A DNA stretch of 64,000 nt from the NCBI GenBank assembly GCA_963662545.2, contig CAXXLL010000002.1, positions 576,001-640,000 of the forward strand. Direction: 5' to 3'. The stretch is from Gammaproteobacteria bacterium (GTDB lineage Bacteria > Pseudomonadota > Gammaproteobacteria > Ga0077536). Shown piece after piece: positions 1 through 64,000 of the stretch. The notes below the pieces were generated by a model. It did no database searches, was not told where the DNA came from, and saw only the letters and a program-made list of their open reading frames with translations. The translations under genes and the position numbers were made by a program. Positions within the stretch are counted from its first letter, which is position 1; each line of letters starts with the position of its first letter.

Positions 1-251
1 TAAGCCTACCAGGCGGCTTTCTTAGCGAACACGGCGGTGATTTGTTACTAAGTGACTGATGCGGTCTGACGCAAAGCCATGAACCCTTTGGTTTCCACGC
101 ATAGCTGCGCAGGGCGTGCAGGATTATGAGAGCATCTAAACAGCTTCATACCTCCTACACGTAATACCGTTTCTTCTGAAAATGCCTAAAATGCACTCTT
201 CTGCTTAATCATCGAGCAATAATCGGCAGCATTGGGATTGCAGAGTAAGAA

Positions 252-533
252 ATGGCAGACGACAACCTAAAACATATAGACGCTAGCACACATGAAATCC
301 GAGAACTCGTAGAAAACATTGTCGGAAAGCCCTTAAGCGAAGCTGTTATCGAGGGCGCGTTTTGCCCAAGATGCGTCGCGATTACACTGCTGGAGTGGGC
401 GTCCTATGCCGCCGTGTCATCGGGCGCTACCGCGAGTGACGTTATGAGTGCGGCGGCAGACGGCGCCGCCACTGCCGAAGAAGAGGCCGAGGCACACGCC
501 GAGGAAGGCGGCTTGCAGGAGATCCGGCACTAA
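252..533 (+). CDS. small acidic hypothetical protein with CxxC (CPRC) motif
   Basis: 93-aa ORF with ATG after a purine-rich stretch and plausible composition; no family recognised. Confidence 0.5.
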   Translation: MADDNLKHIDASTHEIRELVENIVGKPLSEAVIEGAFCPRCVAITLLEWASYAAVSSGATASDVMSAAADGAATAEEEAEAHAEEGGLQEIRH

Positions 534-599
534 CGTATTGCGTCATTCAAGCCCCAAAAGGATATCTGGCTCCGGCCGTTCAGAAGGGATTGGAAACGA

Positions 600-713
600 A
601 TGCTTAATCGCTGAAACCTCCCGCGCCGCATCCAACCGCGCCATGCCCTGCCCAACCACAACTTGCCGAAACTTCGAAACAATCTCCTCTGGCTTATGTT
701 CCTTGTTCGCCAT
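600..713 (-). pseudogene. IS3-family OrfA N-terminal remnant
   Basis: Minus strand reads MANKEHKPEEIVSKFRQVVVGQGMARLDAARE after an AGGAGG RBS, resembling IS3 OrfA starts (KRHKPEEIVxKLRQV); left boundary approximate. Confidence 0.6.
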
Positions 714-815
714 CTGTCATCCTCCTTCTTCCTAAATTTTTACGGTGAATCACTTCTCGCGGGAAGGACCACGAGGACGCTCTAACTACACTCTGTCTAC
801 CGAAAGCACAGAATT

Positions 816-938
816 CGCCATTAGCGCCAGAGCGCACCAAATGCTCGAGATTAGGAGATTTAGAAAACGAGCAACAGATGCGTCAATCTTAGAGATCTCC
901 TAATGGTCGCGATCTGGTGAGCTCTGGCGCTAATGGCG
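816..938. repeat. long imperfect inverted repeat (about 123-bp hairpin)
   Basis: CGCCATTAGCGCCAGAGCgCACCA pairs with TGGTGaGCTCTGGCGCTAATGGCG; inner ATTAGGAGAT pairs with ATCTCCTAAT. Confidence 0.75.
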
Positions 939-1189
939 GGAGAACAGCTCGCCCTATAAGCGCGATCAGCGACACGATCTCAATTAACTTACTTCTTCAC
1001 GCGTGCTTGTTTTATATCTATCTGACGCCGGACAGACGGAATCCTCAGGTCTTCCCTATTTTGAGCACCTTATGTCCGAAAGGTTTTGACGACGTACAAC
1101 GCGTCGTGATGTCTTAAAGGGCATGATCACCAATCAATAAGCTGGGTTGCTGGCAAGCGTCGAATCCGGACGCCGAACAACTATCCGCG

Positions 1190-2491
1190 CTACTGCGATC
1201 CCTCTCTGAAGCGGGTAAAAGACTCAGAGTCTGGTAACCGACCTGTATTGGCATATTCCGGGAACTCGTATTCGTAACCTAATACGATCCCCTGTGCCCC
1301 CAGCCCCGCCGTCGCCCGCATTTTCGCCATTTCCTGCATCAGGTTGGCGAAATTGTCATGAGCAACCTTGCCCCGCACATCCCCAGACAACCTCGACAAA
1401 AGCAAGTCAAAGCGGCTGAATTCCTGCTCGAGCTTGCTGGCGCCACCAACCGCGTCGGACCCAATCATGAACCGGTCCGGGTAACGCTCAATCAACTGCA
1501 CCCAACGATCCAGCTCCTTGTATACGTAATCCTCCAAGACAACCCACGACAGATCGATGTAAACCTGATCTACTGAATCCTTTAGCACTTCTTCGATCCA
1601 GAATGGGAGATTCTCAATGGTGACTCTTCTGCTGATGCCTGCATGGCACCAGATGAATCGGGTCGTGTAGCTAACCTCATCCTCCTGCCATCGACAATGA
1701 CGAAACAGTTCGACCAACTCGTCAAGATAGAGTGGCGGCTTGGTTTCACTGGGATTTCTGGAAATTGGCGCAATGTTGTGATGAATGCTTAGCGGAAGAA
1801 AATGTCTCCCCGCGAATCGGCAGACACGCACCAGCGCCGGGTGATCCGCACGGGGTCTCTCGCCAGTGGTGAGATTGGTAAGATCGTCGTGCCGCGACAT
1901 TATCTCGCCTATCCCTTGCCAAATGCCGGGGAACTCCTTAATCCGTTTCACAATGAGATCGACTGCCCCAAGATCGGTGCCGTCAAAACCCGACATGAAC
2001 GGATGTATCTTGCGCAGTTCGTCAAGCCGATCCGGATCGTCAGCGTATTTTCTCCGATAATCGAGAATGGCCGAAGCGACGGTGATGTCGGTATCACGTG
2101 CGCGCTTCACTCTTGCGCTACTGTCCAGGTAATACCTTGGCCTCAAGAACGGCTCGTTCTCAGACCACTTCTTGATAAACGGCATACCCGACACCATGAT
2201 GTGCTCGACTCTCGCTGCCTTCATCCCCTTAAGCAGGGCCTCGATTCTGCGACCTCTCTCTCCAAAGGGAAGCGTGGAATACCGACCGCCGACGGTTTGG
2301 CCCCACTCCGAACCCGGAAATTTGCCGTCGGTATTCAGAAACTCTCCGTTCTGCAGAAAATCCAGGAGGTGGAAGTGGCTATCCGATCTGTACTCGACCA
2401 GATCGCTTGGAAGGGTTGTCTCAGTCTCTTGAGCCAACGGACCTTGTGTAATAAGTATCAGGACCAATAGTAGTAAGGATGCTTTTTTCAT
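1190..2491 (-). CDS. secreted amidohydrolase-superfamily (TIM-barrel metallohydrolase) protein
   Basis: Signal peptide MKKASLLLLVLILIT..AQ; DSHFH metal motif, IHHN, WCHAG, IDLSW, FMIGSD. Confidence 0.8.
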   Translation of the reverse strand: MKKASLLLLVLILITQGPLAQETETTLPSDLVEYRSDSHFHLLDFLQNGEFLNTDGKFPGSEWGQTVGGRYSTLPFGERGRRIEALLKGMKAARVEHIMVSGMPFIKKWSENEPFLRPRYYLDSSARVKRARDTDITVASAILDYRRKYADDPDRLDELRKIHPFMSGFDGTDLGAVDLIVKRIKEFPGIWQGIGEIMSRHDDLTNLTTGERPRADHPALVRVCRFAGRHFLPLSIHHNIAPISRNPSETKPPLYLDELVELFRHCRWQEDEVSYTTRFIWCHAGISRRVTIENLPFWIEEVLKDSVDQVYIDLSWVVLEDYVYKELDRWVQLIERYPDRFMIGSDAVGGASKLEQEFSRFDLLLSRLSGDVRGKVAHDNFANLMQEMAKMRATAGLGAQGIVLGYEYEFPEYANTGRLPDSESFTRFREGSQ

Positions 2492-2506
2492 CTTTCTAGT
2501 TAAGAC

Positions 2507-2600
2507 TGGCCGTCGTCAGAAGAATTTGGACAGATGTGAGCCTGATTTTAAGGCGGGTCTGGTGCATCTGGTTGATGATCTTAGGCGGCCTGCGATGTTT
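2507..2600 (-). mobile_element. IS3-family right-end remnant
   Basis: TGGCCGTCGTCAGAAGAATTTGGACAG resembles the reverse complement of the IS3 right IR near 62569-62594 (TGTCCGTCATCAGAATACTTGAGACAG). Confidence 0.5.
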
Positions 2601-2709
2601 TCCGCTAGCATTCTTCTCGCTTCAGATTATTCAGGTGGCGCAGCCTAATGTCGGACCTCTTAGGCGGCGCTCCTGCGATGTTTTCCGCATTCTTCTCGCT
2701 TCAGATTAT
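2580..2709 (+). repeat. imperfect direct repeat of about 51 bp (2580-2630 and 2659-2709)
   Basis: CTTAGGCGGC..CTGCGATGTTTTCCGC..ATTCTTCTCGCTTCAGATTAT occurs twice with small indels. Confidence 0.8.
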
Positions 2710-3080
2710 GTGTTTCGGTTTATGAATGCCCACGTGCGCATCGAATTGTTGACTCCCCGATCAAGTGTTCGGAAATGTAAACTCTCGATCTCGCTTCGCC
2801 ATCTCGCGAAGAATGTCAATCAAAGCATCTTTAGCTGTTCTTGCCGTTCTCGCCGTATCGAATAAACGGTAAGAAATCTCCCTGCTACCTGGTTTCTTTG
2901 GTGAGGTCGCCGTTCCGTTATCAGAAGGTGGTAGTTCGATCGATGGCTTTGGCGAAGACGGTACCCTATCTGAGAGTGGAATAGGTTTCTCAATCAGCAT
3001 CCCAACTGTTGAGTTGCATCGAAAAGTGATCCGGGATTTGCATTGAAAATTGACCCACCCGGAAGAGCCAGTATGGCTCG

Positions 3081-3854
3081 TTACTTTGATAATTTTCTAG
3101 TCTTCTTTTCCTTTTTCTCGCGTATTGAACTGTTTTTGAATCGATAGCTATCATTGCCAGTCTCAGCGATATGGCAGTGATGCGTGAATCGGTCCAAAAG
3201 TGCGGTCGTCATTTTCGGGTCGACGAACACGCTCGACCATTCAGAAAAACTGAGATTCGTCGTGATGACGACGCTGGTACGTTCGTATAGCTTGCTCAGT
3301 AAATGGAAGAGCAATGCGCCGCCCGCTCGCGAGAATGGTAAATAACCGAGTTCATCGAGAATGACGAGATCGGCATGGACAAGACGATTAGCCATTTGTC
3401 CGGGTTTGCCGTCTGCCTTTTCTTGCTCGAGCAGGTTGACAAGTTCGATGGTAGAGAAGCAGCGAACGCGCAGATGAAGATGTCTGATCGCATGGACGCC
3501 AATCGCCGTTGCTAAATGGGTCTTGCCTGTCCCAGGTCCGCCGATGAACACGACGTGGTGTGCGTCGTCGATGAAATCACCGGCATGGAGAGACTTCACC
3601 AGCGTTTGGTCAACGGCGCTCTCGGCGCAGTTGAAACCAGCCAAGTCACGGTATGCCGGGAAGCGAGCCACTTTCATTTGATAGTTGATCGAGCGCACTT
3701 CACGCTCTGCAACTTCCGCTTTGAGCAGTGACTCTAGCAGCGGCTCGGCTTGGTGATAAGCGGGCGCTTGTTGTTGAGCGAGTTCACCGATAGCGTCAGC
3801 CATGCCGTGAAGTTTTAACGATTTTAAGGTCGTCACCATGGCCTCAGCTGGCAT
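3081..3854 (-). CDS. istB: IS21 helper AAA+ ATPase IstB
   Basis: Walker A GGPGTGKT, Walker [22 protein letters not shown]; ATG 3854 overlaps the istA end. Confidence 0.93.
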
Positions 3855-5378
3855 GCATGCGCTCCCGTAAGTGATCGTAGCGATCGACATTGGCTTGCGG
3901 CTCTGCAGTCAAACTTAATCCAGCCGGCGTGTCGATAGGCGCCGGCGCGGTTGCTGCGAGCAACCGGTTTAGAATATTTATAACGTGCTGCTTCGATGGT
4001 GCGCCGGTTTCAAGCGCGAGTTCTACCGCACACAACACGGTCTGTTCGTCGTGGTGTAACACCAACGCCAGGATGTCGACCATCTCGCGGTCTCCTCCAG
4101 GACGTTTGAGCAGCATTGACTGGAGGCGTTTGAAGGCTGCTGGCAGTTCCGCAAATGGTGCACCGTTGCGCAATGCACCCGGTTTGCGTTGTAGCACCGC
4201 CAGATAATGACGCCAGTCGTATAACACTTGCGCCACACGGTCATGGCCTTGCGCAAACAATCGAGGATGTTCAACGACTGGATGGCCTGCGGCGGCAACG
4301 ACGAGGCGGTCCGCGTAAACCCGTAAGCTCACAGCATGGTTCGCGAAAGCCGCGGGCACGCTGTAACGATTACGTTCGAACGCGATCAAACACGTTGGCG
4401 AGACGCGTTTGGTGTGTTCGATGAATCCATCAAACGGTGGTGGCATCCGCATCAGCGCCGGTCGTTCATCCGCCCAGACCTCAGCGATGGTCTGTGTCGG
4501 CTGCTCCGGATGGCGGACTTCGTGCCATAGAGTCTGACAACGCGCACTCAACCAGGTGTTGAGTTCGTCCAGGTCGGCAAACTTCGGCGCGTCGTGCCAC
4601 AGTCGCGACCGTGAGTCTCTCACCCCTTTCTCGACCTGGCCCTTCTCCCAGCCGGCGGCGGGGTTACAAAATGTGGCCTCGAATAAGAAGTGACTGGCCA
4701 TTGCTTGGAAACGCGCGTTGACCGCTCGGGCTTTGCCTCGGCCGACACGATCCACCGCCGTCTTCATGTTGTCGTAAATGCCGCGCTGCGGCACACCGCC
4801 GAGCACCGCTAACCCGTGGTTGTGGGCGTCGAAGAGCATCTCGTGGGTCTGCAACGGGTAGGCCCTGAGGATGAACGCACGGCTATAAGACAGCTTGAAA
4901 TGCGCGACCATCAGCTTACGGCGCTCGCCACCGATCACTGCCCAATCGGCAATTTCCGACTCAATCAACTCCACTGGAACGCTTCTCCTGGTGCAAACAC
5001 CAGCGGGACAAACGCGGCGCGGCTCGCTTTTACTGCTTCTTGCTGCTGCGCCCGCCAAGCTCGTGCGAACGCGGCGACCCGGTCGTAGGAACCACGATAC
5101 CCCAGGTGAACCAAGTCCCTGTAGAGCTGGCGTAAATTGCGCCGTTGTTTGCGACTCCGCCCTGATTCCCGCGTTAACCAAGACGACAGTACGTCCGCGT
5201 AGTCATCTATTTTGCTAGGCGTTTTGCGCGTCGGATACACCGGCTCAACCTCACCGTTGGCCAGATACTTGCGGATTGTGTTTCTGGATAGCTTCGTCCG
5301 TCGTGCTATCTCTCGGATCGATAGGTCCTCGCGAAAGTGCCATCGCCTAATTACGCTTAATAAATCCACCGTTATCAC
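3844..5378 (-). pseudogene. istA: IS21 DDE transposase IstA, frameshifted near 4950-4975
   Basis: N-terminal HTH (4965-5378) and catalytic part (YDNMKTAVD, GWEKGQVE) lie in different frames; the GEAFQFDW motif is broken. Confidence 0.88.
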
Positions 5379-5496
5379 TCCTTTTGTCTCCTGCTCGATT
5401 CCGAGCAGGATAGGGTCTATGGGTGGATCAAAATTAGATGCAAATACCTACCTCAAGTGGATCACTTTTAAGTGCAAATCAACATGTTGAGTTCAT

Positions 5497-5676
5497 CTAT
5501 TTTGCGATAGACCCAATTTTATTAATTACAAAATGCCTTTTATCCTCATTCCCTTTTCCCATCGTGCAAACAATGAAAATTTCTTCATCTTTCACTTCCT
5601 CACTCATCACCACATTAGGTGACAGGAATATCAAACAGGTTAAGAGCAGGACAGGAAGGATGAGAAATCGTTTCAT
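5497..5676 (-). CDS. short putative exported protein or gene fragment (59 aa)
   Basis: MKRFLILPVLLLTCLIFLSPNVVMSEE.. signal-peptide-like start; ends beside the IS21 terminus. Confidence 0.4.
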   Translation of the reverse strand: MKRFLILPVLLLTCLIFLSPNVVMSEEVKDEEIFIVCTMGKGNEDKRHFVINKIGSIAK

Positions 5677-5750
5677 ACGGGAAGTTTAGGGCAGAGTGTC
5701 TGGGATGAGTAGATGGAAATGGGGTCGTAGAGGTTTAATGGGGGCAAGTT

Positions 5751-5939
5751 ATGGAATGGTGGGAATATCTAATCGTATTTGTAGTTTGGGGAGTTTATGG
5801 AGGTCTTCTTTGGAAGGTAATGCCTCCCTTTTCCGCCAATGGGCACACTACCCACGAGGTAGTCAAAGTCATTCTTGGTTTCGTATCTATTTGTTTTCTT
5901 CTCCTCCTTCTAATCACCTACAAGTTATTTCTCACCTGA
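5751..5939 (+). CDS. small two-TM membrane protein
   Basis: 62 aa with two hydrophobic segments, in an AT-rich block. Confidence 0.45.
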   Translation: MEWWEYLIVFVVWGVYGGLLWKVMPPFSANGHTTHEVVKVILGFVSICFLLLLLITYKLFLT

Positions 5940-5978
5940 AGCACAGTGAGACAGAGTATGGTGAGAATGTGTTTCATA

Positions 5979-6559
5979 TCAGCACCCTTTATATTTTCTC
6001 TTCAAACACGCGGAGGAAAGTGCTTGAGCTTTTTCTAGCTCAGATGCCGTTAAGCTTTCGGCAATTTCGTCTCGTAAATCATCCCCGGCAAGATTGGCCC
6101 ACATGTACGCTTTAATGCGACCATGGGATGTTGTTGAATCTGTTTCGTTCCACCAGTCAGAAATTCTGTCTGTGAGGTTGAGTGTGTCTGTGACTTTCCC
6201 AGCTTGGTAGAGGCGCGCGATATTAAGCATCGCATCTTTATTCCCCCCTTCGGCAGACAGGAGATACCACTTAAGCGCTTCTTTATAATTTTGTAGAACG
6301 CCGTCGCCGTCGCGGTACGTAGTCCCCGTTTGATTGTTCGTCACGCTTACTAGGCTGTGCGCATATTCACCGTCTTTCCAAATACCTTCTTCCTTCACGC
6401 TTCCATCGGGCCAGGTATTGGTACCTTGTCCGTGCTCTTTGTCATCCTTCCATTCACCGACGTATTTATCCCCATCGGCCTTAACGGTGCCTTCGCAGTT
6501 GTCCCAAGTGTTGTTGTCGTAACTGCCCGGACAGCGAGGCAATGCCCAGCTCTCAGCCG
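5979..6559 (-). pseudogene. MORN-repeat plus Sel1-like repeat protein, 5'-truncated by IS6
   Basis: MORN DGDKYVGEWKDDKEHGQGT; Sel1 YRDGDGVLQNYKEALKWYLLSAEGGN; frame continues upstream (AAESWALPRC) into the IS6 end. Confidence 0.75.
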
Positions 6560-7332
6560 CGTACTGACAAGTTATTGTCCCTGGACCGCAGAATTTTGCT
6601 CTCCAGTTTTACGCCACTGCCGATGACCAATTATTAAACGCATCTTCCCTGAGATTTCGATAATGTGCGGCTTTGACTAAGTGACGACCCAGATTGAACA
6701 AGTTGTAAACGGTAGCGTGAACAGTCAAGAATCTTCCCGCGTGCCTTGGTGACTTGAATCTCCGCATCCCGCGCTCCCTCACGCTGGTTAGTTCGTGCGA
6801 TTGCTCTGCTCGATTATTAGCATATTGCGATGTATCGTGTATCGCTTCAGGAATAATCTCCCGATGCGCCACGCAATAACTCCGCAATTTGTCTGTCACG
6901 ATCCGCCTGGGTTCGCCGCCATGGCTTCTCAGTAAGCGCTTGAAGAAACGCTTTGCAGCCGCGCCATCTCTACGGCTTTGGAGAAACACGTCCACCACTT
7001 CACCATCCTGATCGACTGCCCGCCATAGATAATGCTGTTTGCCATTGATCTTCACGAAGACTTCATCGATGCAGAAGGTATCGCCGTAGCCATGATGCTT
7101 TCGCTTCAGTCGCCTGGCGAACCTGGGACCGAACTTGATACACCAGAGCCGAATGGTTTCGTAGGTGACTGTGATGCCTCGCTGAGCAAGCAAATCTTCG
7201 ATATCACGGTGGCTGAGGTTGAATCTGCAGTAAAGCCAGACTGCATAGCTGATGATCTCAGGTGGGAACCGGTAACGTTTGTAGATATTCATTCCGGAAT
7301 TATCCATTTTCGAGAGTTAAGTTGTCAGTACG
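6560..7332 (-). mobile_element. IS6-family insertion sequence
   Basis: IRs CGTACTGACAAgTTA and TAAgTTGTCAGTACG around a 232-aa transposase; flanks unrelated. Confidence 0.9.
6609..7307 (-). CDS. IS6-family DDE transposase
   Basis: RFPPEIISYAVW, IDEVFVKING..YLWRAVDQ, IVTDKL, NNRAEQSH. Confidence 0.93.
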   Translation of the reverse strand: MDNSGMNIYKRYRFPPEIISYAVWLYCRFNLSHRDIEDLLAQRGITVTYETIRLWCIKFGPRFARRLKRKHHGYGDTFCIDEVFVKINGKQHYLWRAVDQDGEVVDVFLQSRRDGAAAKRFFKRLLRSHGGEPRRIVTDKLRSYCVAHREIIPEAIHDTSQYANNRAEQSHELTSVRERGMRRFKSPRHAGRFLTVHATVYNLFNLGRHLVKAAHYRNLREDAFNNWSSAVA

Positions 7333-7455
7333 GGGATAGACCCAAGGTAAGCAGGCTTATCATCCTCCTATGCTGGGTTCCCCCGCACACGCGGGGATAG
7401 ACCCCTGCGCCGGCTCACGCGCGACCAGACGAATAAGGTTCCCCCGCACACGCGG
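7331..7455 (+). CRISPR. orphan type I-E-like CRISPR array remnant: one full and two partial 29-bp repeats, two 32-bp spacers
   Basis: Repeat GGTTCCCCCGCACACGCGGGGATAGACCC full at 7376-7404; 3' half at 7331-7343; 5' part at 7437-7455; spacers 7344-7375 and 7405-7436 both 32 bp. Confidence 0.92.
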
Positions 7456-7545
7456 CGTTGTTGCATGGATCGGGGCGGAGATGGAATTCGCCCTTTCCCA
7501 AGCGGTAGCGTCAGGCGATGCGTTCGAACACAGGCCGTCCGAGTG
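7454..7545 (-). mobile_element. IS5-family (IS903-like) right-end fragment
   Basis: IR GGCGTTGTTGCATGGATC; minus strand encodes a transposase-like C-terminus LGRPVFERIA*. Confidence 0.7.
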
Positions 7546-7691
7546 AGCGTTGTTGCATGGATCATCCCGAAGGATGCCTTATCATCGTGTTTTTCAACAC
7601 AGGGGATAACCTAGATGCCACATAAGTTCAACGCAGCGCGACGGCACAAGTTTGATCAGGCATCCTTCGGGATGATCCATGCAACAACGCT
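7546..7691 (+). mobile_element. IS5-derived miniature element bounded by two inverted left ends
   Basis: Perfect 34-bp IR AGCGTTGTTGCATGGATCATCCCGAAGGATGCCT (7546-7579 and 7658-7691) enclosing the transposase start MPHKFNAARRHKFD. Confidence 0.75.
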
Positions 7692-7899
7692 GAGTACCGA
7701 CACGTTTCGAATGCTCCAACCGGGCCAAGCGCTGCTGCGTATCTTCGCCGGTATCGCAGAGCCGCTATTGGATCGAACAGTCGCCAATACACCGAAGGGC
7801 CGCACGCTTGCCCAGCTTCGTCAAACGCTCTTCCCAAAACTCATCGGGGGCGAAATTAGCCTGTCGAACGCCGAAGAAGCCGTGGAGGCCGCGGCGTGA
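7692..7899 (+). pseudogene. hsdS: type I R-M specificity subunit, C-terminal remnant
   Basis: RTLAQLRQTLFPKLIGGEI..AEEAVEAAA matches the conserved HsdS C-terminal helix (TLxxLRDTLLPKLISGE). Confidence 0.8.
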
Positions 7900-8612
7900 G
7901 CGACAAATACCCAACCCTAGACGCCCTGGTCGCGCTCGGCTTTGAGCACCGGGAGCCCGAATTCGGCATGGAAGCCGTTGGCTATCGGTTTCGCTATCTC
8001 GACTTGAAGGCCTCCGCCTCAATAAGCATGTATTTTCGGCCCGACGTGCTTCTCAGCGGCGTTCTCAATACCGGGCGTACTCTGAGCCAAATAGAGCACC
8101 ACCTTCCGGCAGATCTCGGGACCCCTCAGGAAGCCGCGGCCTGGGTAAGCTACGTTCTCAAATCGGACCGGTCCGATCTAGAGCCCTTGCCAGCTTGGTT
8201 TCTGGAGGGAGAACGCCACTGGGACCTCGTGCCGGCCGTCCGAGAGGAACAGGCGAGTCAGGAAAGGTTAGAGGCCTACCTGGCGGCCTACCAAGCAAGC
8301 TCTAAGTGTTTCATCGACCGGGAGTATGCCCGCCCCCTTCGGCGTAAGCTGCAAGCTGCTCTGTCCGAGATTGCCGGGGAGGCCGAGATGACGTTCAACT
8401 TCGACGGGCGTGTTCTCAGCATCGGCTTGTGTGGCCTCGTGCACGAAGTCGTTGCATCGGGGGAAAGTTGGCCGTCCTCCTACCAAGTTACGGTATCCTC
8501 AGAAACGCGGCTGCCCCCACGGTTTACCTCCTCGACGGTTGAGGTGAACGTGTTCAAAGACAATTTGATTTTGGCGGAGCTTCGCTTGGGGCCGTGTGAG
8601 GTGGCCGCATGA
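7896..8612 (+). CDS. hypothetical protein embedded in a type I R-M operon
   Basis: Intact 238-aa ORF; GTGA overlap with the hsdS stop and ATGA overlap with the next start. Confidence 0.8.
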   Translation: MSDKYPTLDALVALGFEHREPEFGMEAVGYRFRYLDLKASASISMYFRPDVLLSGVLNTGRTLSQIEHHLPADLGTPQEAAAWVSYVLKSDRSDLEPLPAWFLEGERHWDLVPAVREEQASQERLEAYLAAYQASSKCFIDREYARPLRRKLQAALSEIAGEAEMTFNFDGRVLSIGLCGLVHEVVASGESWPSSYQVTVSSETRLPPRFTSSTVEVNVFKDNLILAELRLGPCEVAA

Positions 8613-8640
8613 AATTGTCTGAAAGCGAGGTCGGGCACGC
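8609..8640 (+). pseudogene. possible first codons of a truncated hsdR
   Basis: MKLSESEV resembles HsdR starts (xxESxVE); position fits operon order, but the match is very short. Confidence 0.35.
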
Positions 8641-9188
8641 CGGGCGCGGAGTGCACTGACTACAGCGCGGTCGTGGTGGGGGCGGTCGCGAGACGCGTTG
8701 GTGCGGCTGAACCTGTAGGTTAAGCTCTCGACAACCCACGTGATCGCGGAAAGTCCCGCTTATTCGCCCAGCACCGGGAGCTACCCAGCGCTGCATTGAA
8801 CAGCTGTTGTATTCAGCGGGTGGCCCGACAGGGCGGACCACATGAGTTGTCACGGTGGGCGGTGTGCTATAGCGACGTTGAGATCGTCAAGCGTATATAG
8901 TTGTTGACGAATAAACGACAACGGCTATGGGTGCTTAGTGGTCACTTTGTCAACGGTGACGCAAAAGGTTGGCAGCCGCGAGTGTGTCAACCGGCTTTGA
9001 AGGCCGCTTCTTCATGCTGAGCAATATTGCCCTCGTTTTCCGCTGGGGGTGGGCCCAACGAGGCAACCGGACCGCAGGTGCGACGCTGTTTGTTACGGTC
9101 TTGGTGACTCTTTGCGCTTTAGCGGTTTGCGGTTGGAACCGCTCTTGTCGCGCCGTTTGTTTGCCTTGGCTCAGGCGCCTGAACGCGG

Positions 9189-9737
9189 TCAGTCGGACTC
9201 GACCTCGACGAGCTCGTAGACATCCGGGTGGTTCTGGGCCATGCGTCGTGCCTTGTCTATGTCGGCGAGCGGCTGGATGTCACCGGGGCCGTGCCACACG
9301 AGGCCGGTCCCATACAATCCATCAGCGTACCAGGACCGCCGACCAAGGTAGCGGATCGCCACCGCAGGCTGGGCCGGCTCGGCTGTCGGCACCGGCTCGA
9401 CGGGGACCGTCGCCGGCACACCGTTGACCGCACCACACACTGGACAGTGCCTGGACTTCGAGGCCACCACGCGATACATCCACGGGCCCTGGTAGCCGCG
9501 ACGCCGTTTCTCGATGTCTCCGGTTTGCTGTAACCATCGGCGCGCCTTGGTCAGCGCGGCACGGCTCACGCCGGTCTTCGAACGCGCCACCTCAATCGCG
9601 CGCGCCGACACCCAGCCGGCGGCGTCCAAGCAGCTGCCCGCCTCCACGTGCGCCAGCAGCCACGCACTCGCTCGTTCAAGCGGGGTGCGCGTACCCCCTC
9701 GACTTGACAAGGCCATCATCTCGCCATGTTTCATCAA
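9189..9737 (-). CDS. hypothetical, probably phage-derived protein
   Basis: HTH-like N-terminal part, CPVC, Pro/Ala linker, C-terminal IRYLGRRSWYADGLYGTGLVW..HPDVY segment reminiscent of prophage proteins. Confidence 0.45.
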   Translation of the reverse strand: MMKHGEMMALSSRGGTRTPLERASAWLLAHVEAGSCLDAAGWVSARAIEVARSKTGVSRAALTKARRWLQQTGDIEKRRRGYQGPWMYRVVASKSRHCPVCGAVNGVPATVPVEPVPTAEPAQPAVAIRYLGRRSWYADGLYGTGLVWHGPGDIQPLADIDKARRMAQNHPDVYELVEVESD

Positions 9738-9775
9738 TGATCCTTCAATGGTGGTCGTTCAGGCATGGGTTCACG

Positions 9776-10971
9776 TGTTGGTGGCGAATTAAGCGTTATG
9801 CGGCCACAGGTAGCTGATAAAGCCCGCCGCAGTAGTTTTCCCACCGATATTCATCCAGACGGACGACTGGCGGTTCGGCTCTTGCCGATGCTACGTCCGG
9901 CGTGGCGCCATCCAACGCCCGGTGAACTCGCACGCGATTGTAGTATTCCCGAAAATTACGAAGCTTCTGCTGCAGATCATGGGCGTTCCAGAACGGCACG
10001 AAATCGAGGAATTCGCGCCGAACGGTGCCGATCAATCTCTCGACGAACGGATGAGATAAGGGTACGTATGGGACAGTCTTTATCTCCGTTACTTCGAGGA
10101 TCCGCAGGTTTGCCTTCCAGCGGTGGAACTCGAACAACGGATCGTTGTCACTGCTGAGATACCGGGGTAGGGCTCCTAATCCGGCAGTCGCCTCGTTGAA
10201 CATGCGGCAAGCCGCGGGTCCATCGACCACCCCGGCATGAACGGCGAAGCCGATAATCCGCCGAGTGAATTGGTCCATGACGACCATCACCCAGTGGGTA
10301 TTTATGATCAGCGATTCGCACCGAAATAAATCAACGCTCCAGAGGCTGTCCTTTGTGTGCCCGAGGAACGTCAGCCAACTCGGACCACCAGAACCCGGCC
10401 CCGGATGGTAGTGCTTGGCCAGTACACGACGCACCACGTCCTTATCGATCTGCACGCCGAAGACAAACGAAATCTGCTCGGCGATCCGCCGGCAGCCAAA
10501 GCGTGGATTACTCAGTTTCATCTCAACGATCGCGGCGATCAGCTGGGGAGAAGGTCCTTTCGGACCTGGCTTTCCACGGTGTTTAGGCGTAAACAGCAAT
10601 CGATATTTCCGCTTCACGAGGGCTCGGTGAAAGCTCATGATTGTGGAGGGTTTTAGCACGATACCAGAACGCACGACCCGGGCTGGGCGCATGAAGCAAG
10701 CACAGAGTCCAGCTATGACTCGGTCCATGGCGCGCAGGTTCGGCGCGCGCTCGCGCGAGCGATTGAGAATCAGCAATTGGTGTTTGACCAGGAGCGATTC
10801 GGCGACCACCGATCGGACGCCGCCCGGACCTAGTAATTTGGCGATCGTCACCATGAGATGGATGAGTAGGAAAATCCCTTCTCGCATCCCATTATCGTAT
10901 CCAGCTAGGCGACGCTGACAAGACTAGGAAATTGCACTCTTTCTGTTCAAAATTGGAATTCGCCACCCACA
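9776..10971 (-). mobile_element. IS with rve integrase-core transposase (IS481/IS3-like), copy A
   Basis: 15-bp IRs TGTTGGTGGCGAATT and AATTCGCCACCCACA around a 363-aa ORF. Confidence 0.85.
9796..10887 (-). CDS. integrase-core (DDE) transposase
   Basis: WSVDLF, LSSDND, PFVERLIGTVRRE, YYNRVRVH; N-terminal HTH (NPRFGCRRIA). Confidence 0.9.
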   Translation of the reverse strand: MREGIFLLIHLMVTIAKLLGPGGVRSVVAESLLVKHQLLILNRSRERAPNLRAMDRVIAGLCACFMRPARVVRSGIVLKPSTIMSFHRALVKRKYRLLFTPKHRGKPGPKGPSPQLIAAIVEMKLSNPRFGCRRIAEQISFVFGVQIDKDVVRRVLAKHYHPGPGSGGPSWLTFLGHTKDSLWSVDLFRCESLIINTHWVMVVMDQFTRRIIGFAVHAGVVDGPAACRMFNEATAGLGALPRYLSSDNDPLFEFHRWKANLRILEVTEIKTVPYVPLSHPFVERLIGTVRREFLDFVPFWNAHDLQQKLRNFREYYNRVRVHRALDGATPDVASARAEPPVVRLDEYRWENYCGGLYQLPVAA

Positions 10972-11034
10972 CCAATTCGTGACCGTCGGATTGGACACAT
11001 CGAGCTTTCTGGCAATCGCGCTGTTAGACAGCCG

Positions 11035-11080
11035 GTGGGTGGCGAATTCCTATTCATGCGGCGATGGGAGTCTGAAAGGT
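11035..11080 (-). mobile_element. isolated right-end fragment of the same IS family
   Basis: GTGGGTGGCGAATTCCTATTCATGCGGCGATGGGAGTCTGAAA is the reverse complement of the end of copy C (about 20582-20624). Confidence 0.8.
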
Positions 11081-11189
11081 GCTAACAAGTTAAGTTGGAT
11101 TTAAAGAATAATCGCCGCATGATCCGATCAAAATCAATGTACGAGCGGTATCGATTGCCTGCCCCTCCTAAATATTTGTCCGGGTTGAT

Positions 11190-11525
11190 TTAGCAGGGAG
11201 TGTTAAAGTTCCGATTCCCTGATAATTCCCTGTTAACTTCCGACTCGTTTTGTCGTAGGGTGCCGTAACGCGCTATTAACGCAGGATATTTATAAAGCAC
11301 AGCTGGATTTTCTGGCGGAAATCGAAAGATATTCCCTGTATTTTCCCTGTAAACAGGGGAGAGCAGTTCGCACCAGACTCCCCCCACCGCCATAATATTC
11401 AGTAACCTTCTGTCTTTACTGAACAAATGTCCGTGCGGCCAAACTCTACCCACGTCTCTACCCACAACTCGATCGCTCAAACGCGCTGAACAGACCACGC
11501 AGAACCGGCTTCGATCGTGGGTAGG
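11190..11525. other. putative attachment-site region of an integrative element
   Basis: Clustered TTCCCTG(T/A) and CAGGG motifs, tRNA-3'-like GTTCG..CCCCACCGCCA ending at 11392, then CTCTACCCAC twice (11444, 11456) and inverted GTGGGTAG (11517). Confidence 0.45.
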
Positions 11526-12599
11526 GGCGGTGACCTCGGCACGGAAGGCCCAGTATCAGGAACGCCTCGATCGAGGCCTCCACGTTGTTCGCGCGTAGCG
11601 ACCTGTCACCTGAGGAGGAACTCGTTCAGATTACGATTCCGAGCCCCACCGGAATGGTAATACCCGGCTCGACACGAATTGCCTCGTGTATCGCGATACG
11701 ATGTGTCGGACTAGCTCGATGATCTGCCCGGGCGCCGCTGGATACGACCTCACGGACAATTCGAATGGCGATTATCGATGACCAAGGATTCGGCTGACGG
11801 GCTACACTTATAGTTAGACGGACGCCAACAAAACTCACACAATGGCCCAAGCATAGCCGCGTGGTTTTACGACCCCTTGGAGGCCATCCAGATGATAAGC
11901 ATCATCGTTTTCTCTTCGTCATCTTCTGCTCCTTTTCTCATCAGAACTCTAATACAGTAGATTTCAACTTAGCAGTACCGATCAGCTGTCCAATCAATCG
12001 GGTCCACCTCTTTATACGTCGAGTTGGAGTTAATGTGACAAAAACGCTGTCGCTGCGCCGCTGCATCAGCCTTTTCAACTCAAGGTGAGACATTGGCCGC
12101 AAAATATGCGAGTCTGTTACGGTTCGTCGGCCGTCTTATCTGCTGGGTAGGCTTTCACGACTTTCGCGTCTTCGACGTGACGTTCGGCTTCGGTGAAGTC
12201 GGCAGCGTTGAGCGGATCGAGTGCCGGCGCTGCGGATTGATGAGGACTCGCCAGGTATGACCCGGTCCAAACCGGGACGGTCCCCCGCAAGCGCGTCCGT
12301 TTTGTCTTAAGTCTTTTCCGTCTAGCGTGCCCGAGTCGGAAGTGTGCGGATGACACGGGGTCGCCGCCGTTTACGATCAGCGCTTGTCCGTCGATCCCTC
12401 CCGCGCACGGTACGATCCGGCCTCGCACGAGGTCGCCGTCGAGTTCCACAAACAGGTCGGTGCGGTGGAACGCGATTTTATCGCGCCGGTAGCGCCGCGC
12501 TGTAGCCGGATGTTAAGTCACTGACGCGCAACAGAAGAACATCGAAAACTCGGCGGCCCAAAGAAAGCCGAGTTCACCGTAGGAAGGAGGAACCAACAA

Positions 12600-13736
12600 A
12601 TGAAAAATATCAGAGTCGCAATCGCCGGAATCGGCAACTGCGCGAGCTCGTTGATTCAAGGGCTCGTGTACTACCGGACCCGTAAAGAGCAGGATTATGC
12701 CGGCCTCATGCACTCACGCATCGGCCAATGGCGCGTCGGCGACATCGACATTGTCGCGGCCTTCGACGTCGACCACCGCAAGGTGGGCAGATCGCTGGAG
12801 GAGGCGGTCTTCGCCAGGCCCAACTGCACTACGGTGTTCCAGCGCTCGCTGCCGGTCTCCGGCGTGAACGTTCAGATGGGACCCATTCTCGACGGCGTGG
12901 CTCCGCATATGGCGGATTATCCCGACGACGACGCCTTCCGGCCGGCGGAGCGCGAGCCAGTGGACGTGGTACAGGCGCTGGTTGACGCCGACGCCGAGAT
13001 CCTGGTGTGTTACCTGCCGGTAGGCTCGGAACAGGCAGTGCGCCATTATGCCGAGGCGTGCCTGACAGCGGGCGTGGCCATGGTTAACTGCGTGCCGGTG
13101 TTCATTGCCTCCGATCCGAAGTGGGCGCGGCGGTTTTACGATGCCGGCCTGCCGCTCATCGGCGACGACATCAAGAGCCAGGTCGGCGCCACCATCGTGC
13201 ACCGCTTGCTGACCCGCCTGTTTGGCGATCGTGGCGTGCAGCTCGACCGCACCTATCAGCTCAACACTGGCGGCAACACCGACTTTCTCAACATGATCGA
13301 GCGCAAGCGGCTGAAATCGAAGAAGCACTCCAAGACCGAATCGGTGCAGTCACAGTTAGATGAGCGGCTGGCTTCGGGCGACATCCACATCGGCCCCTCC
13401 GACTACGTGCCGTGGCAGGACGACAACAAGGTGGCCTTCATCCGCATGGAGGGGCGGGGTTTCGGGGATATACCGCTGGAGCTGGAGCTGCGGCTGTCGG
13501 TGCAGGATTCGCCCAACAGCGCGGGCGTGGTCATCGACGCAGTGCGCTGCGCAAAGCTCGGACTGGAGCGTGGACTGACGGGTCCGTTGGAGGAACCATC
13601 TGCGTATTACATGAAGAGCCCGCCGATACAGATGCGCGACTCGATCGCGTACACGCGGACGGAGGCCTTCATCCTCGGCAAGAGTGCCGAGGAGGGTGAG
13701 GATGAGCGCCTCGAGCAAGCCGTCGCGAGGGATTGA
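12600..13736 (+). CDS. ino1: myo-inositol-1-phosphate synthase
   Basis: GIGNCASS, YLPVGS, GDDIKSQVGATI, YQLNTGGNTDFLNM, KKHSKT, DSPNSAG; strong AGGAGG RBS. Confidence 0.96.
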   Translation: MKNIRVAIAGIGNCASSLIQGLVYYRTRKEQDYAGLMHSRIGQWRVGDIDIVAAFDVDHRKVGRSLEEAVFARPNCTTVFQRSLPVSGVNVQMGPILDGVAPHMADYPDDDAFRPAEREPVDVVQALVDADAEILVCYLPVGSEQAVRHYAEACLTAGVAMVNCVPVFIASDPKWARRFYDAGLPLIGDDIKSQVGATIVHRLLTRLFGDRGVQLDRTYQLNTGGNTDFLNMIERKRLKSKKHSKTESVQSQLDERLASGDIHIGPSDYVPWQDDNKVAFIRMEGRGFGDIPLELELRLSVQDSPNSAGVVIDAVRCAKLGLERGLTGPLEEPSAYYMKSPPIQMRDSIAYTRTEAFILGKSAEEGEDERLEQAVARD

Positions 13737-14610
13737 TCCCACCGCCGGTACCCCTTACGAGCAGCCGTCCACCACCGCTGATACGGCGCGCGTTCGAGTG
13801 GATCATCGCTCGGAGCACCTGTGGTTTGATCGACTCGCGGGCCTGCACCGCGCGGTGCGCGCGGCGGTGCTCGGATGTGGCCACGAGCGCACCGGGCTGA
13901 GCAACGCAAAGGGAGACGCGGTCAGGCGCTTCGATCTCGCCGCCAACGATGCGGCATTGTCATTTCTTGAGACGCTGGACGTGCCGCTGCTAGTTACATC
14001 CGAAGAGACCGAGCCGCGCCGGCTCGGCGTCGGCAGTCCTCGTCACCGGCTGGTGCTGGACCCGGTGGACGGCTCGGACAATTGGGCGCAGGACTTGCCG
14101 CTGTCGGCCGTGAGCTGCGCGGTGCTAGCGATGGATGCGCCCTTGCATCCGGACTTCGTCGAATGGGCGATGGTGGGCCCGCTGGACCGCGAAACGCCGC
14201 TGCTCGCAGGCCGGGGGGTCGGCGCCTGGTGCGACCAAACGCGACTCCAGACCTCTGCCGTGGATCGCATCCCCGATGCGGTGATCTCGGTGGAACTCAA
14301 TCATTTCGCTCCGCCTCCGGCCCTGTCGGGCACGATGGCGAAGGCGCGTGCAGTACGCAGCTACGGCTGCGCATCCGGCGCATTGGCCCTCATCGCCAGC
14401 GGGGCCAGCGACGCACACATCGACCTTCGAAGGAGGCTAACCGCGGAGAGCTACCTCGCCGCAGCGCGCCTGGTGCTCGAGGCGGGGGGCACGGTTTGCG
14501 CGCCCGACGGCGGGCCGTTGGCGAGCGCACGTGGCTTGACCGACCGCGTCGAATTAATGGCGGCTGCAAGTGAGGGCTTGTGCCAAGAGATCGCCGGATA
14601 CCTGTATTGA
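13702..14610 (+). CDS. inositol monophosphatase (FIG superfamily) protein
   Basis: SEE, LDPVDGSDN, RSYGCAS, AARLVLEAGG; overlaps the ino1 3' end; ATG 13702 follows an RBS. Confidence 0.88.
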   Translation: MSASSKPSRGIDPTAGTPYEQPSTTADTARVRVDHRSEHLWFDRLAGLHRAVRAAVLGCGHERTGLSNAKGDAVRRFDLAANDAALSFLETLDVPLLVTSEETEPRRLGVGSPRHRLVLDPVDGSDNWAQDLPLSAVSCAVLAMDAPLHPDFVEWAMVGPLDRETPLLAGRGVGAWCDQTRLQTSAVDRIPDAVISVELNHFAPPPALSGTMAKARAVRSYGCASGALALIASGASDAHIDLRRRLTAESYLAAARLVLEAGGTVCAPDGGPLASARGLTDRVELMAAASEGLCQEIAGYLY

Positions 14611-15983
14611 TGTCGCCACTTGAGCGTGCACCGCCGGCCCCGGAGGTCGCGGTGGTGCTTGCGGCCGGGCTGGGCGAGCGGCTTCGTGCGAGCACCGGCG
14701 AACCTAAGCCCTTGACTCGGGTGCTTGGCTTGTCGCTTGCCGAGCGGGTCATGTGCACCTTGCACGAGGCGGTCGATATCCGGCGCTTCGTCGTCACGGT
14801 TGGCCACGAGGCCGAGACCGTGCGCAGGCATTTCACTGACATCGCCCGGCACCGTGGCCTGGCGGTCGAGTTTGCCGAGGCGGAGGACTGGCAGCGGGGC
14901 AACGGTGCCAGCGCCCTCGCCGCCAGGGAGCGAACGGGTAAGCGGCCCTTCTTCCTGGTCATGAGCGACCATCTCTTCACGCCGGCGATCGCGCAGGCGC
15001 TGGTTAGCAACCCCCCAGCGCCCGGCGAAATGTGCCTCGCCGTGGACGGCGACAAGACCGTCGCCTTCGACCTCGATGACCTCACCCGGGTGCGCAGCGA
15101 CAATGGACGCATCACCGAGATCGAGAAGAATCTCGCGCCTTGGGATGCGGGCGACACCGGGGTGATGCTCTGCACTGCAGGCCTCTTCGAAGGGCTAGAG
15201 CGGGCGGCAGAGCAAGGCAAGCACGGGCTCTCCGACGGTGTTCGCGAGCTCGCGCGCGAGCGGCGTGCGCGGGTCGTCGACGTGAGCGGACGACCCTGGC
15301 TCGATGTGGACACGCCCGCGGCGCTACGCGAGGCCGAGCGCCGGTTGATGCGGGATGCAGGGGGCAAGCGCACCGATGGTCCGGTAGCGCGCTACCTCAA
15401 CCGGCCTCTCTCGCGGTGGCTGAGCCGCTATCTGGTGCGCACGCCCGTGACGCCGGTCCAGATCTCCGTGCTCTCATGCGTTCTGTCCTGTATCGCTGCG
15501 GTGCTCTTCGCGGTCGGCGGCTACCCGGCGCTCGCGGCCGGTGGAGCGATCGCGCAGTTCGCGTCGATCGTCGATGGCTGCGATGGAGAGGTGGCGCGGC
15601 TGAAACTGTGTCAGAGTGAATTCGGCGGCTGGTTGGACGCAATCTTCGATCGTTACGCCGACGCCTTTCTACTGTTCGGCCTGGCCTGGCACGAGTTCGC
15701 TGCCACCGGCACACACCTGTCTATAGTGATCGGCTTTGCGGCGATTCTGGGCTCGTACATGAACAGCTACACGGCGGACAAGTACGACGGGCTAATGGCG
15801 AGCAAGCTCGGCGGAGCGTCGTACATTCGACTGGGTCGCGATGTGCGGGTGTTCGTCATCTTTCTCGGTGCGCTCGCCAATCAGCCGCTGCTCACTCTCA
15901 TCGTGATCGCGCTGGTCATGAATGCCGAGGTGGGTCGCCGAATTTTCGCGTGTGCTCGCCAGTGGGCCGCGCCGGCAAACTGA
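14610..15983 (+). CDS. bifunctional inositol-1-P cytidylyltransferase / CDP-alcohol phosphotransferase (IPCT/DIPPS-like)
   Basis: LAAGLGERL..PKPL, MSDH, DTG, WLDVDT; then DGPVARYLNRPLS and the CDP-OH motif DGCDGEVAR..GGWLDAIFDRYAD; TGATG overlap with the IMPase gene. Confidence 0.92.
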   Translation: MSPLERAPPAPEVAVVLAAGLGERLRASTGEPKPLTRVLGLSLAERVMCTLHEAVDIRRFVVTVGHEAETVRRHFTDIARHRGLAVEFAEAEDWQRGNGASALAARERTGKRPFFLVMSDHLFTPAIAQALVSNPPAPGEMCLAVDGDKTVAFDLDDLTRVRSDNGRITEIEKNLAPWDAGDTGVMLCTAGLFEGLERAAEQGKHGLSDGVRELARERRARVVDVSGRPWLDVDTPAALREAERRLMRDAGGKRTDGPVARYLNRPLSRWLSRYLVRTPVTPVQISVLSCVLSCIAAVLFAVGGYPALAAGGAIAQFASIVDGCDGEVARLKLCQSEFGGWLDAIFDRYADAFLLFGLAWHEFAATGTHLSIVIGFAAILGSYMNSYTADKYDGLMASKLGGASYIRLGRDVRVFVIFLGALANQPLLTLIVIALVMNAEVGRRIFACARQWAAPAN

Positions 15984-16108
15984 TAAAAAGTGCCCAAGCG
16001 CGAATGAACTTTCCAACAATTGGATTCAGCCGATTCTGTAAACCTGGCAGCCTTTAGAAAGGCTACCCGATACGGTAGATTTTTAGAAATCTAACGAAGC
16101 AAGAGGAC

Positions 16109-16273
16109 CTAGTATGCCGTCCCGTAAATATGTTTCACAATTCGCTGGTTCTCTTTGCCCCTGACTGCGTTGCTCGTCCTTGTGTAGAGCCCGCTACACG
16201 GCGTCCTCGCGCCTTGCCAGGAACAAAAATTCCTGCGCGACTTATGAAACATATTTACGGGACGGCACACTAG
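16109..16273. mobile_element. MITE-like element with about 32-bp terminal IRs ending in CTAG
   Basis: CTAGTATGCCGTCCCGTAAATATGTTTCAcAA pairs with TTaTGAAACATATTTACGGGACGGCACACTAG; no credible ORF inside. Confidence 0.8.
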
Positions 16274-16720
16274 CGAACCCTTGATTAAGCAGCGATTACC
16301 AGCTTGAATGGGCGAGAGTTTGCGTCGTCCCGACAATTACGATGCATTTCTGCAGTCTTATTGTTTACTTTCGGTTCCATGCAGCACGACATGATGCGTT
16401 GCAGACGGATAACCCGCCTGTAGCTGTCATAGCCGTCCCGACACGATTTAGGGATTGGCCAATGCGCTTGTAACAAATAGCCGATTCAGGTTCTTACCCA
16501 AGGCGCGCGACCACACCTTGCGAATAGGCAAAAGCTGAATTCTAAAACCTCGCGCTACAGTTCACTTAAAGACTTCAAAGGGTGATTGCCAGTTTGGTAC
16601 TTTCCATGGTCGTCCGTTGAGCAGGTCTTGACGGCGTCCCCACGAGCGCGCCGGTCCGGTGACACCTGTGCTCGCAGACTGCTAATGTTCCGTTCGGTAA
16701 TTAGACCAGGAGGCTGACCC

Positions 16721-18895
16721 GTGACCAAGGCTACGGATAAGAAGAACCCTTCCAGGCATCCGCACAAGTGGCGTTTCTTTCGCTCCGGCGGATTCGATCA
16801 GGTCCGCCTAGAGAGTGGCGCCGATTTGCTCGCGCTGAATGAGCTCGATCCGAAGCTGTGGGCGGCGCTTAGCTGTCCGACTCACCGCCTGCACATGGAT
16901 GACGGAACACTGGAGTTGATGGACACGGATCGGGACGGGCGGATACGGGTGCCCGAAATCCTGGCGGCCGTACAGTGGGCTGGCTCGGTCCTCAAGAACC
17001 CGGACGATCTCACCGCTAGCGCCAGTTCACTGCCATTGTCGGCCATCGATGACAGCACCTCGGAGGGAGAGCAGCTGCTCGCTTGCGCCAAACGGATTCT
17101 CCTGAACCTTGGGAAACAAGATTCGCCGGTTATCACCACGGTGGACACGGCGGATACCGAAAAGATTTTTTCCGAGACCCGATTCAATGGTGACGGCATC
17201 GTTCCTCCAGGTTCCGCCGATGACCAGGAAACCCGGGCGATCATAGAGAATGTCATAACCTGTCTCGGCTCCGTGCAGGACCGCAATGGTGCGCCCGGTA
17301 TATCCCAGGAAATGCTCGACAAATTCTTCATCGAGGCCAGGGTCTACTCCGAGTGGTGGAGCGAGGCGGAACGCGAGCCGGACAACTTCCTGCCGTTCGG
17401 CGACGGCACTGGGGAGGCGGCGGCCGCCTTCGAGGCAGTCGAAGCCAAGCTGGATGATTATTTTACGCGTTGCCGTCTCGCCGAATTCGATCCACGCGCG
17501 GCTGGGCCGTTGAATCCCACACAGGAACAGTATTACGCGCTGGCGCCGAAGGAACTCTCGGCGGCGGCGGAGGAGATTGCCTCTTTCCCGCTGGCGCGCG
17601 TCGCGCCGAACAAGGCCTTGTCCCTGGAGGACGGCGTCAATCCCGCTTGGGCCGAATTGATCGGCAAGTTTCGCACGCGGGTCGTGACGCTCCTGTTCGG
17701 CAATACAGCCAGTATCGATGCCGGCCAGTGGGCAAGCCTGAGCGCCGGATTTGCTGCGCATAAGACCTGGATCAACGGCAAAGAAGGGGCTGCGGTCGAG
17801 TGCCTCGGGATCGAGAGGGTTCGCCAGCTCCTGGAGGGTGATGGTGAAGCGAAAGTCTCGGCGCTGATCGCCAAAGACAAGGCTCTCGAGTCGGAGGTGA
17901 ACGCCATCGCCTCGGTGGACAAGCTGATCCGCTATCATCGGGATCTGTTCACTCTGCTGAACAGCTTCGTATCGTTTCGCGACTTCTACACCCCTGGGGT
18001 CAAGGCCATCTTCCAGGCCGGCACGTTGTATCTCGACGGTCGCAGCTGCCAGCTCTGCCTCCGGGTGGACGATGTGGACAAGCACGCCAGTCTCGCCACT
18101 TTGAGCCGCGCCTATCTGGCCTATTGCGAATGCGTACGCAATGGGGACGCCGAGGAGACGATCAAAATCGTGGCCGCATTCACCGACGGCGATGCGGACA
18201 ATCTGATGGTCGGCCGCAACGGATTGTTCTATGACCGAGACGGCCGAGACTGGCATGCCACCATCATCAAGATTCTCGAGCACCCGATCAGCATTCAAGA
18301 GGCCTTCTGGGCACCGTACAAGCGAATCGGGCGAATCGTGAGTGAGCAGTTGGAGAAATGGGCGGCCGCCCGGGAAAAAGAAATCCAGGCCAAAACTGTC
18401 GAAGGGATTGCCATCGGCGAGAAGGGCGAGTCTTTGGCGGCGCCACCGTTCGATGTGGCCAAGTTCGCGGGCATCTTCGCTGCTATCGGTCTCGCCATCG
18501 GCGCCATCGGCACGGCCATCGCCGCGCTGGTAACAGGGTTTCTCACGTTGAGCTGGTGGCAGATGCCCGTGGCGCTGCTCGCCGTGGTGCTCGCGATCTC
18601 CGGCCCTTCGATGATCATCGCCTATCTCAAGCTGGGCAGGCGCAACCTGGCACCAATCCTCGACGCCAACGGCTGGGCGGTCAACACGCGCGCCCGCATC
18701 AATACGGCATTCGGCGCTTCGCTCACCGGCGTCATCGAATTGCCGGCAGGATGGGAGCGGGGGCTGCAGGATCCATATGCCAGGAGAAAAAAGGCATGGA
18801 TACGTTATGGTCTGATTCTGGCGTTACTGGTCGCGGCTGTGGCGCTCTGGCGCGGTGGTGTGCTCGCCCAGTGGTGGGAGCAGATCCGGCCCTGA
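16721..18895 (+). CDS. large hypothetical membrane-anchored protein with an EF-hand-like motif
   Basis: 724 aa, AGGAGG RBS; DTDRDGRIRVPE loop; three C-terminal hydrophobic segments. Confidence 0.85.
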   Translation: MTKATDKKNPSRHPHKWRFFRSGGFDQVRLESGADLLALNELDPKLWAALSCPTHRLHMDDGTLELMDTDRDGRIRVPEILAAVQWAGSVLKNPDDLTASASSLPLSAIDDSTSEGEQLLACAKRILLNLGKQDSPVITTVDTADTEKIFSETRFNGDGIVPPGSADDQETRAIIENVITCLGSVQDRNGAPGISQEMLDKFFIEARVYSEWWSEAEREPDNFLPFGDGTGEAAAAFEAVEAKLDDYFTRCRLAEFDPRAAGPLNPTQEQYYALAPKELSAAAEEIASFPLARVAPNKALSLEDGVNPAWAELIGKFRTRVVTLLFGNTASIDAGQWASLSAGFAAHKTWINGKEGAAVECLGIERVRQLLEGDGEAKVSALIAKDKALESEVNAIASVDKLIRYHRDLFTLLNSFVSFRDFYTPGVKAIFQAGTLYLDGRSCQLCLRVDDVDKHASLATLSRAYLAYCECVRNGDAEETIKIVAAFTDGDADNLMVGRNGLFYDRDGRDWHATIIKILEHPISIQEAFWAPYKRIGRIVSEQLEKWAAAREKEIQAKTVEGIAIGEKGESLAAPPFDVAKFAGIFAAIGLAIGAIGTAIAALVTGFLTLSWWQMPVALLAVVLAISGPSMIIAYLKLGRRNLAPILDANGWAVNTRARINTAFGASLTGVIELPAGWERGLQDPYARRKKAWIRYGLILALLVAAVALWRGGVLAQWWEQIRP

Positions 18896-19027
18896 GAGAT
18901 GCTCGGCCGGCACACGTAGAATCCACCCTGATCCGCGCGCTACGCGACGATGCGCTTCCCACACGCTTGGGATCGGCGCGGTTGAAGCTCGAAATCGACA
19001 AGCATCTCTGGGGCGACGCCGATCACC

Positions 19028-19428
19028 TGTCGGTGGCGAATTAACAGTCACGCCGCCGCGGGCAGCTGATATAGGCCACCACAATGGTTTTCCCATCGAT
19101 AATCGTCCAGCCGAGCGATCCGATGTTTCTTAGTCGAGGCCGGAACATCCGGTGTGAAGCCGTCCCGGGCACGGTGAACGCGCGAACAATTGTAGTATTC
19201 GTGAAAATCATGGAGCTTCTGCCGCAGATCATGGGCATTCCAGAAAGGCACGAAATCGAGAAACTCCCGACGGATGGTGCCGATCAAACGTTCGACAAAG
19301 GGATGAGATAAGGGGACGTATGGGACGGTCTTTACTTCCGCTATTTCAAGGACCCGAAAGTTCGCCTTCCAGTGATGGAATTCAAACAACGGATCGTTGT
19401 CACTGCTGAGATAGTGGGGTAGAGATCC
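19028..19428 (-). mobile_element. truncated copy B (3' third) of the rve IS, cut by copy C
   Basis: IR TGTCGGTGGCGAATT; encodes YLSSDNDP..ERLIGTIRRE..YQLPAAA*, close to the copy A C-terminus. Confidence 0.85.
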
Positions 19429-20625
19429 TGTCTGTGGCGAATTCGTAATTTTCACCTGAAAACGATAACTGAGACAGTCTTGTTCCAGACGGCAACCTTT
19501 CCTAACCTCCCTGGCCATGAAGGACCTGTTAGTACTCGTCGCACATTTATTTACTACCATCGCCAAACTCCTGGGACCCGGTGGTGCGAAGGCCGTCGTC
19601 GCCGACAGCCTCCTCATGAAGCAGCAACTCCTGGTCATCAATCGTTCTCGGCGACGCGCACCCAATCTCTCGGTATTTGATCGATTCTTGGTCGGCTTCT
19701 GGCCATTGTTTCTCAGTCCACGCCGTATTCAGCGGGCTGCCGTGATTATCAGACCATCGACACTTCTGAAATTTCACGACATCCTCAAGAAGCGAAAGTA
19801 TCGACTCCTGTTTTCATCGGGCAGAAAAGGAAAGCCAGGTCCCAAGGGCCCATCACCGGAACTCATCCAAGCTATCGTTGAACTGAAACAACGTAACCCG
19901 CGCTTTGGCTGCCGCCGGATCGCCCAGCAGATCGCCAACACGTTCGGGATCGATATCGACAAGGACCTTGTAAGGCGTGTCCTCGCCAAATACTACCGCC
20001 CAATGCCCAACGACGGTGGGCCATCCTGGTTGACCTTCCTCGGAAACACCAAGGACAGCCTCTGGAGCATTGATCTGTTTCGGTGTGAATCTATTCTGCT
20101 GAACAGCCACTGGGTGCTCGTGGTGATGGACCAGTTCACCCGTCGCATCATCGGCTTCGGTGTGCAAGCCGGCGATGTCGATGGGTTCGCCCTGTGCCGC
20201 ATGTTCAATACAACCATTTCTACCCAGGGTGTTCCGCACTATCTCAGTTCTGACAATGACCCGCTATTCCTGTATCACCGATGGCAAGCCAATTTACAAA
20301 TTCTTGGGGTCGACGAGATTAAGACCGTCCCGTATACGCCGCAATCGCATCCCTTCGTTGAGCGACTGATCGGGACGATCCGTCGCGAATACCTTGACCA
20401 CATCTTCTTCTGGAACACTCAGGATCTTGAGCGAAAACTCGTCGACTTCAGGCAGTACTACAACCGCGAGCGGGTTCATCATTCGCTAGGCGGAGATACA
20501 CCGGGAATGGCTAGCGGTGATCCCCAGCCTCGACGCGCAAATCTCCGTAACTATTCATGGATATCACACTGCAATGGACTTTTTCAGACTCCCATCGCCG
20601 CATGAATAGGAATTCGCCACCCACA
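19429..20625 (+). mobile_element. rve IS copy C, full length
   Basis: IRs TGTCTGTGGCGAATT and AATTCGCCACCCACA. Confidence 0.85.
19517..20605 (+). CDS. integrase-core (DDE) transposase
   Basis: 362 aa, paralogue of 9796-10887 (WSIDLF, SSDND, VERLIGTIRRE). Confidence 0.9.
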   Translation: MKDLLVLVAHLFTTIAKLLGPGGAKAVVADSLLMKQQLLVINRSRRRAPNLSVFDRFLVGFWPLFLSPRRIQRAAVIIRPSTLLKFHDILKKRKYRLLFSSGRKGKPGPKGPSPELIQAIVELKQRNPRFGCRRIAQQIANTFGIDIDKDLVRRVLAKYYRPMPNDGGPSWLTFLGNTKDSLWSIDLFRCESILLNSHWVLVVMDQFTRRIIGFGVQAGDVDGFALCRMFNTTISTQGVPHYLSSDNDPLFLYHRWQANLQILGVDEIKTVPYTPQSHPFVERLIGTIRREYLDHIFFWNTQDLERKLVDFRQYYNRERVHHSLGGDTPGMASGDPQPRRANLRNYSWISHCNGLFQTPIAA

Positions 20626-20917
20626 CCTCACGCCTTCGTTCGACGACTCCATGAGAATGCAATCCCCTTTTCTTGATGCGCCGGCAAGTGTCTGGTGTTA
20701 GATTCTTGCCTGGCAATACCAACAGAAAGCGGAGGCGGCAACGTACGCGCGTTGTGCGAACAGCGACTCATCCTGCAAGCTGAGTCACGAGATTGGCCGC
20801 AGCACGCCGGCACCAGGATATCAAGCAAACACTGCCGCATCCACGCAATAGATAGCTGTTGCTACAGTAGGCGGTGGAAGATATTGCTAAATTAAGATCG
20901 CTGGACGAAATATTAGA

Positions 20918-21613
20918 ATGAACAAGCTGGAACAATCCGTACGGGTAATAGATATCGTTGCGGCAACAGCCCTGGACGCAGTAAAAACCTGGTCATGGTG
21001 TATAACACCGATGACCAAGGCCAGCGGTCAGGCCTATATTTTGCAGCATATTCTTCGTAACCGTTTTTTCAGCGCCGTGATGCGCCCGGCCTGGATGAGT
21101 CGCTGTCCGGATTTAAAAATTGTACGCAGGACCATCGGTCAGATGTGTGAAGAACTGGTGTTCGATCCGGCCATAAAGGCAGCGCATACCAAGATCCTTT
21201 GGGAGATGGGACGCAATACCGGATTAACCGATGAGCAGATGGAAAACGTTGTTCCAGAAACTGGCACCGCTGCTTCGTTTGCCATTATGGAAAACCTGGC
21301 CCGTAACTGGCACTGGACCGTCGGGTGGATTGGTTCTTCCATCGACGAATTTGTATTGGTCCAGATGGAAGACCATAACTTTCGGCCACATAAGTGGCAG
21401 GAGGCATTTGACCTGAGCAAGGAGGAGGTTTTCTTTTTTGAGTATCATCTGACTGCTGATCTTGAGCACGCGGGTAAAAAAATTTGGGAGCCCATGCAGT
21501 CATATATCAATAACGAGGTGGAAGCAGAAATCCTGCGGGCATTACCGTTGGTGATGGAGGCACAACGGCTCTTCTATTGCGGGGTTGAATCACAAGCGCA
21601 ACGTATTGAGTAA
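20918..21613 (+). CDS. heme-oxygenase-like fold protein (TenA/PqqC/CADD-type, candidate diiron oxidase)
   Basis: EEL..AH, DE and FFEYHLTADLEH (HxxxDxxH) ligand pattern; SRCPD motif. Confidence 0.7.
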   Translation: MNKLEQSVRVIDIVAATALDAVKTWSWCITPMTKASGQAYILQHILRNRFFSAVMRPAWMSRCPDLKIVRRTIGQMCEELVFDPAIKAAHTKILWEMGRNTGLTDEQMENVVPETGTAASFAIMENLARNWHWTVGWIGSSIDEFVLVQMEDHNFRPHKWQEAFDLSKEEVFFFEYHLTADLEHAGKKIWEPMQSYINNEVEAEILRALPLVMEAQRLFYCGVESQAQRIE

Positions 21614-21833
21614 GCTCCCACCTGATAAATATTTTTCTGTAGTCTCTAACCGATACTGTCAACTTAACCGATTTGAGGGCGTATTTAGCGCGCGCGGGAG
21701 GTTCTAAGTCATTGATTGTTAGGATCGGTACACGCTCGTTTCGCCCCAAATACGAGAAGTTCTACCTTAAGTTGACAGCACCGCTCCGCATCAGACGGTA
21801 AAATTCGCACATGGACGGAAAGAACCGAGCCCA

Positions 21834-23018
21834 ATGAACCGGCCAGAAGACCTAACGCGCGGTGCGTTAGTTGAGCGCGCGCTCTCGGTGGCGGATATGG
21901 TGCGTGAATTCGAGCAAGAAAGTGATCTTATGCGGGTGTTGCGCCCTCAGAGTGTGAAAGCTCTGCGCGACGCCGAACTATTCAAAGTTATTCAGCCACA
22001 ACGTATTGGCGGATTCGAAATGGATTTGCCGACGCTCCATGCGGTCACCATGGCACTTGGCACTGGTTGCGCTGCAACAGGATGGGTCTACCTCGTTACC
22101 GGCGCCCACACTTGGGTCTTGGGGATGTTTCCCGAGGCCGCGCAGGATGAGTTGAAAGCGGACGATCCGGATACCTTCATTCCAGGCACTTTGGCTTCTC
22201 AGGGCAAAGCGCAAATCGTCGACGGTGGCGTCCGCATCAGCGGTCGTTGGCAGTTTGCGAGTGGCTGCGATTACGGACGTTGGGGGTTATTCGCTGCAGT
22301 GCGATCCGATTCCACCCCCGAAGATCCCAAGCACGTCCACGTGCTCGTCCCGAACACGGATTACATGATTGAAGATACGTGGTACACGATGGGTCTGCGC
22401 GGCACCGGTAGCAAGGATGTAATCATGGACGATGTTTTCGTGCCCGCGTATCGAACCATGCCAACGGGCGATCTCTTCAATGGTATAAGCGAAGCCGCCT
22501 GTGCGCATCATAGTTTCGTCTATCAGTTCCCGGTGTTGAGTTCGCTTACTTACCTGTTAACCGCGCCGGTGCTTTCACTTGCCCGGCGCATATATGCCGA
22601 ATATATCGACATGACTGTATCCAGACGCGATCGCTACGATGGTTCTTCCAAAATGAAGAAGGCGCCGGTACATTTGCGCATCGCTGAATCTTGGGCTGAA
22701 ATCCAAAGCGCGGAGCTGATGGTGCAAGATATTTCGCGTATCTTCGATACGGCGCTGGCGAAACGTGAACGATTCGATATCGATACACGGGTTGAAGTGA
22801 AATGGCGTGCGAGCTACGCGATTCATCTATGCCGCCGTGCGGCAGATCGTCTATTCGATTCGGCCGGAGCCAATTCTATTTACGACCGATCAGCGCTGCT
22901 GCCACTCGTCCAGAGCTTGCACACTGCATCGCACCATGCGGCTACCGATTTTGACAATAATGCGACCAGCTTTGGCAGTCAGAAACTAGGGCTTGGCCCA
23001 GGCACGTGGCTCGTCTAG
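21834..23018 (+). CDS. flavin-dependent monooxygenase oxygenase subunit (acyl-CoA dehydrogenase fold, HsaA-like)
   Basis: QPQRIGG, GRWQFASGCD, DTWYTMGLRGTGSKD, SAGANSIY. Confidence 0.88.
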   Translation: MNRPEDLTRGALVERALSVADMVREFEQESDLMRVLRPQSVKALRDAELFKVIQPQRIGGFEMDLPTLHAVTMALGTGCAATGWVYLVTGAHTWVLGMFPEAAQDELKADDPDTFIPGTLASQGKAQIVDGGVRISGRWQFASGCDYGRWGLFAAVRSDSTPEDPKHVHVLVPNTDYMIEDTWYTMGLRGTGSKDVIMDDVFVPAYRTMPTGDLFNGISEAACAHHSFVYQFPVLSSLTYLLTAPVLSLARRIYAEYIDMTVSRRDRYDGSSKMKKAPVHLRIAESWAEIQSAELMVQDISRIFDTALAKRERFDIDTRVEVKWRASYAIHLCRRAADRLFDSAGANSIYDRSALLPLVQSLHTASHHAATDFDNNATSFGSQKLGLGPGTWLV

Positions 23019-23084
23019 ATGCGTTCGGCGTAGCCTCGGTATTGGACGCCGACGACCGGGGCATTGAATAGGTCACCGGTTACC

Positions 23085-23132
23085 GAAAAAGGAGATGGAG
23101 GGAATAATTTTTAATTCCTCCGTCACCTTTTC
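23085..23132. repeat. intergenic hairpin upstream of the Rieske oxygenase genes
   Basis: AAAAGGAGATGGAGGGAAT pairs imperfectly with ATTCCTCCGTCACCTTTT. Confidence 0.55.
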
Positions 23133-23162
23133 TCAACGACACGTTTTTTGGGAGGCGCGGTG

Positions 23163-24569
23163 ATGACGGATAAACCCACTAACGCAATGGGCAAGTCCCG
23201 CGCACGAACACGGGCGGGTGTCGATTGGTCGCGGCAAGAGATCCTCGATCTGGTTGATCACGACGGCAGCAGCATCGACCCCGCAATCTACAGCGACCCG
23301 GAGATCTACGAGTTGGAGTTGGAGCGTATCTTCGGTCGGGCGTGGCTCTTTCTTGCCCATGAAACGCAAATTCCGAATGCCGGGGATTTCGTTACCACCT
23401 ACATGGGTGAGGATCCGATCATCGTCGTACGTCAGAAAGACCATCAGGTCATCGCGTTTCTCAACCAATGCCGACATCGTGGTATGCGGCTATGCTCTGC
23501 TGACTTCGGTAACGCCAAGGCATTCAGCTGTCGTTACCACGGTTGGTCATATGGTTTAGGCGGCAATCTCGCGATCGTACCCTTTGAGAAAGAGGCCTAT
23601 CACGGCGAGATCAATCGCGACGCCTTGGGTCTGTTCAAGGTTCCGAGGATCGAGCATTACAAAGGGCTCATTTTCGGCACCTGGGATGAGTCGGCACCGT
23701 CGCTATTGGATTACCTGGGAGAGGTCGCGTGGTATCTCGACGTTTTTCTTGATCGGTCCGAAGAAGGTACCGAGGTCATCGGGGGGATGCACAAGTGGGT
23801 GATTGCTTGCAATTGGAAATTCGCCGCCGAGCAATTCTGCAGCGACATGTACCACGTGCCGATCGCACACATGTCACCAATGATGGCGCAGCTGCCGCCG
23901 AATGCCTCGCCCGCCGACGCGGCGATGCCGATGGAAGGTGTACAGTTCCGCGCCGCTTACGGTGGGCACGGTTGCGGATTCTTCACTGATCTAGAGGCCG
24001 GCGGGCGGGTGCTGGCGTCGGTGGTCGGTGAGAAGGCGGCGGCGTATTACTTGCATACGGCGCGAGACAAGGTTCGCGCCCGGCTTGGCGCTGCGCGGGC
24101 CGACAAAATTGTCGCAAATCACACTACTGTTTTCCCGAACCTGTCGTTCCTCCCGGGCATTCAGGCGATGCGGACCTGGCACCCGCGCGGGCCTGGCGAG
24201 ATCGAGGTGTGGGCGCTGACGGTGGTTGACCGGGATTTTCCAGATGAGATCAAAGAGGCCTACCGCACTGGCGTCTTGCGGACATTCAGTGCGGGGGGCA
24301 TTTTCGAGCAGGATGACGGCGAGAATTGGTCCGAGATCCAGCGCGTCCTGCGCGGTCGCAAAGCGCGCGAAGGACGCTTCCATATCGGTATGGGCAAGGG
24401 CTACGCGCGGCGCGATCACGCCGATTTCCCCGGTACGACGAACTACGTTTATGGCGAGGAGGCGGCGCGCGGTTTCTACAGCCATTGGGCTCGGATGTTG
24501 GCGGCAGACGGGTGGGACGAACTGTGCCGTGATCACGAACTTGACGATGGACGTGTGAACGCGGAGTAG
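23163..24569 (+). CDS. aromatic ring-hydroxylating dioxygenase alpha subunit (biphenyl/phenylpropionate type)
   Basis: Rieske CRHRG..CRYHGW; [16 protein letters not shown]; FEQDDGENW; GEEAARGFY. Confidence 0.95.
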
Positions 24570-24571
24570 CT

Positions 24572-25108
24572 ATGACCGAGCTTACACGGCAACCCGTATC
24601 GTTCGAATTCCAACACAGAGTCGAGCAGTTTCTTTACGGCGAAGCGAACCTGCTCGATGAGCGGCGGTATCATGAGTGGTTCGATCTGCTCGCCGACGAC
24701 ATTCGTTACTGGATGCCGGTGCGGTTCAATCGACTGCGGCAGGATATCGATCATGAATTCGCAGGCGCGAACGAGGTCGCGCATTTCGACGAGGACAAAT
24801 CGTCGATGCGGGTCCGTATCAAACGCCTGGCTACCGGGCGGGCGTGGGCCGAGGAGCCGCCGTCGCGGACGCGGCACATGGTGAGTAACGTACGGGTCGC
24901 GCCGTCGGACGCGGCAGACGGGTTTACGGTGCACTGTAGTTTCCTTTTGTATCGCTCGAGGGGCGAACGCCAGGTCGACATGTTCGTTGGTAGGCGCGAG
25001 GATGTGCTGCGGCACTCCGACAACCCTTATGGATTCCAAATCGCCCGACGCACCATCTACCTGGATCAGACACTGCTGACCGCCAATAACCTGAGTGTTT
25101 TCTTTTGA
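24572..25108 (+). CDS. ring-hydroxylating dioxygenase beta subunit (BphA2/HcaF type)
   Basis: EANLLDERRY, YWMP, WAEEPPSRTRH, GRREDVLR, NNLSVFF. Confidence 0.93.
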   Translation: MTELTRQPVSFEFQHRVEQFLYGEANLLDERRYHEWFDLLADDIRYWMPVRFNRLRQDIDHEFAGANEVAHFDEDKSSMRVRIKRLATGRAWAEEPPSRTRHMVSNVRVAPSDAADGFTVHCSFLLYRSRGERQVDMFVGRREDVLRHSDNPYGFQIARRTIYLDQTLLTANNLSVFF

Positions 25109-25169
25109 TCGGCGGCTCCAGGCATCGGGTCATTCCGCAGGGAATGTTTGAAGAGGACGGGACGGGTTA

Positions 25170-25658
25170 ATGGACCTGGGTGCAATCGGCGAGCTGGAAC
25201 TCCAGTATCGCGTAGAACGTCTGCTCGCGGATTACGCGCATTGCATCGATGATGACCGTCTGGAATCCTGGCCGGACCTTTTTGTCGATGACTGTGTCTA
25301 TAAGATCATCTCCAAGGAAAACGCGGATCGCGGTATGCCGATCGCCGCGATATTTTGCGATTCCAAAGGCATGCTGGTTGACCGCATTGTTTCGTTGCGG
25401 CGAGCGAATGTGTACGAGCGGCACCACTATCGCCATATCATCAGCGCGGTCGTCGTGCGGGAAGTTCGCGACGATGTCATAGACGTACACAGCAATTACG
25501 TCGTATATCGAACACGCACCAACGGCCACACGGAGGTCTACAACAGCGGCAAATATATGGACAAAGTAGTCCTGGTCGATGATCGGTTGATATTTAGGGA
25601 AAAGATCGTAATGTTTGATACAAACCGCGTCGATACACTGCTTGTGACTCCGTTATAG
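25170..25658 (+). CDS. ring-hydroxylating oxygenase small subunit (salicylate/anthranilate type)
   Basis: YAHCIDDDRLESWPDLF, GMLVDRIVSLRRANVYERH, DTLLVTPL. Confidence 0.9.
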   Translation: MDLGAIGELELQYRVERLLADYAHCIDDDRLESWPDLFVDDCVYKIISKENADRGMPIAAIFCDSKGMLVDRIVSLRRANVYERHHYRHIISAVVVREVRDDVIDVHSNYVVYRTRTNGHTEVYNSGKYMDKVVLVDDRLIFREKIVMFDTNRVDTLLVTPL

Positions 25659-25665
25659 GGAAGCC

Positions 25666-26931
25666 ATGGTCATAAAATCATCGCAATCGATATTGCCCAA
25701 TCTACGCAGCTGGCCCGAGGTCGACACCGGTTGTGTGGTGCCATACGAGGTCTTTACCGATACGCACTACTTCTATCGGGAGCAGACGAGCATCTTTCGC
25801 GGCAACACCTGGAACTTCGTCGGGCTCGAGGCCGAGCTGCCGAACACCGGTGATTATAAGACGACCTTCATCGGTGAGACGCCGGTGTTGATCACGCGCG
25901 ACGACAAGGGCGCTGTCAACGTGATGCAGAACCGTTGTGCGCACCGCGGGGCACTGGTGTGCCGCGAGCCGAGGGGTAACGTACGGCGTCTGCAATGCGT
26001 CTATCATCAGTGGACCTACAATCTGCACGGGAAGCTGCTCGGTGTGCCGTTTCGGGATGGGGTGCGCGGCAAGGGCGGTATGCCCGACTCCTTCGACATG
26101 GCTGAACACGGTCTCGACGCCCTGCGTGTCGAGACGATCAACGGTCTCGTCTTTGCCAGCTTCTCAGCGACGGTCGAGCCGCTGTGCGCATATCTCGGTC
26201 CGATGGTGGTCGCAAACATCGAGCGGATATTCAACCGCCCCATCACGATCCTCGGCGACCAGCGGCAGTACATACACGGCAACTGGAAACTCTATGCAGA
26301 GAACACTCGCGATCCCTACCATGCCAGTCTCCTGCACCTGTTTCACAACACTTTCGGGCTGTATCGCGCGTCGCAACTGGGCGGCTGCGTCATGGACGAG
26401 GGGCAACGACACGCGAATATCTACACCCGGAGTGAGACCGGTGACACGCAGATTGACGACGAGATTTACAAAGATAGCCGCAGTTATGACAACAGCTTCT
26501 CGCTCGAAGACCCGTCGCTACTCGCCGGGCGCGCGGAATTTGATGACGGGATCACACTGATGATCCTGTCGGTATTTCCTAATCTCGTTGTCCAGCAAAT
26601 CGCCAATACCCTTGCGGTGCGCCAGATCGTCACCGACGGGGTCAACGGCTTTGAACTCGTGTGGACACATTTCGGGTATGCCGACGATGACGAGGAGATG
26701 CAGCGGATCCGGATCAAACAGTCGAACCTGATCGGGCCGGCGGGTTTGATTTCGATGGAAGACGGGGAGGCGATCGAACTTGTGCAGCGCGGGGTGGCCC
26801 GCGATCAGGACAAGGCCTCCTACATCGCGATGGGCGGCGGCCACGCCGAGGACGCCGAACACCTGGTCACCGAATCGGCGGTCATCGGTTTTTGGAATTG
26901 CTACAAATCGCTGCTCGGGATCGCGGCATGA
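25666..26931 (+). CDS. Rieske oxygenase large subunit (salicylate hydroxylase / anthranilate dioxygenase type)
   Basis: CAHRG..CVYHQW; NWKLYAENTRDPYHASLLH; NLIGPAGLISMEDGE. Confidence 0.93.
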   Translation: MVIKSSQSILPNLRSWPEVDTGCVVPYEVFTDTHYFYREQTSIFRGNTWNFVGLEAELPNTGDYKTTFIGETPVLITRDDKGAVNVMQNRCAHRGALVCREPRGNVRRLQCVYHQWTYNLHGKLLGVPFRDGVRGKGGMPDSFDMAEHGLDALRVETINGLVFASFSATVEPLCAYLGPMVVANIERIFNRPITILGDQRQYIHGNWKLYAENTRDPYHASLLHLFHNTFGLYRASQLGGCVMDEGQRHANIYTRSETGDTQIDDEIYKDSRSYDNSFSLEDPSLLAGRAEFDDGITLMILSVFPNLVVQQIANTLAVRQIVTDGVNGFELVWTHFGYADDDEEMQRIRIKQSNLIGPAGLISMEDGEAIELVQRGVARDQDKASYIAMGGGHAEDAEHLVTESAVIGFWNCYKSLLGIAA

Positions 26932-26982
26932 CGGTTTGAAGGACGGGCGAGTACGCCCGGTGAACGCGAGGAGCGAAGCAAG

Positions 26983-27597
26983 ATGAGCTTATGGCTGGAG
27001 ATGCTGGGCGCCACCGTCCGGTTTGTGGATACGAAATCGTTTGGCGGCACGCGTATCGCAGAGGCCGGCACGCATAATGAACAAACCGTCATCTTCATGC
27101 ACGGGATAGGCGGCCACCTCGAGGCCTACGCGAAAAATATTGTCACCATGTCCAATCGATTCCATACCGTCGCCTACGACTACGTCGGGCACGGGCTCTC
27201 CAACAAGATGGTGATGGACTATTCGCCGCTGCTGCTGGTGTAGCACCTCAGTGAGCTGATGGACTCGCTCGGGCTCGAGAAGGCGCACCTCTCCGGCGAG
27301 TCACTTGGTGGCTGGGTCGGCGGCCTTTTCGCGGGACAATACCCGGAGCGCGTCGAGCGTTTGATTTTAAATACGTCCGCGGGTCTGCCGATTATCATAG
27401 ACAAAGGCCGGCAGGATCTGCAGGAACTCATCGAACTCAGCCAGAAAGCCGCTACGCAGGGGCCACCGACCTACGAGAGTGTCAAGAATCGTATGAAATG
27501 GCTCTTCCACCCCAACAACCACGACATGATCACCGACGAGTTGGTGAACACCCGTCTCAGCTTCTATTCAATAAGCGGGCCCTTCCTGGTCGCGTAG
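26983..27597 (+). pseudogene. alpha/beta hydrolase (meta-cleavage product hydrolase-like) with in-frame TAG at 27241 and 3' truncation
   Basis: HGIGGH, GHGLS and GESLGG nucleophile in the same frame across the TAG; C-terminal Asp/His region missing. Confidence 0.85.
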
Positions 27598-27678
27598 AAC
27601 GCTAATTCCAACGGCAATTGCGGCGTTCTTCAGGCACCAGCCGCCGTCGCCTCTGAATACTATCTAAAATGCTTTTTC

Positions 27679-29397
27679 TCAAGCGCGCATGATTTCAAGC
27701 AAGTACATTGTCATCACTTTCTGATCCCCGAATTTGAAATAAAAGGCATCCGATTCGTCCGCCACACGCGCGATTTGTACAGCGTTCTGCTCGAACACAT
27801 CGGAGAAGTTGTATAGATTGAAATCCAATACTCTGCTAGTAAAGCCCAGCTCGCGCAGGATGCTCTCGGTGCGGGCCTGACCGACCAGCGAAATCTGCAT
27901 CACGTATGCCACGCCATTCGTCCCCATCAGGGCTGGGAGCAGATTCAAAAAATGATCGAAGATGTTACGTCCCCAGTAGTCGACCGGGCGGTGGCGGCTG
28001 AGCTGGCCGCGCGGATCGGTCGGCATTTGATAAAGGCTGGCGACGACCACGTCGAACTGTGCATCAGGCACATAGGCGAGCAGGTCGACGACCTTGCCCC
28101 TGACCCGATCGGCGACGTCATTGCGAAACGCGTTGGTCAAGGTGTTCGCTACCGCGGCCTTGTCGATATCGAGGGCAACGACTTCGGATGCGCCGTTGAG
28201 CGCCAGTTGCACGCTGAGGATGCCGGCACCGCACCCGACGTCAATACAGCGCCGCTCCTTGCCGACGTTGGAATTGAACAGGTGCTTCCACGCCAGGTAA
28301 CTCCCCTGCGTGGGGACGAAGACGTCCGGATCGACGACGATCTCCGGCATCGGCAGCGGAAAGAGCGGCCGTGACTGCCCGCCGAGCCAGGGCTCTGGTG
28401 GCGGGCTGGCACGCGTAGTCGCGGCGCGCTCGGGGTGTATGGGAGTGGACGCTGCCGGCGTCGATGCCAGGGTTGTTGCGAGCGTCGCAATCTCGTCCGG
28501 GCCGACGCCGCAGCAACCGCCGATGATCTGCGCGCCTTCTTCACGCCATGCCAGCGCTTCTTGAGCGAAGGCGGCCGGCGTTGAATCCGCGTCGAACTGC
28601 CAGCCATTCTCGACCAGCCGGCCGAGGTTGGGATAGACGCCCAAAGGCAAAGATACGTAATCGCGCAACCAGCTAAGAGTACCGGCTACCCGCTCGATCG
28701 GCAGGCAGTTGATGAGGATGGCGCCGACGCCCATGCGTTCCAGTTTGCGCGCAAGACGGCCGAAGTAATCGCCTTCCGGCCCGCCCCAGAGCTGGCCATA
28801 GATCCCGCACACGCCGTCGCGGCAACGCCGGAAGCTGGTCCATACCGGCCACCCAGCGTCAAGCAGTAGCTCGATCGCGGCCAAGGTGTAATTGTCGTCG
28901 ATCAGCGAGACCGATTCGAACACGATGAGGTCGGGCGGACTGTCATCGAAGACCCGCAGCAGTAGTTCCACGGTCTCGAACTGCGACTCGGCTTCGATGT
29001 CGCCGCCGATACTGAATGCTACCGCGCAGCCGCTGTCGCCAGCCGCATCCCGTGCTAACGTCACCGCGGTGCGCGCGAGGTCCATCCACTGCAAGGGTTG
29101 CTGGTGCTGCGAGTCGTATAGGCTCGCGTATGACGGGGCGTCGATCACCGCGTAGGTATTCGTGGTGATGATCTCCGCGCCTGCGGCGATATAGCTGGCG
29201 TGCACGGCGCTCACCGCATGCGGTGACATTTCGAGTGCGTCAAAGCCCCAATGCGCGGCGTCGCTCAAACGGTAGCCTTTGACACCTTGCCGCTGCAGCT
29301 CGGTCGCGTTGGCGCCATCGAGGATAACGCATTCGCCCGCCGAGAGGCGGGCATGCACGGCCGTGTAAGTCGCTGATGCGGTGGCTCGTTGGTTCAT
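27679..29397 (-). CDS. homocysteine S-methyltransferase domain fused to a class I SAM-dependent methyltransferase
   Basis: ILDGANATEL, TTNTY, INC, YPN, IIGGCCG (three Zn-ligand Cys); Pro/Ala linker; then DVGCGAG, LDID, FDVVV. Confidence 0.88.
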   Translation of the reverse strand: MNQRATASATYTAVHARLSAGECVILDGANATELQRQGVKGYRLSDAAHWGFDALEMSPHAVSAVHASYIAAGAEIITTNTYAVIDAPSYASLYDSQHQQPLQWMDLARTAVTLARDAAGDSGCAVAFSIGGDIEAESQFETVELLLRVFDDSPPDLIVFESVSLIDDNYTLAAIELLLDAGWPVWTSFRRCRDGVCGIYGQLWGGPEGDYFGRLARKLERMGVGAILINCLPIERVAGTLSWLRDYVSLPLGVYPNLGRLVENGWQFDADSTPAAFAQEALAWREEGAQIIGGCCGVGPDEIATLATTLASTPAASTPIHPERAATTRASPPPEPWLGGQSRPLFPLPMPEIVVDPDVFVPTQGSYLAWKHLFNSNVGKERRCIDVGCGAGILSVQLALNGASEVVALDIDKAAVANTLTNAFRNDVADRVRGKVVDLLAYVPDAQFDVVVASLYQMPTDPRGQLSRHRPVDYWGRNIFDHFLNLLPALMGTNGVAYVMQISLVGQARTESILRELGFTSRVLDFNLYNFSDVFEQNAVQIARVADESDAFYFKFGDQKVMTMYLLEIMRA

Positions 29398-29815
29398 CGA
29401 ATCTCCCTTGGCATGTACTCACGCGTCGCAAGCCCGGTGCAAGCGAGTGCGCCGCAGTTCCGACGCGGCGGGCTCGGGCCTGATTCAGAGTGTAGCCCGG
29501 CTGATACGATTTTGAAGAGTGGCCGATGGTTGGCGCATTCAGTTTAATTGAGCTCAACGTTCGTTGTGGTCGTGGTTTTCTTCAACCCCGAGTATGCAAC
29601 AGCCTGCTGATGCCTGAGAGTCCAGAGATACGGCGCAAAGCCGACAAGATTGCCAGAGTGTTGGAGTGATACGCTGTCGGGATGCCGATTCTGAACTGGT
29701 CCATGCGATGGCAACCATTGCAAGCGCCATACAGCCGATGGGCCGTTGTCAGGTCTGCAAGCCGTGATATTCCGGCTCGTACCATGACCCGCCATATTAG
29801 CCCCATCACGCTGCC

Positions 29816-30037
29816 TTGGGAGCTATCGCCATGGATAAACGCTTTATCGCGTACCTTCGAGCCTGCGTAGGTATCGGTAACTTATACAGAGTAATACTCG
29901 GCTACTGGATTTGCGCGCGAGGGGCCGAAGCAGCGCCGTTAGAATCCACGACTATGTTTATGTTTGTTCTCATTGGGAACGCTGTAACGATGGCGATATT
30001 GCAGCGAGCGCTCTGGCCGAAGGAAAAAAGCGAGTAG
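29816..30037 (+). CDS. small membrane hypothetical protein
   Basis: Two hydrophobic stretches; ends 6 nt before the next ORF. Confidence 0.35.
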   Translation: MGAIAMDKRFIAYLRACVGIGNLYRVILGYWICARGAEAAPLESTTMFMFVLIGNAVTMAILQRALWPKEKSE

Positions 30038-30043
30038 CTAACG

Positions 30044-30682
30044 ATGCCGAGAACACACAAGGGCCGACCTCCAATCCTCATGACTGTAAGCGGCGTTACC
30101 AAACCATTACAGCATTGGGCGGCTGAAAACGGGCTGAATCTCAATACCCTCCGCAAGCGCCTCAAAAGAGGTTTATCCCCCGAAAAAGCAATTGCCACGC
30201 CGGCGCAAAACAAAACAAGGCTGATCACCATCGATGGTGATACCCGTTCGTTGGCAGATTGGCTGCTCCATTACAACCTTAGCGACGTGACGTTCTATCG
30301 GCGTATTGCCCGAGGCTATTCCGAACAGGATGCAATCACCACTCCGCTGCGCATTACGGCATTGCCTCGTGCTGACAAATACAACAAACCGCTCAAGGGA
30401 CGAGCAGGCGTCTATACCATCCGATGTAAACCAACCAGGCGATACTACATAGGGAGCAGCACAAACCTGCTGAGCGCAAAGGGTAGCTGGTCATCTAGCC
30501 TCAAAGCCCAAAGCAAACGCTCGTTGCCGAAGCGATTGTTGCCCGATTTGCTAAAACACGGTGCCAGCAGCTTTGAGTTCCGCGTCCTCAAGTTTTGTAA
30601 ATCCGACCGCACACAAACAAGGAAAACGACATTGTTACGCCAGGCACACAAGAAACATCCAGGAAAGCTCTATAACCCTTGA
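30044..30682 (+). CDS. phage-type protein with two N-terminal repeated DNA-binding modules and a C-terminal GIY-YIG domain
   Basis: Repeats (TVSGVTKPLQHWA..RLKRGLSPEKAIATP and TIDGDTRSLADWL..RIARGYSEQDAITTP); GVY-x10-YIG..HG...FEF. Confidence 0.75.
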   Translation: MPRTHKGRPPILMTVSGVTKPLQHWAAENGLNLNTLRKRLKRGLSPEKAIATPAQNKTRLITIDGDTRSLADWLLHYNLSDVTFYRRIARGYSEQDAITTPLRITALPRADKYNKPLKGRAGVYTIRCKPTRRYYIGSSTNLLSAKGSWSSSLKAQSKRSLPKRLLPDLLKHGASSFEFRVLKFCKSDRTQTRKTTLLRQAHKKHPGKLYNP

Positions 30683-30756
30683 AAAATCACCGTTCGGCAG
30701 TGGCCGCTTTAGCCGGAGAATTGGGAAAAGGAATGAGAAGCCGTTGTTTAAGCCTA

Positions 30757-30840
30757 CGTCCGCTTACCCCGAAAGCAGCCATCACTGGCAATGCGCAATG
30801 CCTCACTTGACCATGGCGGCTGTCGGCCAACTCCGGACGT
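30757..30840 (+). repeat. divergent partial copy of the tripartite palindromic site (units 2 and 3)
   Basis: GTCCGC-TTACCCCGAAA-GCAGCC followed by GGCGGC-TGTCGGCCA-ACT-CCGGAC, with spacing within 1 nt of the other sites. Confidence 0.5.
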
Positions 30841-30985
30841 TCCAGCTCTCGCAACACGGCCCGTCGGTTATCGCGAAATGATTCGGCCGAGCTCCGAAAG
30901 TGGTGGCCCGGCTCAGCGCGCTGTATGGTTGCCCTGAAGCGCGCTTCCTGCTCCTATCTCCTGGGGGAGGGAGGGACTATCGAAC

Positions 30986-31280
30986 GTGAAATTTTCGGAA
31001 ATCATTGACCAAGCCAGCGACTTACTCCAGCGCAATGGACGGATCACGTACCGGGTGCTCAAGCGCGAGTTTGACCTCGATGATGCGCAGCTTGAGGACC
31101 TCAAAGAAGGTTTACTTTTTACTCACCCCGAGATTGAAGATGTCGATGGGCACGGGCTAGTGTTGACGAGCGGCGAGCGCAATCCGTACGGTGCAGTCGA
31201 ATGTCATAAAAGGGTCGGAGGTATCCTCAAGTGTTACTATCGGAGAGCGGCGTAACGGTGGGCTGGGTTTTGCCACACTA
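30986..31280 (+). pseudogene. N-terminal fragment of an adenylate/guanylate-cyclase-AAA-type protein joined to an IS transposase tail
   Basis: LLQRNGRITYRVLKREFDLDDAQLEDLKE.. then VECHKRVGGILKCYYRRAA* (rve-IS C-terminus-like) and a probable IS end TTTTGCCACACTACGGG. Confidence 0.5.
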
Positions 31281-31391
31281 CGGGGGTTCCAGTCTATCCG
31301 GCAGCACCCTACTGGATGGAGGATGTGTTAAGCCCGCGCGATACGCGCCGTCCCTGCCTGATTGATCGATTTGTATTGCGATCGTCTGCCG

Positions 31392-32195
31392 TCAAGCGGC
31401 CAAAAAATAGCCCACCTGCTCGCTCAGCAACTCACATTGTTCTAGCAATGGATCGTGACCACATTCCGGGATCATAGACAATTGCGCACCGCTGATCGAA
31501 TCCCTGAATTCAGACGCATAAACCGGTGGGATCAGACGATCGTTCTCACCCCAGACGATTAGACTCGGGGCGGTGATGCGGTGGATCCGTTTCTTCAATC
31601 CCTTGTCGGGAATGGGCCATATCACCTTGCCGGTACATCCGAGCGTCCAGATGAAGTGGACCTGCGCGCGTGCCGCCTCTTCCTCGTCATCCGGTAAGGC
31701 CAGCCGCCGCTGCACGCGAGGCTCGTCGAGACGATGGAACAAGATCTCCGGCAGATCGTCGAGTTCAGGAGCACACCAATCTGCGACTGTGTAGGGCGCG
31801 TCTTCACGCCAGAGCCCCATGGGGGATATCAATATGAGTTTTGTAATCTGACGCTTTCTCTGCGCCGCCAACTCGCAGGCCAAGAGCCCACCAAATGAAT
31901 GACCCATGAGCGTCGTCTGTTCTAAGCCCAAAGCATCGAGCACGTCATCGTAAGCGGTCACGACGTCCCACAAGCTGTCTACCGCCCTGATCAGATCCGG
32001 CTTGCCGGGCTCCGTACCCGGAAAATACGGTGCATACACCGTGTATCGATCTGCCAACTCGTCGAGAAAATCATCCCAATAGAACCCGCCCGCCGAGTGC
32101 AGGAACACGAGCGGATCGCCCTGGCCCGCGATGTTGGTCGTGATCTCGAGCGCGCCTCCGAGTACCGGCACCGTTTTAGTTTTCATGTCTTTCAC
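31392..32195 (-). CDS. alpha/beta fold hydrolase
   Basis: FLHSAGG, GHSFGG, WGENDRLIP, CGH catalytic triad. Confidence 0.9.
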   Translation of the reverse strand: MKDMKTKTVPVLGGALEITTNIAGQGDPLVFLHSAGGFYWDDFLDELADRYTVYAPYFPGTEPGKPDLIRAVDSLWDVVTAYDDVLDALGLEQTTLMGHSFGGLLACELAAQRKRQITKLILISPMGLWREDAPYTVADWCAPELDDLPEILFHRLDEPRVQRRLALPDDEEEAARAQVHFIWTLGCTGKVIWPIPDKGLKKRIHRITAPSLIVWGENDRLIPPVYASEFRDSISGAQLSMIPECGHDPLLEQCELLSEQVGYFLAA

Positions 32196-32222
32196 GTCGA
32201 GTTCCTCCGCTCCGTTTCGCGC

Positions 32223-33458
32223 TTACGCTGCTTTGCGCTTTTCTTCGCGAGCGCCTTGCGGCCACCAGTGATTCTCCCAGCCCTCATCGTCCCAGATACC
32301 ACGCAGGTGCGGGAGTACGTGCTTCCCGATGCGATCGATATTCTCCATGGCCTGCTCGTGACCCATGGAGCCGAACTGCGGCAGTAACATCAGGTTGCCG
32401 ATTCGCAACCGTTTGATGATTTCCGTCAGCCGCTCAGTCACTGTCTCCGCGCTACCCACGACGAGGTAATCCTGCTCATTGAAATCCTTGAAGCGATTGT
32501 TCTGCGTTTCCTCCAGCGTGGGTAGCGGTTTCTTGACCATCAGGTATTCGAGGCCACTGTGAGTGAGAAATCCCGGTGGAAAAAACAGGCTCGGCGGCAG
32601 CAGCAGCATCTTGTGATAGAAATATTCGGCGTGTTTAGCGTATTCCTTGGCGGCGCTCGCATCGGTTTCCGAGACACCGACCGGAATCAAATAACCTAAG
32701 CGGTAGGGATTCGGTTCACGTCCACCCTCCTCGACGCGGCGCCAATATCCATTGACAGCGGTATCTGCACCCTTCGCCCCGAAATACGTCAGATAGCAGT
32801 ACGCGTAGTCGTGCTCGACGACGAAGTCCCAAGTACCCGGGCTCGCATTACCCGGCACCCAGATCGGCGGATGCGGCTCCTGTACCGGCCGCGGCCAGAT
32901 GTTGACCATAGGCAGTTGGTAGTATTTGCCGTTCCACGCGAAGATCTCTTTTGCGGCCCAGGCTTTCTTTATCAAGTCGTGCGCTTCCTGGTAGCGCTCG
33001 CGCTGCGTTATCGGCGCATAGCCGTAGCTATAAGCAAAATCACCACCAACGCCAACGGGCATGCCGGCCACCATGCGGCCTTCCGAGATGCTGTCCAGCA
33101 TCGCGTACTCTTCGGCAACGCGGATCGGCGGGTTGACGAATACGGCCGTTTGACCCATTTGCACGATCGCGGTTTTCAAGTTGAGGTCCCGCGTCGCGCG
33201 AGCGAGGATGGAACCCATCATGTTCGGGTTAACCATGAAGCCGTACGCATTCTGGTGGTGTTCATTGGTACATACACCGTCAAAGCCCGACTTGGCCGCG
33301 AAGATCAGTTCATCGAGCGTCCAATTGTAGTATTGGGAGATCTTGTGACGGTCCGCGACTTCGTGGAACGGTAGCGTGAACCAGGCTGACTTGTGTTTAC
33401 TTAGGAAGTCGTCCGGCAGGTCGCGGTAAGGCATCAGGTGAAAGCAAGAGATCTTCAT
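32223..33458 (-). CDS. luciferase-like (LLM) flavin-dependent monooxygenase
   Basis: GFDGVCTNEHH, PIRVAEEYAMLDSISEGR, WPRPVQEPHPPIW; GAGGAG RBS. Confidence 0.92.
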   Translation of the reverse strand: MKISCFHLMPYRDLPDDFLSKHKSAWFTLPFHEVADRHKISQYYNWTLDELIFAAKSGFDGVCTNEHHQNAYGFMVNPNMMGSILARATRDLNLKTAIVQMGQTAVFVNPPIRVAEEYAMLDSISEGRMVAGMPVGVGGDFAYSYGYAPITQRERYQEAHDLIKKAWAAKEIFAWNGKYYQLPMVNIWPRPVQEPHPPIWVPGNASPGTWDFVVEHDYAYCYLTYFGAKGADTAVNGYWRRVEEGGREPNPYRLGYLIPVGVSETDASAAKEYAKHAEYFYHKMLLLPPSLFFPPGFLTHSGLEYLMVKKPLPTLEETQNNRFKDFNEQDYLVVGSAETVTERLTEIIKRLRIGNLMLLPQFGSMGHEQAMENIDRIGKHVLPHLRGIWDDEGWENHWWPQGAREEKRKAA

Positions 33459-33665
33459 TAAGGTTCTCCTCTCGAAGTAGCAGTCACATCTTCCGTGCGG
33501 CAGATTGTTTAGGGGCGTGTTTTGATTATAGACATAACTGTTTGCTGGCGAACGGTTACTATTTGTTCTTTTCGTGCCGGTTTAGAATGCATCCAATGAT
33601 GCTAGTAATGCTGGTCAATCGGCAAGCGCTGGTATGCCGCGCACCTATCCACTAGGCAAACGACT

Positions 33666-34694
33666 GTGCCGACCAACGTCTCTCCGGAATACAAGCGCGC
33701 CGAGTTAGCTTTCAAGCAGGCGCGGGAGCCGCAGGAGCGCCTCGAAGGACTGCGTGAGATGCTGCGCACCATTCCCAAGCACAAGGGCACGGAGCATCTG
33801 CAGGCTGACATCAAGGGCCGTATCAAGCAGCTTAGCGAGGAGTGCAAGGTCACAAGGAAAGGCGCGGCGCGCCGTGGCCCGCTACAGGTCGTGCGCCCGG
33901 AAGGCGCCGCGCAGGTCGCCCTGCTTGGACCGCCTAACGCTGGTAAGTCGAACCTGCACGCGCACGCGACCAGCTCTCACGCCGAGGTCGGACCGTATCC
34001 CTTCACCACGCACGAGCCCTTGCCCGGGATGCTGCCTTTCGAGGACATCCATTTCCAACTCATCGACTTGCCACCGGTCACCCGCGAGCATCCGGTACCT
34101 TGGATCGGCAACGCCTTGCAACCGGCCGACGCATGCTTGCTGGTTGTCGATCTACAGGATCCAGATTGCGTCGAGGCGGTGCTCGCGATCCGCGAGCTGC
34201 TCGCTGAGCGGCGCATTACGCTAAGTGAAAACTGGGACCACGCGACGGCCGGCGACGACATAGACGAAATGGAAATCGCTGATCCGTTTGCGATGGTACT
34301 GCCGACCTTGCTCATCGCTGCCAAAGTGGACTTGATGGCCGAACGCGAGGACGAACTAGCGGCCTTCCACGAGCTCATTGGGACGTATTTCCCTACGATT
34401 GAAACCTCGGTCGAGACCGGTGAGGGACTCGATGCGATCGGTCGATGGCTGTTCGAGAAACTCGGAATCGTGCGGGTATACACCAAGGCACCCGGCCGAC
34501 CCCCAGACAAATACAAACCGTTCACAGTACGCTGTGGCGATACCGTCCACGATGTGGCATTGCAGGTGCATCGCGACCTCGCCGATACGCTCAAGTTCGC
34601 GCGACTGTGGGGCGCGAGCGGGCGGTTCGATGGTCAGCAGGTGAGCCGCGACCATCCCGTCCGCGACGGGGACGTGTTGGAATTGCATTCTTGA
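33666..34694 (+). CDS. OBG/DRG-like GTPase with C-terminal TGS domain
   Basis: PKHKGTEHL, GPPNAGKS, YPFTT, DLPP, AKVD, RVYTK..VHRD..ARLWG..DGDVLELH. Confidence 0.9.
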   Translation: MPTNVSPEYKRAELAFKQAREPQERLEGLREMLRTIPKHKGTEHLQADIKGRIKQLSEECKVTRKGAARRGPLQVVRPEGAAQVALLGPPNAGKSNLHAHATSSHAEVGPYPFTTHEPLPGMLPFEDIHFQLIDLPPVTREHPVPWIGNALQPADACLLVVDLQDPDCVEAVLAIRELLAERRITLSENWDHATAGDDIDEMEIADPFAMVLPTLLIAAKVDLMAEREDELAAFHELIGTYFPTIETSVETGEGLDAIGRWLFEKLGIVRVYTKAPGRPPDKYKPFTVRCGDTVHDVALQVHRDLADTLKFARLWGASGRFDGQQVSRDHPVRDGDVLELHS

Positions 34695-34860
34695 TGCTCG
34701 CGAAGCGAGCCCATAACTCGCGCCGACTAGCATGATCTTCGTGTCCTGCGAAGGCGGGATCAACCACAACGAGATCGAAAACGCGACCGCGGAAGATCTC
34801 GAAGCGGGGTGTCATGTGTTGTACATGCGATCCCGGATCGAGCAACGAATTGAAGACCAT

Positions 34861-35214
34861 CTATGAGTCAGGCGCCGGTATCGCGCAGAAGTCATAAGCA
34901 CCCACACCTTGTACTAACAAAAACCGGCATCGCGACGGTCCATTATTCGAGACGAAGTGGGCGGCCTTGGCTTCGATTTGACACTCGTCGCCCGCCGCGA
35001 GGGTGAACGCCTGGCGCCCACCCTTGGTCTCGACTTTTAGATCGCCTTCTAAACAGTAGAACTGATCCACGATCGCTGTGTGGTAGTGCCAGGGGATGGA
35101 CTGCCCGGCTGCCAGCGTAATTTTGAGCACTCTGAGATCCGGTGTTTCGGCAAGGATGTCCGTGGCCTCGATTTCGTATTCGGTTTCCCAGGGTCGCGTA
35201 TTTGCTTGGTTCAT
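34861..35214 (-). CDS. cupin domain protein
   Basis: PWHYH..D.FYCLEG and AHFVSN cupin motifs. Confidence 0.85.
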   Translation of the reverse strand: MNQANTRPWETEYEIEATDILAETPDLRVLKITLAAGQSIPWHYHTAIVDQFYCLEGDLKVETKGGRQAFTLAAGDECQIEAKAAHFVSNNGPSRCRFLLVQGVGAYDFCAIPAPDS

Positions 35215-35235
35215 GGAGATTAGCCTTACTAATGT

Positions 35236-35988
35236 TTAACGACTGAACTGTTTGATCAACGCCGCCGAATCTGGATCTAAAGTGCCACGGATGGTCGCTT
35301 CGGTCTCTAGCGCCATCGCACCTTCGACGTCCAGGTAACAGGCCCGGTTGGAGATCCGTTTGAAATCGACCAAAGCATTCGTGGGAAGCTCTGCGATGCG
35401 GGCGGCGACCGCTTCCGCTTCTGCAAACAGCTGGTCGTCGGGTACCACCCGCCATGCGAGTCCGAGCTCGTGCAGACGCACGGCGCTTTGTTTTTCGCGT
35501 AGTAGCACCAGTTCCTTGAAGTTGGCGAGTCCGATTTGCCGCGGCGCGATCACCGTAGCACCACCCGTGAGAAACAAGCCCCATTCCAACTCAGGGAAAA
35601 ATCCACGCGCCGTTTCACCCCACAAGGCGAGGTCGCAATCGATCGCCCACTCGAAACCCGCGCCGACCGCCCAGCCGTGGATCGCGCCGATCACGACCTT
35701 GTTACCGAGCACGATTTCACGCGTGATGGCTTGAATGCGATCGATCTCGAAGCGCACGTCCTGCGCGCTGCGCCCTTCAGCATGATCGTCGAGGTCGTAT
35801 CCGGCACAAAAGGCGCGCCCCGCGCCGCGAAAGATGATCACCCGCGTATCGGCATCAGCGTTCGCTTCGCGAAATGCATCCAAGGTTGCAACCACCAGAT
35901 CGTCGTTAACGGCATTGAGCTTGTTAGGCCGGTTCAAGGTGATGGTGCGGATGCCGTCTTTGATGTCGTTCAATACGAGGTCGGACAT
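35236..35988 (-). CDS. enoyl-CoA hydratase/isomerase family protein
   Basis: ITLNRPNKLNA, AFCAGYDL, GWAVGAGFE, FPE; start chosen at MSDLV after GGAGG. Confidence 0.9.
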   Translation of the reverse strand: MSDLVLNDIKDGIRTITLNRPNKLNAVNDDLVVATLDAFREANADADTRVIIFRGAGRAFCAGYDLDDHAEGRSAQDVRFEIDRIQAITREIVLGNKVVIGAIHGWAVGAGFEWAIDCDLALWGETARGFFPELEWGLFLTGGATVIAPRQIGLANFKELVLLREKQSAVRLHELGLAWRVVPDDQLFAEAEAVAARIAELPTNALVDFKRISNRACYLDVEGAMALETEATIRGTLDPDSAALIKQFSR

Positions 35989-36110
35989 GTCGTTCCTCCG
36001 GAAAACTTCATCAACCATATGCGCATCCGGCTGGCGCGAAAAGGTGGCGCGCTTGCAGGGGGTCTGATCGCAGACGATCATGGCGGTCTCCCCATTGCCA
36101 GGAGCCACTC

Positions 36111-36965
36111 ATGGCCGCTACCATCATCGATTTTCGCGTGCGCCTGCCCATTGATCTCAGGCCGCCGCTGGAGGTGCCGCCCGCGGTCGCCGACCAATAC
36201 GATGCTGTTCTCGGGACTTCGACCTCATTCCAACGGACCTTAGCCGATCTGAAAGAGGAGATGGTGGAAAACGGCGTCGAGCATGCCATCGTCCACGCCG
36301 AATTCGAGTTCGGCGATCCGGCGGACGCCTTGAACGCCGCGGTAGCGCAACTGATCCAGGACGATTCTGAGCGTTTCAGCGGCATCGGCACGATCTCGGT
36401 GGAGCCGTTCGACATCATGCGGGCGCTAGGGCAAATGGCATTCTGCAAAGAAGCGGGCATGGTCGGGATCACCACTCAACCGTCGTTCTTCCACCTCGCA
36501 ATCAACGACCGGCGCCTCTATCCGATCTATGCCAAGGCGGTGGAACTCGATCTGATCACGTGTCTCCACACCGGCGTCAACTATGGCGTCACGCATCCTA
36601 TTCGGAATGATCACCCGCTGATGCTGGACGATGTCGCCTGTGATTTCCCGCAACTCACTTTGATCGCCTGTCACGCGGGCTGGCCCTGGACCGCGGAGAT
36701 GGTTGCGGTGGCACGCAAGCATCCCCGGGTGTACCTCGAATTCGGCGGCCTTGCGCCCAAATATGTCGGCGCTGCCGGGACGGGCTGGGAAGTCACGTAT
36801 CGATTCATGAACAGTGTCTTGGCTCGGCAGGTTTTATTCGGCACCGACTGGCCGGTGATCGCGCAAACTCGTGCGCTGTCGGAGTGGCGCGAGCTCGGCT
36901 TGAAACCGCGCGTGCTCGACAATTTACTCGGTGCGAATGCGGCGCGGTTGCTTGGGCGTAGCTAA
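36111..36965 (+). CDS. amidohydrolase family (Amidohydro_2) protein
   Basis: LYPIYAKA, LHTG, HAGWPW, LFGTDWP, LGANAARLL. Confidence 0.88.
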   Translation: MAATIIDFRVRLPIDLRPPLEVPPAVADQYDAVLGTSTSFQRTLADLKEEMVENGVEHAIVHAEFEFGDPADALNAAVAQLIQDDSERFSGIGTISVEPFDIMRALGQMAFCKEAGMVGITTQPSFFHLAINDRRLYPIYAKAVELDLITCLHTGVNYGVTHPIRNDHPLMLDDVACDFPQLTLIACHAGWPWTAEMVAVARKHPRVYLEFGGLAPKYVGAAGTGWEVTYRFMNSVLARQVLFGTDWPVIAQTRALSEWRELGLKPRVLDNLLGANAARLLGRS

Positions 36966-36987
36966 CGTCGCGATCGATGATCGCTAT

Positions 36988-37061
36988 GGGTCGATAGCCG
37001 CCTCCTCGCGGCAGCGCAGCACCTTTCCAAATCACGTCTGCAATGCGCTCATAAGCGGTCG
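36988..37061 (+). repeat. 74-bp conserved repeat, copy a
   Basis: GGGTCGATAGCCGCCTCCTCGCGGCAGCGCAGCAC-N9-TCACGTCTGCAATGCGCTCATAAGCGGTCG. Confidence 0.9.
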
Positions 37062-37246
37062 ACAAGTTCCCTGAAGCGTCGAGTCGAGAGGGTACGGCTG
37101 CAGTCGGCCAGGGGACGAAACCGCTATCGCGGTAGTGGTTAGCGAGGTCGTGGCGGAGTTGTAGTCAGTTCAGTTAGCAAGATGGGCCCTCCCTGTGTTG
37201 AGGTTGTTATCGCCAAACAACGACCAACAACACAGGAGACAAGCCC

Positions 37247-38131
37247 ATGACCCAGTCTAACAAAACCATCAGCCCGTTGTACGTCAACGCATGATCGACG
37301 ACATGACGTTGCGTCAGCTGCAGGAGAAAACGCAGACCGGATATCTGCGTTCCGTCAAACGCTTGACGAAGTTTCTGGGTCGCTCGCCGGATACGCGCGT
37401 CAGCCGAAGACCTGCGCGCGTTTCAAAAACAGTTGGTTGAACACGGCGCGTCGAGCGCGACCATCAATGCCACGATCCGCGGTCTACGGTTCTTCTTCGA
37501 GACCACCTTGGAACGCCCAGCGGCACTCAAACGGATGAGTCCGGTGCGGGTGCCGGAGCGCTTGCCGGTAGTCTTGAGCGTTGCAGACGTCACCCGCTTA
37601 CTAGACGCCGCGCCCAATCTGAAGTCGAAAGCCGCGCTGTCGGTGGCCTACGGTGCCGGCTTATGCGCCAGCGAAGTCTGCCACCTCAAAATCACCGACA
37701 TCGACAGTGAACGGATGATTATCCGGGTCGAGCAGGGTAAAGGTTCGCGCGACCGTCAAGCGATGCTCTCGCCCGCTTTGTTAGGTTTACTGCGCGCTTG
37801 GTGGCGCGACGGTCATCGCCGCGGCAAGATGCTCCCCAAGGGTTGGCTGTTCCCCGGCAGGGATCCCGTTGACCCGCTCTCACCTCGTCAACTCAATCGC
37901 ATGTGTCACTTCGCCGCGGCCACCGCCGAGTTGGATAAACAGATCTCCATGCACACCCTACGCCACAGTTTCGCGACGCACTTGCTCGAACAGCAGATCG
38001 ATATCCGGGTCATCCAGGTATTACTTGGCCACAAGAAGCTGACCACCACGGCGCGCTATGCCCATGTCGCAACGAAGGTGTTGAGCGACGTACAAAGTCC
38101 CCTCGACCGACTGAGCTTACCGACGCCGTAA
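37247..38131 (+). pseudogene. tyrosine recombinase with 5' frameshifts and catalytic R-to-C change (GLCASE)
   Basis: Closely similar to the intact 51660-52541 gene; indels near 37280 and 37395; HTLRH and LGH..Y motifs present. Confidence 0.85.
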
Positions 38132-38132
38132 C

Positions 38133-39289
38133 GTGGCGCGGCCACCGCTCGAGGTGGCAGATATTTTTAGACGCGACGGCGCGACCTGGCGTCAAGCGCA
38201 TGCCGGTCATATCAGCCTCGGCCAACTCAAGGTCATGTCTGCCATCGAACACTGCCGCACCGAGGCGCTCGGCGGGCACCTGTTGCATTGCGAGCCGTGC
38301 GATGCAGAGCGTATTGCCTATAACTCGTGCAGGAACCGCCATTGTCCGAAATGTCAGGGACGTAAAGCAGCGCAATGGCTCGAACACCGTCAAGCAGAGC
38401 TGTTGCCGGTCGCGTATTACCATATCGTGTTCACCCTACCCGCACTGATCGCCGAGTTTGCCTATCAGAATAAAGCCGTGGTCTATGACCTGCTGCTTCA
38501 GAGGTGTCTGCTGCAACGCTCTCCACCATCGCCGCCGATCGCAAACACCTGGGCGCCCAGATCGCAATGACCTCGGTGTTGCATACCTGGGGCTCGGCAC
38601 TCACCCATCATCCGCATGTCCATTGCATCGTGCCCGGCGGCGGACTCGATGGCGAGACCTGGGTGCCGTGCAAACGGGGGTTCTTCCTGCCGGTACGGGT
38701 GTTGTCGCGACTGTTCCGGCGCTTGTTTCTGGAGCGGCTCCACCAGGCACACCGTGACGGGCAGCTACACTTCTGCGGTGACTTGGCGACTCTCGCCAAC
38801 CGCGCATCGTTCGACCAGTATCTGGCACCATTGGCGCAAACGGATTGGTTCGTCTACGTCAAACAACCCTTTGCCGGACCCCAAGCGGTGCTGGCTTATC
38901 TGTCGCGCTACACCCACCGCCTCGCCATCTCCAACCATCGGCTCATCGCCCATGATGCGCGTGGCGTCACCTTCCAATGGCAGGACTATCGCAGCAAACG
39001 CCGGGTGCGCTACCAACCCATGACGCTCGCCACCGATGAGTTCATCCGGCGCTTCCTGAACCACGTCTTACCCAGGGGCTTCCATCGCATCCGTCATTAC
39101 GGCTTGCTCGCCAATCCGGTGCGACGCGATAACCTGGCCCGCTTGCGCCGAGCACTCGATATGCACCACGAGCCCGACGTCGAAACACAACCAATTACGA
39201 CACCTTCGCCGACCTTCGTGTGTCGAACCTGTGGCGCGCCCTTACAGATCGTCGAGATCCTAAACCCGAGAACTCGGTCACCGCCATGA
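38133..39289 (+). pseudogene. IS91-family rolling-circle transposase, frameshifted near 38500
   Basis: Zn finger (CRNRHCPKC), HPHVH (HUH), YLSRY (Y2), RIRHYG split over two frames. Confidence 0.88.
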
Positions 39290-39689
39290 CATCGGCTTCT
39301 ACTGACAACAATGACAGGCAGCACGCAGCGGTGTTGGCGATCTCTTATTGCCTCAGCCGTGGCAGACACCCGAACCGCGCGATCAAAACCAACCGATCAC
39401 TCGCTAAAACCGCTCTCAAAAGCATCGATAGCGCCGACATCGGACTTCGAATCGCCGCGCACCACCACACCGTCGACCCACTGCCCTAAACAATCCCCAT
39501 AGCCACGCCCCGCGGTTTCCTCCCCTGGGCGTTATCGAACACCCGCCTCAACGCTGTCGCAGAACCGCGCCCTTGTGCCGTTGCGGGTGTCCAATAACCC
39601 TAACCATGAGCGGTCATAAACATGAAGCGACGAGTTTCTACTCTCACTCCCCACATTCTGGATCGCTGAAACTTCCGACACATGAACGC

Positions 39690-40238
39690 TCACCGGCAGC
39701 TGCTTGACCTGTACTTAACAGGAAGCGTACCACCGCGGCAATCCCACCTAACCCTAGCGTCCTCAATGGACGGTGTGAGCACGATAGTGTGGCTATCACA
39801 GATTTCAACCAAAGTGATGGTTATTACTCCTTGCTCACCTACGGAGACTGAATCAGTCCAGTAACTACTGATCTCTCCAGGGGCAGCCAACTCTGCTTGC
39901 TCGTTACTCGAAGGTAGTTTGCCATGACGCGCAAAATACTCGCTGACAGCGTTTTTACCAGCGCTTGCGAGCGATAGGCTCTCGGTAAACACTTCACGAA
40001 CGAACGGGAGTTGGCTTTGCAAGTACATCGATAGCACCAACGCTACGACGGGAAAGACAAATGCGAGCCCGATGGAAAGGCGATTATGGTTTTTGATTGC
40101 TTCGCGAACTTTCGGCGACACGAATGAAACGAGTACAGACAGAATGCCGAGTGCGAAAGCAATTAGGGCCGTCCACCCGAAGAAACTTGACAAGAAATCG
40201 ATGACTCGCAGATTTTCGGGAATGCAAATTTTGTACAT
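39690..40238 (-). CDS. pilin-domain membrane protein lacking the prepilin N-terminus
   Basis: Two TM segments then SLASAGKNAVSEYF..G.LPSSNEQA..GVITIT..WDC..KYRSSSCR type IVa pilin head; no GFTLIE. Confidence 0.75.
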   Translation of the reverse strand: MYKICIPENLRVIDFLSSFFGWTALIAFALGILSVLVSFVSPKVREAIKNHNRLSIGLAFVFPVVALVLSMYLQSQLPFVREVFTESLSLASAGKNAVSEYFARHGKLPSSNEQAELAAPGEISSYWTDSVSVGEQGVITITLVEICDSHTIVLTPSIEDARVRWDCRGGTLPVKYRSSSCR

Positions 40239-40388
40239 GCCGGATGGTTCTCAATGCGCGTGGAATAAGGAATCATATCCTGATTCTGAATTGGTGCCGA
40301 AGAGCTGATGCAAAAGATGCTACAACCGTGTGGTCGCCCGTGTGTCGCAGTCGAACCTATGGATTCCTGCAACCGCGAAGTCCTAATT

Positions 40389-40462
40389 GGGTCGTCAGCA
40401 GCCTCATCGCGACAGCGCAACACTGCTCTGGATTACGTCTGCAATGCGCTCGTAAGCGGTCG
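40389..40462 (+). repeat. 74-bp conserved repeat, copy b
   Basis: GGGTCGTCAGCAGCCTCATCGCGACAGCGCAACAC-N9-TTACGTCTGCAATGCGCTCGTAAGCGGTCG. Confidence 0.9.
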
Positions 40463-40939
40463 TCGCGCCAGCTTAATATTCGCTACGAGCGCTGAGTTCC
40501 GCTCGTGGCCGAGGCTGCGTCCGGACGTCACGTACAAGCAAAAAGAGATCCGACGACGCGGATTCCTTGTTACCAACGATATAAATTTGTTTACCCGGCT
40601 TCGCCTCACCGTGGTTCGAGGCATTGTGGTAGCGAAGAGCAAAGTCCTTCTCCACGTTCGGTCCAAAACCGCTCACGTGTTTTATTCGCCCGGCAGGCGA
40701 TCGATACGCGAGAATGTTGAGATCACGGCGGATGTCGAAGAGTTAAGCCGTTCTTTTGAACAATGTCCGCGCAGAGAAAAGCTTTTTGGCGATGCCGGGC
40801 GGTCGTCGGTCCGGAAGGTGCGGCGGCGCGGTTACAACCACAAGGCGGCCCAGCGGATGAAGCATGCTTTCTCCCGGGGACGTTCGGTGATGCGAGGCGT
40901 TCAGGAGCCGGCGCCGCTGCCAATGGATTGCATCCCCCT

Positions 40940-42916
40940 TCACTCATCGCGCCCTGTCCCTGCCTTGAAGCCCCGTAACCAGGCACTCGCCTCGCTCGCC
41001 AGGGTCCAACGATCGTCCGGGCCGAGGCCGTCGGGCCCAAAACGGTAACGCTGGTGCAGTTCGGCGAGGCGGCGAAGCGCTGCTGCATCGACCTCGGCGC
41101 CGAAACGGGCGGCGGCGCGTTCAATCCATGCGTGCATCGGTTCGTCGCCGCGCCGCCGGGCGCCGGCGGTCTGAAGCCGCTGCTCGATCTGGTAGAACTC
41201 CGAATCCGCACCCGGCCAGACGGTTCGCGCCGCCACGGCGGACCGCCGGCGGCCAGTGCGCCGGTGCCACAAGAACCACGCGGTGAGCGCGCACGCCATC
41301 GACGCAGCGCCGTAAGACACCCGCCGCGTCGCGATCCCGAACTGCGGCATCTCCCAGGTCCGCCAGCCATACAGCAACCACGAGAAGAGATCGCCGAGCG
41401 GCTCTAACAGCGAGGCGGTCTCATCCTCGACCGTGACCCAGATCGGCGGCGTGGTGTCGACGTCGATCCAGACGCCGTCGATGTAGGCGCGCGCCCAGGC
41501 ATGTGCATGGCGCTTGCGCACGACATAGCCTTCATCAACCAGGCGCCGCTCCTGCACTGAGAAGCCGGTCGCGTAGCGAGCCGGTATACCGGCCGCGCGC
41601 AGCAGGAGGGTCGTCGCGGTTGCAAAGTACTCACAGTGCCCGGCGCGCGAGACCTCGAGGAAGTGGCGCAGCGCCCCGCCCTCCGCTTCGATCGGTCCCT
41701 GGTAGAGCGAGTATGCGAAGCCCTCGAAGAAGTAACCGCGGATGGCTTCGAGGGCGGCACTCGGAGACATGGCATCGAGACCGAGATCCCGGACCACCAG
41801 CGAGAAGAGCGCACGATCGCCTTTGGTGAGATCGCGATCTTGCACAGTCGGTGCCGCCGTGAACGATCGGCCCGGTGATGCGATGGCGGTATAGGTGACT
41901 GTCCCCGCAGCGTCGTGCGCCTCGACCGCGCCGAGCGGATTACGCTTCAGCTGCCCGACCAGTAAACCTTCCACACGGTGGGTCCCGCTCGGCAGCGACA
42001 GCACGCCGACACGGCCCTTGAGATACTCGGAAATCGACACCGCCGATCCGCCGGCTGCGCCGTTCGCGATCTGCCAGGTAGCTTCATCCTCGCCGTGCGG
42101 CACGGATTCGAGTGCCGCGTCGCGCGCATTCCAGTTGCCGTACCGGTACTCGTTGTAGCTCGCCCGGTGCAGCAGTCGCGGCCGAATCTCGGGTCCGAGG
42201 TATTTGACGCGGAGTAGGATCTTGTCCGAAAGCTTGAGTTTGCCGATGTGGCCGATTTCGGTGCGGGTGCGGTAGGGATCGGTGCGCGATCCGGATATAT
42301 TGACGAGGTTCGCCCCCAGCGAAACGATGGTTGCCTGCAGCGCGCTGAGCCCGAGGTGGCCGGCATAGCCCAGGGCGACCGCGACCACAATGAGCGCCGC
42401 CCATGCGAGACCCGCGTACTGCCGCGGCCGCCTCGTCCACAACGCCCCGGTGACGAGCAACGCAAGGCCCGGGTAGAACCACACCGAGTACTCGTAGACG
42501 GCACTGCCCGCGAGCAGGCACACGGCGAAATACGGAAACTCGAGCCTGAAGCTGCGCCCGGATGTGGCGCTGGGTAAACGCCTCAGCAAAGGCAGTGCAT
42601 AGAGCGGCACACTGCCGCGCCGCGACAGGCCCTGAGCGACGAGGAGCGGCGCCAGCACTACGGGCAGCCACTGCACCAGTCGGATGATAGCGTCGCGCAT
42701 CGCGAGCGCGGTCAGCAGATACACCGCGAGGCCGAGTACGGCGAGCACACACGCCATGCCGATGCGGCGGAAGTGCTCATCAGATACATCGACGTTCGGG
42801 CTGGTCAGGCGCGGCCCGATCACGGCGAGGACGAGCACCGCGGCGAGCGGTAGCAACGTCGTCTGATAGCCCCAGAACAGGATCGCGCCCCCGAGCAGGA
42901 TCGAGGCCGCCGTCAC
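40940..42916 (-). CDS. membrane transglutaminase-like protein (TgpA-like)
   Basis: Multi-TM N-terminus; GHCEYFAT, GIPARYATGF, HAHAWA, DTTP (Cys-His-Asp). Confidence 0.9.
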   Translation of the reverse strand: MTAASILLGGAILFWGYQTTLLPLAAVLVLAVIGPRLTSPNVDVSDEHFRRIGMACVLAVLGLAVYLLTALAMRDAIIRLVQWLPVVLAPLLVAQGLSRRGSVPLYALPLLRRLPSATSGRSFRLEFPYFAVCLLAGSAVYEYSVWFYPGLALLVTGALWTRRPRQYAGLAWAALIVVAVALGYAGHLGLSALQATIVSLGANLVNISGSRTDPYRTRTEIGHIGKLKLSDKILLRVKYLGPEIRPRLLHRASYNEYRYGNWNARDAALESVPHGEDEATWQIANGAAGGSAVSISEYLKGRVGVLSLPSGTHRVEGLLVGQLKRNPLGAVEAHDAAGTVTYTAIASPGRSFTAAPTVQDRDLTKGDRALFSLVVRDLGLDAMSPSAALEAIRGYFFEGFAYSLYQGPIEAEGGALRHFLEVSRAGHCEYFATATTLLLRAAGIPARYATGFSVQERRLVDEGYVVRKRHAHAWARAYIDGVWIDVDTTPPIWVTVEDETASLLEPLGDLFSWLLYGWRTWEMPQFGIATRRVSYGAASMACALTAWFLWHRRTGRRRSAVAARTVWPGADSEFYQIEQRLQTAGARRRGDEPMHAWIERAAARFGAEVDAAALRRLAELHQRYRFGPDGLGPDDRWTLASEASAWLRGFKAGTGRDE

Positions 42917-44223
42917 AGCGCAGCCAGCCCCTGCTGGATGTCGGCGGTGCGCAGCACGTGCAGCGACCCCGCGTCCGGTTCTATCTCGATGTCGGCGTCG
43001 CTGATCACCAGAACCTTGAGCGGCAGGCCGCGCGCCTGTAGGTCGTCGACGATGTCGCGGCGCGGCGTGTCCCAGCGCAGCAGGATGAGGATGCAGCTGC
43101 TGAGGACGGCGAGGCGTTCGAGCACGGCCTCGTGTAGCTCGCGAAAAGGCTTGTCCGTGCAGGCCTCGACGCCGGCCAGGATCTCGAGCATGCCGACGGC
43201 GTGCAGCTGGCCAATCCCCGCGGTGAAGGTGTAGGCCTCGGCGCCGACGAACATGAGGTCGAGCAGGTTTTCCTGCGTCTCGATGGTACAGGCGAACGAC
43301 GCGGCGACGGCCACGGCTTCCTCGAAGACGGTCTCCTCGTGGACGGCCGAGAAGGTGTCGAGCACCAGTGCGTGGCGTTCGAAGAACTCGTCTTGATATT
43401 CCTTCACGACCGGCCGGCCGACCCGCGCGAAGCTCTTCCAGTGGATCTTCTGCAGCGGATCGCCCGCGCGGTAATCGCGCAGACCCACGAACTCCTCGGT
43501 ATCGCCCTTCGAGGCCGCTAGCGTGACGCCGCCATGCTGGTAGATCCGTGTTCCCGGCAGTTCGAGTTCGGGCAGCGCATAGCGTTTCGGGAGAACCAGC
43601 AGGGAACCCTTGAGCGGCGCGCGCGAAAGCGCGTAGAAGATTCCGAGCGGATCAGACTTCGCCAGGGCCACGGCGTCGAACTCAAGGATCCCGCGGTGGG
43701 ACGGGGTGAGCTCGTATTTAATATCGACGTCGTCACCGGGGCCGAGGATGCCGATCGGGCAGGGCTTCGTCTCCGCCACCTGCCTGCGCGAGAGCAGCGC
43801 GCGCCAGCGGGCGAGCACGGACGCGCGCGGGGCGTCGCCGCCTTTCGTCTGACGAAACTCCGCGTAGGTCGGGCGCGGGTCGATGAGCTCGTCGACGAGA
43901 GCGAGCGAGGTGTGCGCGGTCTGATCGTCGTTGTGCACGCGGATGCGGTAGCTCACCGGCTCGCCGATGGTGGCAAAGGGCGGCAGCTCGCGTGTGGCAT
44001 GGAAGCGCGTTCGCAAAAATAGCTGCGCAACGAACGCAACGAAAATGACCGACGCGATGAGCGTGAAGATCTGATAGGCCAGCGTGAGTTCGGTATCGAT
44101 TCCTATCGCAGCCGTGACCAGCAGGCCCGCGAAGAAGAACCGCCCTGTCACCGTGAGGCGCCGCCGCGCCCACGGGTTGACGCCAGAAATAAAGCGCAAA
44201 AGCCGGTACGTCAGCGCCTGCAT
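42913..44223 (-). CDS. DUF58 domain protein
   Basis: DPLG, EFVGLRDYRAGDPLQKIHWKSFAR..VKEYQ. Confidence 0.92.
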   Translation of the reverse strand: MQALTYRLLRFISGVNPWARRRLTVTGRFFFAGLLVTAAIGIDTELTLAYQIFTLIASVIFVAFVAQLFLRTRFHATRELPPFATIGEPVSYRIRVHNDDQTAHTSLALVDELIDPRPTYAEFRQTKGGDAPRASVLARWRALLSRRQVAETKPCPIGILGPGDDVDIKYELTPSHRGILEFDAVALAKSDPLGIFYALSRAPLKGSLLVLPKRYALPELELPGTRIYQHGGVTLAASKGDTEEFVGLRDYRAGDPLQKIHWKSFARVGRPVVKEYQDEFFERHALVLDTFSAVHEETVFEEAVAVAASFACTIETQENLLDLMFVGAEAYTFTAGIGQLHAVGMLEILAGVEACTDKPFRELHEAVLERLAVLSSCILILLRWDTPRRDIVDDLQARGLPLKVLVISDADIEIEPDAGSLHVLRTADIQQGLAAL

Positions 44224-44240
44224 GGGATGGTCCCGTCGCG

Positions 44241-45200
44241 TCAGGCCGGGAGCGGGTGTTCGTCCATGAGATCCTCGAGGATCGCCTCCGACGATCGACC
44301 CGAGAACCGTGATTTTGGATCGACCGCCATGCGGTGCGCGATAACGGGCGCGATCATCTCACGCAGGTGATCGGGCATGACGAAATCCGACCCGTCGATC
44401 AGCGCCAGCGCCCGCATCGCGTTGAAGAGCGCAATGGATGCACGCGGACCCGTTCCCATCTGCACCGACGCATGCTCGCGGGTCGCCCGCACGATCGACA
44501 CCGCGTAGCGCTGCAGCTCCTCGCTGATGTGGACGTCGCGTACGGCCGATTTCAGCGCCACCACGTCCTCGACCGAGACACAGGCGCCAAGCGCATCGAG
44601 CGGGTGTGAACGCGCCTGCCCGGTGACGACCGCGAGCTCCGCATCAAAGTCGACGTAGCCGAGACTCAGACGAATAGCGAAGCGGTCCATCTGTGCTTCC
44701 GGCAACGGGTAGGTGCCGCGGAACTCGACCGGATTCTGAGTGGCGATCACGAAGAAGAGGTCAGACAGCTGATAGGAGCGCCCCTCGACGCTGACCTGAC
44801 CCTCAGCCATGGCTTCGAGCAGCGCGGATTGCGTCCGCGGCGACGCACGGTTGATCTCGTCGGCGAGGAGGATATCGGTAAACACGGGGCCTTCGCGAAA
44901 ATTGAAGACCTGCTCGCGCGGGTCGAAAACCGAGACGCCGAGGATGTCGGAGGGCAGCAGATCGGGCGTGAACTGCACCCGCTTAAAGCCGGCGCCGACC
45001 GACTTGGCGAGGGCCTTGGAGAGCGTAGTTTTGCCGGTGCCCGGGTAGTCTTCCAGAAGCACGTGACCGCCGCTCGCGAAGGCGGCCACGATCTTGCGGA
45101 GGGATGCGGTCTGGCCGGTGATAACGGTCTCGACGTTAGCAATGATCTTGGCGGCGATTAGCTGTGCCGTCTGAATCGTCGTCGCGGTTGTGTCGTCCAT
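44241..45200 (-). CDS. moxR: MoxR-family AAA+ ATPase
   Basis: GHVLLEDYPGTGKT, RVQFTPDLLPSD, LADEINRASPRTQSALLEAM, GTYPLPEAQMDRF. Confidence 0.95.
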   Translation of the reverse strand: MDDTTATTIQTAQLIAAKIIANVETVITGQTASLRKIVAAFASGGHVLLEDYPGTGKTTLSKALAKSVGAGFKRVQFTPDLLPSDILGVSVFDPREQVFNFREGPVFTDILLADEINRASPRTQSALLEAMAEGQVSVEGRSYQLSDLFFVIATQNPVEFRGTYPLPEAQMDRFAIRLSLGYVDFDAELAVVTGQARSHPLDALGACVSVEDVVALKSAVRDVHISEELQRYAVSIVRATREHASVQMGTGPRASIALFNAMRALALIDGSDFVMPDHLREMIAPVIAHRMAVDPKSRFSGRSSEAILEDLMDEHPLPA

Positions 45201-45246
45201 GGTCCGGGTTCCCTGTCAGATTGGGGACAGTATATGGGGAATAAAC

Positions 45247-45440
45247 GGTGTCGGAGTTGACTTATTTGACTAACATATAGCCGTATTGGCGCCGCCTATC
45301 CTAGTATCCTAGGGGGCAAACCACGTTTTACACGGTGCCGCGCGTTTTCACGGTCCCGACAGCGGCCCGGCGCTCTTAGTCAATTAAGTCAATTCCGGCA
45401 CGCAATTCTCGTTCAAGTCAATTAAGTCAACTCCGGCACC
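45247..45440. repeat. 25-bp inverted/direct repeat cluster (REP- or MITE-like)
   Basis: GGTGTCGGAGTTGACTTATTTGACT (45247) is inverted at 45378-45401 and 45416-45440 (AGTCAATTAAGTCAAyTCCGGCAC). Confidence 0.75.
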
Positions 45441-45745
45441 CGATTCCTATCACCGAAGACGAGACGTAGCCCAAAATCGCCCAACGATTACCAAGAAAAT
45501 CCAACCATGGATATGTCAAGCGCAGACGAATGGAAGCGCCTACAGGCCGATATAGAAATAGCCCGGCAAGTCATTATTGCCCTGCGCTGGCTGATGGAAG
45601 ATACGGCGCCACAGTCATCGATGGATGCGAGTGGGGAGGTGTTGGATAGGCTGGGTGAGTATTCGCCAACTCGTGCTGGTGCGTAATACGAACCATCGCA
45701 AAGGCGGCGAGCTGCTAAAGGCGAATGGGTTTGGTGTACCCGGAT

Positions 45746-46060
45746 CTATTTATCGCCAGAAAAATCCAACCGATCTCGCAGTTTTTCAAGTTCCGGCTTC
45801 ATAAGCTCGCATCTCCGAGCGTATGGAGTCCTTCCTTTCCTTGGTTTTGCAAGATCGGAAATGGATTGAAGTGCGGTGAACATAATCAGAGCGGTTTCCC
45901 ACAACTTGTGCTCGATAGAATCGAGATTCGGCAATATGTTGATGGACATTGGAAATCCATCATCGCCATATGACACGCTGTCTTCTAAATGTTGCAAATT
46001 TGCGTGTACAGCATTGCTGTAGACGTTGTAATACAAATAGAGTCTGGGCACCTCGCCCAC
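45746..46060 (-). pseudogene. hypothetical protein fragment (DUF5677/HEPN-like C-terminus?)
   Basis: YxxxSxxVH motif (YNVYSNAVHAN) in an AT-richer block; no good start. Confidence 0.3.
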
Positions 46061-46387
46061 TCTGGCGTCTTGCTATCGAAAAACAAAAGCGACACATGCG
46101 TCGGATTGGAAAAGCGCCGTTACGGCGTTTTCAGTATGTGGGGACGTGGAAAGATTTACCACGTCAACCGACACGAAAGGCTACCCCGTAATGGCCCCAA
46201 ATCACCCCTATTCACCCCACCCCACCGAGACATCCACCCCGACCCAGGAGTAACCCCCACCCTGTCCTGATTAGGCCGATACGCACCCCGAAATAGGGGC
46301 TTTCTGGAGATTAATTACCGGCTACGCAATTCGGCGAGTGTAAAGAATCCTAGAAAATCGGGCAGCGGAGCGATTTATTGCCATAGA

Positions 46388-47206
46388 ATGTTTCGGGATA
46401 GACTAGATAAGCCCCAACTCGAGAGCGTCGGAATTCTGGCCACGAAACGCACAAACAGCAGTCGCCTAGCGTCCCCGCTAGTATTGACGTCGATTATGTC
46501 CGCGTTGATTGCTGTCTTATTGTTCGACGGCGCATCAGCTGCCACCCTCGTTGACAAACCTTGGGACCCGACCGTTTCGCCGAACGGATGGCTTGCCAAC
46601 CAAAGTCAATTTGGAGGACCGAACTTAACGGCAGATCCTTTTGCGTTAGTTAATGGGGCGACGGTAACAAAGGTCGCGTGGTGGGGCTTTGGGACGCTAG
46701 GCGCCGAAGGGTTCGGTTTTTTCGGGACTGCAACTTGGGACGTTCGATTCTTCGAGATGCAGGAAGGCTCGCCGCCATTTCCCGCTGCCAACGCCCTTTA
46801 TATTTACGACACTGGCCTAATTAGCGGCGCTCTCGTTCAATTTAACCCAGGCGGTGGGGCACCCATCCTGCAAACGTTCAGGTGGGAGGTAGATATTCCT
46901 AGTGTTTTTTTGCCTTCGGGCGACTATGCGATTAGCTTGGCGATTACCGATCACAACGGCATCTGGAATTCCGCGACCGAAATCGACGACGTATTGTGGA
47001 CTCGCTTTTTTTTCGGAGATACGTGGCTAGGCCCCATTGATTTCGAAGGATCTGCCGGTCGCCGGGACAATGCGTTTGTTTTATACGGTATTTCTGTTCC
47101 AATCCCCGCGCCGCTCGGTCTTTTCCTATCCGGTCTAATAGGGGCTATGGGACTTGGTCACCGAAAGCGCATAGACGAACCCGGCAAGTACACCCGGGAA
47201 CAATAG
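46388..47206 (+). CDS. exported protein with a PEP-CTERM/VPLPA-CTERM-type sorting signal
   Basis: Signal-like ..LIAVLLFDGASAAT; C-terminal VPIPAPLGLFLSGLIGAMGLGHRKR; true start probably downstream of 46388. Confidence 0.75.
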   Translation: MFRDRLDKPQLESVGILATKRTNSSRLASPLVLTSIMSALIAVLLFDGASAATLVDKPWDPTVSPNGWLANQSQFGGPNLTADPFALVNGATVTKVAWWGFGTLGAEGFGFFGTATWDVRFFEMQEGSPPFPAANALYIYDTGLISGALVQFNPGGGAPILQTFRWEVDIPSVFLPSGDYAISLAITDHNGIWNSATEIDDVLWTRFFFGDTWLGPIDFEGSAGRRDNAFVLYGISVPIPAPLGLFLSGLIGAMGLGHRKRIDEPGKYTREQ

Positions 47207-47256
47207 CGAATTGGGTATCAGGTCTTGCCTTTTGTCCGTGATGTCTGTTCAGGGTC

Positions 47257-47416
47257 CAGACTGTGTGAAAACTCAATAATACGACGCCGAAAGTAAAAAA
47301 TTCCCCACCAGCATAGTAGTTAAGCACCATGAAAAGGGATCAGCACATCGCATTAATCCACTTCCGAGTGTCGGTTCCCCACTTTTGAAAAACGCAAATA
47401 GTTTTCACACAGTCTG
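47257..47416. mobile_element. 160-bp MITE (IS1182-like ends), copy 1, GGTC target duplication
   Basis: IR CAGACTGTGTGAAAACT / AGTTTTCACACAGTCTG; GGTC at 47253-47256 and 47417-47420. Confidence 0.88.
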
Positions 47417-47489
47417 GGTCGTTAGCCGCCGCCTCGCGGCAGTGCAGCACTGGTAATAGTTACGTCTGCAATCCCCTCGTAAGCGGTCG
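47416..47489 (+). repeat. 74-bp conserved repeat, copy c
   Basis: GGGTCGTTAGCCGCCGCCTCGCGGCAGTGCAGCAC-N9-TTACGTCTGCAATCCCCTCGTAAGCGGTCG. Confidence 0.9.
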
Positions 47490-48261
47490 TCCTGTTGTTT
47501 TAAGTGTCGCGCTCCAAGCCCATTTCGGCTTTCGGCCAGAGGACTAAACCGCTCGCGCGGTAGGGGGAGGTTTCACCAGGCGTTAGCGATGGATTGACGG
47601 GAAGGGTCTGTCCCGTGTTGATGTTGGTTTGCGACATGCAACTCAACACAAGGAACAGACCCATGACCCAGAACAAGCATTCTATCAGCCCGTTGCGTCA
47701 ACGCATGCACGACGACATGCGCCTTCGTAAGCTCTCTGAGAAAACACAGACAGCCTATATCCGTGCGGTCAAGAATTTCACCCGCTTTCTCGCCCGTTCT
47801 CCCGACACCGCCGGTAGCGAAGACCTGCGGCGTTATCAACTTCACATGGTCTCCACCGGCGTGTCTCGCACGACCATCAACGCCACCATCACCGGTTTGC
47901 ACTTTTTCTTTGAGATCTCCCTCGAGCGGCCCGATGCGATGAAACGGATGAGTACCGTGCACGTGGAACGTAAGCTCCCGGTGGTCTTGAGCGGTGAGGA
48001 AGTTGCGCGCCTGTTACAAGCCGCGCCCGGCATCAAGTACCAGGCGGCGTTGTCGCTCGCCTATGGCGCCGGCCTTCGCGCCGGCGAGGGAGTCATGCTG
48101 AAAGTCACCGATATTGACCGTGAGCGCAAGCTCCTGCGCGTCGAGCAGGGTAAGGGACGCAAGGACCGCTACGCTATGCTCTCACCGACCTTGCTCAAGG
48201 TGTTGCGCACCTGGTACCGCAGCGCTGCATCGCAGGGCAAGATGTGGCCCCACGGCTGGCT

Positions 48262-49650
48262 AGGAGTTATAACTGAATCTGGTGTTTGAGCGAATTGAAT
48301 AAAGGCGGCGTATCTGGTTGAAATGTTGTTACCAAGCAGCAAGCCAACCAAAGAGGATACGCCACCATGAGAGAGAGTAACGTTGTTGAATTATCAGGTC
48401 GAGAAGGAATACCAGATCCGTTGACGGAGGTTTTGAGAAACGGTGCACGGGCGCTGATTGAGCGAGCAGTTGAAAGCGAGCTGGCAGAGTATTTGGCGCA
48501 GTATTCAAGCCATCGCACGGCGGACGACAAAGCAGGTGTGGTTCGCAACGGCTATTTGCCGGAACGCCAGTTGCAGACGGGCTTGGGGACGGTCACGGTC
48601 AGGATACCGAAGGTTCGTTCGAAGCTCGGCGAGCCGGTGACCTTCCGTTCAGCGCTGGTGCCGCCGTATGTGCGCAAGACAAGAACCTTGGAGGCGGCCG
48701 TGCCGTGGCTGTATTTGAAGGGCGTTTCCAGTGGCGAAATGGGCGCTGCGCTGGAAGTTTTGTTGGGGCCGCAGGCGAAGGGCCTGTCGGCGAGCACAGT
48801 GTCGCGCTTGAAGCAGGTGTGGGCGCAAGAATACCGCGACTGGTGCGAGGGGCGATTGGACCAAGACCGCTGGGTGTAGGTGTGGGCGGACGGTGTCTAC
48901 AGTGGCCTGCGGGCGGAGCACACGAAGCTGTGTGCGTTGGTGGTGATCGGCGTCAATGAGCGAGGCGAGAAGCGTTTTTTGGCGATGGAGGATGGTGTGC
49001 GGGAGTCCACGCAGAGCTGGCGCGAGGTGTTGCTGAAATTGAAGTCACGCGGGATGAATATTCCCAAGCTGGCGATCGGGGACGGTGCCATGGGCTTCTG
49101 GGCCGCACTGGAGGAAGTCTACGGTGAGACCCGCCAGCAACGCTGCTGGATGCACAAGACGATGAACGTGCTGAACTGCCTACCGAAGTCAGCACAGGCC
49201 AAAGCCAAGCAAGCCCTGCACGCGATCTGGCAGGCCGCGACAAAGGCCGACGCCGAGAAGGCGTTCGAGCTGTTCCTCAAGACCTATGAACCGAAGTATC
49301 CCAAGGCGACCCTGTGCCTACAGAAAGACCGTGAGGAGTTGCTGGCGTTCTATGATTTTCCGGCACCACATTGGCAAAGCATTCGCACGAGCAATCCGAT
49401 TGAATCCACCTTCGCTACGATCCGGCACCGGACCCGGCGCTCCAAGGGCGGTCTCTCTCGGGACGGCATGCTCCATATGATGTTCAAGCTGGGGCGGTGT
49501 GCGCAGAAGAATTGGCGACGCCTACGTGGATTCGACTACCTGGCCAAGGTGATTACTGGAGTTAAATTTGAAGATGGTATCGAGGTGACAAGGGTCAATC
49601 AGGTCGCCGCTTGATTCAACCGCCTGAACACCACTTTTGACAATAACTCC
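48262..49650 (+). mobile_element. IS256-family insertion sequence
   Basis: IRs GGAGTTAT..TGGTGTT / AACACCA..ATAACTCC; target duplication GGCTGGCT (48254-48261 and 49651-49658). Confidence 0.92.
48367..49614 (+). pseudogene. IS256 transposase with in-frame TAG at 48877
   Basis: RNGYLPER, YLKGVSSG, WV*VWADG, IGDGAMG, QRCWMHK, RTSNPIES in one frame. Confidence 0.9.
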
Positions 49651-49963
49651 GGCTGGCTGTTCCCGGGGCAGAACCCCGTCAACCCTCTGACCACCCGCCA
49701 GCTCAACCGGGCCTGTCATGCGGCGGTGGACCTAGCGACCATCGATAAGCGCGTGTCGCTGCATACGCTGCGCCATTCATTCGCAACTCATTTACTCGAG
49801 CAGGGGGTCGACATCCGTGTGATCCAGGTGCTGCTCGGACACCAGAAGCTCGAGACCACCGCGCTGTACTCCCAGGTCGCCATGCGCACGCTTCGTGAGG
49901 TCGTGAGCCCACTGGAACATCTCACCCTGGAGTTGAGACCGCCCGCCTGACCCGGCGGGTGAG

Positions 49964-51157
49964 GTGTCTCGGCAACCGCTCGAGGTCGCGGATATCTTCC
50001 GCGCCTACGGTCCGGCTTGGCGTCATGCGCACGCCGGACACCTCAGTCTCGGGCAGCTGAAGGTCATGTCGGCCATCGAGCGCTGTCGTAGCGCAGCGCT
50101 CGGCGGCCACGTTGTGCACTGCGACGCCTGTGACCACATCGAGATCGCCTACAACTCCTGCCGTAACAGGCACTGCCCGAAGTGCCAGGGCGCAGTGGCC
50201 AGGCAATGGCTTGCCGCGCGCGAAGCCGAGCTGCTACCGGTCGCGTACTTCCACGTCGTGTTCACGGTGCCGGCAGAGATCGGCAACCTCGCCTATCAGA
50301 ACAAGGCCGTTATCTACAACCTCTTATTCAAAGCCGCCGCCGAGACCTTGCTCACCATCGGGGCCGATCCCAAACACCTCGGGGCACGCCTGGGGCTCAC
50401 CGCCGTGCTGCATACCTGGGGCTCGGCCATGACCCATCATCCCCATCTGCACTGCATCGTGCCTGGCGGCGGGCTCTCGCTCGACGGCGTGCGTTGGCTC
50501 GCCTGTCGGCCCAACTTCTTCTTACCGGTGCGGGTGCTCTCGCGGTTGTTCCGACGCCTGTTCCTCGGCCAGCTGGGTGAACTCCACGCGGGCGGACAGT
50601 TGGCCTTCTTCGGCCAATACCAGGGACTCGAAGACCCGCACGCCTTCGCCGAGTTCCTCACTGCGTTGCGTAAACGCGAGTGGGTCGTTGATGCCCGCCC
50701 GCCCTTCGCCGGACCCGCCGCGGTGCTCGAATACCTCGCCCGATATACCCACCGCGTCGCCATCGCTAACTCGCGTCTCATCACCTTCGACCAACAACGC
50801 GTGAGCTTCAAGTGGAAGGACTATCGCGCCCAGCAGGAGAACCGCTACAAGACCCTGTCGCTCGAGACCGGCGAGTTCATCCGCCGCTTCCTCATCCACG
50901 TCCTACCCCACGGCTTCCATCGCATTCGCCATTACGGGTTGTTCGCAAACGGCGGGCGCACCGAGAACCTCGCAAAGGTCCGCGCTCTGCTCGGCATCGA
51001 GACATCCCAAGATGTCAACGACAACGACAACACTGATGAGGCGACACCCGACTGGCTACGCTGTCCGTCCTGTGGAGGTGCGATGCACATCATCGACACC
51101 TTCGAGCCCGGTCACGCGCCCTGTGCACCACCGCACCGCGGAGGCGACCCACCTTGA
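49964..51157 (+). CDS. IS91-family rolling-circle (Y2/HUH) transposase, intact
   Basis: YNSCRNRHCPKC, HVVFT, HPHLH, YLARY, RIRHYG, C-terminal CPSC. Confidence 0.93.
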   Translation: MSRQPLEVADIFRAYGPAWRHAHAGHLSLGQLKVMSAIERCRSAALGGHVVHCDACDHIEIAYNSCRNRHCPKCQGAVARQWLAAREAELLPVAYFHVVFTVPAEIGNLAYQNKAVIYNLLFKAAAETLLTIGADPKHLGARLGLTAVLHTWGSAMTHHPHLHCIVPGGGLSLDGVRWLACRPNFFLPVRVLSRLFRRLFLGQLGELHAGGQLAFFGQYQGLEDPHAFAEFLTALRKREWVVDARPPFAGPAAVLEYLARYTHRVAIANSRLITFDQQRVSFKWKDYRAQQENRYKTLSLETGEFIRRFLIHVLPHGFHRIRHYGLFANGGRTENLAKVRALLGIETSQDVNDNDNTDEATPDWLRCPSCGGAMHIIDTFEPGHAPCAPPHRGGDPP

Positions 51158-51659
51158 CCCTCGACCGTTCGAACTCGCCAGCCCACCAGCCCACAAATCG
51201 CCGCTTTACCACCGGCAACGTTACCGTCTTGCTTGGCGCCGTGACGAGACCACATAGCGGTACCGATCCCGCTCCTCAACGTCCGGTCACCCACCCACCT
51301 CATTGCACGCTGACCCGTTCTTGCCCGACACACCGCTTGCCGTTGGCTACCGATCATATCAATCCGAACAACGCCACCCTCAAATCCCCATAGCACCGTG
51401 CCGACCAACGCGCCGGCGTTCTTCTCCCGCGGTTTCCTCCCTTGAGGCTTGTCAGACGCCTGCCCCCACCCTCTCGACCCAGTCCGTCCACTGTCTACGG
51501 CAGGCATCTGACAACCCTTAACAGAGGACGAAACCGCTATCGCGGTAATGGTCGGCGAGGTTGTGGCGGAGGTGTTGTAAATTGAGTTAGCAAAATGGGC
51601 TCACCCTGTGTTGAGGTTGTTATCGCCAAACAGCAACCAGAAACACAGGAGATAAGCCC

Positions 51660-52541
51660 ATGACCCAGTCTAACAATTCCATCAGCCCGTTGCGTCAACG
51701 CATGATTGATGACATGACCTTGCGTCAGCTCCAGGAGAAAACGCAGAGCGGCTATCTGCGCTCGGTGAAGCGCTTGACGAAGTTTCTGGGTCGTTCACCC
51801 GATTCGGCGTCAGCCGAAGACCTGCGCGCGTTTCAAAAACATCTGGTGGACCAGGGGGTATCGAGCGCGACCATCAATGCGACGATCCGCGGACTGCGGT
51901 TCTTCTTCGAGACCACCCTGGAGCGCCCGCAGGTACTGAAACGGATGAGTCCGGTGCGTGTGCCGGAGCGCTTGCCGGTGGTCTTGAGCGTGGCAGACAT
52001 CACCCGCTTATTGAACGCTGCCCCCGATCTGAAGTCGATGGCGGCGCTGTCGGTGGCCGATGGTGCCGGGTTACGCGCCAGCGAAGTCTGCCACTTGAAG
52101 ATCACCGACATCGACAGCGAACGGATGCTTATCCGAGTGCAACTCGGCAAAGGTGCTCGAGATCGACAAGCGATGCTCTCGCCGGCCTTGTTGCAACTAC
52201 TGCGCGCCTGGTGGCGCGAGGGTCATCGCCGCGGCAAGATGCTCCCCAATGGCTGGCTGTTCCCCGGCGTTGACCCGGTCGACCCCCTCTCGACACGCCA
52301 ACTCAATCGAATGTGTCATTTCGCTGCGGCGACGGCCGCGCTGGAGAAACGGCTCTCCATGCACACCTTACGCCACAGCTTCGCGACACATTTGCTCGAG
52401 CAGCGGGTCGATATCCGGGTCATCCAAGTCTTACTCGGCCATAAGAAGCTGACCACCACCGCACGCTACGCCCATGTCGCGACCCAGACCTTGAGTCAAG
52501 TACAAAGTCCTCTGGACCGGTTGAAGTTACCCAAGCCGTAG
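51660..52541 (+). CDS. site-specific tyrosine recombinase (N-terminal SAM-like domain plus catalytic domain), intact
   Basis: GLRASE, GKG, HTLRH, LGH, ARY: complete R-K-H-R-H-Y set; AGGAG RBS. Confidence 0.93.
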   Translation: MTQSNNSISPLRQRMIDDMTLRQLQEKTQSGYLRSVKRLTKFLGRSPDSASAEDLRAFQKHLVDQGVSSATINATIRGLRFFFETTLERPQVLKRMSPVRVPERLPVVLSVADITRLLNAAPDLKSMAALSVADGAGLRASEVCHLKITDIDSERMLIRVQLGKGARDRQAMLSPALLQLLRAWWREGHRRGKMLPNGWLFPGVDPVDPLSTRQLNRMCHFAAATAALEKRLSMHTLRHSFATHLLEQRVDIRVIQVLLGHKKLTTTARYAHVATQTLSQVQSPLDRLKLPKP

Positions 52542-52542
52542 C

Positions 52543-53521
52543 GTGGCGCGGCCACCGCTAGAGGTGGCAGACATTTTCAGACGCGACGGCCAGACCTGGC
52601 GTCAGGCGCACGCCGGACATATCAGCCTGGCTCAACTCAAGGTCGCGTATTACCACGTCGTGTTCACCTTACCGGCACTGATCGCCGATCTCGCTTACCA
52701 GAATAAGGCCGTGGTCTATGATTTGCTGTTCAAGGTCTCTGCGGAAACACTCGCCACCATCGCCGCCGATCGCAAACACCTGGGTGCCCAGATCGGAATG
52801 ACCTCGGTGTTGCATACCTGGGGCTCGGCACTCACCCATCATCCGCAGGTCCACTGCATCGTCCCCGGGGGCGGACTCGATGGCGAGACCTGGGTGCCGT
52901 GTAAACGCGGGTTTTTCCTGCCGGTACGGGTGTTGTCGCGACTGTTCCGGCGTCTGTTCCTACAACGGCTCCACCAGGCACACCGTGACGGGCAGCTACG
53001 TTTCTTCGGTGACCTGGTGCATCTCGCCAACCCGACATCGTTCAACCGATACCTGGCGCCACTGGCGTAAACGGAGTGGTTCGTCTACGTCAAACAACCC
53101 TTTGCCGGGCCCCCAAGCGGTGCTCGCTTACCTGTCGCGCTACACCCACCGGGTTGCCATCTCCAATCATCGGCTCATCGCCCATGATGAACGCGGCGTC
53201 ACCTTCCAATGGAAGGACTATCGCACCAAACATTGTGTCCGATACAAACCCATGACGCTCGTCACCGATGAGTTCATCCGCCGCTTCTTGACCCACGTCT
53301 TACCCAAGGGGTTCCATCGCATCCGTCATTACGGCTTGTTCGCTAATCCCGTGCGACGCGATAACTTGACCCGCTTACGTCGAGCACTCGACACCCACGA
53401 CGAGCCCGACGTCGAAACAGAAACGATGACGGCGTCTTCACCGGCGTTCGTCTGTCGAATCTGTGGGGCGCCCTTGCAGATTGTCGAGATCCTCACCCCG
53501 AACATGAGAGCACCACCATGA
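52543..53521 (+). pseudogene. IS91 transposase with Zn-finger deletion, TAA at 53068 and a frameshift
   Basis: Against copy 1: 177-bp deletion at 52644, CAA-to-TAA change, extra base near 53110. Confidence 0.88.
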
Positions 53522-54131
53522 CGCCGGCTCCTACGACAAGCATGACCGGCAGCACGCAACAGCGTCGGCGAGCGCCTATTGCCTCAACTGTGTCAAACAC
53601 TCGAGCCGCCCCTTCAAAAGCCAACGACTACGCTAGAAAACGGCGCTCCCACCCATCGATGACGCCAGCATCCGACTCGAAAACGCCGCACACAACGACT
53701 TCTACGACCCGCTGCCCCCAACAATCCCCATAGCCACGCCCCCGCGGTTTCCTCCCCTGGGCGTTATCGAACACCCGCCTCACTGCCGTCACAGACCCTC
53801 ACCCTCGTGCCGTTGCGGGTGTCCAATAACCCTAACCAGGAGCGGTCTTGGTATTTGTCGTAAGGCCATGCAGCGTGAAGGCTTCGTGTTCCGGGCGGGG
53901 TCCCATGGCGATGCAGTCGTTGACGGAGCTGTCGAGGACCTGTGCGAGGCCATCGTCGTCGTGCGGTTCGAGGGCGAGATAGGTAGTATCCAGAGCGCGA
54001 ACCAACAGACCTGCACGTTCGAGGTGCTACCCCACCCGTTCGCTCAGGGTAAGCACGCGAAAAAGAACTCCACGAACTCGCGCACGCAATTCTCTGAGCG
54101 AAAAAGTGGTTTGCCTCTGGAATCAGACGTT

Positions 54132-54914
54132 CTAATAAGTCATCAGCACCTTTCCATAAGGTAAGTCGAAGCTCGAAGAACCGCCCGAGTAAAACGCATC
54201 CACCATTCTCACGACCGGCAGCTTATGCCAGGGATCGATCGCCGATTGCGCGTCGAACGTCAGCGAGCCGGTGCCCCGGATCTGATTCTTCCACCAATCA
54301 TCACCGACTTCGAAGTTGTTCGTCGCGGGATTAAAGTGGTCGATGAGTTCGATCAACGGATCGCCCCCCGCCGGATCAGGAATGATGCGGACGCAGACGA
54401 GCGGCCGCGCGAACGGTTCGGCCTCTTCCCGGGACATGACCCGCTCCGGCCTGACCATGGCGGTGCAGATCCGAATCCCTGCCGGTCGTTCGACGATGCC
54501 GACCATGCCTTCGGGATGTTTCTCGATGGCGACATGAGCCAGCTTTTTCGGCACGCCCCAGATCTCGCGGCCGACAGTCACTGCCGCATCGGACGTCAAC
54601 AAATTCCAGACCACGTATTCGACGGGAGTACCTTCGAACGAAGCACGCAGGCCAACGAAAGCCTCATGGTAGGCGCCCAAAGTGCAGGTGGGAATGTTGA
54701 GGAACACAACCGACACCGTGGCCGGCAGCTCCAGTTCCAGACAATCGGGCAGGATGTCGAACGCGGCTTCCTGATCGGTCTCATACATAAAGACCAAGCG
54801 TTCGACATTGCGGTAGTAATACGGTGGCTCCGGATAGATCGGCGAATCCAACGGCATTGTGTTCGCCATACGGGCTTTGGTCATCCGACCCTTCGTGCGT
54901 GTTGCTGTGTCCAT
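54132..54914 (-). CDS. acetoacetate decarboxylase-like superfamily protein
   Basis: PPYYY, YETD, YHE, GREIWGVPKKLA (Schiff-base Lys motif), DPWHKLPV. Confidence 0.88.
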   Translation of the reverse strand: MDTATRTKGRMTKARMANTMPLDSPIYPEPPYYYRNVERLVFMYETDQEAAFDILPDCLELELPATVSVVFLNIPTCTLGAYHEAFVGLRASFEGTPVEYVVWNLLTSDAAVTVGREIWGVPKKLAHVAIEKHPEGMVGIVERPAGIRICTAMVRPERVMSREEAEPFARPLVCVRIIPDPAGGDPLIELIDHFNPATNNFEVGDDWWKNQIRGTGSLTFDAQSAIDPWHKLPVVRMVDAFYSGGSSSFDLPYGKVLMTY

Positions 54915-55417
54915 GGTTACCCCTTTTGGTTTAGTTTTTGGTTCCCACACCGGAGTGCAGCGTTGGGTACTCTTGAAGCGTAGATGAGCTAAGCGCTGGG
55001 ATCTACAGTGTAGTGCCTCGGGCCTATTGTTCCGCCGATGCGACGAACGATAATGCAAATCCGTATATGAATCTCAGGACGACAACTGGAACGCGCATTT
55101 AAGGCACATGCAGGGTCCCTACCCCGCAGGTTCTGGCAGCAAGAAGCGTTTGGATCAGAACGCGAGTATAGAAGACGAATAACCCGCCTTATTGCGAGGT
55201 AGCATCCGTTCGCGGTAGGTGAGAATGACCGTCTGTGAAGCGTCCCGCGGTGTCGTTTCGCCGGCAATAAGCGCTGATCACGACGGGCGTTGCGGGTCTT
55301 ATCCTAGCTGAGGCCGAGCGTAGTCGCGGTCTTCGCTGGCGAGGCCTGGCATCCGTGCTTGGACCGGTATTGCAGTTCCGTCTCTCTGCATTACGAATCA
55401 GTGACGACGACCGCTTG

Positions 55418-55491
55418 GGGTCGGCAGCTGCCGAATCGCCGCAGTGCAACACCTGTAAGCATTACGTCTGCAGTCCCCTCGTAAGCGGTCG
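55418..55491 (+). repeat. 74-bp conserved repeat, copy d
   Basis: GGGTCGGCAGCTGCCGAATCGCCGCAGTGCAACAC-N9-TTACGTCTGCAGTCCCCTCGTAAGCGGTCG. Confidence 0.9.
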
Positions 55492-55802
55492 TGCAGTAGC
55501 GTTCAGTGGTGCGACTGTGGAGGGCGGCGGCTTACAGCTAGAAGCGGACGGCAAATTACGGGACCGGCATGGACCATGACGAGGAGATCTGAAGATAAAT
55601 CAGCGAATTTCCGTCGCCACAATCGGTGGCTGTTCCGTAATTCCTTCTGCGCGGGGCGGGCGCACGGAGCTGCGGTCGAAAACCGAATTGGATACACTGA
55701 TATCGCAAAGGCATGCCCGATTTGTGACTATGGACAAGATATCGAACCACTTACAACCCGCCGGACGCGACCCGCCCGGATCGGGTCCCGAGGAAACAAG
55801 CT

Positions 55803-56687
55803 ATGGATCTCTCTGCTAATAACTGCCTCGTTGACACCGACTGGCTCGCCCGTCACCTCGATTCGCCAGATTTACGCATTATCGAATGCACCTCGTTGCT
55901 GCCGAATTATTTCGAAGAATCGGCTGCCGACGGGCTGATCAAGGAAAGCGGCCTGACCCTGTGGCAGGAAGGGCATGTTCCGGGCAGCGCATTCGCCGAT
56001 ATCCTCGGCGAACTCTCCGACGAAACCAGCGATCGCTTGATGTATGGCATACCCTCCACCACACAATTCAGCGAAGCGATGTCGAACTTAGGCGTTGACG
56101 CGAGCACCGGGGTCGTACTCTACGACCGCCAGCTCAACATGTGGGCGGCACGGGTGTGGTGGCTGCTACGCGCCTTCGGATTTGAAAACGCTGTCGTGCT
56201 CAACGGTGGCTGGACAAAATGGGTGGCCGAAGACCGCCCAGTCTCAACCGCGCCGCCGTCTTATCCGCGATCCGAGTTTGTCGCCAGGCCGCAGCCGCAG
56301 CTGATCGCGAAACGCGACGAGGTGCACGCTGCCATTGACCGGGACGCGTCGTGTCTCGTCAACGCCCTGCAGGCCGATGAATTCGAGGGCAAGCCGCCGC
56401 ACCGCTACGCCCGTCCGGGCCGTATCGCCGGGAGCGTCAACGTACCGTTCTCCACAACCTGCGATCCGGAAACTCAACTATACGGAACAGACGACGAACT
56501 CCGCGCGACCTTCGACAGTGCCGGCGCAATGAGCAGCGCCGAGACCATCTGCTACTGCGGCGGCGGTATCGCGGCCTGCAGCACCGCCCTATTGCTGACG
56601 CGTCTCGGCGTTGAAGGCGTCTCGGTCTATGACGGCTCCATGACCGAATGGGCCAGTGATCCATCGTTGCCCATGGAAACCGGTTAG
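55803..56687 (+). CDS. tandem-rhodanese sulfurtransferase (SseA/MST-like)
   Basis: LVDTDWL, GHVPGS, AARVWW, LNGG, YCGGGIAA active-site loop, YDGSMTEW. Confidence 0.92.
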   Translation: MDLSANNCLVDTDWLARHLDSPDLRIIECTSLLPNYFEESAADGLIKESGLTLWQEGHVPGSAFADILGELSDETSDRLMYGIPSTTQFSEAMSNLGVDASTGVVLYDRQLNMWAARVWWLLRAFGFENAVVLNGGWTKWVAEDRPVSTAPPSYPRSEFVARPQPQLIAKRDEVHAAIDRDASCLVNALQADEFEGKPPHRYARPGRIAGSVNVPFSTTCDPETQLYGTDDELRATFDSAGAMSSAETICYCGGGIAACSTALLLTRLGVEGVSVYDGSMTEWASDPSLPMETG

Positions 56688-56915
56688 ACGCGCGCCTGCT
56701 ACTGCAACTCGAAACTCTCGTAGTTGTTAGCGCAGGGGCGAAGGTGCGGGTGCCAGCTCTACATAATGGACATGCCAGGGTTGGCCGACGATGATGAAGA
56801 TCCGGGCGAGGGGCATTAAGAATTGCTGTTTTCATCCAGTATTTTCTGAAATACCTTCCTAATTTCGCTCGCGAGTTCGTTCTTGTCGGCACACCAAACA
56901 AGTCTGCTACGGGTC

Positions 56916-57075
56916 CAGACTGTGTGAAAACTCAAAAATACGACGACGAAATAAAAATATTCCCCACCAGCATAGTTGTTATGCCCCTCGAATAGGGATC
57001 GGCATTTCAATTAGATCCAATTTCGAGGGTAGTTCCCCCACTTTTGAAAAATGAAAATAGTTTTCACACAGTCTG
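56916..57075. mobile_element. 160-bp MITE, copy 2, GGTC target duplication
   Basis: Same 17-bp IRs and length as 47257-47416, diverged interior; GGTC at 56912-56915 and 57076-57079. Confidence 0.88.
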
Positions 57076-57148
57076 GGTCGTGAGCGGTCTGATCGCGGCA
57101 GCGCAGGACTGTTCTGGGTCATGTCCGGAATACCCTCAGAAGCGGTCA
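57075..57148 (+). repeat. 74-bp conserved repeat, copy e (most diverged)
   Basis: GGGTCGTGAGCGGTCTGATCGCGGCAGCGCAGGAC-N9-TCATGTCCGGAATACCCTCAGAAGCGGTCA. Confidence 0.85.
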
Positions 57149-57289
57149 GTACTTCCTGTACATAACAAGATGAAACAGGCTGACCAGGACAAATACAACA
57201 ACGGCTATGATGGTAAAAGGTTTCATCCTTCCCCTGTTATCTCATAACGTGGTCAATACTAAATTACTCCGGCCTTTTTTTATTTTGAG

Positions 57290-57823
57290 TTAGGCTGGCT
57301 GTGCGCCCCCCCCTAGAAAGGTAAACAAGAGCACGAGCATAATAGTCTGAACGACCCAGCCGATTACGCACACCCCCACCGCACGCCATGTGCTTTCATA
57401 ATCAAGCGCTTGTCTCACCGCAATCACCATAGCCATCAACATCCAAATTGAAGCCACAAGAAAAACGATCTCTGTCAGCCCCGGGATGATTCCTAATACT
57501 CGAATTAACCCTGGGGAACTTGAAAAACCAATCGTGCGCAATAACTCACCATGATCTGCTTTGGTTTGTGGTTCTGGAAGTAGCCTTGTGCCAATAAAGT
57601 AAGTTAGGTAGGCCCAGATATACCATCCGACAATTGCTACGATCATCCCGATCAACATCCCTCCAAGGCCACCTTGCCCAAAACGTCCAATTCCGGCTGC
57701 GACGCTTGAAAGAGCGACAACTAACATGGCCTGACCCAGTGCCCCTTGATCGGCCTCAACCTCTTCATAAAGGTCGACATCAAGTTTCGCAGCACGAATC
57801 ATACGGTCCTTTAGACGAGTCAT
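57290..57823 (-). CDS. YIP1-family membrane protein
   Basis: RAAKLDVDLYEEVEAD, LLRTIGFSSSPG, AVRQALDY; about five TM segments; GGAGGGAG RBS. Confidence 0.8.
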   Translation of the reverse strand: MTRLKDRMIRAAKLDVDLYEEVEADQGALGQAMLVVALSSVAAGIGRFGQGGLGGMLIGMIVAIVGWYIWAYLTYFIGTRLLPEPQTKADHGELLRTIGFSSSPGLIRVLGIIPGLTEIVFLVASIWMLMAMVIAVRQALDYESTWRAVGVCVIGWVVQTIMLVLLFTFLGGGAQPA

Positions 57824-57991
57824 TTTCTCCCTCCTACAATTCTATTGGCTCTCGATCATTATGGTATTGATGTAATTGTAAGGTGTTTAAATCCGCAACC
57901 AAGTAAAATCACAATTGAAACTTTGATGGCCGAAATTGGAAACAACACGCTCACAAGGTAGTGCATTTGAGTAAAGAGGCAAAATAACTGG

Positions 57992-58065
57992 GGGTCGTCA
58001 GCGGCCTGATCGCGGCAGCGCAGCACTAGTCTAGATTACGTCTGCAATACCCTCGTAAGCGGTCG
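57992..58065 (+). repeat. 74-bp conserved repeat, copy f
   Basis: GGGTCGTCAGCGGCCTGATCGCGGCAGCGCAGCAC-N9-TTACGTCTGCAATACCCTCGTAAGCGGTCG. Confidence 0.9.
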
Positions 58066-58233
58066 TCCAACGACAATTAGTGGAGCGTTAACGAAGCACT
58101 CCGGTAAACCCATGCACTGGCGGTTTCGAAACTGGCCGTGCCCGCTCGGTTCTATCGTCGTCAAGCGCGGTCGCGAATGAGCCAGGGAGTGGCTAAGATC
58201 GGTGTCCGTCTATTCAGAGCCAAGGGAGGTCCC

Positions 58234-58638
58234 ATGAACAAGAAACATGTGCCCGACACGATCGCGCCGCCGATCGCCGCCTATAGCCATGGCATCGAGA
58301 TACCGCCGAACTCGCGAGTCCTGCACACCGCGGGGCAGGTAGGCATATTGCCCGACGGCACAACACCTGAGGGAATCGAGGCGCAGACTGATGCCGCCTG
58401 CGACCAATCTCATAGCCATTCTGGAGTCAGCCGGTATGGGGATCGATGATGTCGTCAAGGTCGTGACCTATGTGACGAGCGAGGAGGATGTCGTCTTCTG
58501 TGACGAGCCGACTTGATGGCGCAGACACGCGCCAAATTCTGGGGTGATGCACGGCCCGCTTCGACGGGCATTATCGTCAAGGCGCTGGCCAAACCGGAAT
58601 GGGTGGTTGAGGTCGAGCTCGTCGCCGCCAAAGCCTGA
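58234..58638 (+). pseudogene. RidA/YjgF/UK114 family protein, frameshifted
   Basis: YSHG..AGQVG..AQ, then NL.AILESAGM..DDVVKV and RPAST..LA.PEW.VEVE in other frames. Confidence 0.85.
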
Positions 58639-59954
58639 ACTCGAACCCACGTTACGCGCTGTGGGACGAGCGCCCTCCCGCCCTACGGGATAGGTGTCAG
58701 GTTTTGCCTTTTGTCCCCCGTCAGCAATCATGAGACAAGTTGCAGGGTTTAGATAATGGAGTGATTCTGCCTCATCGAGGCTCGAAAGGAGAGCAAGATG
58801 AGCAAGAGAAGCACGCGTCACGAGACGGCAGAGCAACACGTCAAGAGCATCCGCCGGGCGACGCGCAAGCAGTATTCAGCGGAGGAGAAGATCCGGGTAG
58901 TTCTGGAAGGTCTTCGCGGCGAGCAGTCGATAGCTGAGCTGTGCCGCCGTGAGGGGATAGCGCAGAGCCTGTAGTACAGTTGGTCGAAGGAGTTTTTGGA
59001 AGCGGGTAAGAAACGGTTGTCCGGGGATACGGCCCGTGAAGCGACCTCTGATGAGGTCAGGAGCCTGCGCCGGGAGACGCGCGATTTGAAAGAGGCGTTG
59101 GCCGAGACGCTGCTGGAGAACCGCCTGCTTAAAAAAAACATGGCTTAAGGGATGGGGGCGACCGAGGATGAGGCTTCCCGTATCAGAGAAGCTTGAGATC
59201 ATCCGTTTGGTTGAGCGGTCGCATCTGTCGGTTGGGCGGACGCTGGCGACGTTGGGTATATCAAGACCGACGTTCTATCGTTGGGTGGCACGGTATCAGC
59301 GGCTCGGGGAGTCGGGTCTCGAAGACCGGCGCTGGGGCCCGCACCGGGTGTGGAACCGTATCCCTGAGACGGTTGGCCAGCAGGTGATTGAGCTGGCTCT
59401 GGATCAGCCTGAGTTGAGTTCACGCGAGTTGGCGGTGACGTTCACCGACGCGCGCGGCTATTTCATCTCGGAAGCCAGTGTTTACCGGCTGTTAAAGGCC
59501 CAAGACCTGATTGAGACACCGGCCTTCCGGGTGATGGCGGCGGCCGATGAGTTCAAGGATAAGACCACCGCCCCGAACCAGCTGTGGCAGACCGACTTTA
59601 CCTATCTGAAGGTCATCGGCTGGGGCTGGTTCTACCGGTCGACCATCCTCGATGACTTCTCGCGTTATGTCATCGCCTGGAAACTGTGCACGACGATGAA
59701 AGCCAGTGACGTCACCGCGACGCTTGAGCAGGCGCTCGCCGCCGCGGGACTCGATTCAGCCACTGTCAAACATCGACCGCGGCTACTCTCGGACAACGGC
59801 TCGAGTTACATCGCGGGGGAACTGGCAGACTGGCTTGACGACCACGGCATGGGCCTCGTCCGCGGTGTGTAACCGGTCAATCCAGGCCGTTATTCACGGT
59901 CTCGGGCAGATGGTTTAGTTTGCCAGGTTTCCCAGTCAATCGGGAGCTTGGTAA

Positions 59955-60245
59955 ATGAATGATCACGGAAAACCTCGGAACAAACGACGTAGTGCGGATG
60001 AGTGGCGTGGCCTATTAGCGGAGCAGGCACAAAGCGGTTCATCGATCCGCGCATTCTGTGCTGAGCGAGGAATTGGATATTCGACGTTCAGTAAAAGGAA
60101 GTCGAGGTCAGCGAGGGACGCTCAGATAGGGAAGGCGGAAACACGTTTCGTCGAGTTGGCCCCGTTACAACCATTAACCAATGCACAATGGGATATCGAG
60201 TTAGCGCTCGGTGATGACATCGTGCTACGTGTGTCACGGCACTGA
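59955..60245 (+). CDS. tnpA: IS66 accessory protein TnpA
   Basis: HTH SGSSIRAFC..F, RFVEL; first ORF of IS66. Confidence 0.88.
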   Translation: MNDHGKPRNKRRSADEWRGLLAEQAQSGSSIRAFCAERGIGYSTFSKRKSRSARDAQIGKAETRFVELAPLQPLTNAQWDIELALGDDIVLRVSRH

Positions 60246-60613
60246 TGTGGTCGCCCCCATCGGGTTTGCGTATATGGTTATGTCGGGCACCGACTGATAT
60301 GCGTCAATCGTTCCATGGTTTATCGGCGTTGGTGCGGCAGGCGTTACACGAGGAGCCCCTCGATGGGGCACTGTACGTTTTCGTCAATCGCCGGCGTACG
60401 TTATTAAAAGCGCTGTACTTTGAGTCGGACGGATATTGTCTGTGGAGTAAGAAACTCGAACGCGGTCAGTTCCAGGTTCGGTGGAATAGCGAGGTCAAAC
60501 AGCGGCTGCAACGCAGCGAATGGCAGTGCATTATTGAAGGGATCGATCTACGCTCAGTGCGTCGATTAAAACGGTTTCGATTACCGGAAAACGATCGACG
60601 GTCAGCAGTGTAA
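60245..60613 (+). CDS. tnpB: IS66 accessory protein TnpB
   Basis: TDMRQSFHGL, YVFVNRRR, DGYCLWSKKLERG. Confidence 0.93.
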   Translation: MWSPPSGLRIWLCRAPTDMRQSFHGLSALVRQALHEEPLDGALYVFVNRRRTLLKALYFESDGYCLWSKKLERGQFQVRWNSEVKQRLQRSEWQCIIEGIDLRSVRRLKRFRLPENDRRSAV

Positions 60614-60631
60614 ACGGTACAATACGTACCC

Positions 60632-62215
60632 ATGAATGGGGGTTATGCAACGCCGGAAATATCACTTGATGCGGCGGTGTTACAAGCGGAAAACACAGCC
60701 CTCAAAACGCAGGTCGCCACACTCACCCAACAACTCGACTGGTTCAAACGCCAACTGTTCGGTCGCAAGTCTGAACGGCGGCTGATTGATCCCAATCCCG
60801 ATCAACGGTTACTCAATGGCTTCGAGGATGAGTCGTCATCGACGGCGGCGGTTGAGAAAGAAACGATCACTTATCAGCGGCGCAAAGGAAAGCGCCGTGG
60901 CGATGATTGTGTGACTGATCAAGGGTTACGTTTCGATGACTCGGTGCCGATTGAATGCATCCAATTGTCGGTACCTGAAGATGTCGCGGATGCGTTTGAA
61001 GCGAGCAGTGAAAAGATCACCTATCGTTTAGCGCAACGGCCGGCGGCCTATGTGGTCTTGAAGTACATCCAACCGGTAGTGAAGCGCAAAAGCGACGGTC
61101 AGATCTTCACGATCCCGGCGCCCGATGGTCTGTGGTCCGGCTCATTGGCGGATGTGAGTGTGGTTGCGGGGATGCTGGTTGATAAGTTCGCTTATCACCT
61201 GCCGCTGTACCGTCAACATCAACGAATGGGGCTGAACGGCATTACCGTGGCGCGGTCGAGTCTGACGCACTGGGTGCAGAAGGCAAGTGACCTGTTGAAG
61301 CCGATTTATCTGGCGCAGTTGCGGCATATCTTGTTATCGAAGACGCTGGCGATGGATGAAACGCCGATTAAGGCGGGTCGCTCGGGCAAGGGCAAGATGA
61401 ACGCGGCGTGGTATTGGCCAATTTATGGCGAAGCGGATGAGATTGCGTTCACGTTTGCGCGAACCAAGGCGCGGTCGCACATCGACAAAACGTTGGTGGA
61501 CTTTAAAGGCACCTTACTAACCGATGGCGCCGCGGCTTATGCGCGTTTTGCCGCCGATCGCGGCGATGAAGTCGTGCATGCGCAATGCTGGGCGCACACG
61601 CGTCGTCAGTTCGAAAGGGCATTATCCGATAGGCCACAAAGTGCGGCGCAGGCACTTGATTTGATCGCGGCACTGTATGCCGTTGAGGCCACCATCCGTG
61701 ACCAGGCAATGGATGAAGCGGCGACCCAGACCTACCGCAGCCGGTACGCCTTGCCTGCGGTTGATGCATTTTTTGCCTGGCTTGACGAGCAACGCCAGTG
61801 CATGGGTTTATTACCGAGTCAGCCGTTTACGAAGGCGCTGGCCTATGCAGCCGAGCGTGAGGGCGCGTTACGTGTTTACTTATCGGATGCGAGCGTCGCG
61901 ATCGACACGAATCATTTAGAGCGCGCTCTGAGACCCATTCCGATGGGCCGAAAGAATTGGATGTTCTGTTGGACTGAGGTGGGCGCTGAACACGTTGGGA
62001 TCATACAAAGTTTGATCTGTACTTGCCGAATACACGGCATTAATCCGTACACCTACCTGGTTGATGTACTCCAGAGGATCGCGATCCATCCGGATAGCGC
62101 AGTGGAACAACTCACGCCTCGGGTGTGGAAGACATTGTTCGCTACCCAACCGCTGCGTTCTAACTTGGCCGTCGTTACCGCAACACGAGATCAATTACCA
62201 GACGCCGCCGTTTGA
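60632..62215 (+). CDS. tnpC: IS66 transposase TnpC
   Basis: LFGRKSE, HLPLYRQ, DETP, CWAHTRR, IDTNHLERALR..GRKNWMF. Confidence 0.95.
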   Translation: MNGGYATPEISLDAAVLQAENTALKTQVATLTQQLDWFKRQLFGRKSERRLIDPNPDQRLLNGFEDESSSTAAVEKETITYQRRKGKRRGDDCVTDQGLRFDDSVPIECIQLSVPEDVADAFEASSEKITYRLAQRPAAYVVLKYIQPVVKRKSDGQIFTIPAPDGLWSGSLADVSVVAGMLVDKFAYHLPLYRQHQRMGLNGITVARSSLTHWVQKASDLLKPIYLAQLRHILLSKTLAMDETPIKAGRSGKGKMNAAWYWPIYGEADEIAFTFARTKARSHIDKTLVDFKGTLLTDGAAAYARFAADRGDEVVHAQCWAHTRRQFERALSDRPQSAAQALDLIAALYAVEATIRDQAMDEAATQTYRSRYALPAVDAFFAWLDEQRQCMGLLPSQPFTKALAYAAEREGALRVYLSDASVAIDTNHLERALRPIPMGRKNWMFCWTEVGAEHVGIIQSLICTCRIHGINPYTYLVDVLQRIAIHPDSAVEQLTPRVWKTLFATQPLRSNLAVVTATRDQLPDAAV

Positions 62216-62608
62216 CCGGTTACCGCGGTGTGCCCTATCATCCGATGACGCAGGGCAAGATTGAGCGATGGCATCAGACGTTGAAGAATCGGATCTTGTT
62301 AGAGCACTACTATCTGCCCGGGGACCTCAGCGCACACATCGAGGCGTTCGTCGACCATTACAACCACCGGCGCTATCACGAAAGCCTGAAGAACCTGACG
62401 CCGGCGGATGTCTATTTCGACCATGCAGAATCCATCCTCAGACAACGGAAGACCATCAAACGGAGGACCATTGAACAACGACGATTGCAGCACGCCAGGG
62501 CGGCTGCTTAAACTAACATTAACGACGAGACCGAAGAGTCAGATGCTCCGTTAGCTACGAACGCAAGCTGTCTCAAGTATTCTGATGACGGACAGGTAAA
62601 CCAAGACC

Positions 62609-62641
62609 TTTTCTGTTCAGAATTGGAATTCGCTACCCACA
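62609..62641 (-). mobile_element. isolated left-end fragment of the GTGGCGAATT rve IS
   Basis: TTTCTGTTCAGAATTGGAATTCGCTACCCACA nearly identical to 10940-10971. Confidence 0.7.
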
Positions 62642-62837
62642 GGCACCAAATTGCTCCTTGCATTGGTTGAGTCATTCAAGTCACTCAAACGATAGGAAGA
62701 CACACTCGGTCATCCTAACCGTCGAATGTACCGGTTGACCGATAGTATTGAGGAGAGTTACACCGAAAGTTATGGAATTGAAGCATTAAGCGACTTATTT
62801 TTAGAGTGGATTTGTTTAACTCATCTCGGAGACTGCA

Positions 62838-64000
62838 ATGACCGTTATCACGCCTCTTCAGAGCACCGACGAAATCCTGGACCGAGCCCGAGAGCTTGCT
62901 AGTCAATATGTGCTTGAGGCGGCCGAGCGAGATCGCGAGCGCCGCTTTCCGACTGAGGAAATGCAACAGTTCCGCACGAGCGGCCTACAGGCTCTGTTCG
63001 TTCCAAAAGATGAAGGCGGTTCGGGCGCGCGCTACAGCGACGCCGTTCGGGCGGTTCGGATCATGGCCGAGGGTGATCCGAATATTGCGCAGATGGCTTT
63101 TATTCACATTCACGGCGTTGAGCTATACAACCTCTCTATGCCCGCCGAACTAGTGTCTGTGCACAATAAGCGGGTCGTTGCAGGCGCGTTATTTTGGACG
63201 AACGCGTATTCGGAATTAGGCGGTAAGTCGACCTTTGATTATCGCGTTAAGATTGAGCGTGACGGCGAAGATTGGGTAATCAATGGTACTAAGTTCTATT
63301 CCACCGGAAGTCTCGCGGGCGATGAAGCCTATATCAACGGGGTTAACCCCGAGACCGGGGAGATTCTTCTTGCCTACGTGCCGATGGACGCTGAGGGCGT
63401 CACGATCCACGATGATTGGGCCGGGATGGGTCAGCGCACGACGGCAAGCGGAACCACGGACTTTAAGAACGTTCGTATCACGCCGGATCGCGTATCGCCC
63501 ACCGCCCTGGTAGAAACACTGAGCGGACCGGATAGCCTGATTCTCGGCGTGCTGCCACAAGCTTTTTTCGGTGCCTTCCTCCTTGGGATTGCCCGTAATG
63601 CGCTACTCGATGCTGCAAGTTACATAGCCAAACGCGCGCGACCATGGATCCATAGCGGGGTCGACCGTGCGGCCGATGATATCCTCGTACAACGACAAAT
63701 GGGTGAAATTGCAGCGCGAGTGGATGCAGCCGCGGCCTTGCAAGACGTTGCCTATGGCCTAATGGATGAAGCGCATGAGCATTTGACACCGGAAACACGG
63801 GGTCGCGCGGCTATCGCGATGCACAAATCGAAAATTATGGTGGTCGAGGCGGCGCTAAAGGCGGGTGAAGGATTGTTCCAAATGTGTGGTTCGGCATCGA
63901 CCTTGGACAAATTGAACCTTGGGCGTCATTGGCGAAATGCTCGAACGCTTTCGCTGCACGATGCAATGCATTACAAAGAGCAGCTTGTCGGTGACTACGT
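62838..64000 (+). CDS. DszC/SfnB-like flavin-dependent monooxygenase (acyl-CoA dehydrogenase fold); runs off the window end and is absent from the ORF track
   Basis: Open frame from ATG 62838: ERDRERRFP, NGTKFYSTGS, DDWAGMGQRTTASG, ARPW, RHWRNARTLSLHD. Confidence 0.9.
   Translation, partial: MTVITPLQSTDEILDRARELASQYVLEAAERDRERRFPTEEMQQFRTSGLQALFVPKDEGGSGARYSDAVRAVRIMAEGDPNIAQMAFIHIHGVELYNLSMPAELVSVHNKRVVAGALFWTNAYSELGGKSTFDYRVKIERDGEDWVINGTKFYSTGSLAGDEAYINGVNPETGEILLAYVPMDAEGVTIHDDWAGMGQRTTASGTTDFKNVRITPDRVSPTALVETLSGPDSLILGVLPQAFFGAFLLGIARNALLDAASYIAKRARPWIHSGVDRAADDILVQRQMGEIAARVDAAAALQDVAYGLMDEAHEHLTPETRGRAAIAMHKSKIMVVEAALKAGEGLFQMCGSASTLDKLNLGRHWRNARTLSLHDAMHYKEQLVGDY

Follow-up and report, generated by a model that had tools for sequence, protein, structure and literature searches.

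Co-oriented arrays of a 140-bp three-palindrome unit look like a second, integron-like gene-cassette system in a gammaproteobacterial genome

Introduction

To our knowledge, integrons are the sole well-understood bacterial system in which a repeated recombination site serves to stockpile and shuffle single gene cassettes. The window analysed here, a stretch of 64,000 nucleotides from the genome of a marine gammaproteobacterium (G000), raises the question of what a row of long, co-oriented repeats between accessory genes represents, as it had been predicted from the sequence that six such repeats form a tripartite recombination site. We characterized the repeat in the window, in the whole genome and in two sister species (G001 and G002). 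The arrays that it forms look like a second, integron-like gene-cassette system beside a classical integron.

The repeat is the core of a three-palindrome unit

All six predicted 74-nt repeats were present on the + strand, at 36988, 40389, 47416, 55418, 57075 and 57992. In a repeat search of the window those at 36988, 40389, 47416, 55418 and 57992 shared a gap-free register and the copy at 57075 lay within repeat pair D7. A 30-nt core pattern allowing up to three mismatches matched five times in the window, against no match in each of 100 dinucleotide shuffles. The repeat is the conserved core of a composite unit of ~140 bp, the true left edge of which lies ~12 nt upstream of the start noted earlier. 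Each unit contains three related imperfect palindromes of 22-34 bp along with further conserved blocks, namely site 1 (CCGCTnT-GGGTCG-TCAGCGG), site 2 (CTGCAAT-GCGCTCG-TAAGCGG) and site 3 (CGGCTnT-CGGCCA-AnAGCGG). The palindrome cores stand at +1, +58 and +118 in direct order, ~58-60 bp apart in a gap-free alignment, and both the three-palindrome description and the fixed subsite spacing given in the original prediction hold. A hand count on the site logos, with sites 1 and 3 compared in direct orientation, gave agreement at 15 of 22 consensus positions. As had been described, copies a to d have the core of the third palindrome (CGGCCA) ending 49 nt past the 74-nt repeat, and copies e and f have no normal third palindrome.

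Within the unit, invariant bases stand beside nearly random positions, and identical positions behave so in three species. No base-pair covariation was found in the units, nor any excess folding, with RNAalifold energies of -1.1 and -1.5 kcal/mol (64 sequences) and DNA fold z-scores of -0.72 and -0.43 (single sequences, 40/64). This mix of invariant and near-random positions, together with the lack of covariation and of excess folding, is the pattern expected of a duplex site contacted by protein. Stop codons are present in the reading frames of the unit. Linkage between variable positions fades within a few bases over the first 74 nt, and truncated units end at varied positions.

Units and insertions along the window

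All features described here lie on the + strand. An unoccupied mini-unit (30755-30838) consists of an inverted-core, site-1-like palindrome, a ~40-nt spacer and an intact site 3 reading GGCGGCTGT-CGGCCA-ACTCCGGAC; it is one of eight genomic copies and serves as the empty-site reference for IS91-type insertions. Unit a (36976-37108) begins 11 nt past the stop codon of an amidohydrolase gene (36111-36965) and comprises site 1, site 2, a variable segment and the left half of site 3. Within this site 3 lies copy 1 of a type I IS91-family element (37109-39604), with three in-frame TGA stops in its integrase frame and its Y2 transposase in pieces, and the right half of the site, CATGAGCGGTC, has been displaced by the insertion to 39605-39615. 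Unit b (40377-40523) is complete.

Unit c (47416-47536) begins with the site-1 core and runs as far as the left half of site 3, and a MITE designated 'A' (~165 nt, 47252-47415, inverted ends CTGTGTGAAAAC) is placed exactly at its GGGTC core. Its site 3 is occupied by a type II IS91-family element (47537-51521), in which an IS256-like element (about 48290-49620) splits the integrase (from 47663) while the Y2 transposase (49964-51157) is intact. Copy 3 of the type I element (51522-53836) follows directly behind in tandem, with an intact integrase (51660-52541) and a broken Y2 transposase, and the right half of site 3, CAGGAGCGGTC, closes the locus at 53837-53847. Unit d (55406-55552) is again complete. 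Another copy of MITE 'A' (56907-57074) has its end precisely at the GGGTC core of unit e (57075-57210). This unit has a recognisable 74-nt core and a degenerate 3' part, and unit f (57980-58135) has intact sites 1 and 2 and an altered site-3 region.

Units form co-oriented arrays across the genome

An nhmmer profile built from the six window copies retrieved 115 units from the whole genome (E<1e-5), revealing a feature far larger than the window. As many as 110 of these are grouped in 11 arrays spanning 311,026 bp (5.6% of the genome), with a median spacing of 2,380 bp between units and up to 38 units in a row, and assembled contigs break at the repeats. Neighbouring units were co-oriented in 97 of 99 pairs, and direction is kept over 136 kb. 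As the orientation of arrays alternates along one replichore, unit direction is not tied to the replication strand. It was also independent of flanking ORFs, which argues against a transcript-linked role: the upstream and downstream ORF strands at 85 full-length units were (-,-) in 24, (+,-) in 21, (-,+) in 20 and (+,+) in 20 cases, and crude ORF calls within arrays gave 244 ORFs along the unit direction and 226 opposite to it. The view that the repeats punctuate accessory genes in co-oriented arrays was thus borne out. None of the findings that the original prediction had named against itself, such as copies scattered in both orientations beside core genes, was made; the units are clustered, co-oriented within arrays and outside core regions.

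At least three arrays start beside tRNA genes (C2 near 75 kb, C3 at 887-931 kb and contig C67 of G002), and P4-type integrases were found at two of these, which places the tRNA-adjacent arrays in genomic islands. Among the genomes searched the unit is known from one genus only, where arrays are also present in the sister species G001 and G002, and viral contigs gave no match to either of two exact patterns of the unit. Among the 115 units scanned, 15 (14 distinct, with rows 1 and 5 dropped) precede a same-strand, paralogous small membrane-protein gene, ~190 nt from the unit start.

IS91-family elements are guests of the units

The tyrosine recombinase and Y2 transposase encoded next to the sites had been suggested to act on them. 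Both proved to be parts of IS91-family elements inserted into site 3, with the intact integrase and the intact transposase coming from two different element copies and two of the three copies in the window counted as broken. By Pfam matches, the elements carry a Phage_integrase ORF followed on the same strand by a transposase with Y2_Tnp and Zn_Tnp_IS91 domains, and their several copies have common ends and a single insertion orientation. Typical IS91-family elements insert without target duplication, beside a specific tetranucleotide at the ori end. The six full copies and one partial copy found here all stand within or at an array and share the direction of its units; the insertion point is CGGC|CA of site 3, for which empty sites were available for comparison, and two elements meet head to tail at 51521/51522. 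The right end of the element is followed by CATG, CAGG, CAAA, CATT or CAGA, and only CA is common to both junctions. The recombinase is IntI-like without the IntI-specific segment (TIGR02249 matches at positions 3-178 and 238-315 only), as stated for such IS91-family elements in a preprint (bioRxiv 10.1101/542381).

The integrase family was found in 20 of 401 genomes of the class, and homologues of the elements in other Gammaproteobacteria adjoin the palindrome halves GGGT|CR or CGGC|CA. Such an integrase is missing from the sister species G001 and G002 despite their arrays, the best match (33-35% identity) being Xer-like. Since they are absent from both array-bearing sister species, the elements are guests and not the array machinery. 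Similarity between the unit and the element ends was not significant, with 90, 24 and 187 of 300 shuffles reaching the observed score. Whatever the origin of the arrays, the neighbouring integrase and Y2 genes should now be read as site-targeting IS91-family insertion sequences, which are not the system's own machinery, and the known targets of this little-studied two-gene IS group are extended to non-attC units.

Palindrome cores are likewise the targets of a site-specific IS and of its MITEs. IS 'B' was located in a site-1 core in 14 of 15 copies, as against 10,357 GGGTC pentamers in the genome, and MITEs were seen in sites 1 and 3. In all, three kinds of mobile element insert precisely at the palindrome cores.

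Cassettes are reshuffled and the junctions are scattered

Cassettes were found again, at 91-96% identity, both in other arrays and in the sister species, always with different neighbours. The junctions between upstream-linked and downstream-linked parts of units mapped to unit positions 6-7, 19, 35, 39 and 113, and cross-species junctions to about 31, 72, 74 and 118. Breakpoints had been predicted at the GGGTC or GGCCA core, but the mapped junctions are scattered along the unit with no single point, as is expected for homologous exchange and unlike a fixed crossover.

Apart from Xer-like enzymes, no recombinase common to the three array-bearing genomes was found. In G002 (95% complete) two Xer-like enzymes were the sole tyrosine recombinases and serine recombinases were not found, G001 had neither the IS91-type integrase nor IntI, and the resolvase domain PF00239 gave one broken match in G000 and none in G001 or G002. 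A search for RAYT association returned seven Y1_Tnp matches, and the six loci examined were without a unit, the best match to the unit in them reaching 6.5 bits (E 0.097).

The units are distinct from the resident integron and from other known sites

The same genome holds a textbook integron, with two intI genes, both >60 kb from any unit, and about 55 canonical attC sites in separate arrays spaced at roughly 0.6-0.7 kb. These attC sites carry CCTAAC...GTTAGG, and one copy folded at -40 kcal/mol. The units, as had been claimed, are not attC sites: the RYYYAAC/GTTRRRY boxes are absent from the unit consensus and site logos, and there is no hairpin. The units share with attC sites their co-orientation (97 of 99 pairs); the directions of flanking ORFs are random and intI is not adjacent. 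As attC and intI stand in separate arrays, the units are a parallel family and not decayed attC.

The statements that the units are neither CRISPR repeats nor an Rfam family were likewise upheld, there being no Rfam match at gathering scores and the sole match at E<5 being to an unrelated 21-nt pseudoknot model. The genome has a single canonical dif-like site (C2:2180004), to which the units are unrelated, and they are not derived from tRNA.

How the arrays may have arisen

We tentatively regard the units as candidate protein-bound, recombination-type sites that delimit mobile cassettes, with a confidence somewhat short of even. Here a circular or incoming DNA segment with one unit would join a resident unit, which would keep all units in one direction whatever the direction of the cargo genes, and homologous exchange and gene conversion within the shared 140 bp would then redistribute the units among arrays. 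Protein binding and site-specific strand exchange are what we infer in this scheme. It is possible, though doubtful, that the genus carries a previously undescribed cassette capture system parallel to the integron, in which an enzyme other than IntI, Xer or a serine resolvase joins cassettes of 1-9 kb, whatever the direction of their genes, at a double-stranded, three-palindrome site of 140 bp, and on whose sites IS91-type elements with an IntI-like recombinase, a site-specific IS and its MITEs have specialised as other insertion sequences have on attC.

The scattered junctions, the rapid decay of linkage in the first 74 nt and the failure to find a cognate recombinase in the genomes searched would also suit a lineage-specific, BIME-like mosaic repeat, bound by a host protein and not a site-specific recombination site. 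In that case the arrays would grow and shuffle solely as units recombine homologously, for instance when DNA has been taken up from relatives, and the palindromes would merely attract insertion sequences, which are well known to target REP/BIME palindromes. We consider this explanation a possible one that is rather unlikely to be right, as the palindromes are in direct and not alternating order, 110 of 115 copies are confined to 5.6% of the genome with 97 of 99 neighbours co-oriented, unit direction is unrelated to flanking genes, and none of six Y1/RAYT-like loci carries a unit. Homologous exchange alone also leaves unexplained the first arrival of unrelated cargo and the direction kept over 136 kb. 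One-ended transposition, which is established for IS91/ISCR elements, offers another route, in which IS91-type rolling-circle elements moved flanking DNA, ended at site-3-like sequences and left units behind, before disappearing from most positions and from the sister species. Such accretion would fit the co-oriented six full and one partial copies in or at arrays, the fixed point of site 3, the tandem at 51521/51522 and the homologues that adjoin palindrome halves elsewhere; it is nevertheless improbable, given array-bearing sister species without the integrase, an integrase family in 20 of 401 genomes of the class as against a unit in one genus, the lack of significant similarity between unit and element ends, and seven element copies as against 115 units.

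That the units are cis-regulatory or RNA elements of the cassette genes (promoter or operator, terminator, leader or small RNA) is very improbable: the 15 units (14 distinct) ~190 nt before a same-strand small membrane-protein paralogue speak for such a role, whereas unit direction is unrelated to neighbouring ORF direction, conserved structure, covariation and Rfam matches at gathering scores are lacking, and stop codons occur in the reading frames. Least credible of all is that they are divergent attC sites of the resident integron (CALIN). Co-oriented arrays with accessory genes and two intI genes in the genome would agree with this, but the units have neither the RYYYAAC/GTTRRRY boxes nor the hairpin that real attC sites possess, the real attC sites form separate arrays, the nearest intI is >110 kb from any unit, and flanking ORFs are not co-oriented with the units.

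The units are a second family of array-forming sites, with a double-stranded, three-palindrome design quite different from that of the integron. Should some enzyme act on them, they would amount to a novel platform for cassettes and might yield new site-specific tools for work on DNA; otherwise the arrays would show that 5-6% of a genome can be organised into exchangeable modules by a portable homology of 140 bp. As units and a normal integron occur in one cell, they offer a natural side-by-side comparison.

Comparison with known systems

The arrays resemble integron cassette arrays and CALINs in having dozens of co-oriented, species-specific repeats of ~100-140 bp between accessory genes and mostly no adjacent integrase, in that cassettes are reshuffled among arrays and in that the repeats attract specialised insertion sequences. 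In contrast to attC, which is one long imperfect palindrome, the unit has three direct palindromes and neither R''/R' boxes nor a single-strand hairpin. Its cargo is larger than in the attC arrays of this genome (median 2.4 kb versus 0.6-0.7 kb), and unlike in integron arrays the cargo genes point either way and the units are not next to intI. The IS91-family elements sit here in non-attC units, and none was found in the canonical attC arrays of the genome.

With REP/BIME elements the units share a mosaic of short, GC-rich imperfect palindromes and conserved linkers, ~100 copies, and palindrome cores preferred as insertion-sequence targets. However, REP/BIME palindromes alternate, are extragenic genome-wide and follow the direction of flanking transcription, whereas those of the unit are direct and its copies confined to islands, with a direction unrelated to flanking genes and no RAYT association. 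The length of ~120-140 bp and the three dyad-symmetric subsites at fixed spacing recall Tn3-type res and accessory-site att, although res occurs once per element and the unit in 115 copies, beside which no cognate recombinase was found. In SCC composite islands, tRNA-island arrays and Xer-dependent arrays, co-oriented direct repeats between cargo modules result from serial insertion at a site that is regenerated; these repeats are few and of 15-60 bp, and the recombinase is often missing. The unit differs from the repeats of those accretion islands in its length of 140 bp, its internal triple symmetry and its occurrence in rows of up to 38.

Arrays of a repeat unit in the genome

All six copies of the 74-bp repeat described in the original prediction were present, those at window positions 36988, 40389, 47416, 55418 and 57992 being recovered gap-free and in register by the repeat search and the one at 57075 forming part of a longer repeat pair. 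When up to 3 mismatches were allowed, a 30-nt core pattern matched 5 times in the window and 0 times in each of 100 shuffles. We built a profile from the six copies with 15 nt upstream and 60 nt downstream, as had been proposed, and searched the source genome G000 (5.58 Mb, three contigs, the window being positions 576001-640000 of contig C2). The search returned 124 matches, 115 of them at E<1e-5, and 110 of these 115 units stood in 11 arrays of at least three units with a combined span of 311,026 bp (5.6% of the genome). Adjacent units were co-oriented in 97 of 99 pairs, at a median spacing of 2,380 bp (quartiles 1,055 and 3,865; range 131 to 21,804), and the array that starts in the window continues for 38 successive units across 136 kb. 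The GC content was 56.2% in the arrays against 58.1% genome-wide. The observation behind the prediction is upheld and greatly extended, and its interpretation is supported in part.

Between the units of the window, ordinary accessory genes lie on either strand: a pilin gene, a MoxR/DUF58/transglutaminase operon and genes for acetoacetate decarboxylase, rhodanese and Yip1. The MoxR-type operon is preceded by two 31-nt direct repeats, 90% identical and 38 nt apart (45378-45446), which may be an operator or a promoter-region duplication. For 85 full-length units we recorded the strand, taken with respect to the unit, of the closest ORF on its upstream and on its downstream side: the pairs were (-,-) in 24, (+,-) in 21, (-,+) in 20 and (+,+) in 20 cases, and a crude census of all arrays counted 244 ORFs in the unit direction versus 226 in the opposite one. 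Replication strand was rejected as the determinant of orientation because array directions alternate inside one GC-skew arm. The co-orientation of units thus reflects neither transcription nor replication and must come from a local process that keeps direction.

Several arrays start beside tRNA genes, two of them with a P4-type integrase, and the units point toward the tRNA each time: the order is tRNA-Met, integrase and units on contig C3, tRNA cluster, integrase and units on C2, and tRNA-SeC followed by units in the sister species G002. Besides, when all 115 units were scanned, a small membrane-protein gene was found on the same strand ~190 nt from the start of 15 units (14 distinct), a tally that leaves out rows 1 and 5 of the match table; examples are at C2:1109467 (-), C3:15319 (+) and C3:891562 (-). 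These paralogues of ~165-185 aa begin with MNW(D/E)A(I/V)G, have an N-terminal hydrophobic helix and gave no Pfam match, the match to DUF6082 being sub-threshold.

Architecture of the unit

Alignment of 67 full-length copies (64 distinct) delimited a conserved stretch of ~140 bp, from ~12 nt before GGGTCG to CGGCCAA, that contains three related imperfect palindromes in direct order. Site 1 has its core at +1 (..gAtG.CCGCTnT-GGGTCG-TCAGCGGCC), site 2 at +58 (CTGCAAT-GCGCTCG-TAAGCGGTC) and site 3 at +118 (CGGCTnT-CGGCCA-AnAGCGGnC); sites 1 and 3 have the same base at 15 of 22 consensus positions by a hand count on the logos. Between the palindromes are an extra conserved block, TCGCGGCAGTGCAGCAC, and a variable segment from +76 to +112. 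This anatomy agrees with the tripartite site that had been predicted. Nearly random positions adjoin invariant bases, and this holds at the same positions in the sequences of three species. Links in mutual information were confined to short neighbouring blocks and the segment +81 to +117, and the unit alignment held no complementary covariation.

Readings of the unit as an RNA or a regulatory element are unlikely. The window had no gathering-level Rfam match, the one match at E<5 being unrelated and 21 nt long, and no tRNA or tmRNA genes; no consensus fold emerged (RNAalifold -1.1 and -1.5 kcal/mol), and a long-range pairing of GGTCG/AGCnG with CGGCT/CGGCC was without covariation support. For 40 of the 64 sequences, each compared with 15 mononucleotide shuffles, single-sequence DNA folds were ordinary (mean z -0.72 and -0.43; below -2 in 6/40 and 4/40). 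A coding region or leader peptide was rejected, as all three translated minus-strand frames contain stops and the variable positions are without 3-nt periodicity; the plus-strand frames were inspected by eye.

The genome encodes two integron integrases (462 and 461 bits against a 265-bit cut-off), and the intI on C2 adjoins a textbook co-oriented array of ~110-nt self-complementary attC sites with CCTAAC...GTTAGG boxes that fold at -40 kcal/mol (one copy folded). An attC hairpin is ruled out for the unit by its weak folds, and the units were rejected as the attC of this genome, since the canonical sites differ in boxes and fold and sit in separate arrays; a divergent attC is thus an unlikely reading. 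An attC profile gave 107 matches over both strands, corresponding to ~55 sites in arrays apart from the units, and the 4 attC copies within 1 kb of a unit were all weak or partial. The classical integron (C2:982347-997664, C3:1524815-1528180 and C3:1917897-1949543) comprises two full-length intI genes, the attC array beside the C2 copy and several integrase-less attC clusters, of which the one at C3:1917897-1949543 is the largest (~30 sites). Xer/dif and RAYT origins were also rejected, the units being unrelated to the single canonical dif-like site of the genome and without association to Y1/RAYT genes.

Mobile elements in the palindrome cores

The prediction had the sites possibly served by the adjacent tyrosine recombinase (integrase) and Y2 transposase. 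These genes proved to be parts of IS91-family elements, of which the genome has two types sharing ~70% identity, and that part of the interpretation is replaced by guest insertion sequences that target site 3. The six full copies and one partial copy in the genome are all in or at arrays and all co-oriented with the units. Their left junctions read CGGC|CA(R)RGGACKAAACCGCT and their right junctions ..AACCCTWAAC|CAnnAGCGGnC, so the elements split site 3 between CGGC and CA. Two full units (window copies a and c) and three mini-units act as hosts, and one element lies head-to-tail behind another at 51521/51522; the mini-units are a family of 8 shorter copies with site 3 in common with the units, and an unoccupied copy at window 30755-30838 represents the empty site. 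In the window, copy 1 has a dead integrase with 3 in-frame TGA stops, and its transposase is in fragments. In the type II copy an IS256-like (Transposase_mut) element, itself split into two ORFs (48290-49620), cuts the integrase gene, and copy 3 has an intact integrase and a broken transposase. The two intact genes that had been proposed for assay belong to separate elements.

Against the integron-integrase model, the integrase aligns at positions 3-178 and 238-315 only; a preprint describes IS91-borne recombinases as the closest relatives of IntI, without the extra helices (bioRxiv 10.1101/542381). Homologues with 48-65% identity were found in 20 of 401 sampled genomes of the class, a tally that includes an unpublished genome (G164) used for no other result, and in several of them the left end of the element abuts a similar half-palindrome, ...GGGT|CR.. 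or ...CGGC|CA... No IS91-type copies were present in the canonical attC arrays of G000. Homology of the 5' part of the unit to the left end of the IS91-type elements was not significant.

Another insertion sequence, IS 'B', is ~1.69 kb long with inverted ends AGAGTGTGTGAAAACTC and a 478-aa DUF772/DDE transposase. The genome holds 10,357 GGGTC pentamers; 14 of the 15 IS 'B' copies (12 direct, 2 inverted) sit in the site-1 core with duplication of GGGTC, and the 15th is inside a solitary GGGTC palindrome. MITE families with IS 'B' ends occupy site 1 (~20 copies of MITE 'A') and site 3; MITE 'A', ~165 nt long with IS 'B'-type inverted ends, is present in the window at 47252-47415 and 56907-57074. 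The MITEs at site 1 explain the flank AGTTTTCACACAGTCT that precedes many units, and the upstream flank TTTTCACACAGTCT was rejected as a part of the unit, being the end of IS 'B' and MITE 'A' inserted with the GGGTC duplication. A second MITE, 'E' (~160 nt), was also noted, both 'A' and 'E' inserting precisely in unit palindrome cores.

Apart from these, a 1.71-kb IS is present in >60 copies of ~99.7% identity (e.g. C3:352778-354489), two of them just upstream of the window (C2:570387-575502); its copy number together with many broken genes points to a recent burst of IS activity. The final unit in the window is succeeded immediately by an IS3-type (rve) ORF and then by an IS66-family element of three genes (59168-62511). 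Window segments 9771-11077 and 19023-20625 share several direct and inverted repeat pairs of 76-82% identity, ~9.3-9.6 kb apart, and a perfect 43-nt inverted pair, a pattern suggestive of a composite transposon or of a larger element present in two divergent copies.

Cassette movement and distribution of the units

The segments between neighbouring units (cassettes) recur elsewhere with different neighbours. The sister species G001 shares with G000 the cassettes at its positions 8511-10171 (C2:1,627,117-1,628,774; 96% identity), 16769-18744 (C2:682,945-684,920) and 36085-37676 (C2:734,544-736,136), G002 shares 22847-24383 (C3:13,499-11,965), and no adjacent pair of cassettes is common to the species. 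This recurrence beside new neighbours indicates that cassettes move as modules bounded by units. Within G000, several units have just the upstream or just the downstream cassette in common. The switch from upstream-linked to downstream-linked identity falls at unit positions 6-7 (three units with one common upstream cassette), 19, 35, 39 and 113, and across species near 31, 72, 74 and 118; the remaining apparent breakpoints are insertion-sequence boundaries. No precise common truncation point was found in partial units, which end at varied positions. Judging from the aligned copies, the visible recent exchanges look like homologous crossovers anywhere in the 140-bp homology and not like breaks at one fixed nucleotide.

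Among 41 genomes compared by BLAST (G000 included), the unit was confined outside G000 to G001 (13 matches) and G002 (6 matches), the other species of its genus, likewise in co-oriented arrays; a match in a further genome, G012, covered only the adjoining IS91 end. A sequence-only covariance model of 33 units, 8 of them from the sister species, gave strong matches confined to the genus (at least 35 in G000, 27 in G001 and 7 in G002), and 7 of 78 other genomes of the family had only single or double weak matches of 17-22 bits. An exact-pattern scan retrieved 4 genome records, of which two correspond to G001 and G002 and the others are short contigs from bins of other phyla, where they were probably misplaced; viral contigs gave 0 matches for each of two exact patterns, and 2 metagenome contigs with the exact pattern, both short, were found.

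Thirteen public runs held at least half of a 4.5-kb stretch, and smaller shares of it occurred in seawater, sediment and sponge metagenomes. Assembled contigs of runs X1, X2, X3 and X7, from four studies with differently labelled hosts, cover the cassettes in window 53800-59200, with zero differences in three studies and 2-3 over 53,809-56,939 in the fourth. The organism seems to live as a marine associate that is widespread and nearly clonal. Inspected for circular or excision junctions, the assembled contigs of the four runs end at repeats, and apparent joints are other genomic copies.

Candidate cassette system and its alternatives

The search for an acting enzyme found neither IntI above the cut-off nor a serine recombinase in G001 or G002, and the tyrosine recombinases of G002 were just two, both Xer-like. 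The sole resolvase-family (serine recombinase) match in G000 (C2:2,551,529-2,551,855), between two array units, is short and has an internal stop. A tyrosine recombinase of ~180-207 aa near two arrays was rejected, the copy inspected (C3 352,207-352,857) being a fragment cut by the 1.71-kb IS, as were the P4-type integrases beside tRNA genes at two arrays, which are not common to all arrays.

We tentatively read the unit as a duplex recombination-type site, bound by a protein, at which mobile cassettes begin and end; this would make the arrays a second cassette-array system beside the integron. The reading fits a combination of features: bases are conserved by position and show neither RNA nor hairpin signals, the three dyad-symmetric subsites keep a fixed spacing, units are strictly co-oriented whatever the direction of genes or replication, the units are restricted to islands, cassettes are reshuffled as such, and three mobile-element families target the cores precisely. 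Since neither an enzyme nor a fixed crossover point was found, it is held as possible rather than probable. The main rival, a functional, non-recombinational mosaic repeat whose arrays are shaped by homologous exchange only, fits the scattered switch points and by itself leaves the strict co-orientation unexplained; we regard it as rather doubtful. Accretion of the arrays by IS91-driven rolling-circle activity would suit elements that share the direction of the units, and is weakened by the sister species, where no match to the IS91-type integrase exceeded 33% identity in G001 (89% complete) or 35% in G002 (95% complete); we consider it improbable.

In the full texts searched, we found no description of such arrays or of IS91-type elements targeting them. 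Co-oriented repeat arrays that delimit gene cassettes are in themselves an already known kind of arrangement.

Follow-up and report, generated by a model that had tools for sequence, protein, structure and literature searches.

IS91-family elements with an upstream tyrosine recombinase gene insert at a fixed point of a symmetric target

Introduction

IS91-family elements use short targets and make no target site duplication. What decides the insertion point when such an element also encodes a tyrosine recombinase? The question is raised by a 64,000-nt stretch of DNA, hereafter the window, from a Gammaproteobacteria bacterium (GTDB Ga0077536; assembly GCA_963662545.2, contig CAXXLL010000002.1, 576,001-640,000, forward strand). 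It holds three elements in which a tyrosine recombinase gene (int) lies upstream of a Y2 (HUH) transposase gene (Table 1). The original prediction was that these Int+Y2 elements insert at one exact nucleotide, and that targeting depends on a longer structured site containing a 74-bp repeat, so that the recombinase or a hairpin might direct integration.

Table 1. Positions of the elements, target sites and associated features in the window
Feature	Position	Strand	Description
Empty type-2 site	30740..30840	+	Long imperfect hairpin ending ...CGGCCA at 30829, then ACTC and outer-stem 3' arm
Site a	36977..37110	+	Upstream box ATGATCGCT (36977-36985) and 123-nt unit GGGTCG...CGGCCA (36988-37110); occupied
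Element 1	37111..39606	+	2496 nt; int and Y2 genes both frameshifted
Right half of target a	39607..39615	+	TG and box AGCGGTC
Site b	40389..40511	+	123-nt unit ending TGGCCG; without Int+Y2 element
Miniature element	47258..47415	.	158-nt inverted-repeat element; insertion point GGTC, exactly where site c begins
Site c	47416..47538	+	123-nt unit ending CGGCCA; occupied
Element 2	47539..51523	+	3985 nt including nested IS; 2588-nt type
IS256-family IS	48264..49650 (about)	+	Transposase_mut, two frames; 1387 nt, inside the int gene of element 2
Right-end hairpin of element 2	~51449-51514		
Element 3	51524..53838	+	2315 nt; abuts element 2 directly
Right half of target c	53839..53847	+	GG and box AGCGGTC
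Site d	55407..55549	+	Upstream box, 123-nt unit ending CAGCTA at 55540, then GA and AGCGGAC; empty
Fifth 123-nt unit	57075..57197	+	Preceded by second 158-nt miniature element (56917-57074)

The elements and their proteins

In every complete copy the recombinase gene precedes the transposase gene, and Pfam reports Phage_int_SAM_4 and Phage_integrase, then Zn_Tnp_IS91 and Y2_Tnp. The Y2 protein scores 219 bits against PF04986, 110 bits against PF14319 and 429 bits against the NCBIfam IS91 transposase model NF033538 (cut-off 125). Int matches PF13495 and PF00589. Its top NCBIfam families are XerA, integron integrase, XerD and XerC, every score being under the cut-off, and its closest solved structures are XerA/XerC-like 4a8e, XerD 1a0p and IntI4 2a3v. 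The Int translation contains the R, HxxR, H and Y motifs, and the Y2 translation the motifs HPHVH and YLSRY. Judged by these matches, the elements can be classed as an IS91-family subgroup with a tyrosine recombinase gene upstream of the transposase gene, and Int as a tyrosine recombinase of the Xer/IntI clade.

Is Int an integron integrase? It scores 164-174 bits against the integron-integrase model TIGR02249 (cut-off 265), which the two genuine IntI genes of the genome match at 461-462 bits, and it covers only model positions 3-178 and 238-315. Positions 179-237 are unmatched, so Int lacks the IntI-specific insert. The low score and the missing domain rule this assignment out. Relatives number 439 among 599 candidate stretches and occur in 349 plasmid records; public annotation calls the pair a site-specific integrase and an IS91 family transposase.

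None of the three copies in the window is intact. Intact copies are present elsewhere in the source genome, one of them (G000:C2:1616787-1619277) 98% identical to element 1. Element 2 retains an intact Y2 gene (49964-51157, 397 aa) and element 3 an intact int gene (51660-52541, 293 aa); about 173 nt have been deleted from the Y2 gene of element 3, which is also frameshifted. Element 2 owes its length to the IS256-family IS nested in int; copies without this interruption measure 2588 nt. The flanking matches of this IS overlap by 9 nt, suggesting a 9-bp target duplication, and the genome has 15 more full-length copies of it.

Insertion junctions

The source genome has six insertions, three in the window and three outside it. 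All non-tandem insertions with a left flank (5/5) abut CGGCCA, and the sixth abuts the end of another element. Such a shared position is not due to chance. The left junction always retains the hexamer of the target, and the right junction has that of the element: TAACCA at 39606 and 53838, followed by TG-AGCGGTC and GG-AGCGGTC, respectively, and TTAACA at 51523. These ends are as predicted, and so is the absence of target duplication: read directly, the junctions of the genome's copies show no flanking direct repeats.

The claim of a single exact nucleotide needs a small qualification. Bases flanking the junctions vary between otherwise identical copies (GA vs AG to the left of the element-2 type, AA vs TT to the right), and with two variable bases at each junction the insertion point is ambiguous by about 2 nt. 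Within that margin the position is fixed. Elements 1 and 2 both start 49 nt after a 74-nt core (36988-37061 at site a, 47416-47489 at site c), immediately beyond CGGCCA.

Stacking in tandem, also predicted, is seen at 51523|51524, where two different elements abut and the second begins with the same left-end motif as the first. Could replication read-through have produced this tandem? Pairwise identity among elements 1, 2 and 3 is 65-85%, and between elements 2 and 3 only 65-70%. This rules out read-through and means that there were two insertion events.

The target

What do the insertions have in common? The comparison covers 40 distinct insertions for which the two flanks are available (34 in other genomes, six in the source genome); they are not independent because the elements and their hosts are related. 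They share a two-fold symmetric motif of about 24 nt, GNCNGNT-NN-hexamer|NN-AGCNGNC, with a fixed asymmetric cut. The 6-nt centre is CGGCCA in the source genome, and GGGTCG, GCAGCG and others elsewhere. Positions 1, 3, 5 and 7 of the left arm are G in 29, C in 35, G in 30 and T in 21 insertions; positions 1, 2, 3, 5 and 7 of the right arm are A in 24, G in 26, C in 31, G in 30 and C in 31. The last base before the cut is identical in target and element end in 31/40 (two of the nine mismatches may be errors of the end-finding pattern), whereas the two bases beside each junction are identical in 11/40 only. The element's own junction has an arm-like 7-mer that lies 11 nt from the cut, as against 8 nt in the target.

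A target longer than the four bases of IS91 had been anticipated, and the motif bears this out. The idea that it is structured is not borne out. Conserved positions in the two arms mirror each other, but the positions in between do not covary (3.28 vs 3.15 Watson-Crick pairs; 2304/10000 shuffles as high), so the motif reads as a protein-binding site rather than a fold. Read-out of the dyad by a protein would fit the mirrored arms better. No consensus fold was found for the 123-nt unit either. The covarying hairpin sits in the right end of the element, not in the target. It has 15 pairs, with 89.1% of cells paired (22-43% in slid controls). Double-change cells number 50, compared with 15.9 in shuffles (0/500 as high). 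Conserved hairpins lie near both element ends, that at the left end being invariant.

Dependence on the 74-bp repeat fares no better. The core is present in 0/79 homologous-element loci of other genomes (best E-value 0.4; positive controls were recovered in 6/6 loci), and relatives lacking this upstream repeat are just what had been named beforehand as evidence against the idea. Even in the source genome, 3/6 insertions lie outside the 123-nt unit. These are the three copies outside the window, all of them in a different kind of site, the type-2 hairpin.

Repeated sites and gene cassettes

The 74-nt repeat is the front of a 123-nt (type-1) unit. This unit is restricted to the source genus and occurs in about 106 copies that share one orientation. 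A CGGCCA-like end is recognisable in 77/103 distinct sites examined and lies 49 nt after the core in 70/77, so the 49-nt spacing belongs to the repeat itself. The four repeats a-d that had been described are all present, although the window has six cores (from 36988, 40389, 47416, 55418, 57075 and 57992). Likewise, of two supposedly empty equivalents, site d is truly empty, whereas at site b 8 nt (AGGCTGCG) rather than 2 separate the hexamer from the TCCGGACGT box. The miniature element at site c is separate from the Int+Y2 element and has a 4-bp duplication.

The target motif is the 3' module of both repeated site types in this genus, and gene cassettes are exchanged there too. In 3/3 cases inspected closely, cassettes swap neighbours at CCA|; homology begins at this point and the upstream site differs. 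Int+Y2 elements therefore sit at cassette junctions. Both features of a cassette array, co-oriented sites and neighbour change at a fixed site point, were found: between C2:612988 and C2:748948, 38/38 cores are on the + strand. The array genes show little strand bias (155 vs 104 crude ORFs). Tyrosine recombinases of two families lie beside arrays at C2:75 kb, C3:355 kb, C3:887 kb and C3:1450 kb.

Perhaps these are integron attC sites? The targets lack RYYYAAC ... GTTRRRY boxes, having GNCNGNT and AGCNGNC instead. The genome's canonical attC (ACCTAAC...GTTAGGT, about 110 nt) lies beside its intI genes and is unlike the targets in sequence, and no Int+Y2 copy is found less than 35 kb from an intI gene. 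An attC-like fold is seen in the type-2 site (DNA, -18.8 kcal/mol, z -1.9; 8/200 shuffles as good), not in the type-1 unit. The different boxes and sequences rule out canonical attC sites.

Which enzyme aims?

The explanation we favour, with about even confidence, is a division of labour: the Xer/IntI-like recombinase would aim and join one strand, and the Y2 enzyme would make a circular copy. Insertion itself has a single orientation and a constant position within the target of about 24 nt. We infer the following steps. Y2 would nick the conserved ends, taking the hairpins there as its signals (covarying at the right end, invariant at the left), and by rolling-circle replication would release a copy in the form of a circle, probably single-stranded. 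The recombinase would bind the symmetric target and exchange one strand only, where the 6-nt centre ends on the right. Replication would then resolve the junction, much as when an integron cassette is inserted or a CTX phage integrates at dif. This mechanism would account for the absent duplication, for the target's centre on the left and the element's on the right, and for target and element end tending to agree in no more than the final base before the cut. A usable half-site would be re-created at each element end, which is how a second element could stack in tandem. The arm-spacer-arm symmetry favours the recombinase over a hairpin as director. However, no simple single-cut model predicts the two-base differences beside the junctions, and this counts against the division of labour. 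So do the unequal arm spacing at the element's own junction (11 rather than 8 nt from the cut) and the two same-genus draft genomes that have the repeated sites but no Int at E 1e-30. Neither a circle nor an empty site was found in public contigs.

What if Y2 alone selects and cuts the target, like IS91 with a longer recognition sequence, and the recombinase is an accessory that resolves tandems or cointegrates or has a regulatory role? This is possible, but we doubt it. Absent duplication, fixed orientation and a target-like end are IS91 features, IS91 ends being known to mimic the target, and all are seen here. The HUH enzyme might be what reads the cut sequence, and the last-base identity would fit that too. 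HUH enzymes use hairpins such as those near both ends, and the duplicated short right termini in L029 and L066, and in L006 the full copy followed by a 5'-truncated second copy, look like slips of rolling-circle termination. Nevertheless, canonical IS91 needs only GAAC or CAAG. A two-fold arm-centre-arm layout is the usual core site of a tyrosine recombinase and would serve a single-strand nickase no obvious purpose, and Int stays intact and adjacent across a widespread family.

A rather unlikely reading, offered tentatively, is that the 123-nt units and type-2 hairpins are recombination sites of a second, IntI-independent cassette system, in which gene blocks of 0.6-9 kb are stacked and exchanged at CCA|. 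The Int+Y2 elements would be its autonomous members, supplying in trans the recombinase and perhaps rolling-circle copying, much as an autonomous transposon may mobilise its non-autonomous relatives.

It is improbable that the elements are passive passengers, all cassettes, Int+Y2 units included, being moved between repeated sites by another host recombinase. The candidates for such an enzyme are IntI and the tyrosine recombinases of about 200 aa or 300-435 aa that lie some 2 kb away from four arrays. Cassettes that carry neither int nor Y2 do change neighbours at the same point, two recombinase families do lie next to arrays, and sister genomes have arrays without a detected Int (none at E 1e-30 in two same-genus genomes with repeated sites, drafts 89% and 95% complete). 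However, the 34 foreign insertions without the repeat keep the same junction motif and their own conserved ends, so specificity travels with the element, and IntI's attC here is canonical and different. Finally, a segmental-duplication artefact is so improbable that we reject it: the genome has large duplicated segments, and the C2 end and C3 start share an element and flank, but sites a and c differ in the 49-nt part and both flanks, downstream DNA differs among the three type-2 insertions, the elements in the window are 65-85% identical to each other, and relatives in many phyla are flanked by this motif too.

Comparison with known systems

The elements resemble IS91, IS801 and IS1294 in their Zn-ribbon and Y2_Tnp transposase, fixed orientation, target-like end and lack of target duplication. 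They differ in having two genes, the recombinase gene upstream, where IS91 has a single transposase gene, and a symmetric target that abuts both ends in place of the GAAC/CAAG tetranucleotide; neither GAAC nor CAAG occurs at the junctions of the source-genome copies. ISfinder lists IS91-family members with an upstream integrase gene, such as ISShvi3, which have the same gene pair. The abstracts and listings consulted give neither a targeting rule nor a mechanism for the subgroup; in the present elements a target can be specified, and it differs from canonical attC.

Integron cassettes, inserted by IntI through attC x attI recombination, are similar in the clade of the recombinase, in cassette junctions within co-oriented arrays, in junctions that fit single-strand exchange and in a terminal hairpin on the element. 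Unlike IntI, Int lacks the specific insert; the sites have no RYYYAAC/GTTRRRY, the genome's true attC is unused and strand bias is slight. In CTX-type (IMEX) integration, XerC/XerD exchange one strand between a folded single-stranded circle and the symmetric dif site, identity is limited to a few bases by the cut, and tandem arrays form. The analogy extends to the proposed one-strand exchange, few-base identity and tandems, but here the element itself encodes the recombinase, beside an HUH transposase, and integrates elsewhere than at dif. IS1111-attC elements and group IIC-attC introns also home to cassette recombination sites in one orientation, with unrelated enzymes (a DEDD transposase and a reverse transcriptase, respectively).

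Implications

Resistance and catabolic genes are mobilised by IS91-type elements and the related ISCR elements; what the additional recombinase gene does in one IS91 subgroup has so far been unexplained. The 24-nt target, exact junctions and covarying terminal hairpin yield a testable model in which a rolling-circle enzyme copies and an Xer/IntI-like enzyme places. If true, this would be a hybrid of two transposition chemistries. The locus also shows that cassette-type arrays exist besides integrons, with parasites of their own, and it provides a sequence rule for locating the insertion sites of the family in hundreds of genomes and plasmids.

Elements and their sites

ORF analysis, a search for repeats and reading of the sequence reveal three units of identical gene order in the window. 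In each of these Int+Y2 elements a tyrosine recombinase gene, int (Pfam Phage_int_SAM_4 and Phage_integrase), is followed by the gene of an IS91-type Y2 transposase (Zn_Tnp_IS91 and Y2_Tnp). None of the three is whole (see table). Identity is about 85% between elements 1 and 3 and 65-70% between element 2 and either of them. The IS256-family IS nested in element 2 has 15 further full-length copies in the genome. Every left end consists of two variable bases and then GGAC(G/T)AAACCGC-N4-GCGGT, and every right terminus reads ...CCCTAACCA or ...CCCTTAACA.

The elements occupy two copies (a and c) of a 123-nt unit, the type-1 site, the front of which is a 74-nt core. Reading of the junctions and flanks confirmed the original prediction that elements 1 and 2 start directly after CGGCCA, 49 nt behind the 74-nt repeat, that there is no target duplication, and that elements 2 and 3 stand in tandem, element 3 starting at the base after the end of element 2. 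Two bases and AGCGGTC complete both occupied targets, behind element 1 at site a and behind element 3, the end of the tandem pair, at site c.

A profile built from four window copies matches the genome 113 times, 106 of them nearly full length. The matches are clustered, spaced by 0.3-22 kb and uniform in orientation inside each cluster (in one, 38 of 38 copies). The conserved unit runs from GGGTCG to CGGCCA. A box like ATGTCCGCT lies upstream of most units and its inverse, AGCGGACAT, downstream after two bases. The end of the unit is recognisable in 77 of 103 distinct sites and falls 49 nt after the core in 70 of these 77. Therefore, the 49 nt are a property of the repeat and not of the insertion. 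Of the other genomes searched, two of two from the genus contain the unit, against 0 of 38 more distant relatives. Int was looked for in these two same-genus drafts at E 1e-30 and did not turn up.

A single conserved hairpin was rejected for the 123-nt unit: RNAalifold with DNA parameters gave no structure for 28 clean sites on either strand, and two hand-drawn stems pair in 51% and 46% of cells, which is not above shuffles. The two boxes of a site likewise do not covary among 22 sites of this genome (5.73 versus 5.63 pairs; 1600 of 5000 shuffles as high), and an Rfam search of window positions 30000-60000 at E 1 gave no match.

Some sites may carry marks of other events. Compared with the unit at C2:670667, one unit is without the 49-nt tail and 30 nt beyond it. 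The break falls between the GCGGTCG that closes the 74-nt core and a similar CGGTCG further downstream. From its sequence, this looks as if recombination had also occurred at an internal box. At site b, AGGCTGCG stands between the hexamer and the downstream box. Its initial six bases equal the terminus of the GGCC-targeting miniature element, and AGGCTGCG may be an excision footprint.

The miniature elements are inverted-repeat elements of 157-158 nt in two subfamilies. Genome-wide, one subfamily always lies in the GGTC that opens the 123-nt unit and the other in GGCC of the terminal CGGCCA, each with a 4-bp duplication. Both quasi-symmetric ends of the site used by Int+Y2 elements are targets of these miniature elements. 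These ordinary 4-bp duplications in GGTC or GGCC led us to reject them as cassette ends. The window also contains a 31-nt motif in two tandem copies 38 nt apart, in the spacer upstream of a MoxR/DUF58/transglutaminase operon.

The three Int+Y2 copies outside the window do not lie behind the 74-nt repeat. They follow another conserved stretch of about 95 nt with the same ending, ...GGCTTACGGCCA. This type-2 site folds into a long imperfect hairpin of outer stem, internal loop and inner stem, with the insertion point on the 3' side of the internal loop. Four empty copies were observed, one of them ending at window position 30829. A type-2 hairpin follows, in three or more places, a gene that matches GIY-YIG weakly (E 1.5e-4, slightly below the Pfam threshold), and the other type-2 sites are preceded by the end of a second, unrelated gene.

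Locations of the features discussed. Unprefixed coordinates are window positions; G000 is this genome, C2 and C3 its contigs, and L-numbers are loci in other genomes.
Feature	Location	Remarks
Element 1	37111-39606	Frameshifts in both genes
Element 2	47539-51523	Transposase intact, 397 aa; recombinase gene split by 1387-nt IS256-family IS
Element 3	51524-53838	Recombinase intact, 293 aa; transposase deleted and frameshifted
Intact copies of both element types	C2:1616787-1619277, C3:6821-9408, C3:920816-923403	
Cluster of 123-nt units	C2:612988 to C2:748948	All on + strand
Unit lacking its tail	G000:C2:2577044-2577117	
AGGCTGCG region of site b	40512-40528	
Miniature elements in the window	47258-47415, 56917-57074	
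Tandem 31-nt motif	45378-45446	
GIY-YIG-like gene with type-2 site	30044-30829, G000:C3:385309, C2:1616786	
Repeated right termini or second copies	L029 ~6843-6862, L066 ~2655-2690, L006 6858 onwards, L040 6943 and 7063	
IntI genes	C2:996723-997664, C3:1527239-1528180	
Short tyrosine recombinases	G000:C3:1447161-1447751, C3:352207-352860, C2:486757-487386	~200 aa, 85-97% mutual identity
Second tyrosine recombinase family	G000:C2:73156-74055, C3:884134-885441	299-445 aa
Shared contig ends	C2:2590697-2591134, C3:9408 onwards	Inverted order

The target in other genomes

A search with an alignment of three recombinases in contigs from one genome per species identified 439 relatives among 599 candidate stretches. 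Gammaproteobacterial MAGs labelled Arenicellales or Gammaproteobacteria are among the hosts (80-85% identity), as are Variovorax, Paraburkholderia and Methylobacter, and the recombinase also has matches in 349 plasmid records. Public annotation calls the gene pair 'site-specific integrase' and 'IS91 family transposase'. The element-start motif is the same in all 60 loci with a readable left flank, and the hexamer before the two variable bases is CGGCCA in 15, GGGTCG in 10 and a similar hexamer in the rest.

Forty distinct insertions (34 foreign, six from this genome) have both flanks. Their common pattern is G-N-C-N-G-N-T, NN and the hexamer before the element, then NN and A-G-C-N-G-N-C behind it, the named arm positions being kept in 21-35 of the 40. 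The arms mirror each other at the conserved positions. The positions in between do not covary across genomes (3.28 versus 3.15 pairs; 2304 of 10000 shuffles as high), and rebuilt empty sites from 24 of 31 loci in other genomes have no common fold (z-scores -3.5 to +1.9).

It had been proposed that targeting depends on a longer structured site including the 74-bp repeat. The 74-nt core was found in 0 of 79 foreign loci, with positive controls detected in six of six, which refutes dependence on that repeat. However, part of the idea survives, in that the target is far longer than a tetranucleotide.

Junctions and stacking

At the left junction it is always the target's hexamer that is retained, at the right one the last six bases of the element. 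Only the final base before the junction tends to match, being alike in 31 of 40 insertions (A/A 18, G/G 10, C/C 3). The exceptions are G/A in seven and C/A in two, the latter possibly errors of the end pattern. The two bases adjacent to the junction are alike on both sides in 11 of 40 insertions and vary among otherwise identical copies. What is the source of these two bases? Simple models in which they are inherited from the element, derived from the target or duplicated each fail for some copies, and a single-cut model does not account for their variation.

Since the target's right arm is left behind the element's right end and its left half before the left end, stacking follows from any of the models considered below. 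Some elements in other genomes have a repeat of the right terminus behind them, as a short stub of 8-14 nt; alternatively, a 5'-truncated second copy or second right end lies directly behind the element. Contigs from public runs break near both element ends and contain no whole-element joint or back-joint, and have no bearing on circles.

A 15-pair hairpin lies in the right end and closes 9 nt short of the terminus. With the structure drawn from element 2, a caveat on the covariation test, 89.1% of cells pair across 44 sequences (22-43% in a slid-partner control), and double changes occur in six pairs, in 50 cells versus 15.9 for shuffles, none of 500 reaching the observed count. No covariation signal is available for the left-end hairpin, ACCGC-N4-GCGGT, since it does not vary.

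Cassette-like blocks and integrons

Three stretches without int or Y2 switch their upstream neighbour exactly at the Int+Y2 insertion point. One is a block of 793 nt, with 99.7% identity between its copies at C2:76 kb and C3:930 kb, that starts directly after ...GCAGTCGGCCA although the variable parts of the preceding sites are only about 48% alike. Two blocks common to this genome and its sister (G001) begin immediately after CGGCCA and ...CCA, behind differing sites.

The repeat arrays are not the genome's integrons, which are unrelated to the 123-nt arrays. Gene strand bias in the arrays is weak (155 versus 104 crude ORFs), so they are not integron-like in that respect. There are two genuine IntI genes (461-462 bits on TIGR02249, cut-off 265). 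Canonical attC sites of about 110 nt accompany them, of which a strict pattern finds four near the C2 gene and one near the C3 gene. Among the copies located in the genome, no Int+Y2 copy lies near either intI gene.

Members of two other tyrosine recombinase families point towards four repeat arrays, at a distance of about 2 kb from the arrays' downstream ends. The end of C2 and the start of C3 share the same element end and downstream DNA, and several array segments are duplicated among C2:2.58 Mb, C3:0.01 Mb and C3:0.91 Mb. The cause is a large inverted duplication or else an effect of the assembly.

A proposed division of labour between Int and Y2

ISfinder includes IS91 members with an upstream integrase. 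A literature search, mostly at the level of abstracts, for the IS91 family with a tyrosine recombinase/integrase or attC found no description of the present target rule. A passage in one report notes ISShvi3 adjoining an attC site (PMC9229058).

The recombinase is a member of the Xer/IntI clade without the IntI insert. An arm, 2 nt, a 6-nt centre, 2 nt and an inverted arm, with the junction at one edge of this centre, is the usual core layout for a tyrosine recombinase. Each partner keeps its own centre at the junction, which fits single-strand exchange and subsequent replication, and the covarying right-end hairpin argues for a single-stranded stage. The Y2 enzyme would supply this single-stranded stage, and one strand alone would then be exchanged at the target before replication. 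The core-site layout, the own-centre junctions and the covarying hairpin together favour a reading in which Y2 copies the element while Int aims and joins it, and we hold this with moderate confidence. The main rival assigns both tasks to Y2, which we consider less likely. That host recombinases shift the elements as passive cassettes is more doubtful still. The Int+Y2 clade here has a non-attC target and leaves the genome's canonical attC sites alone.
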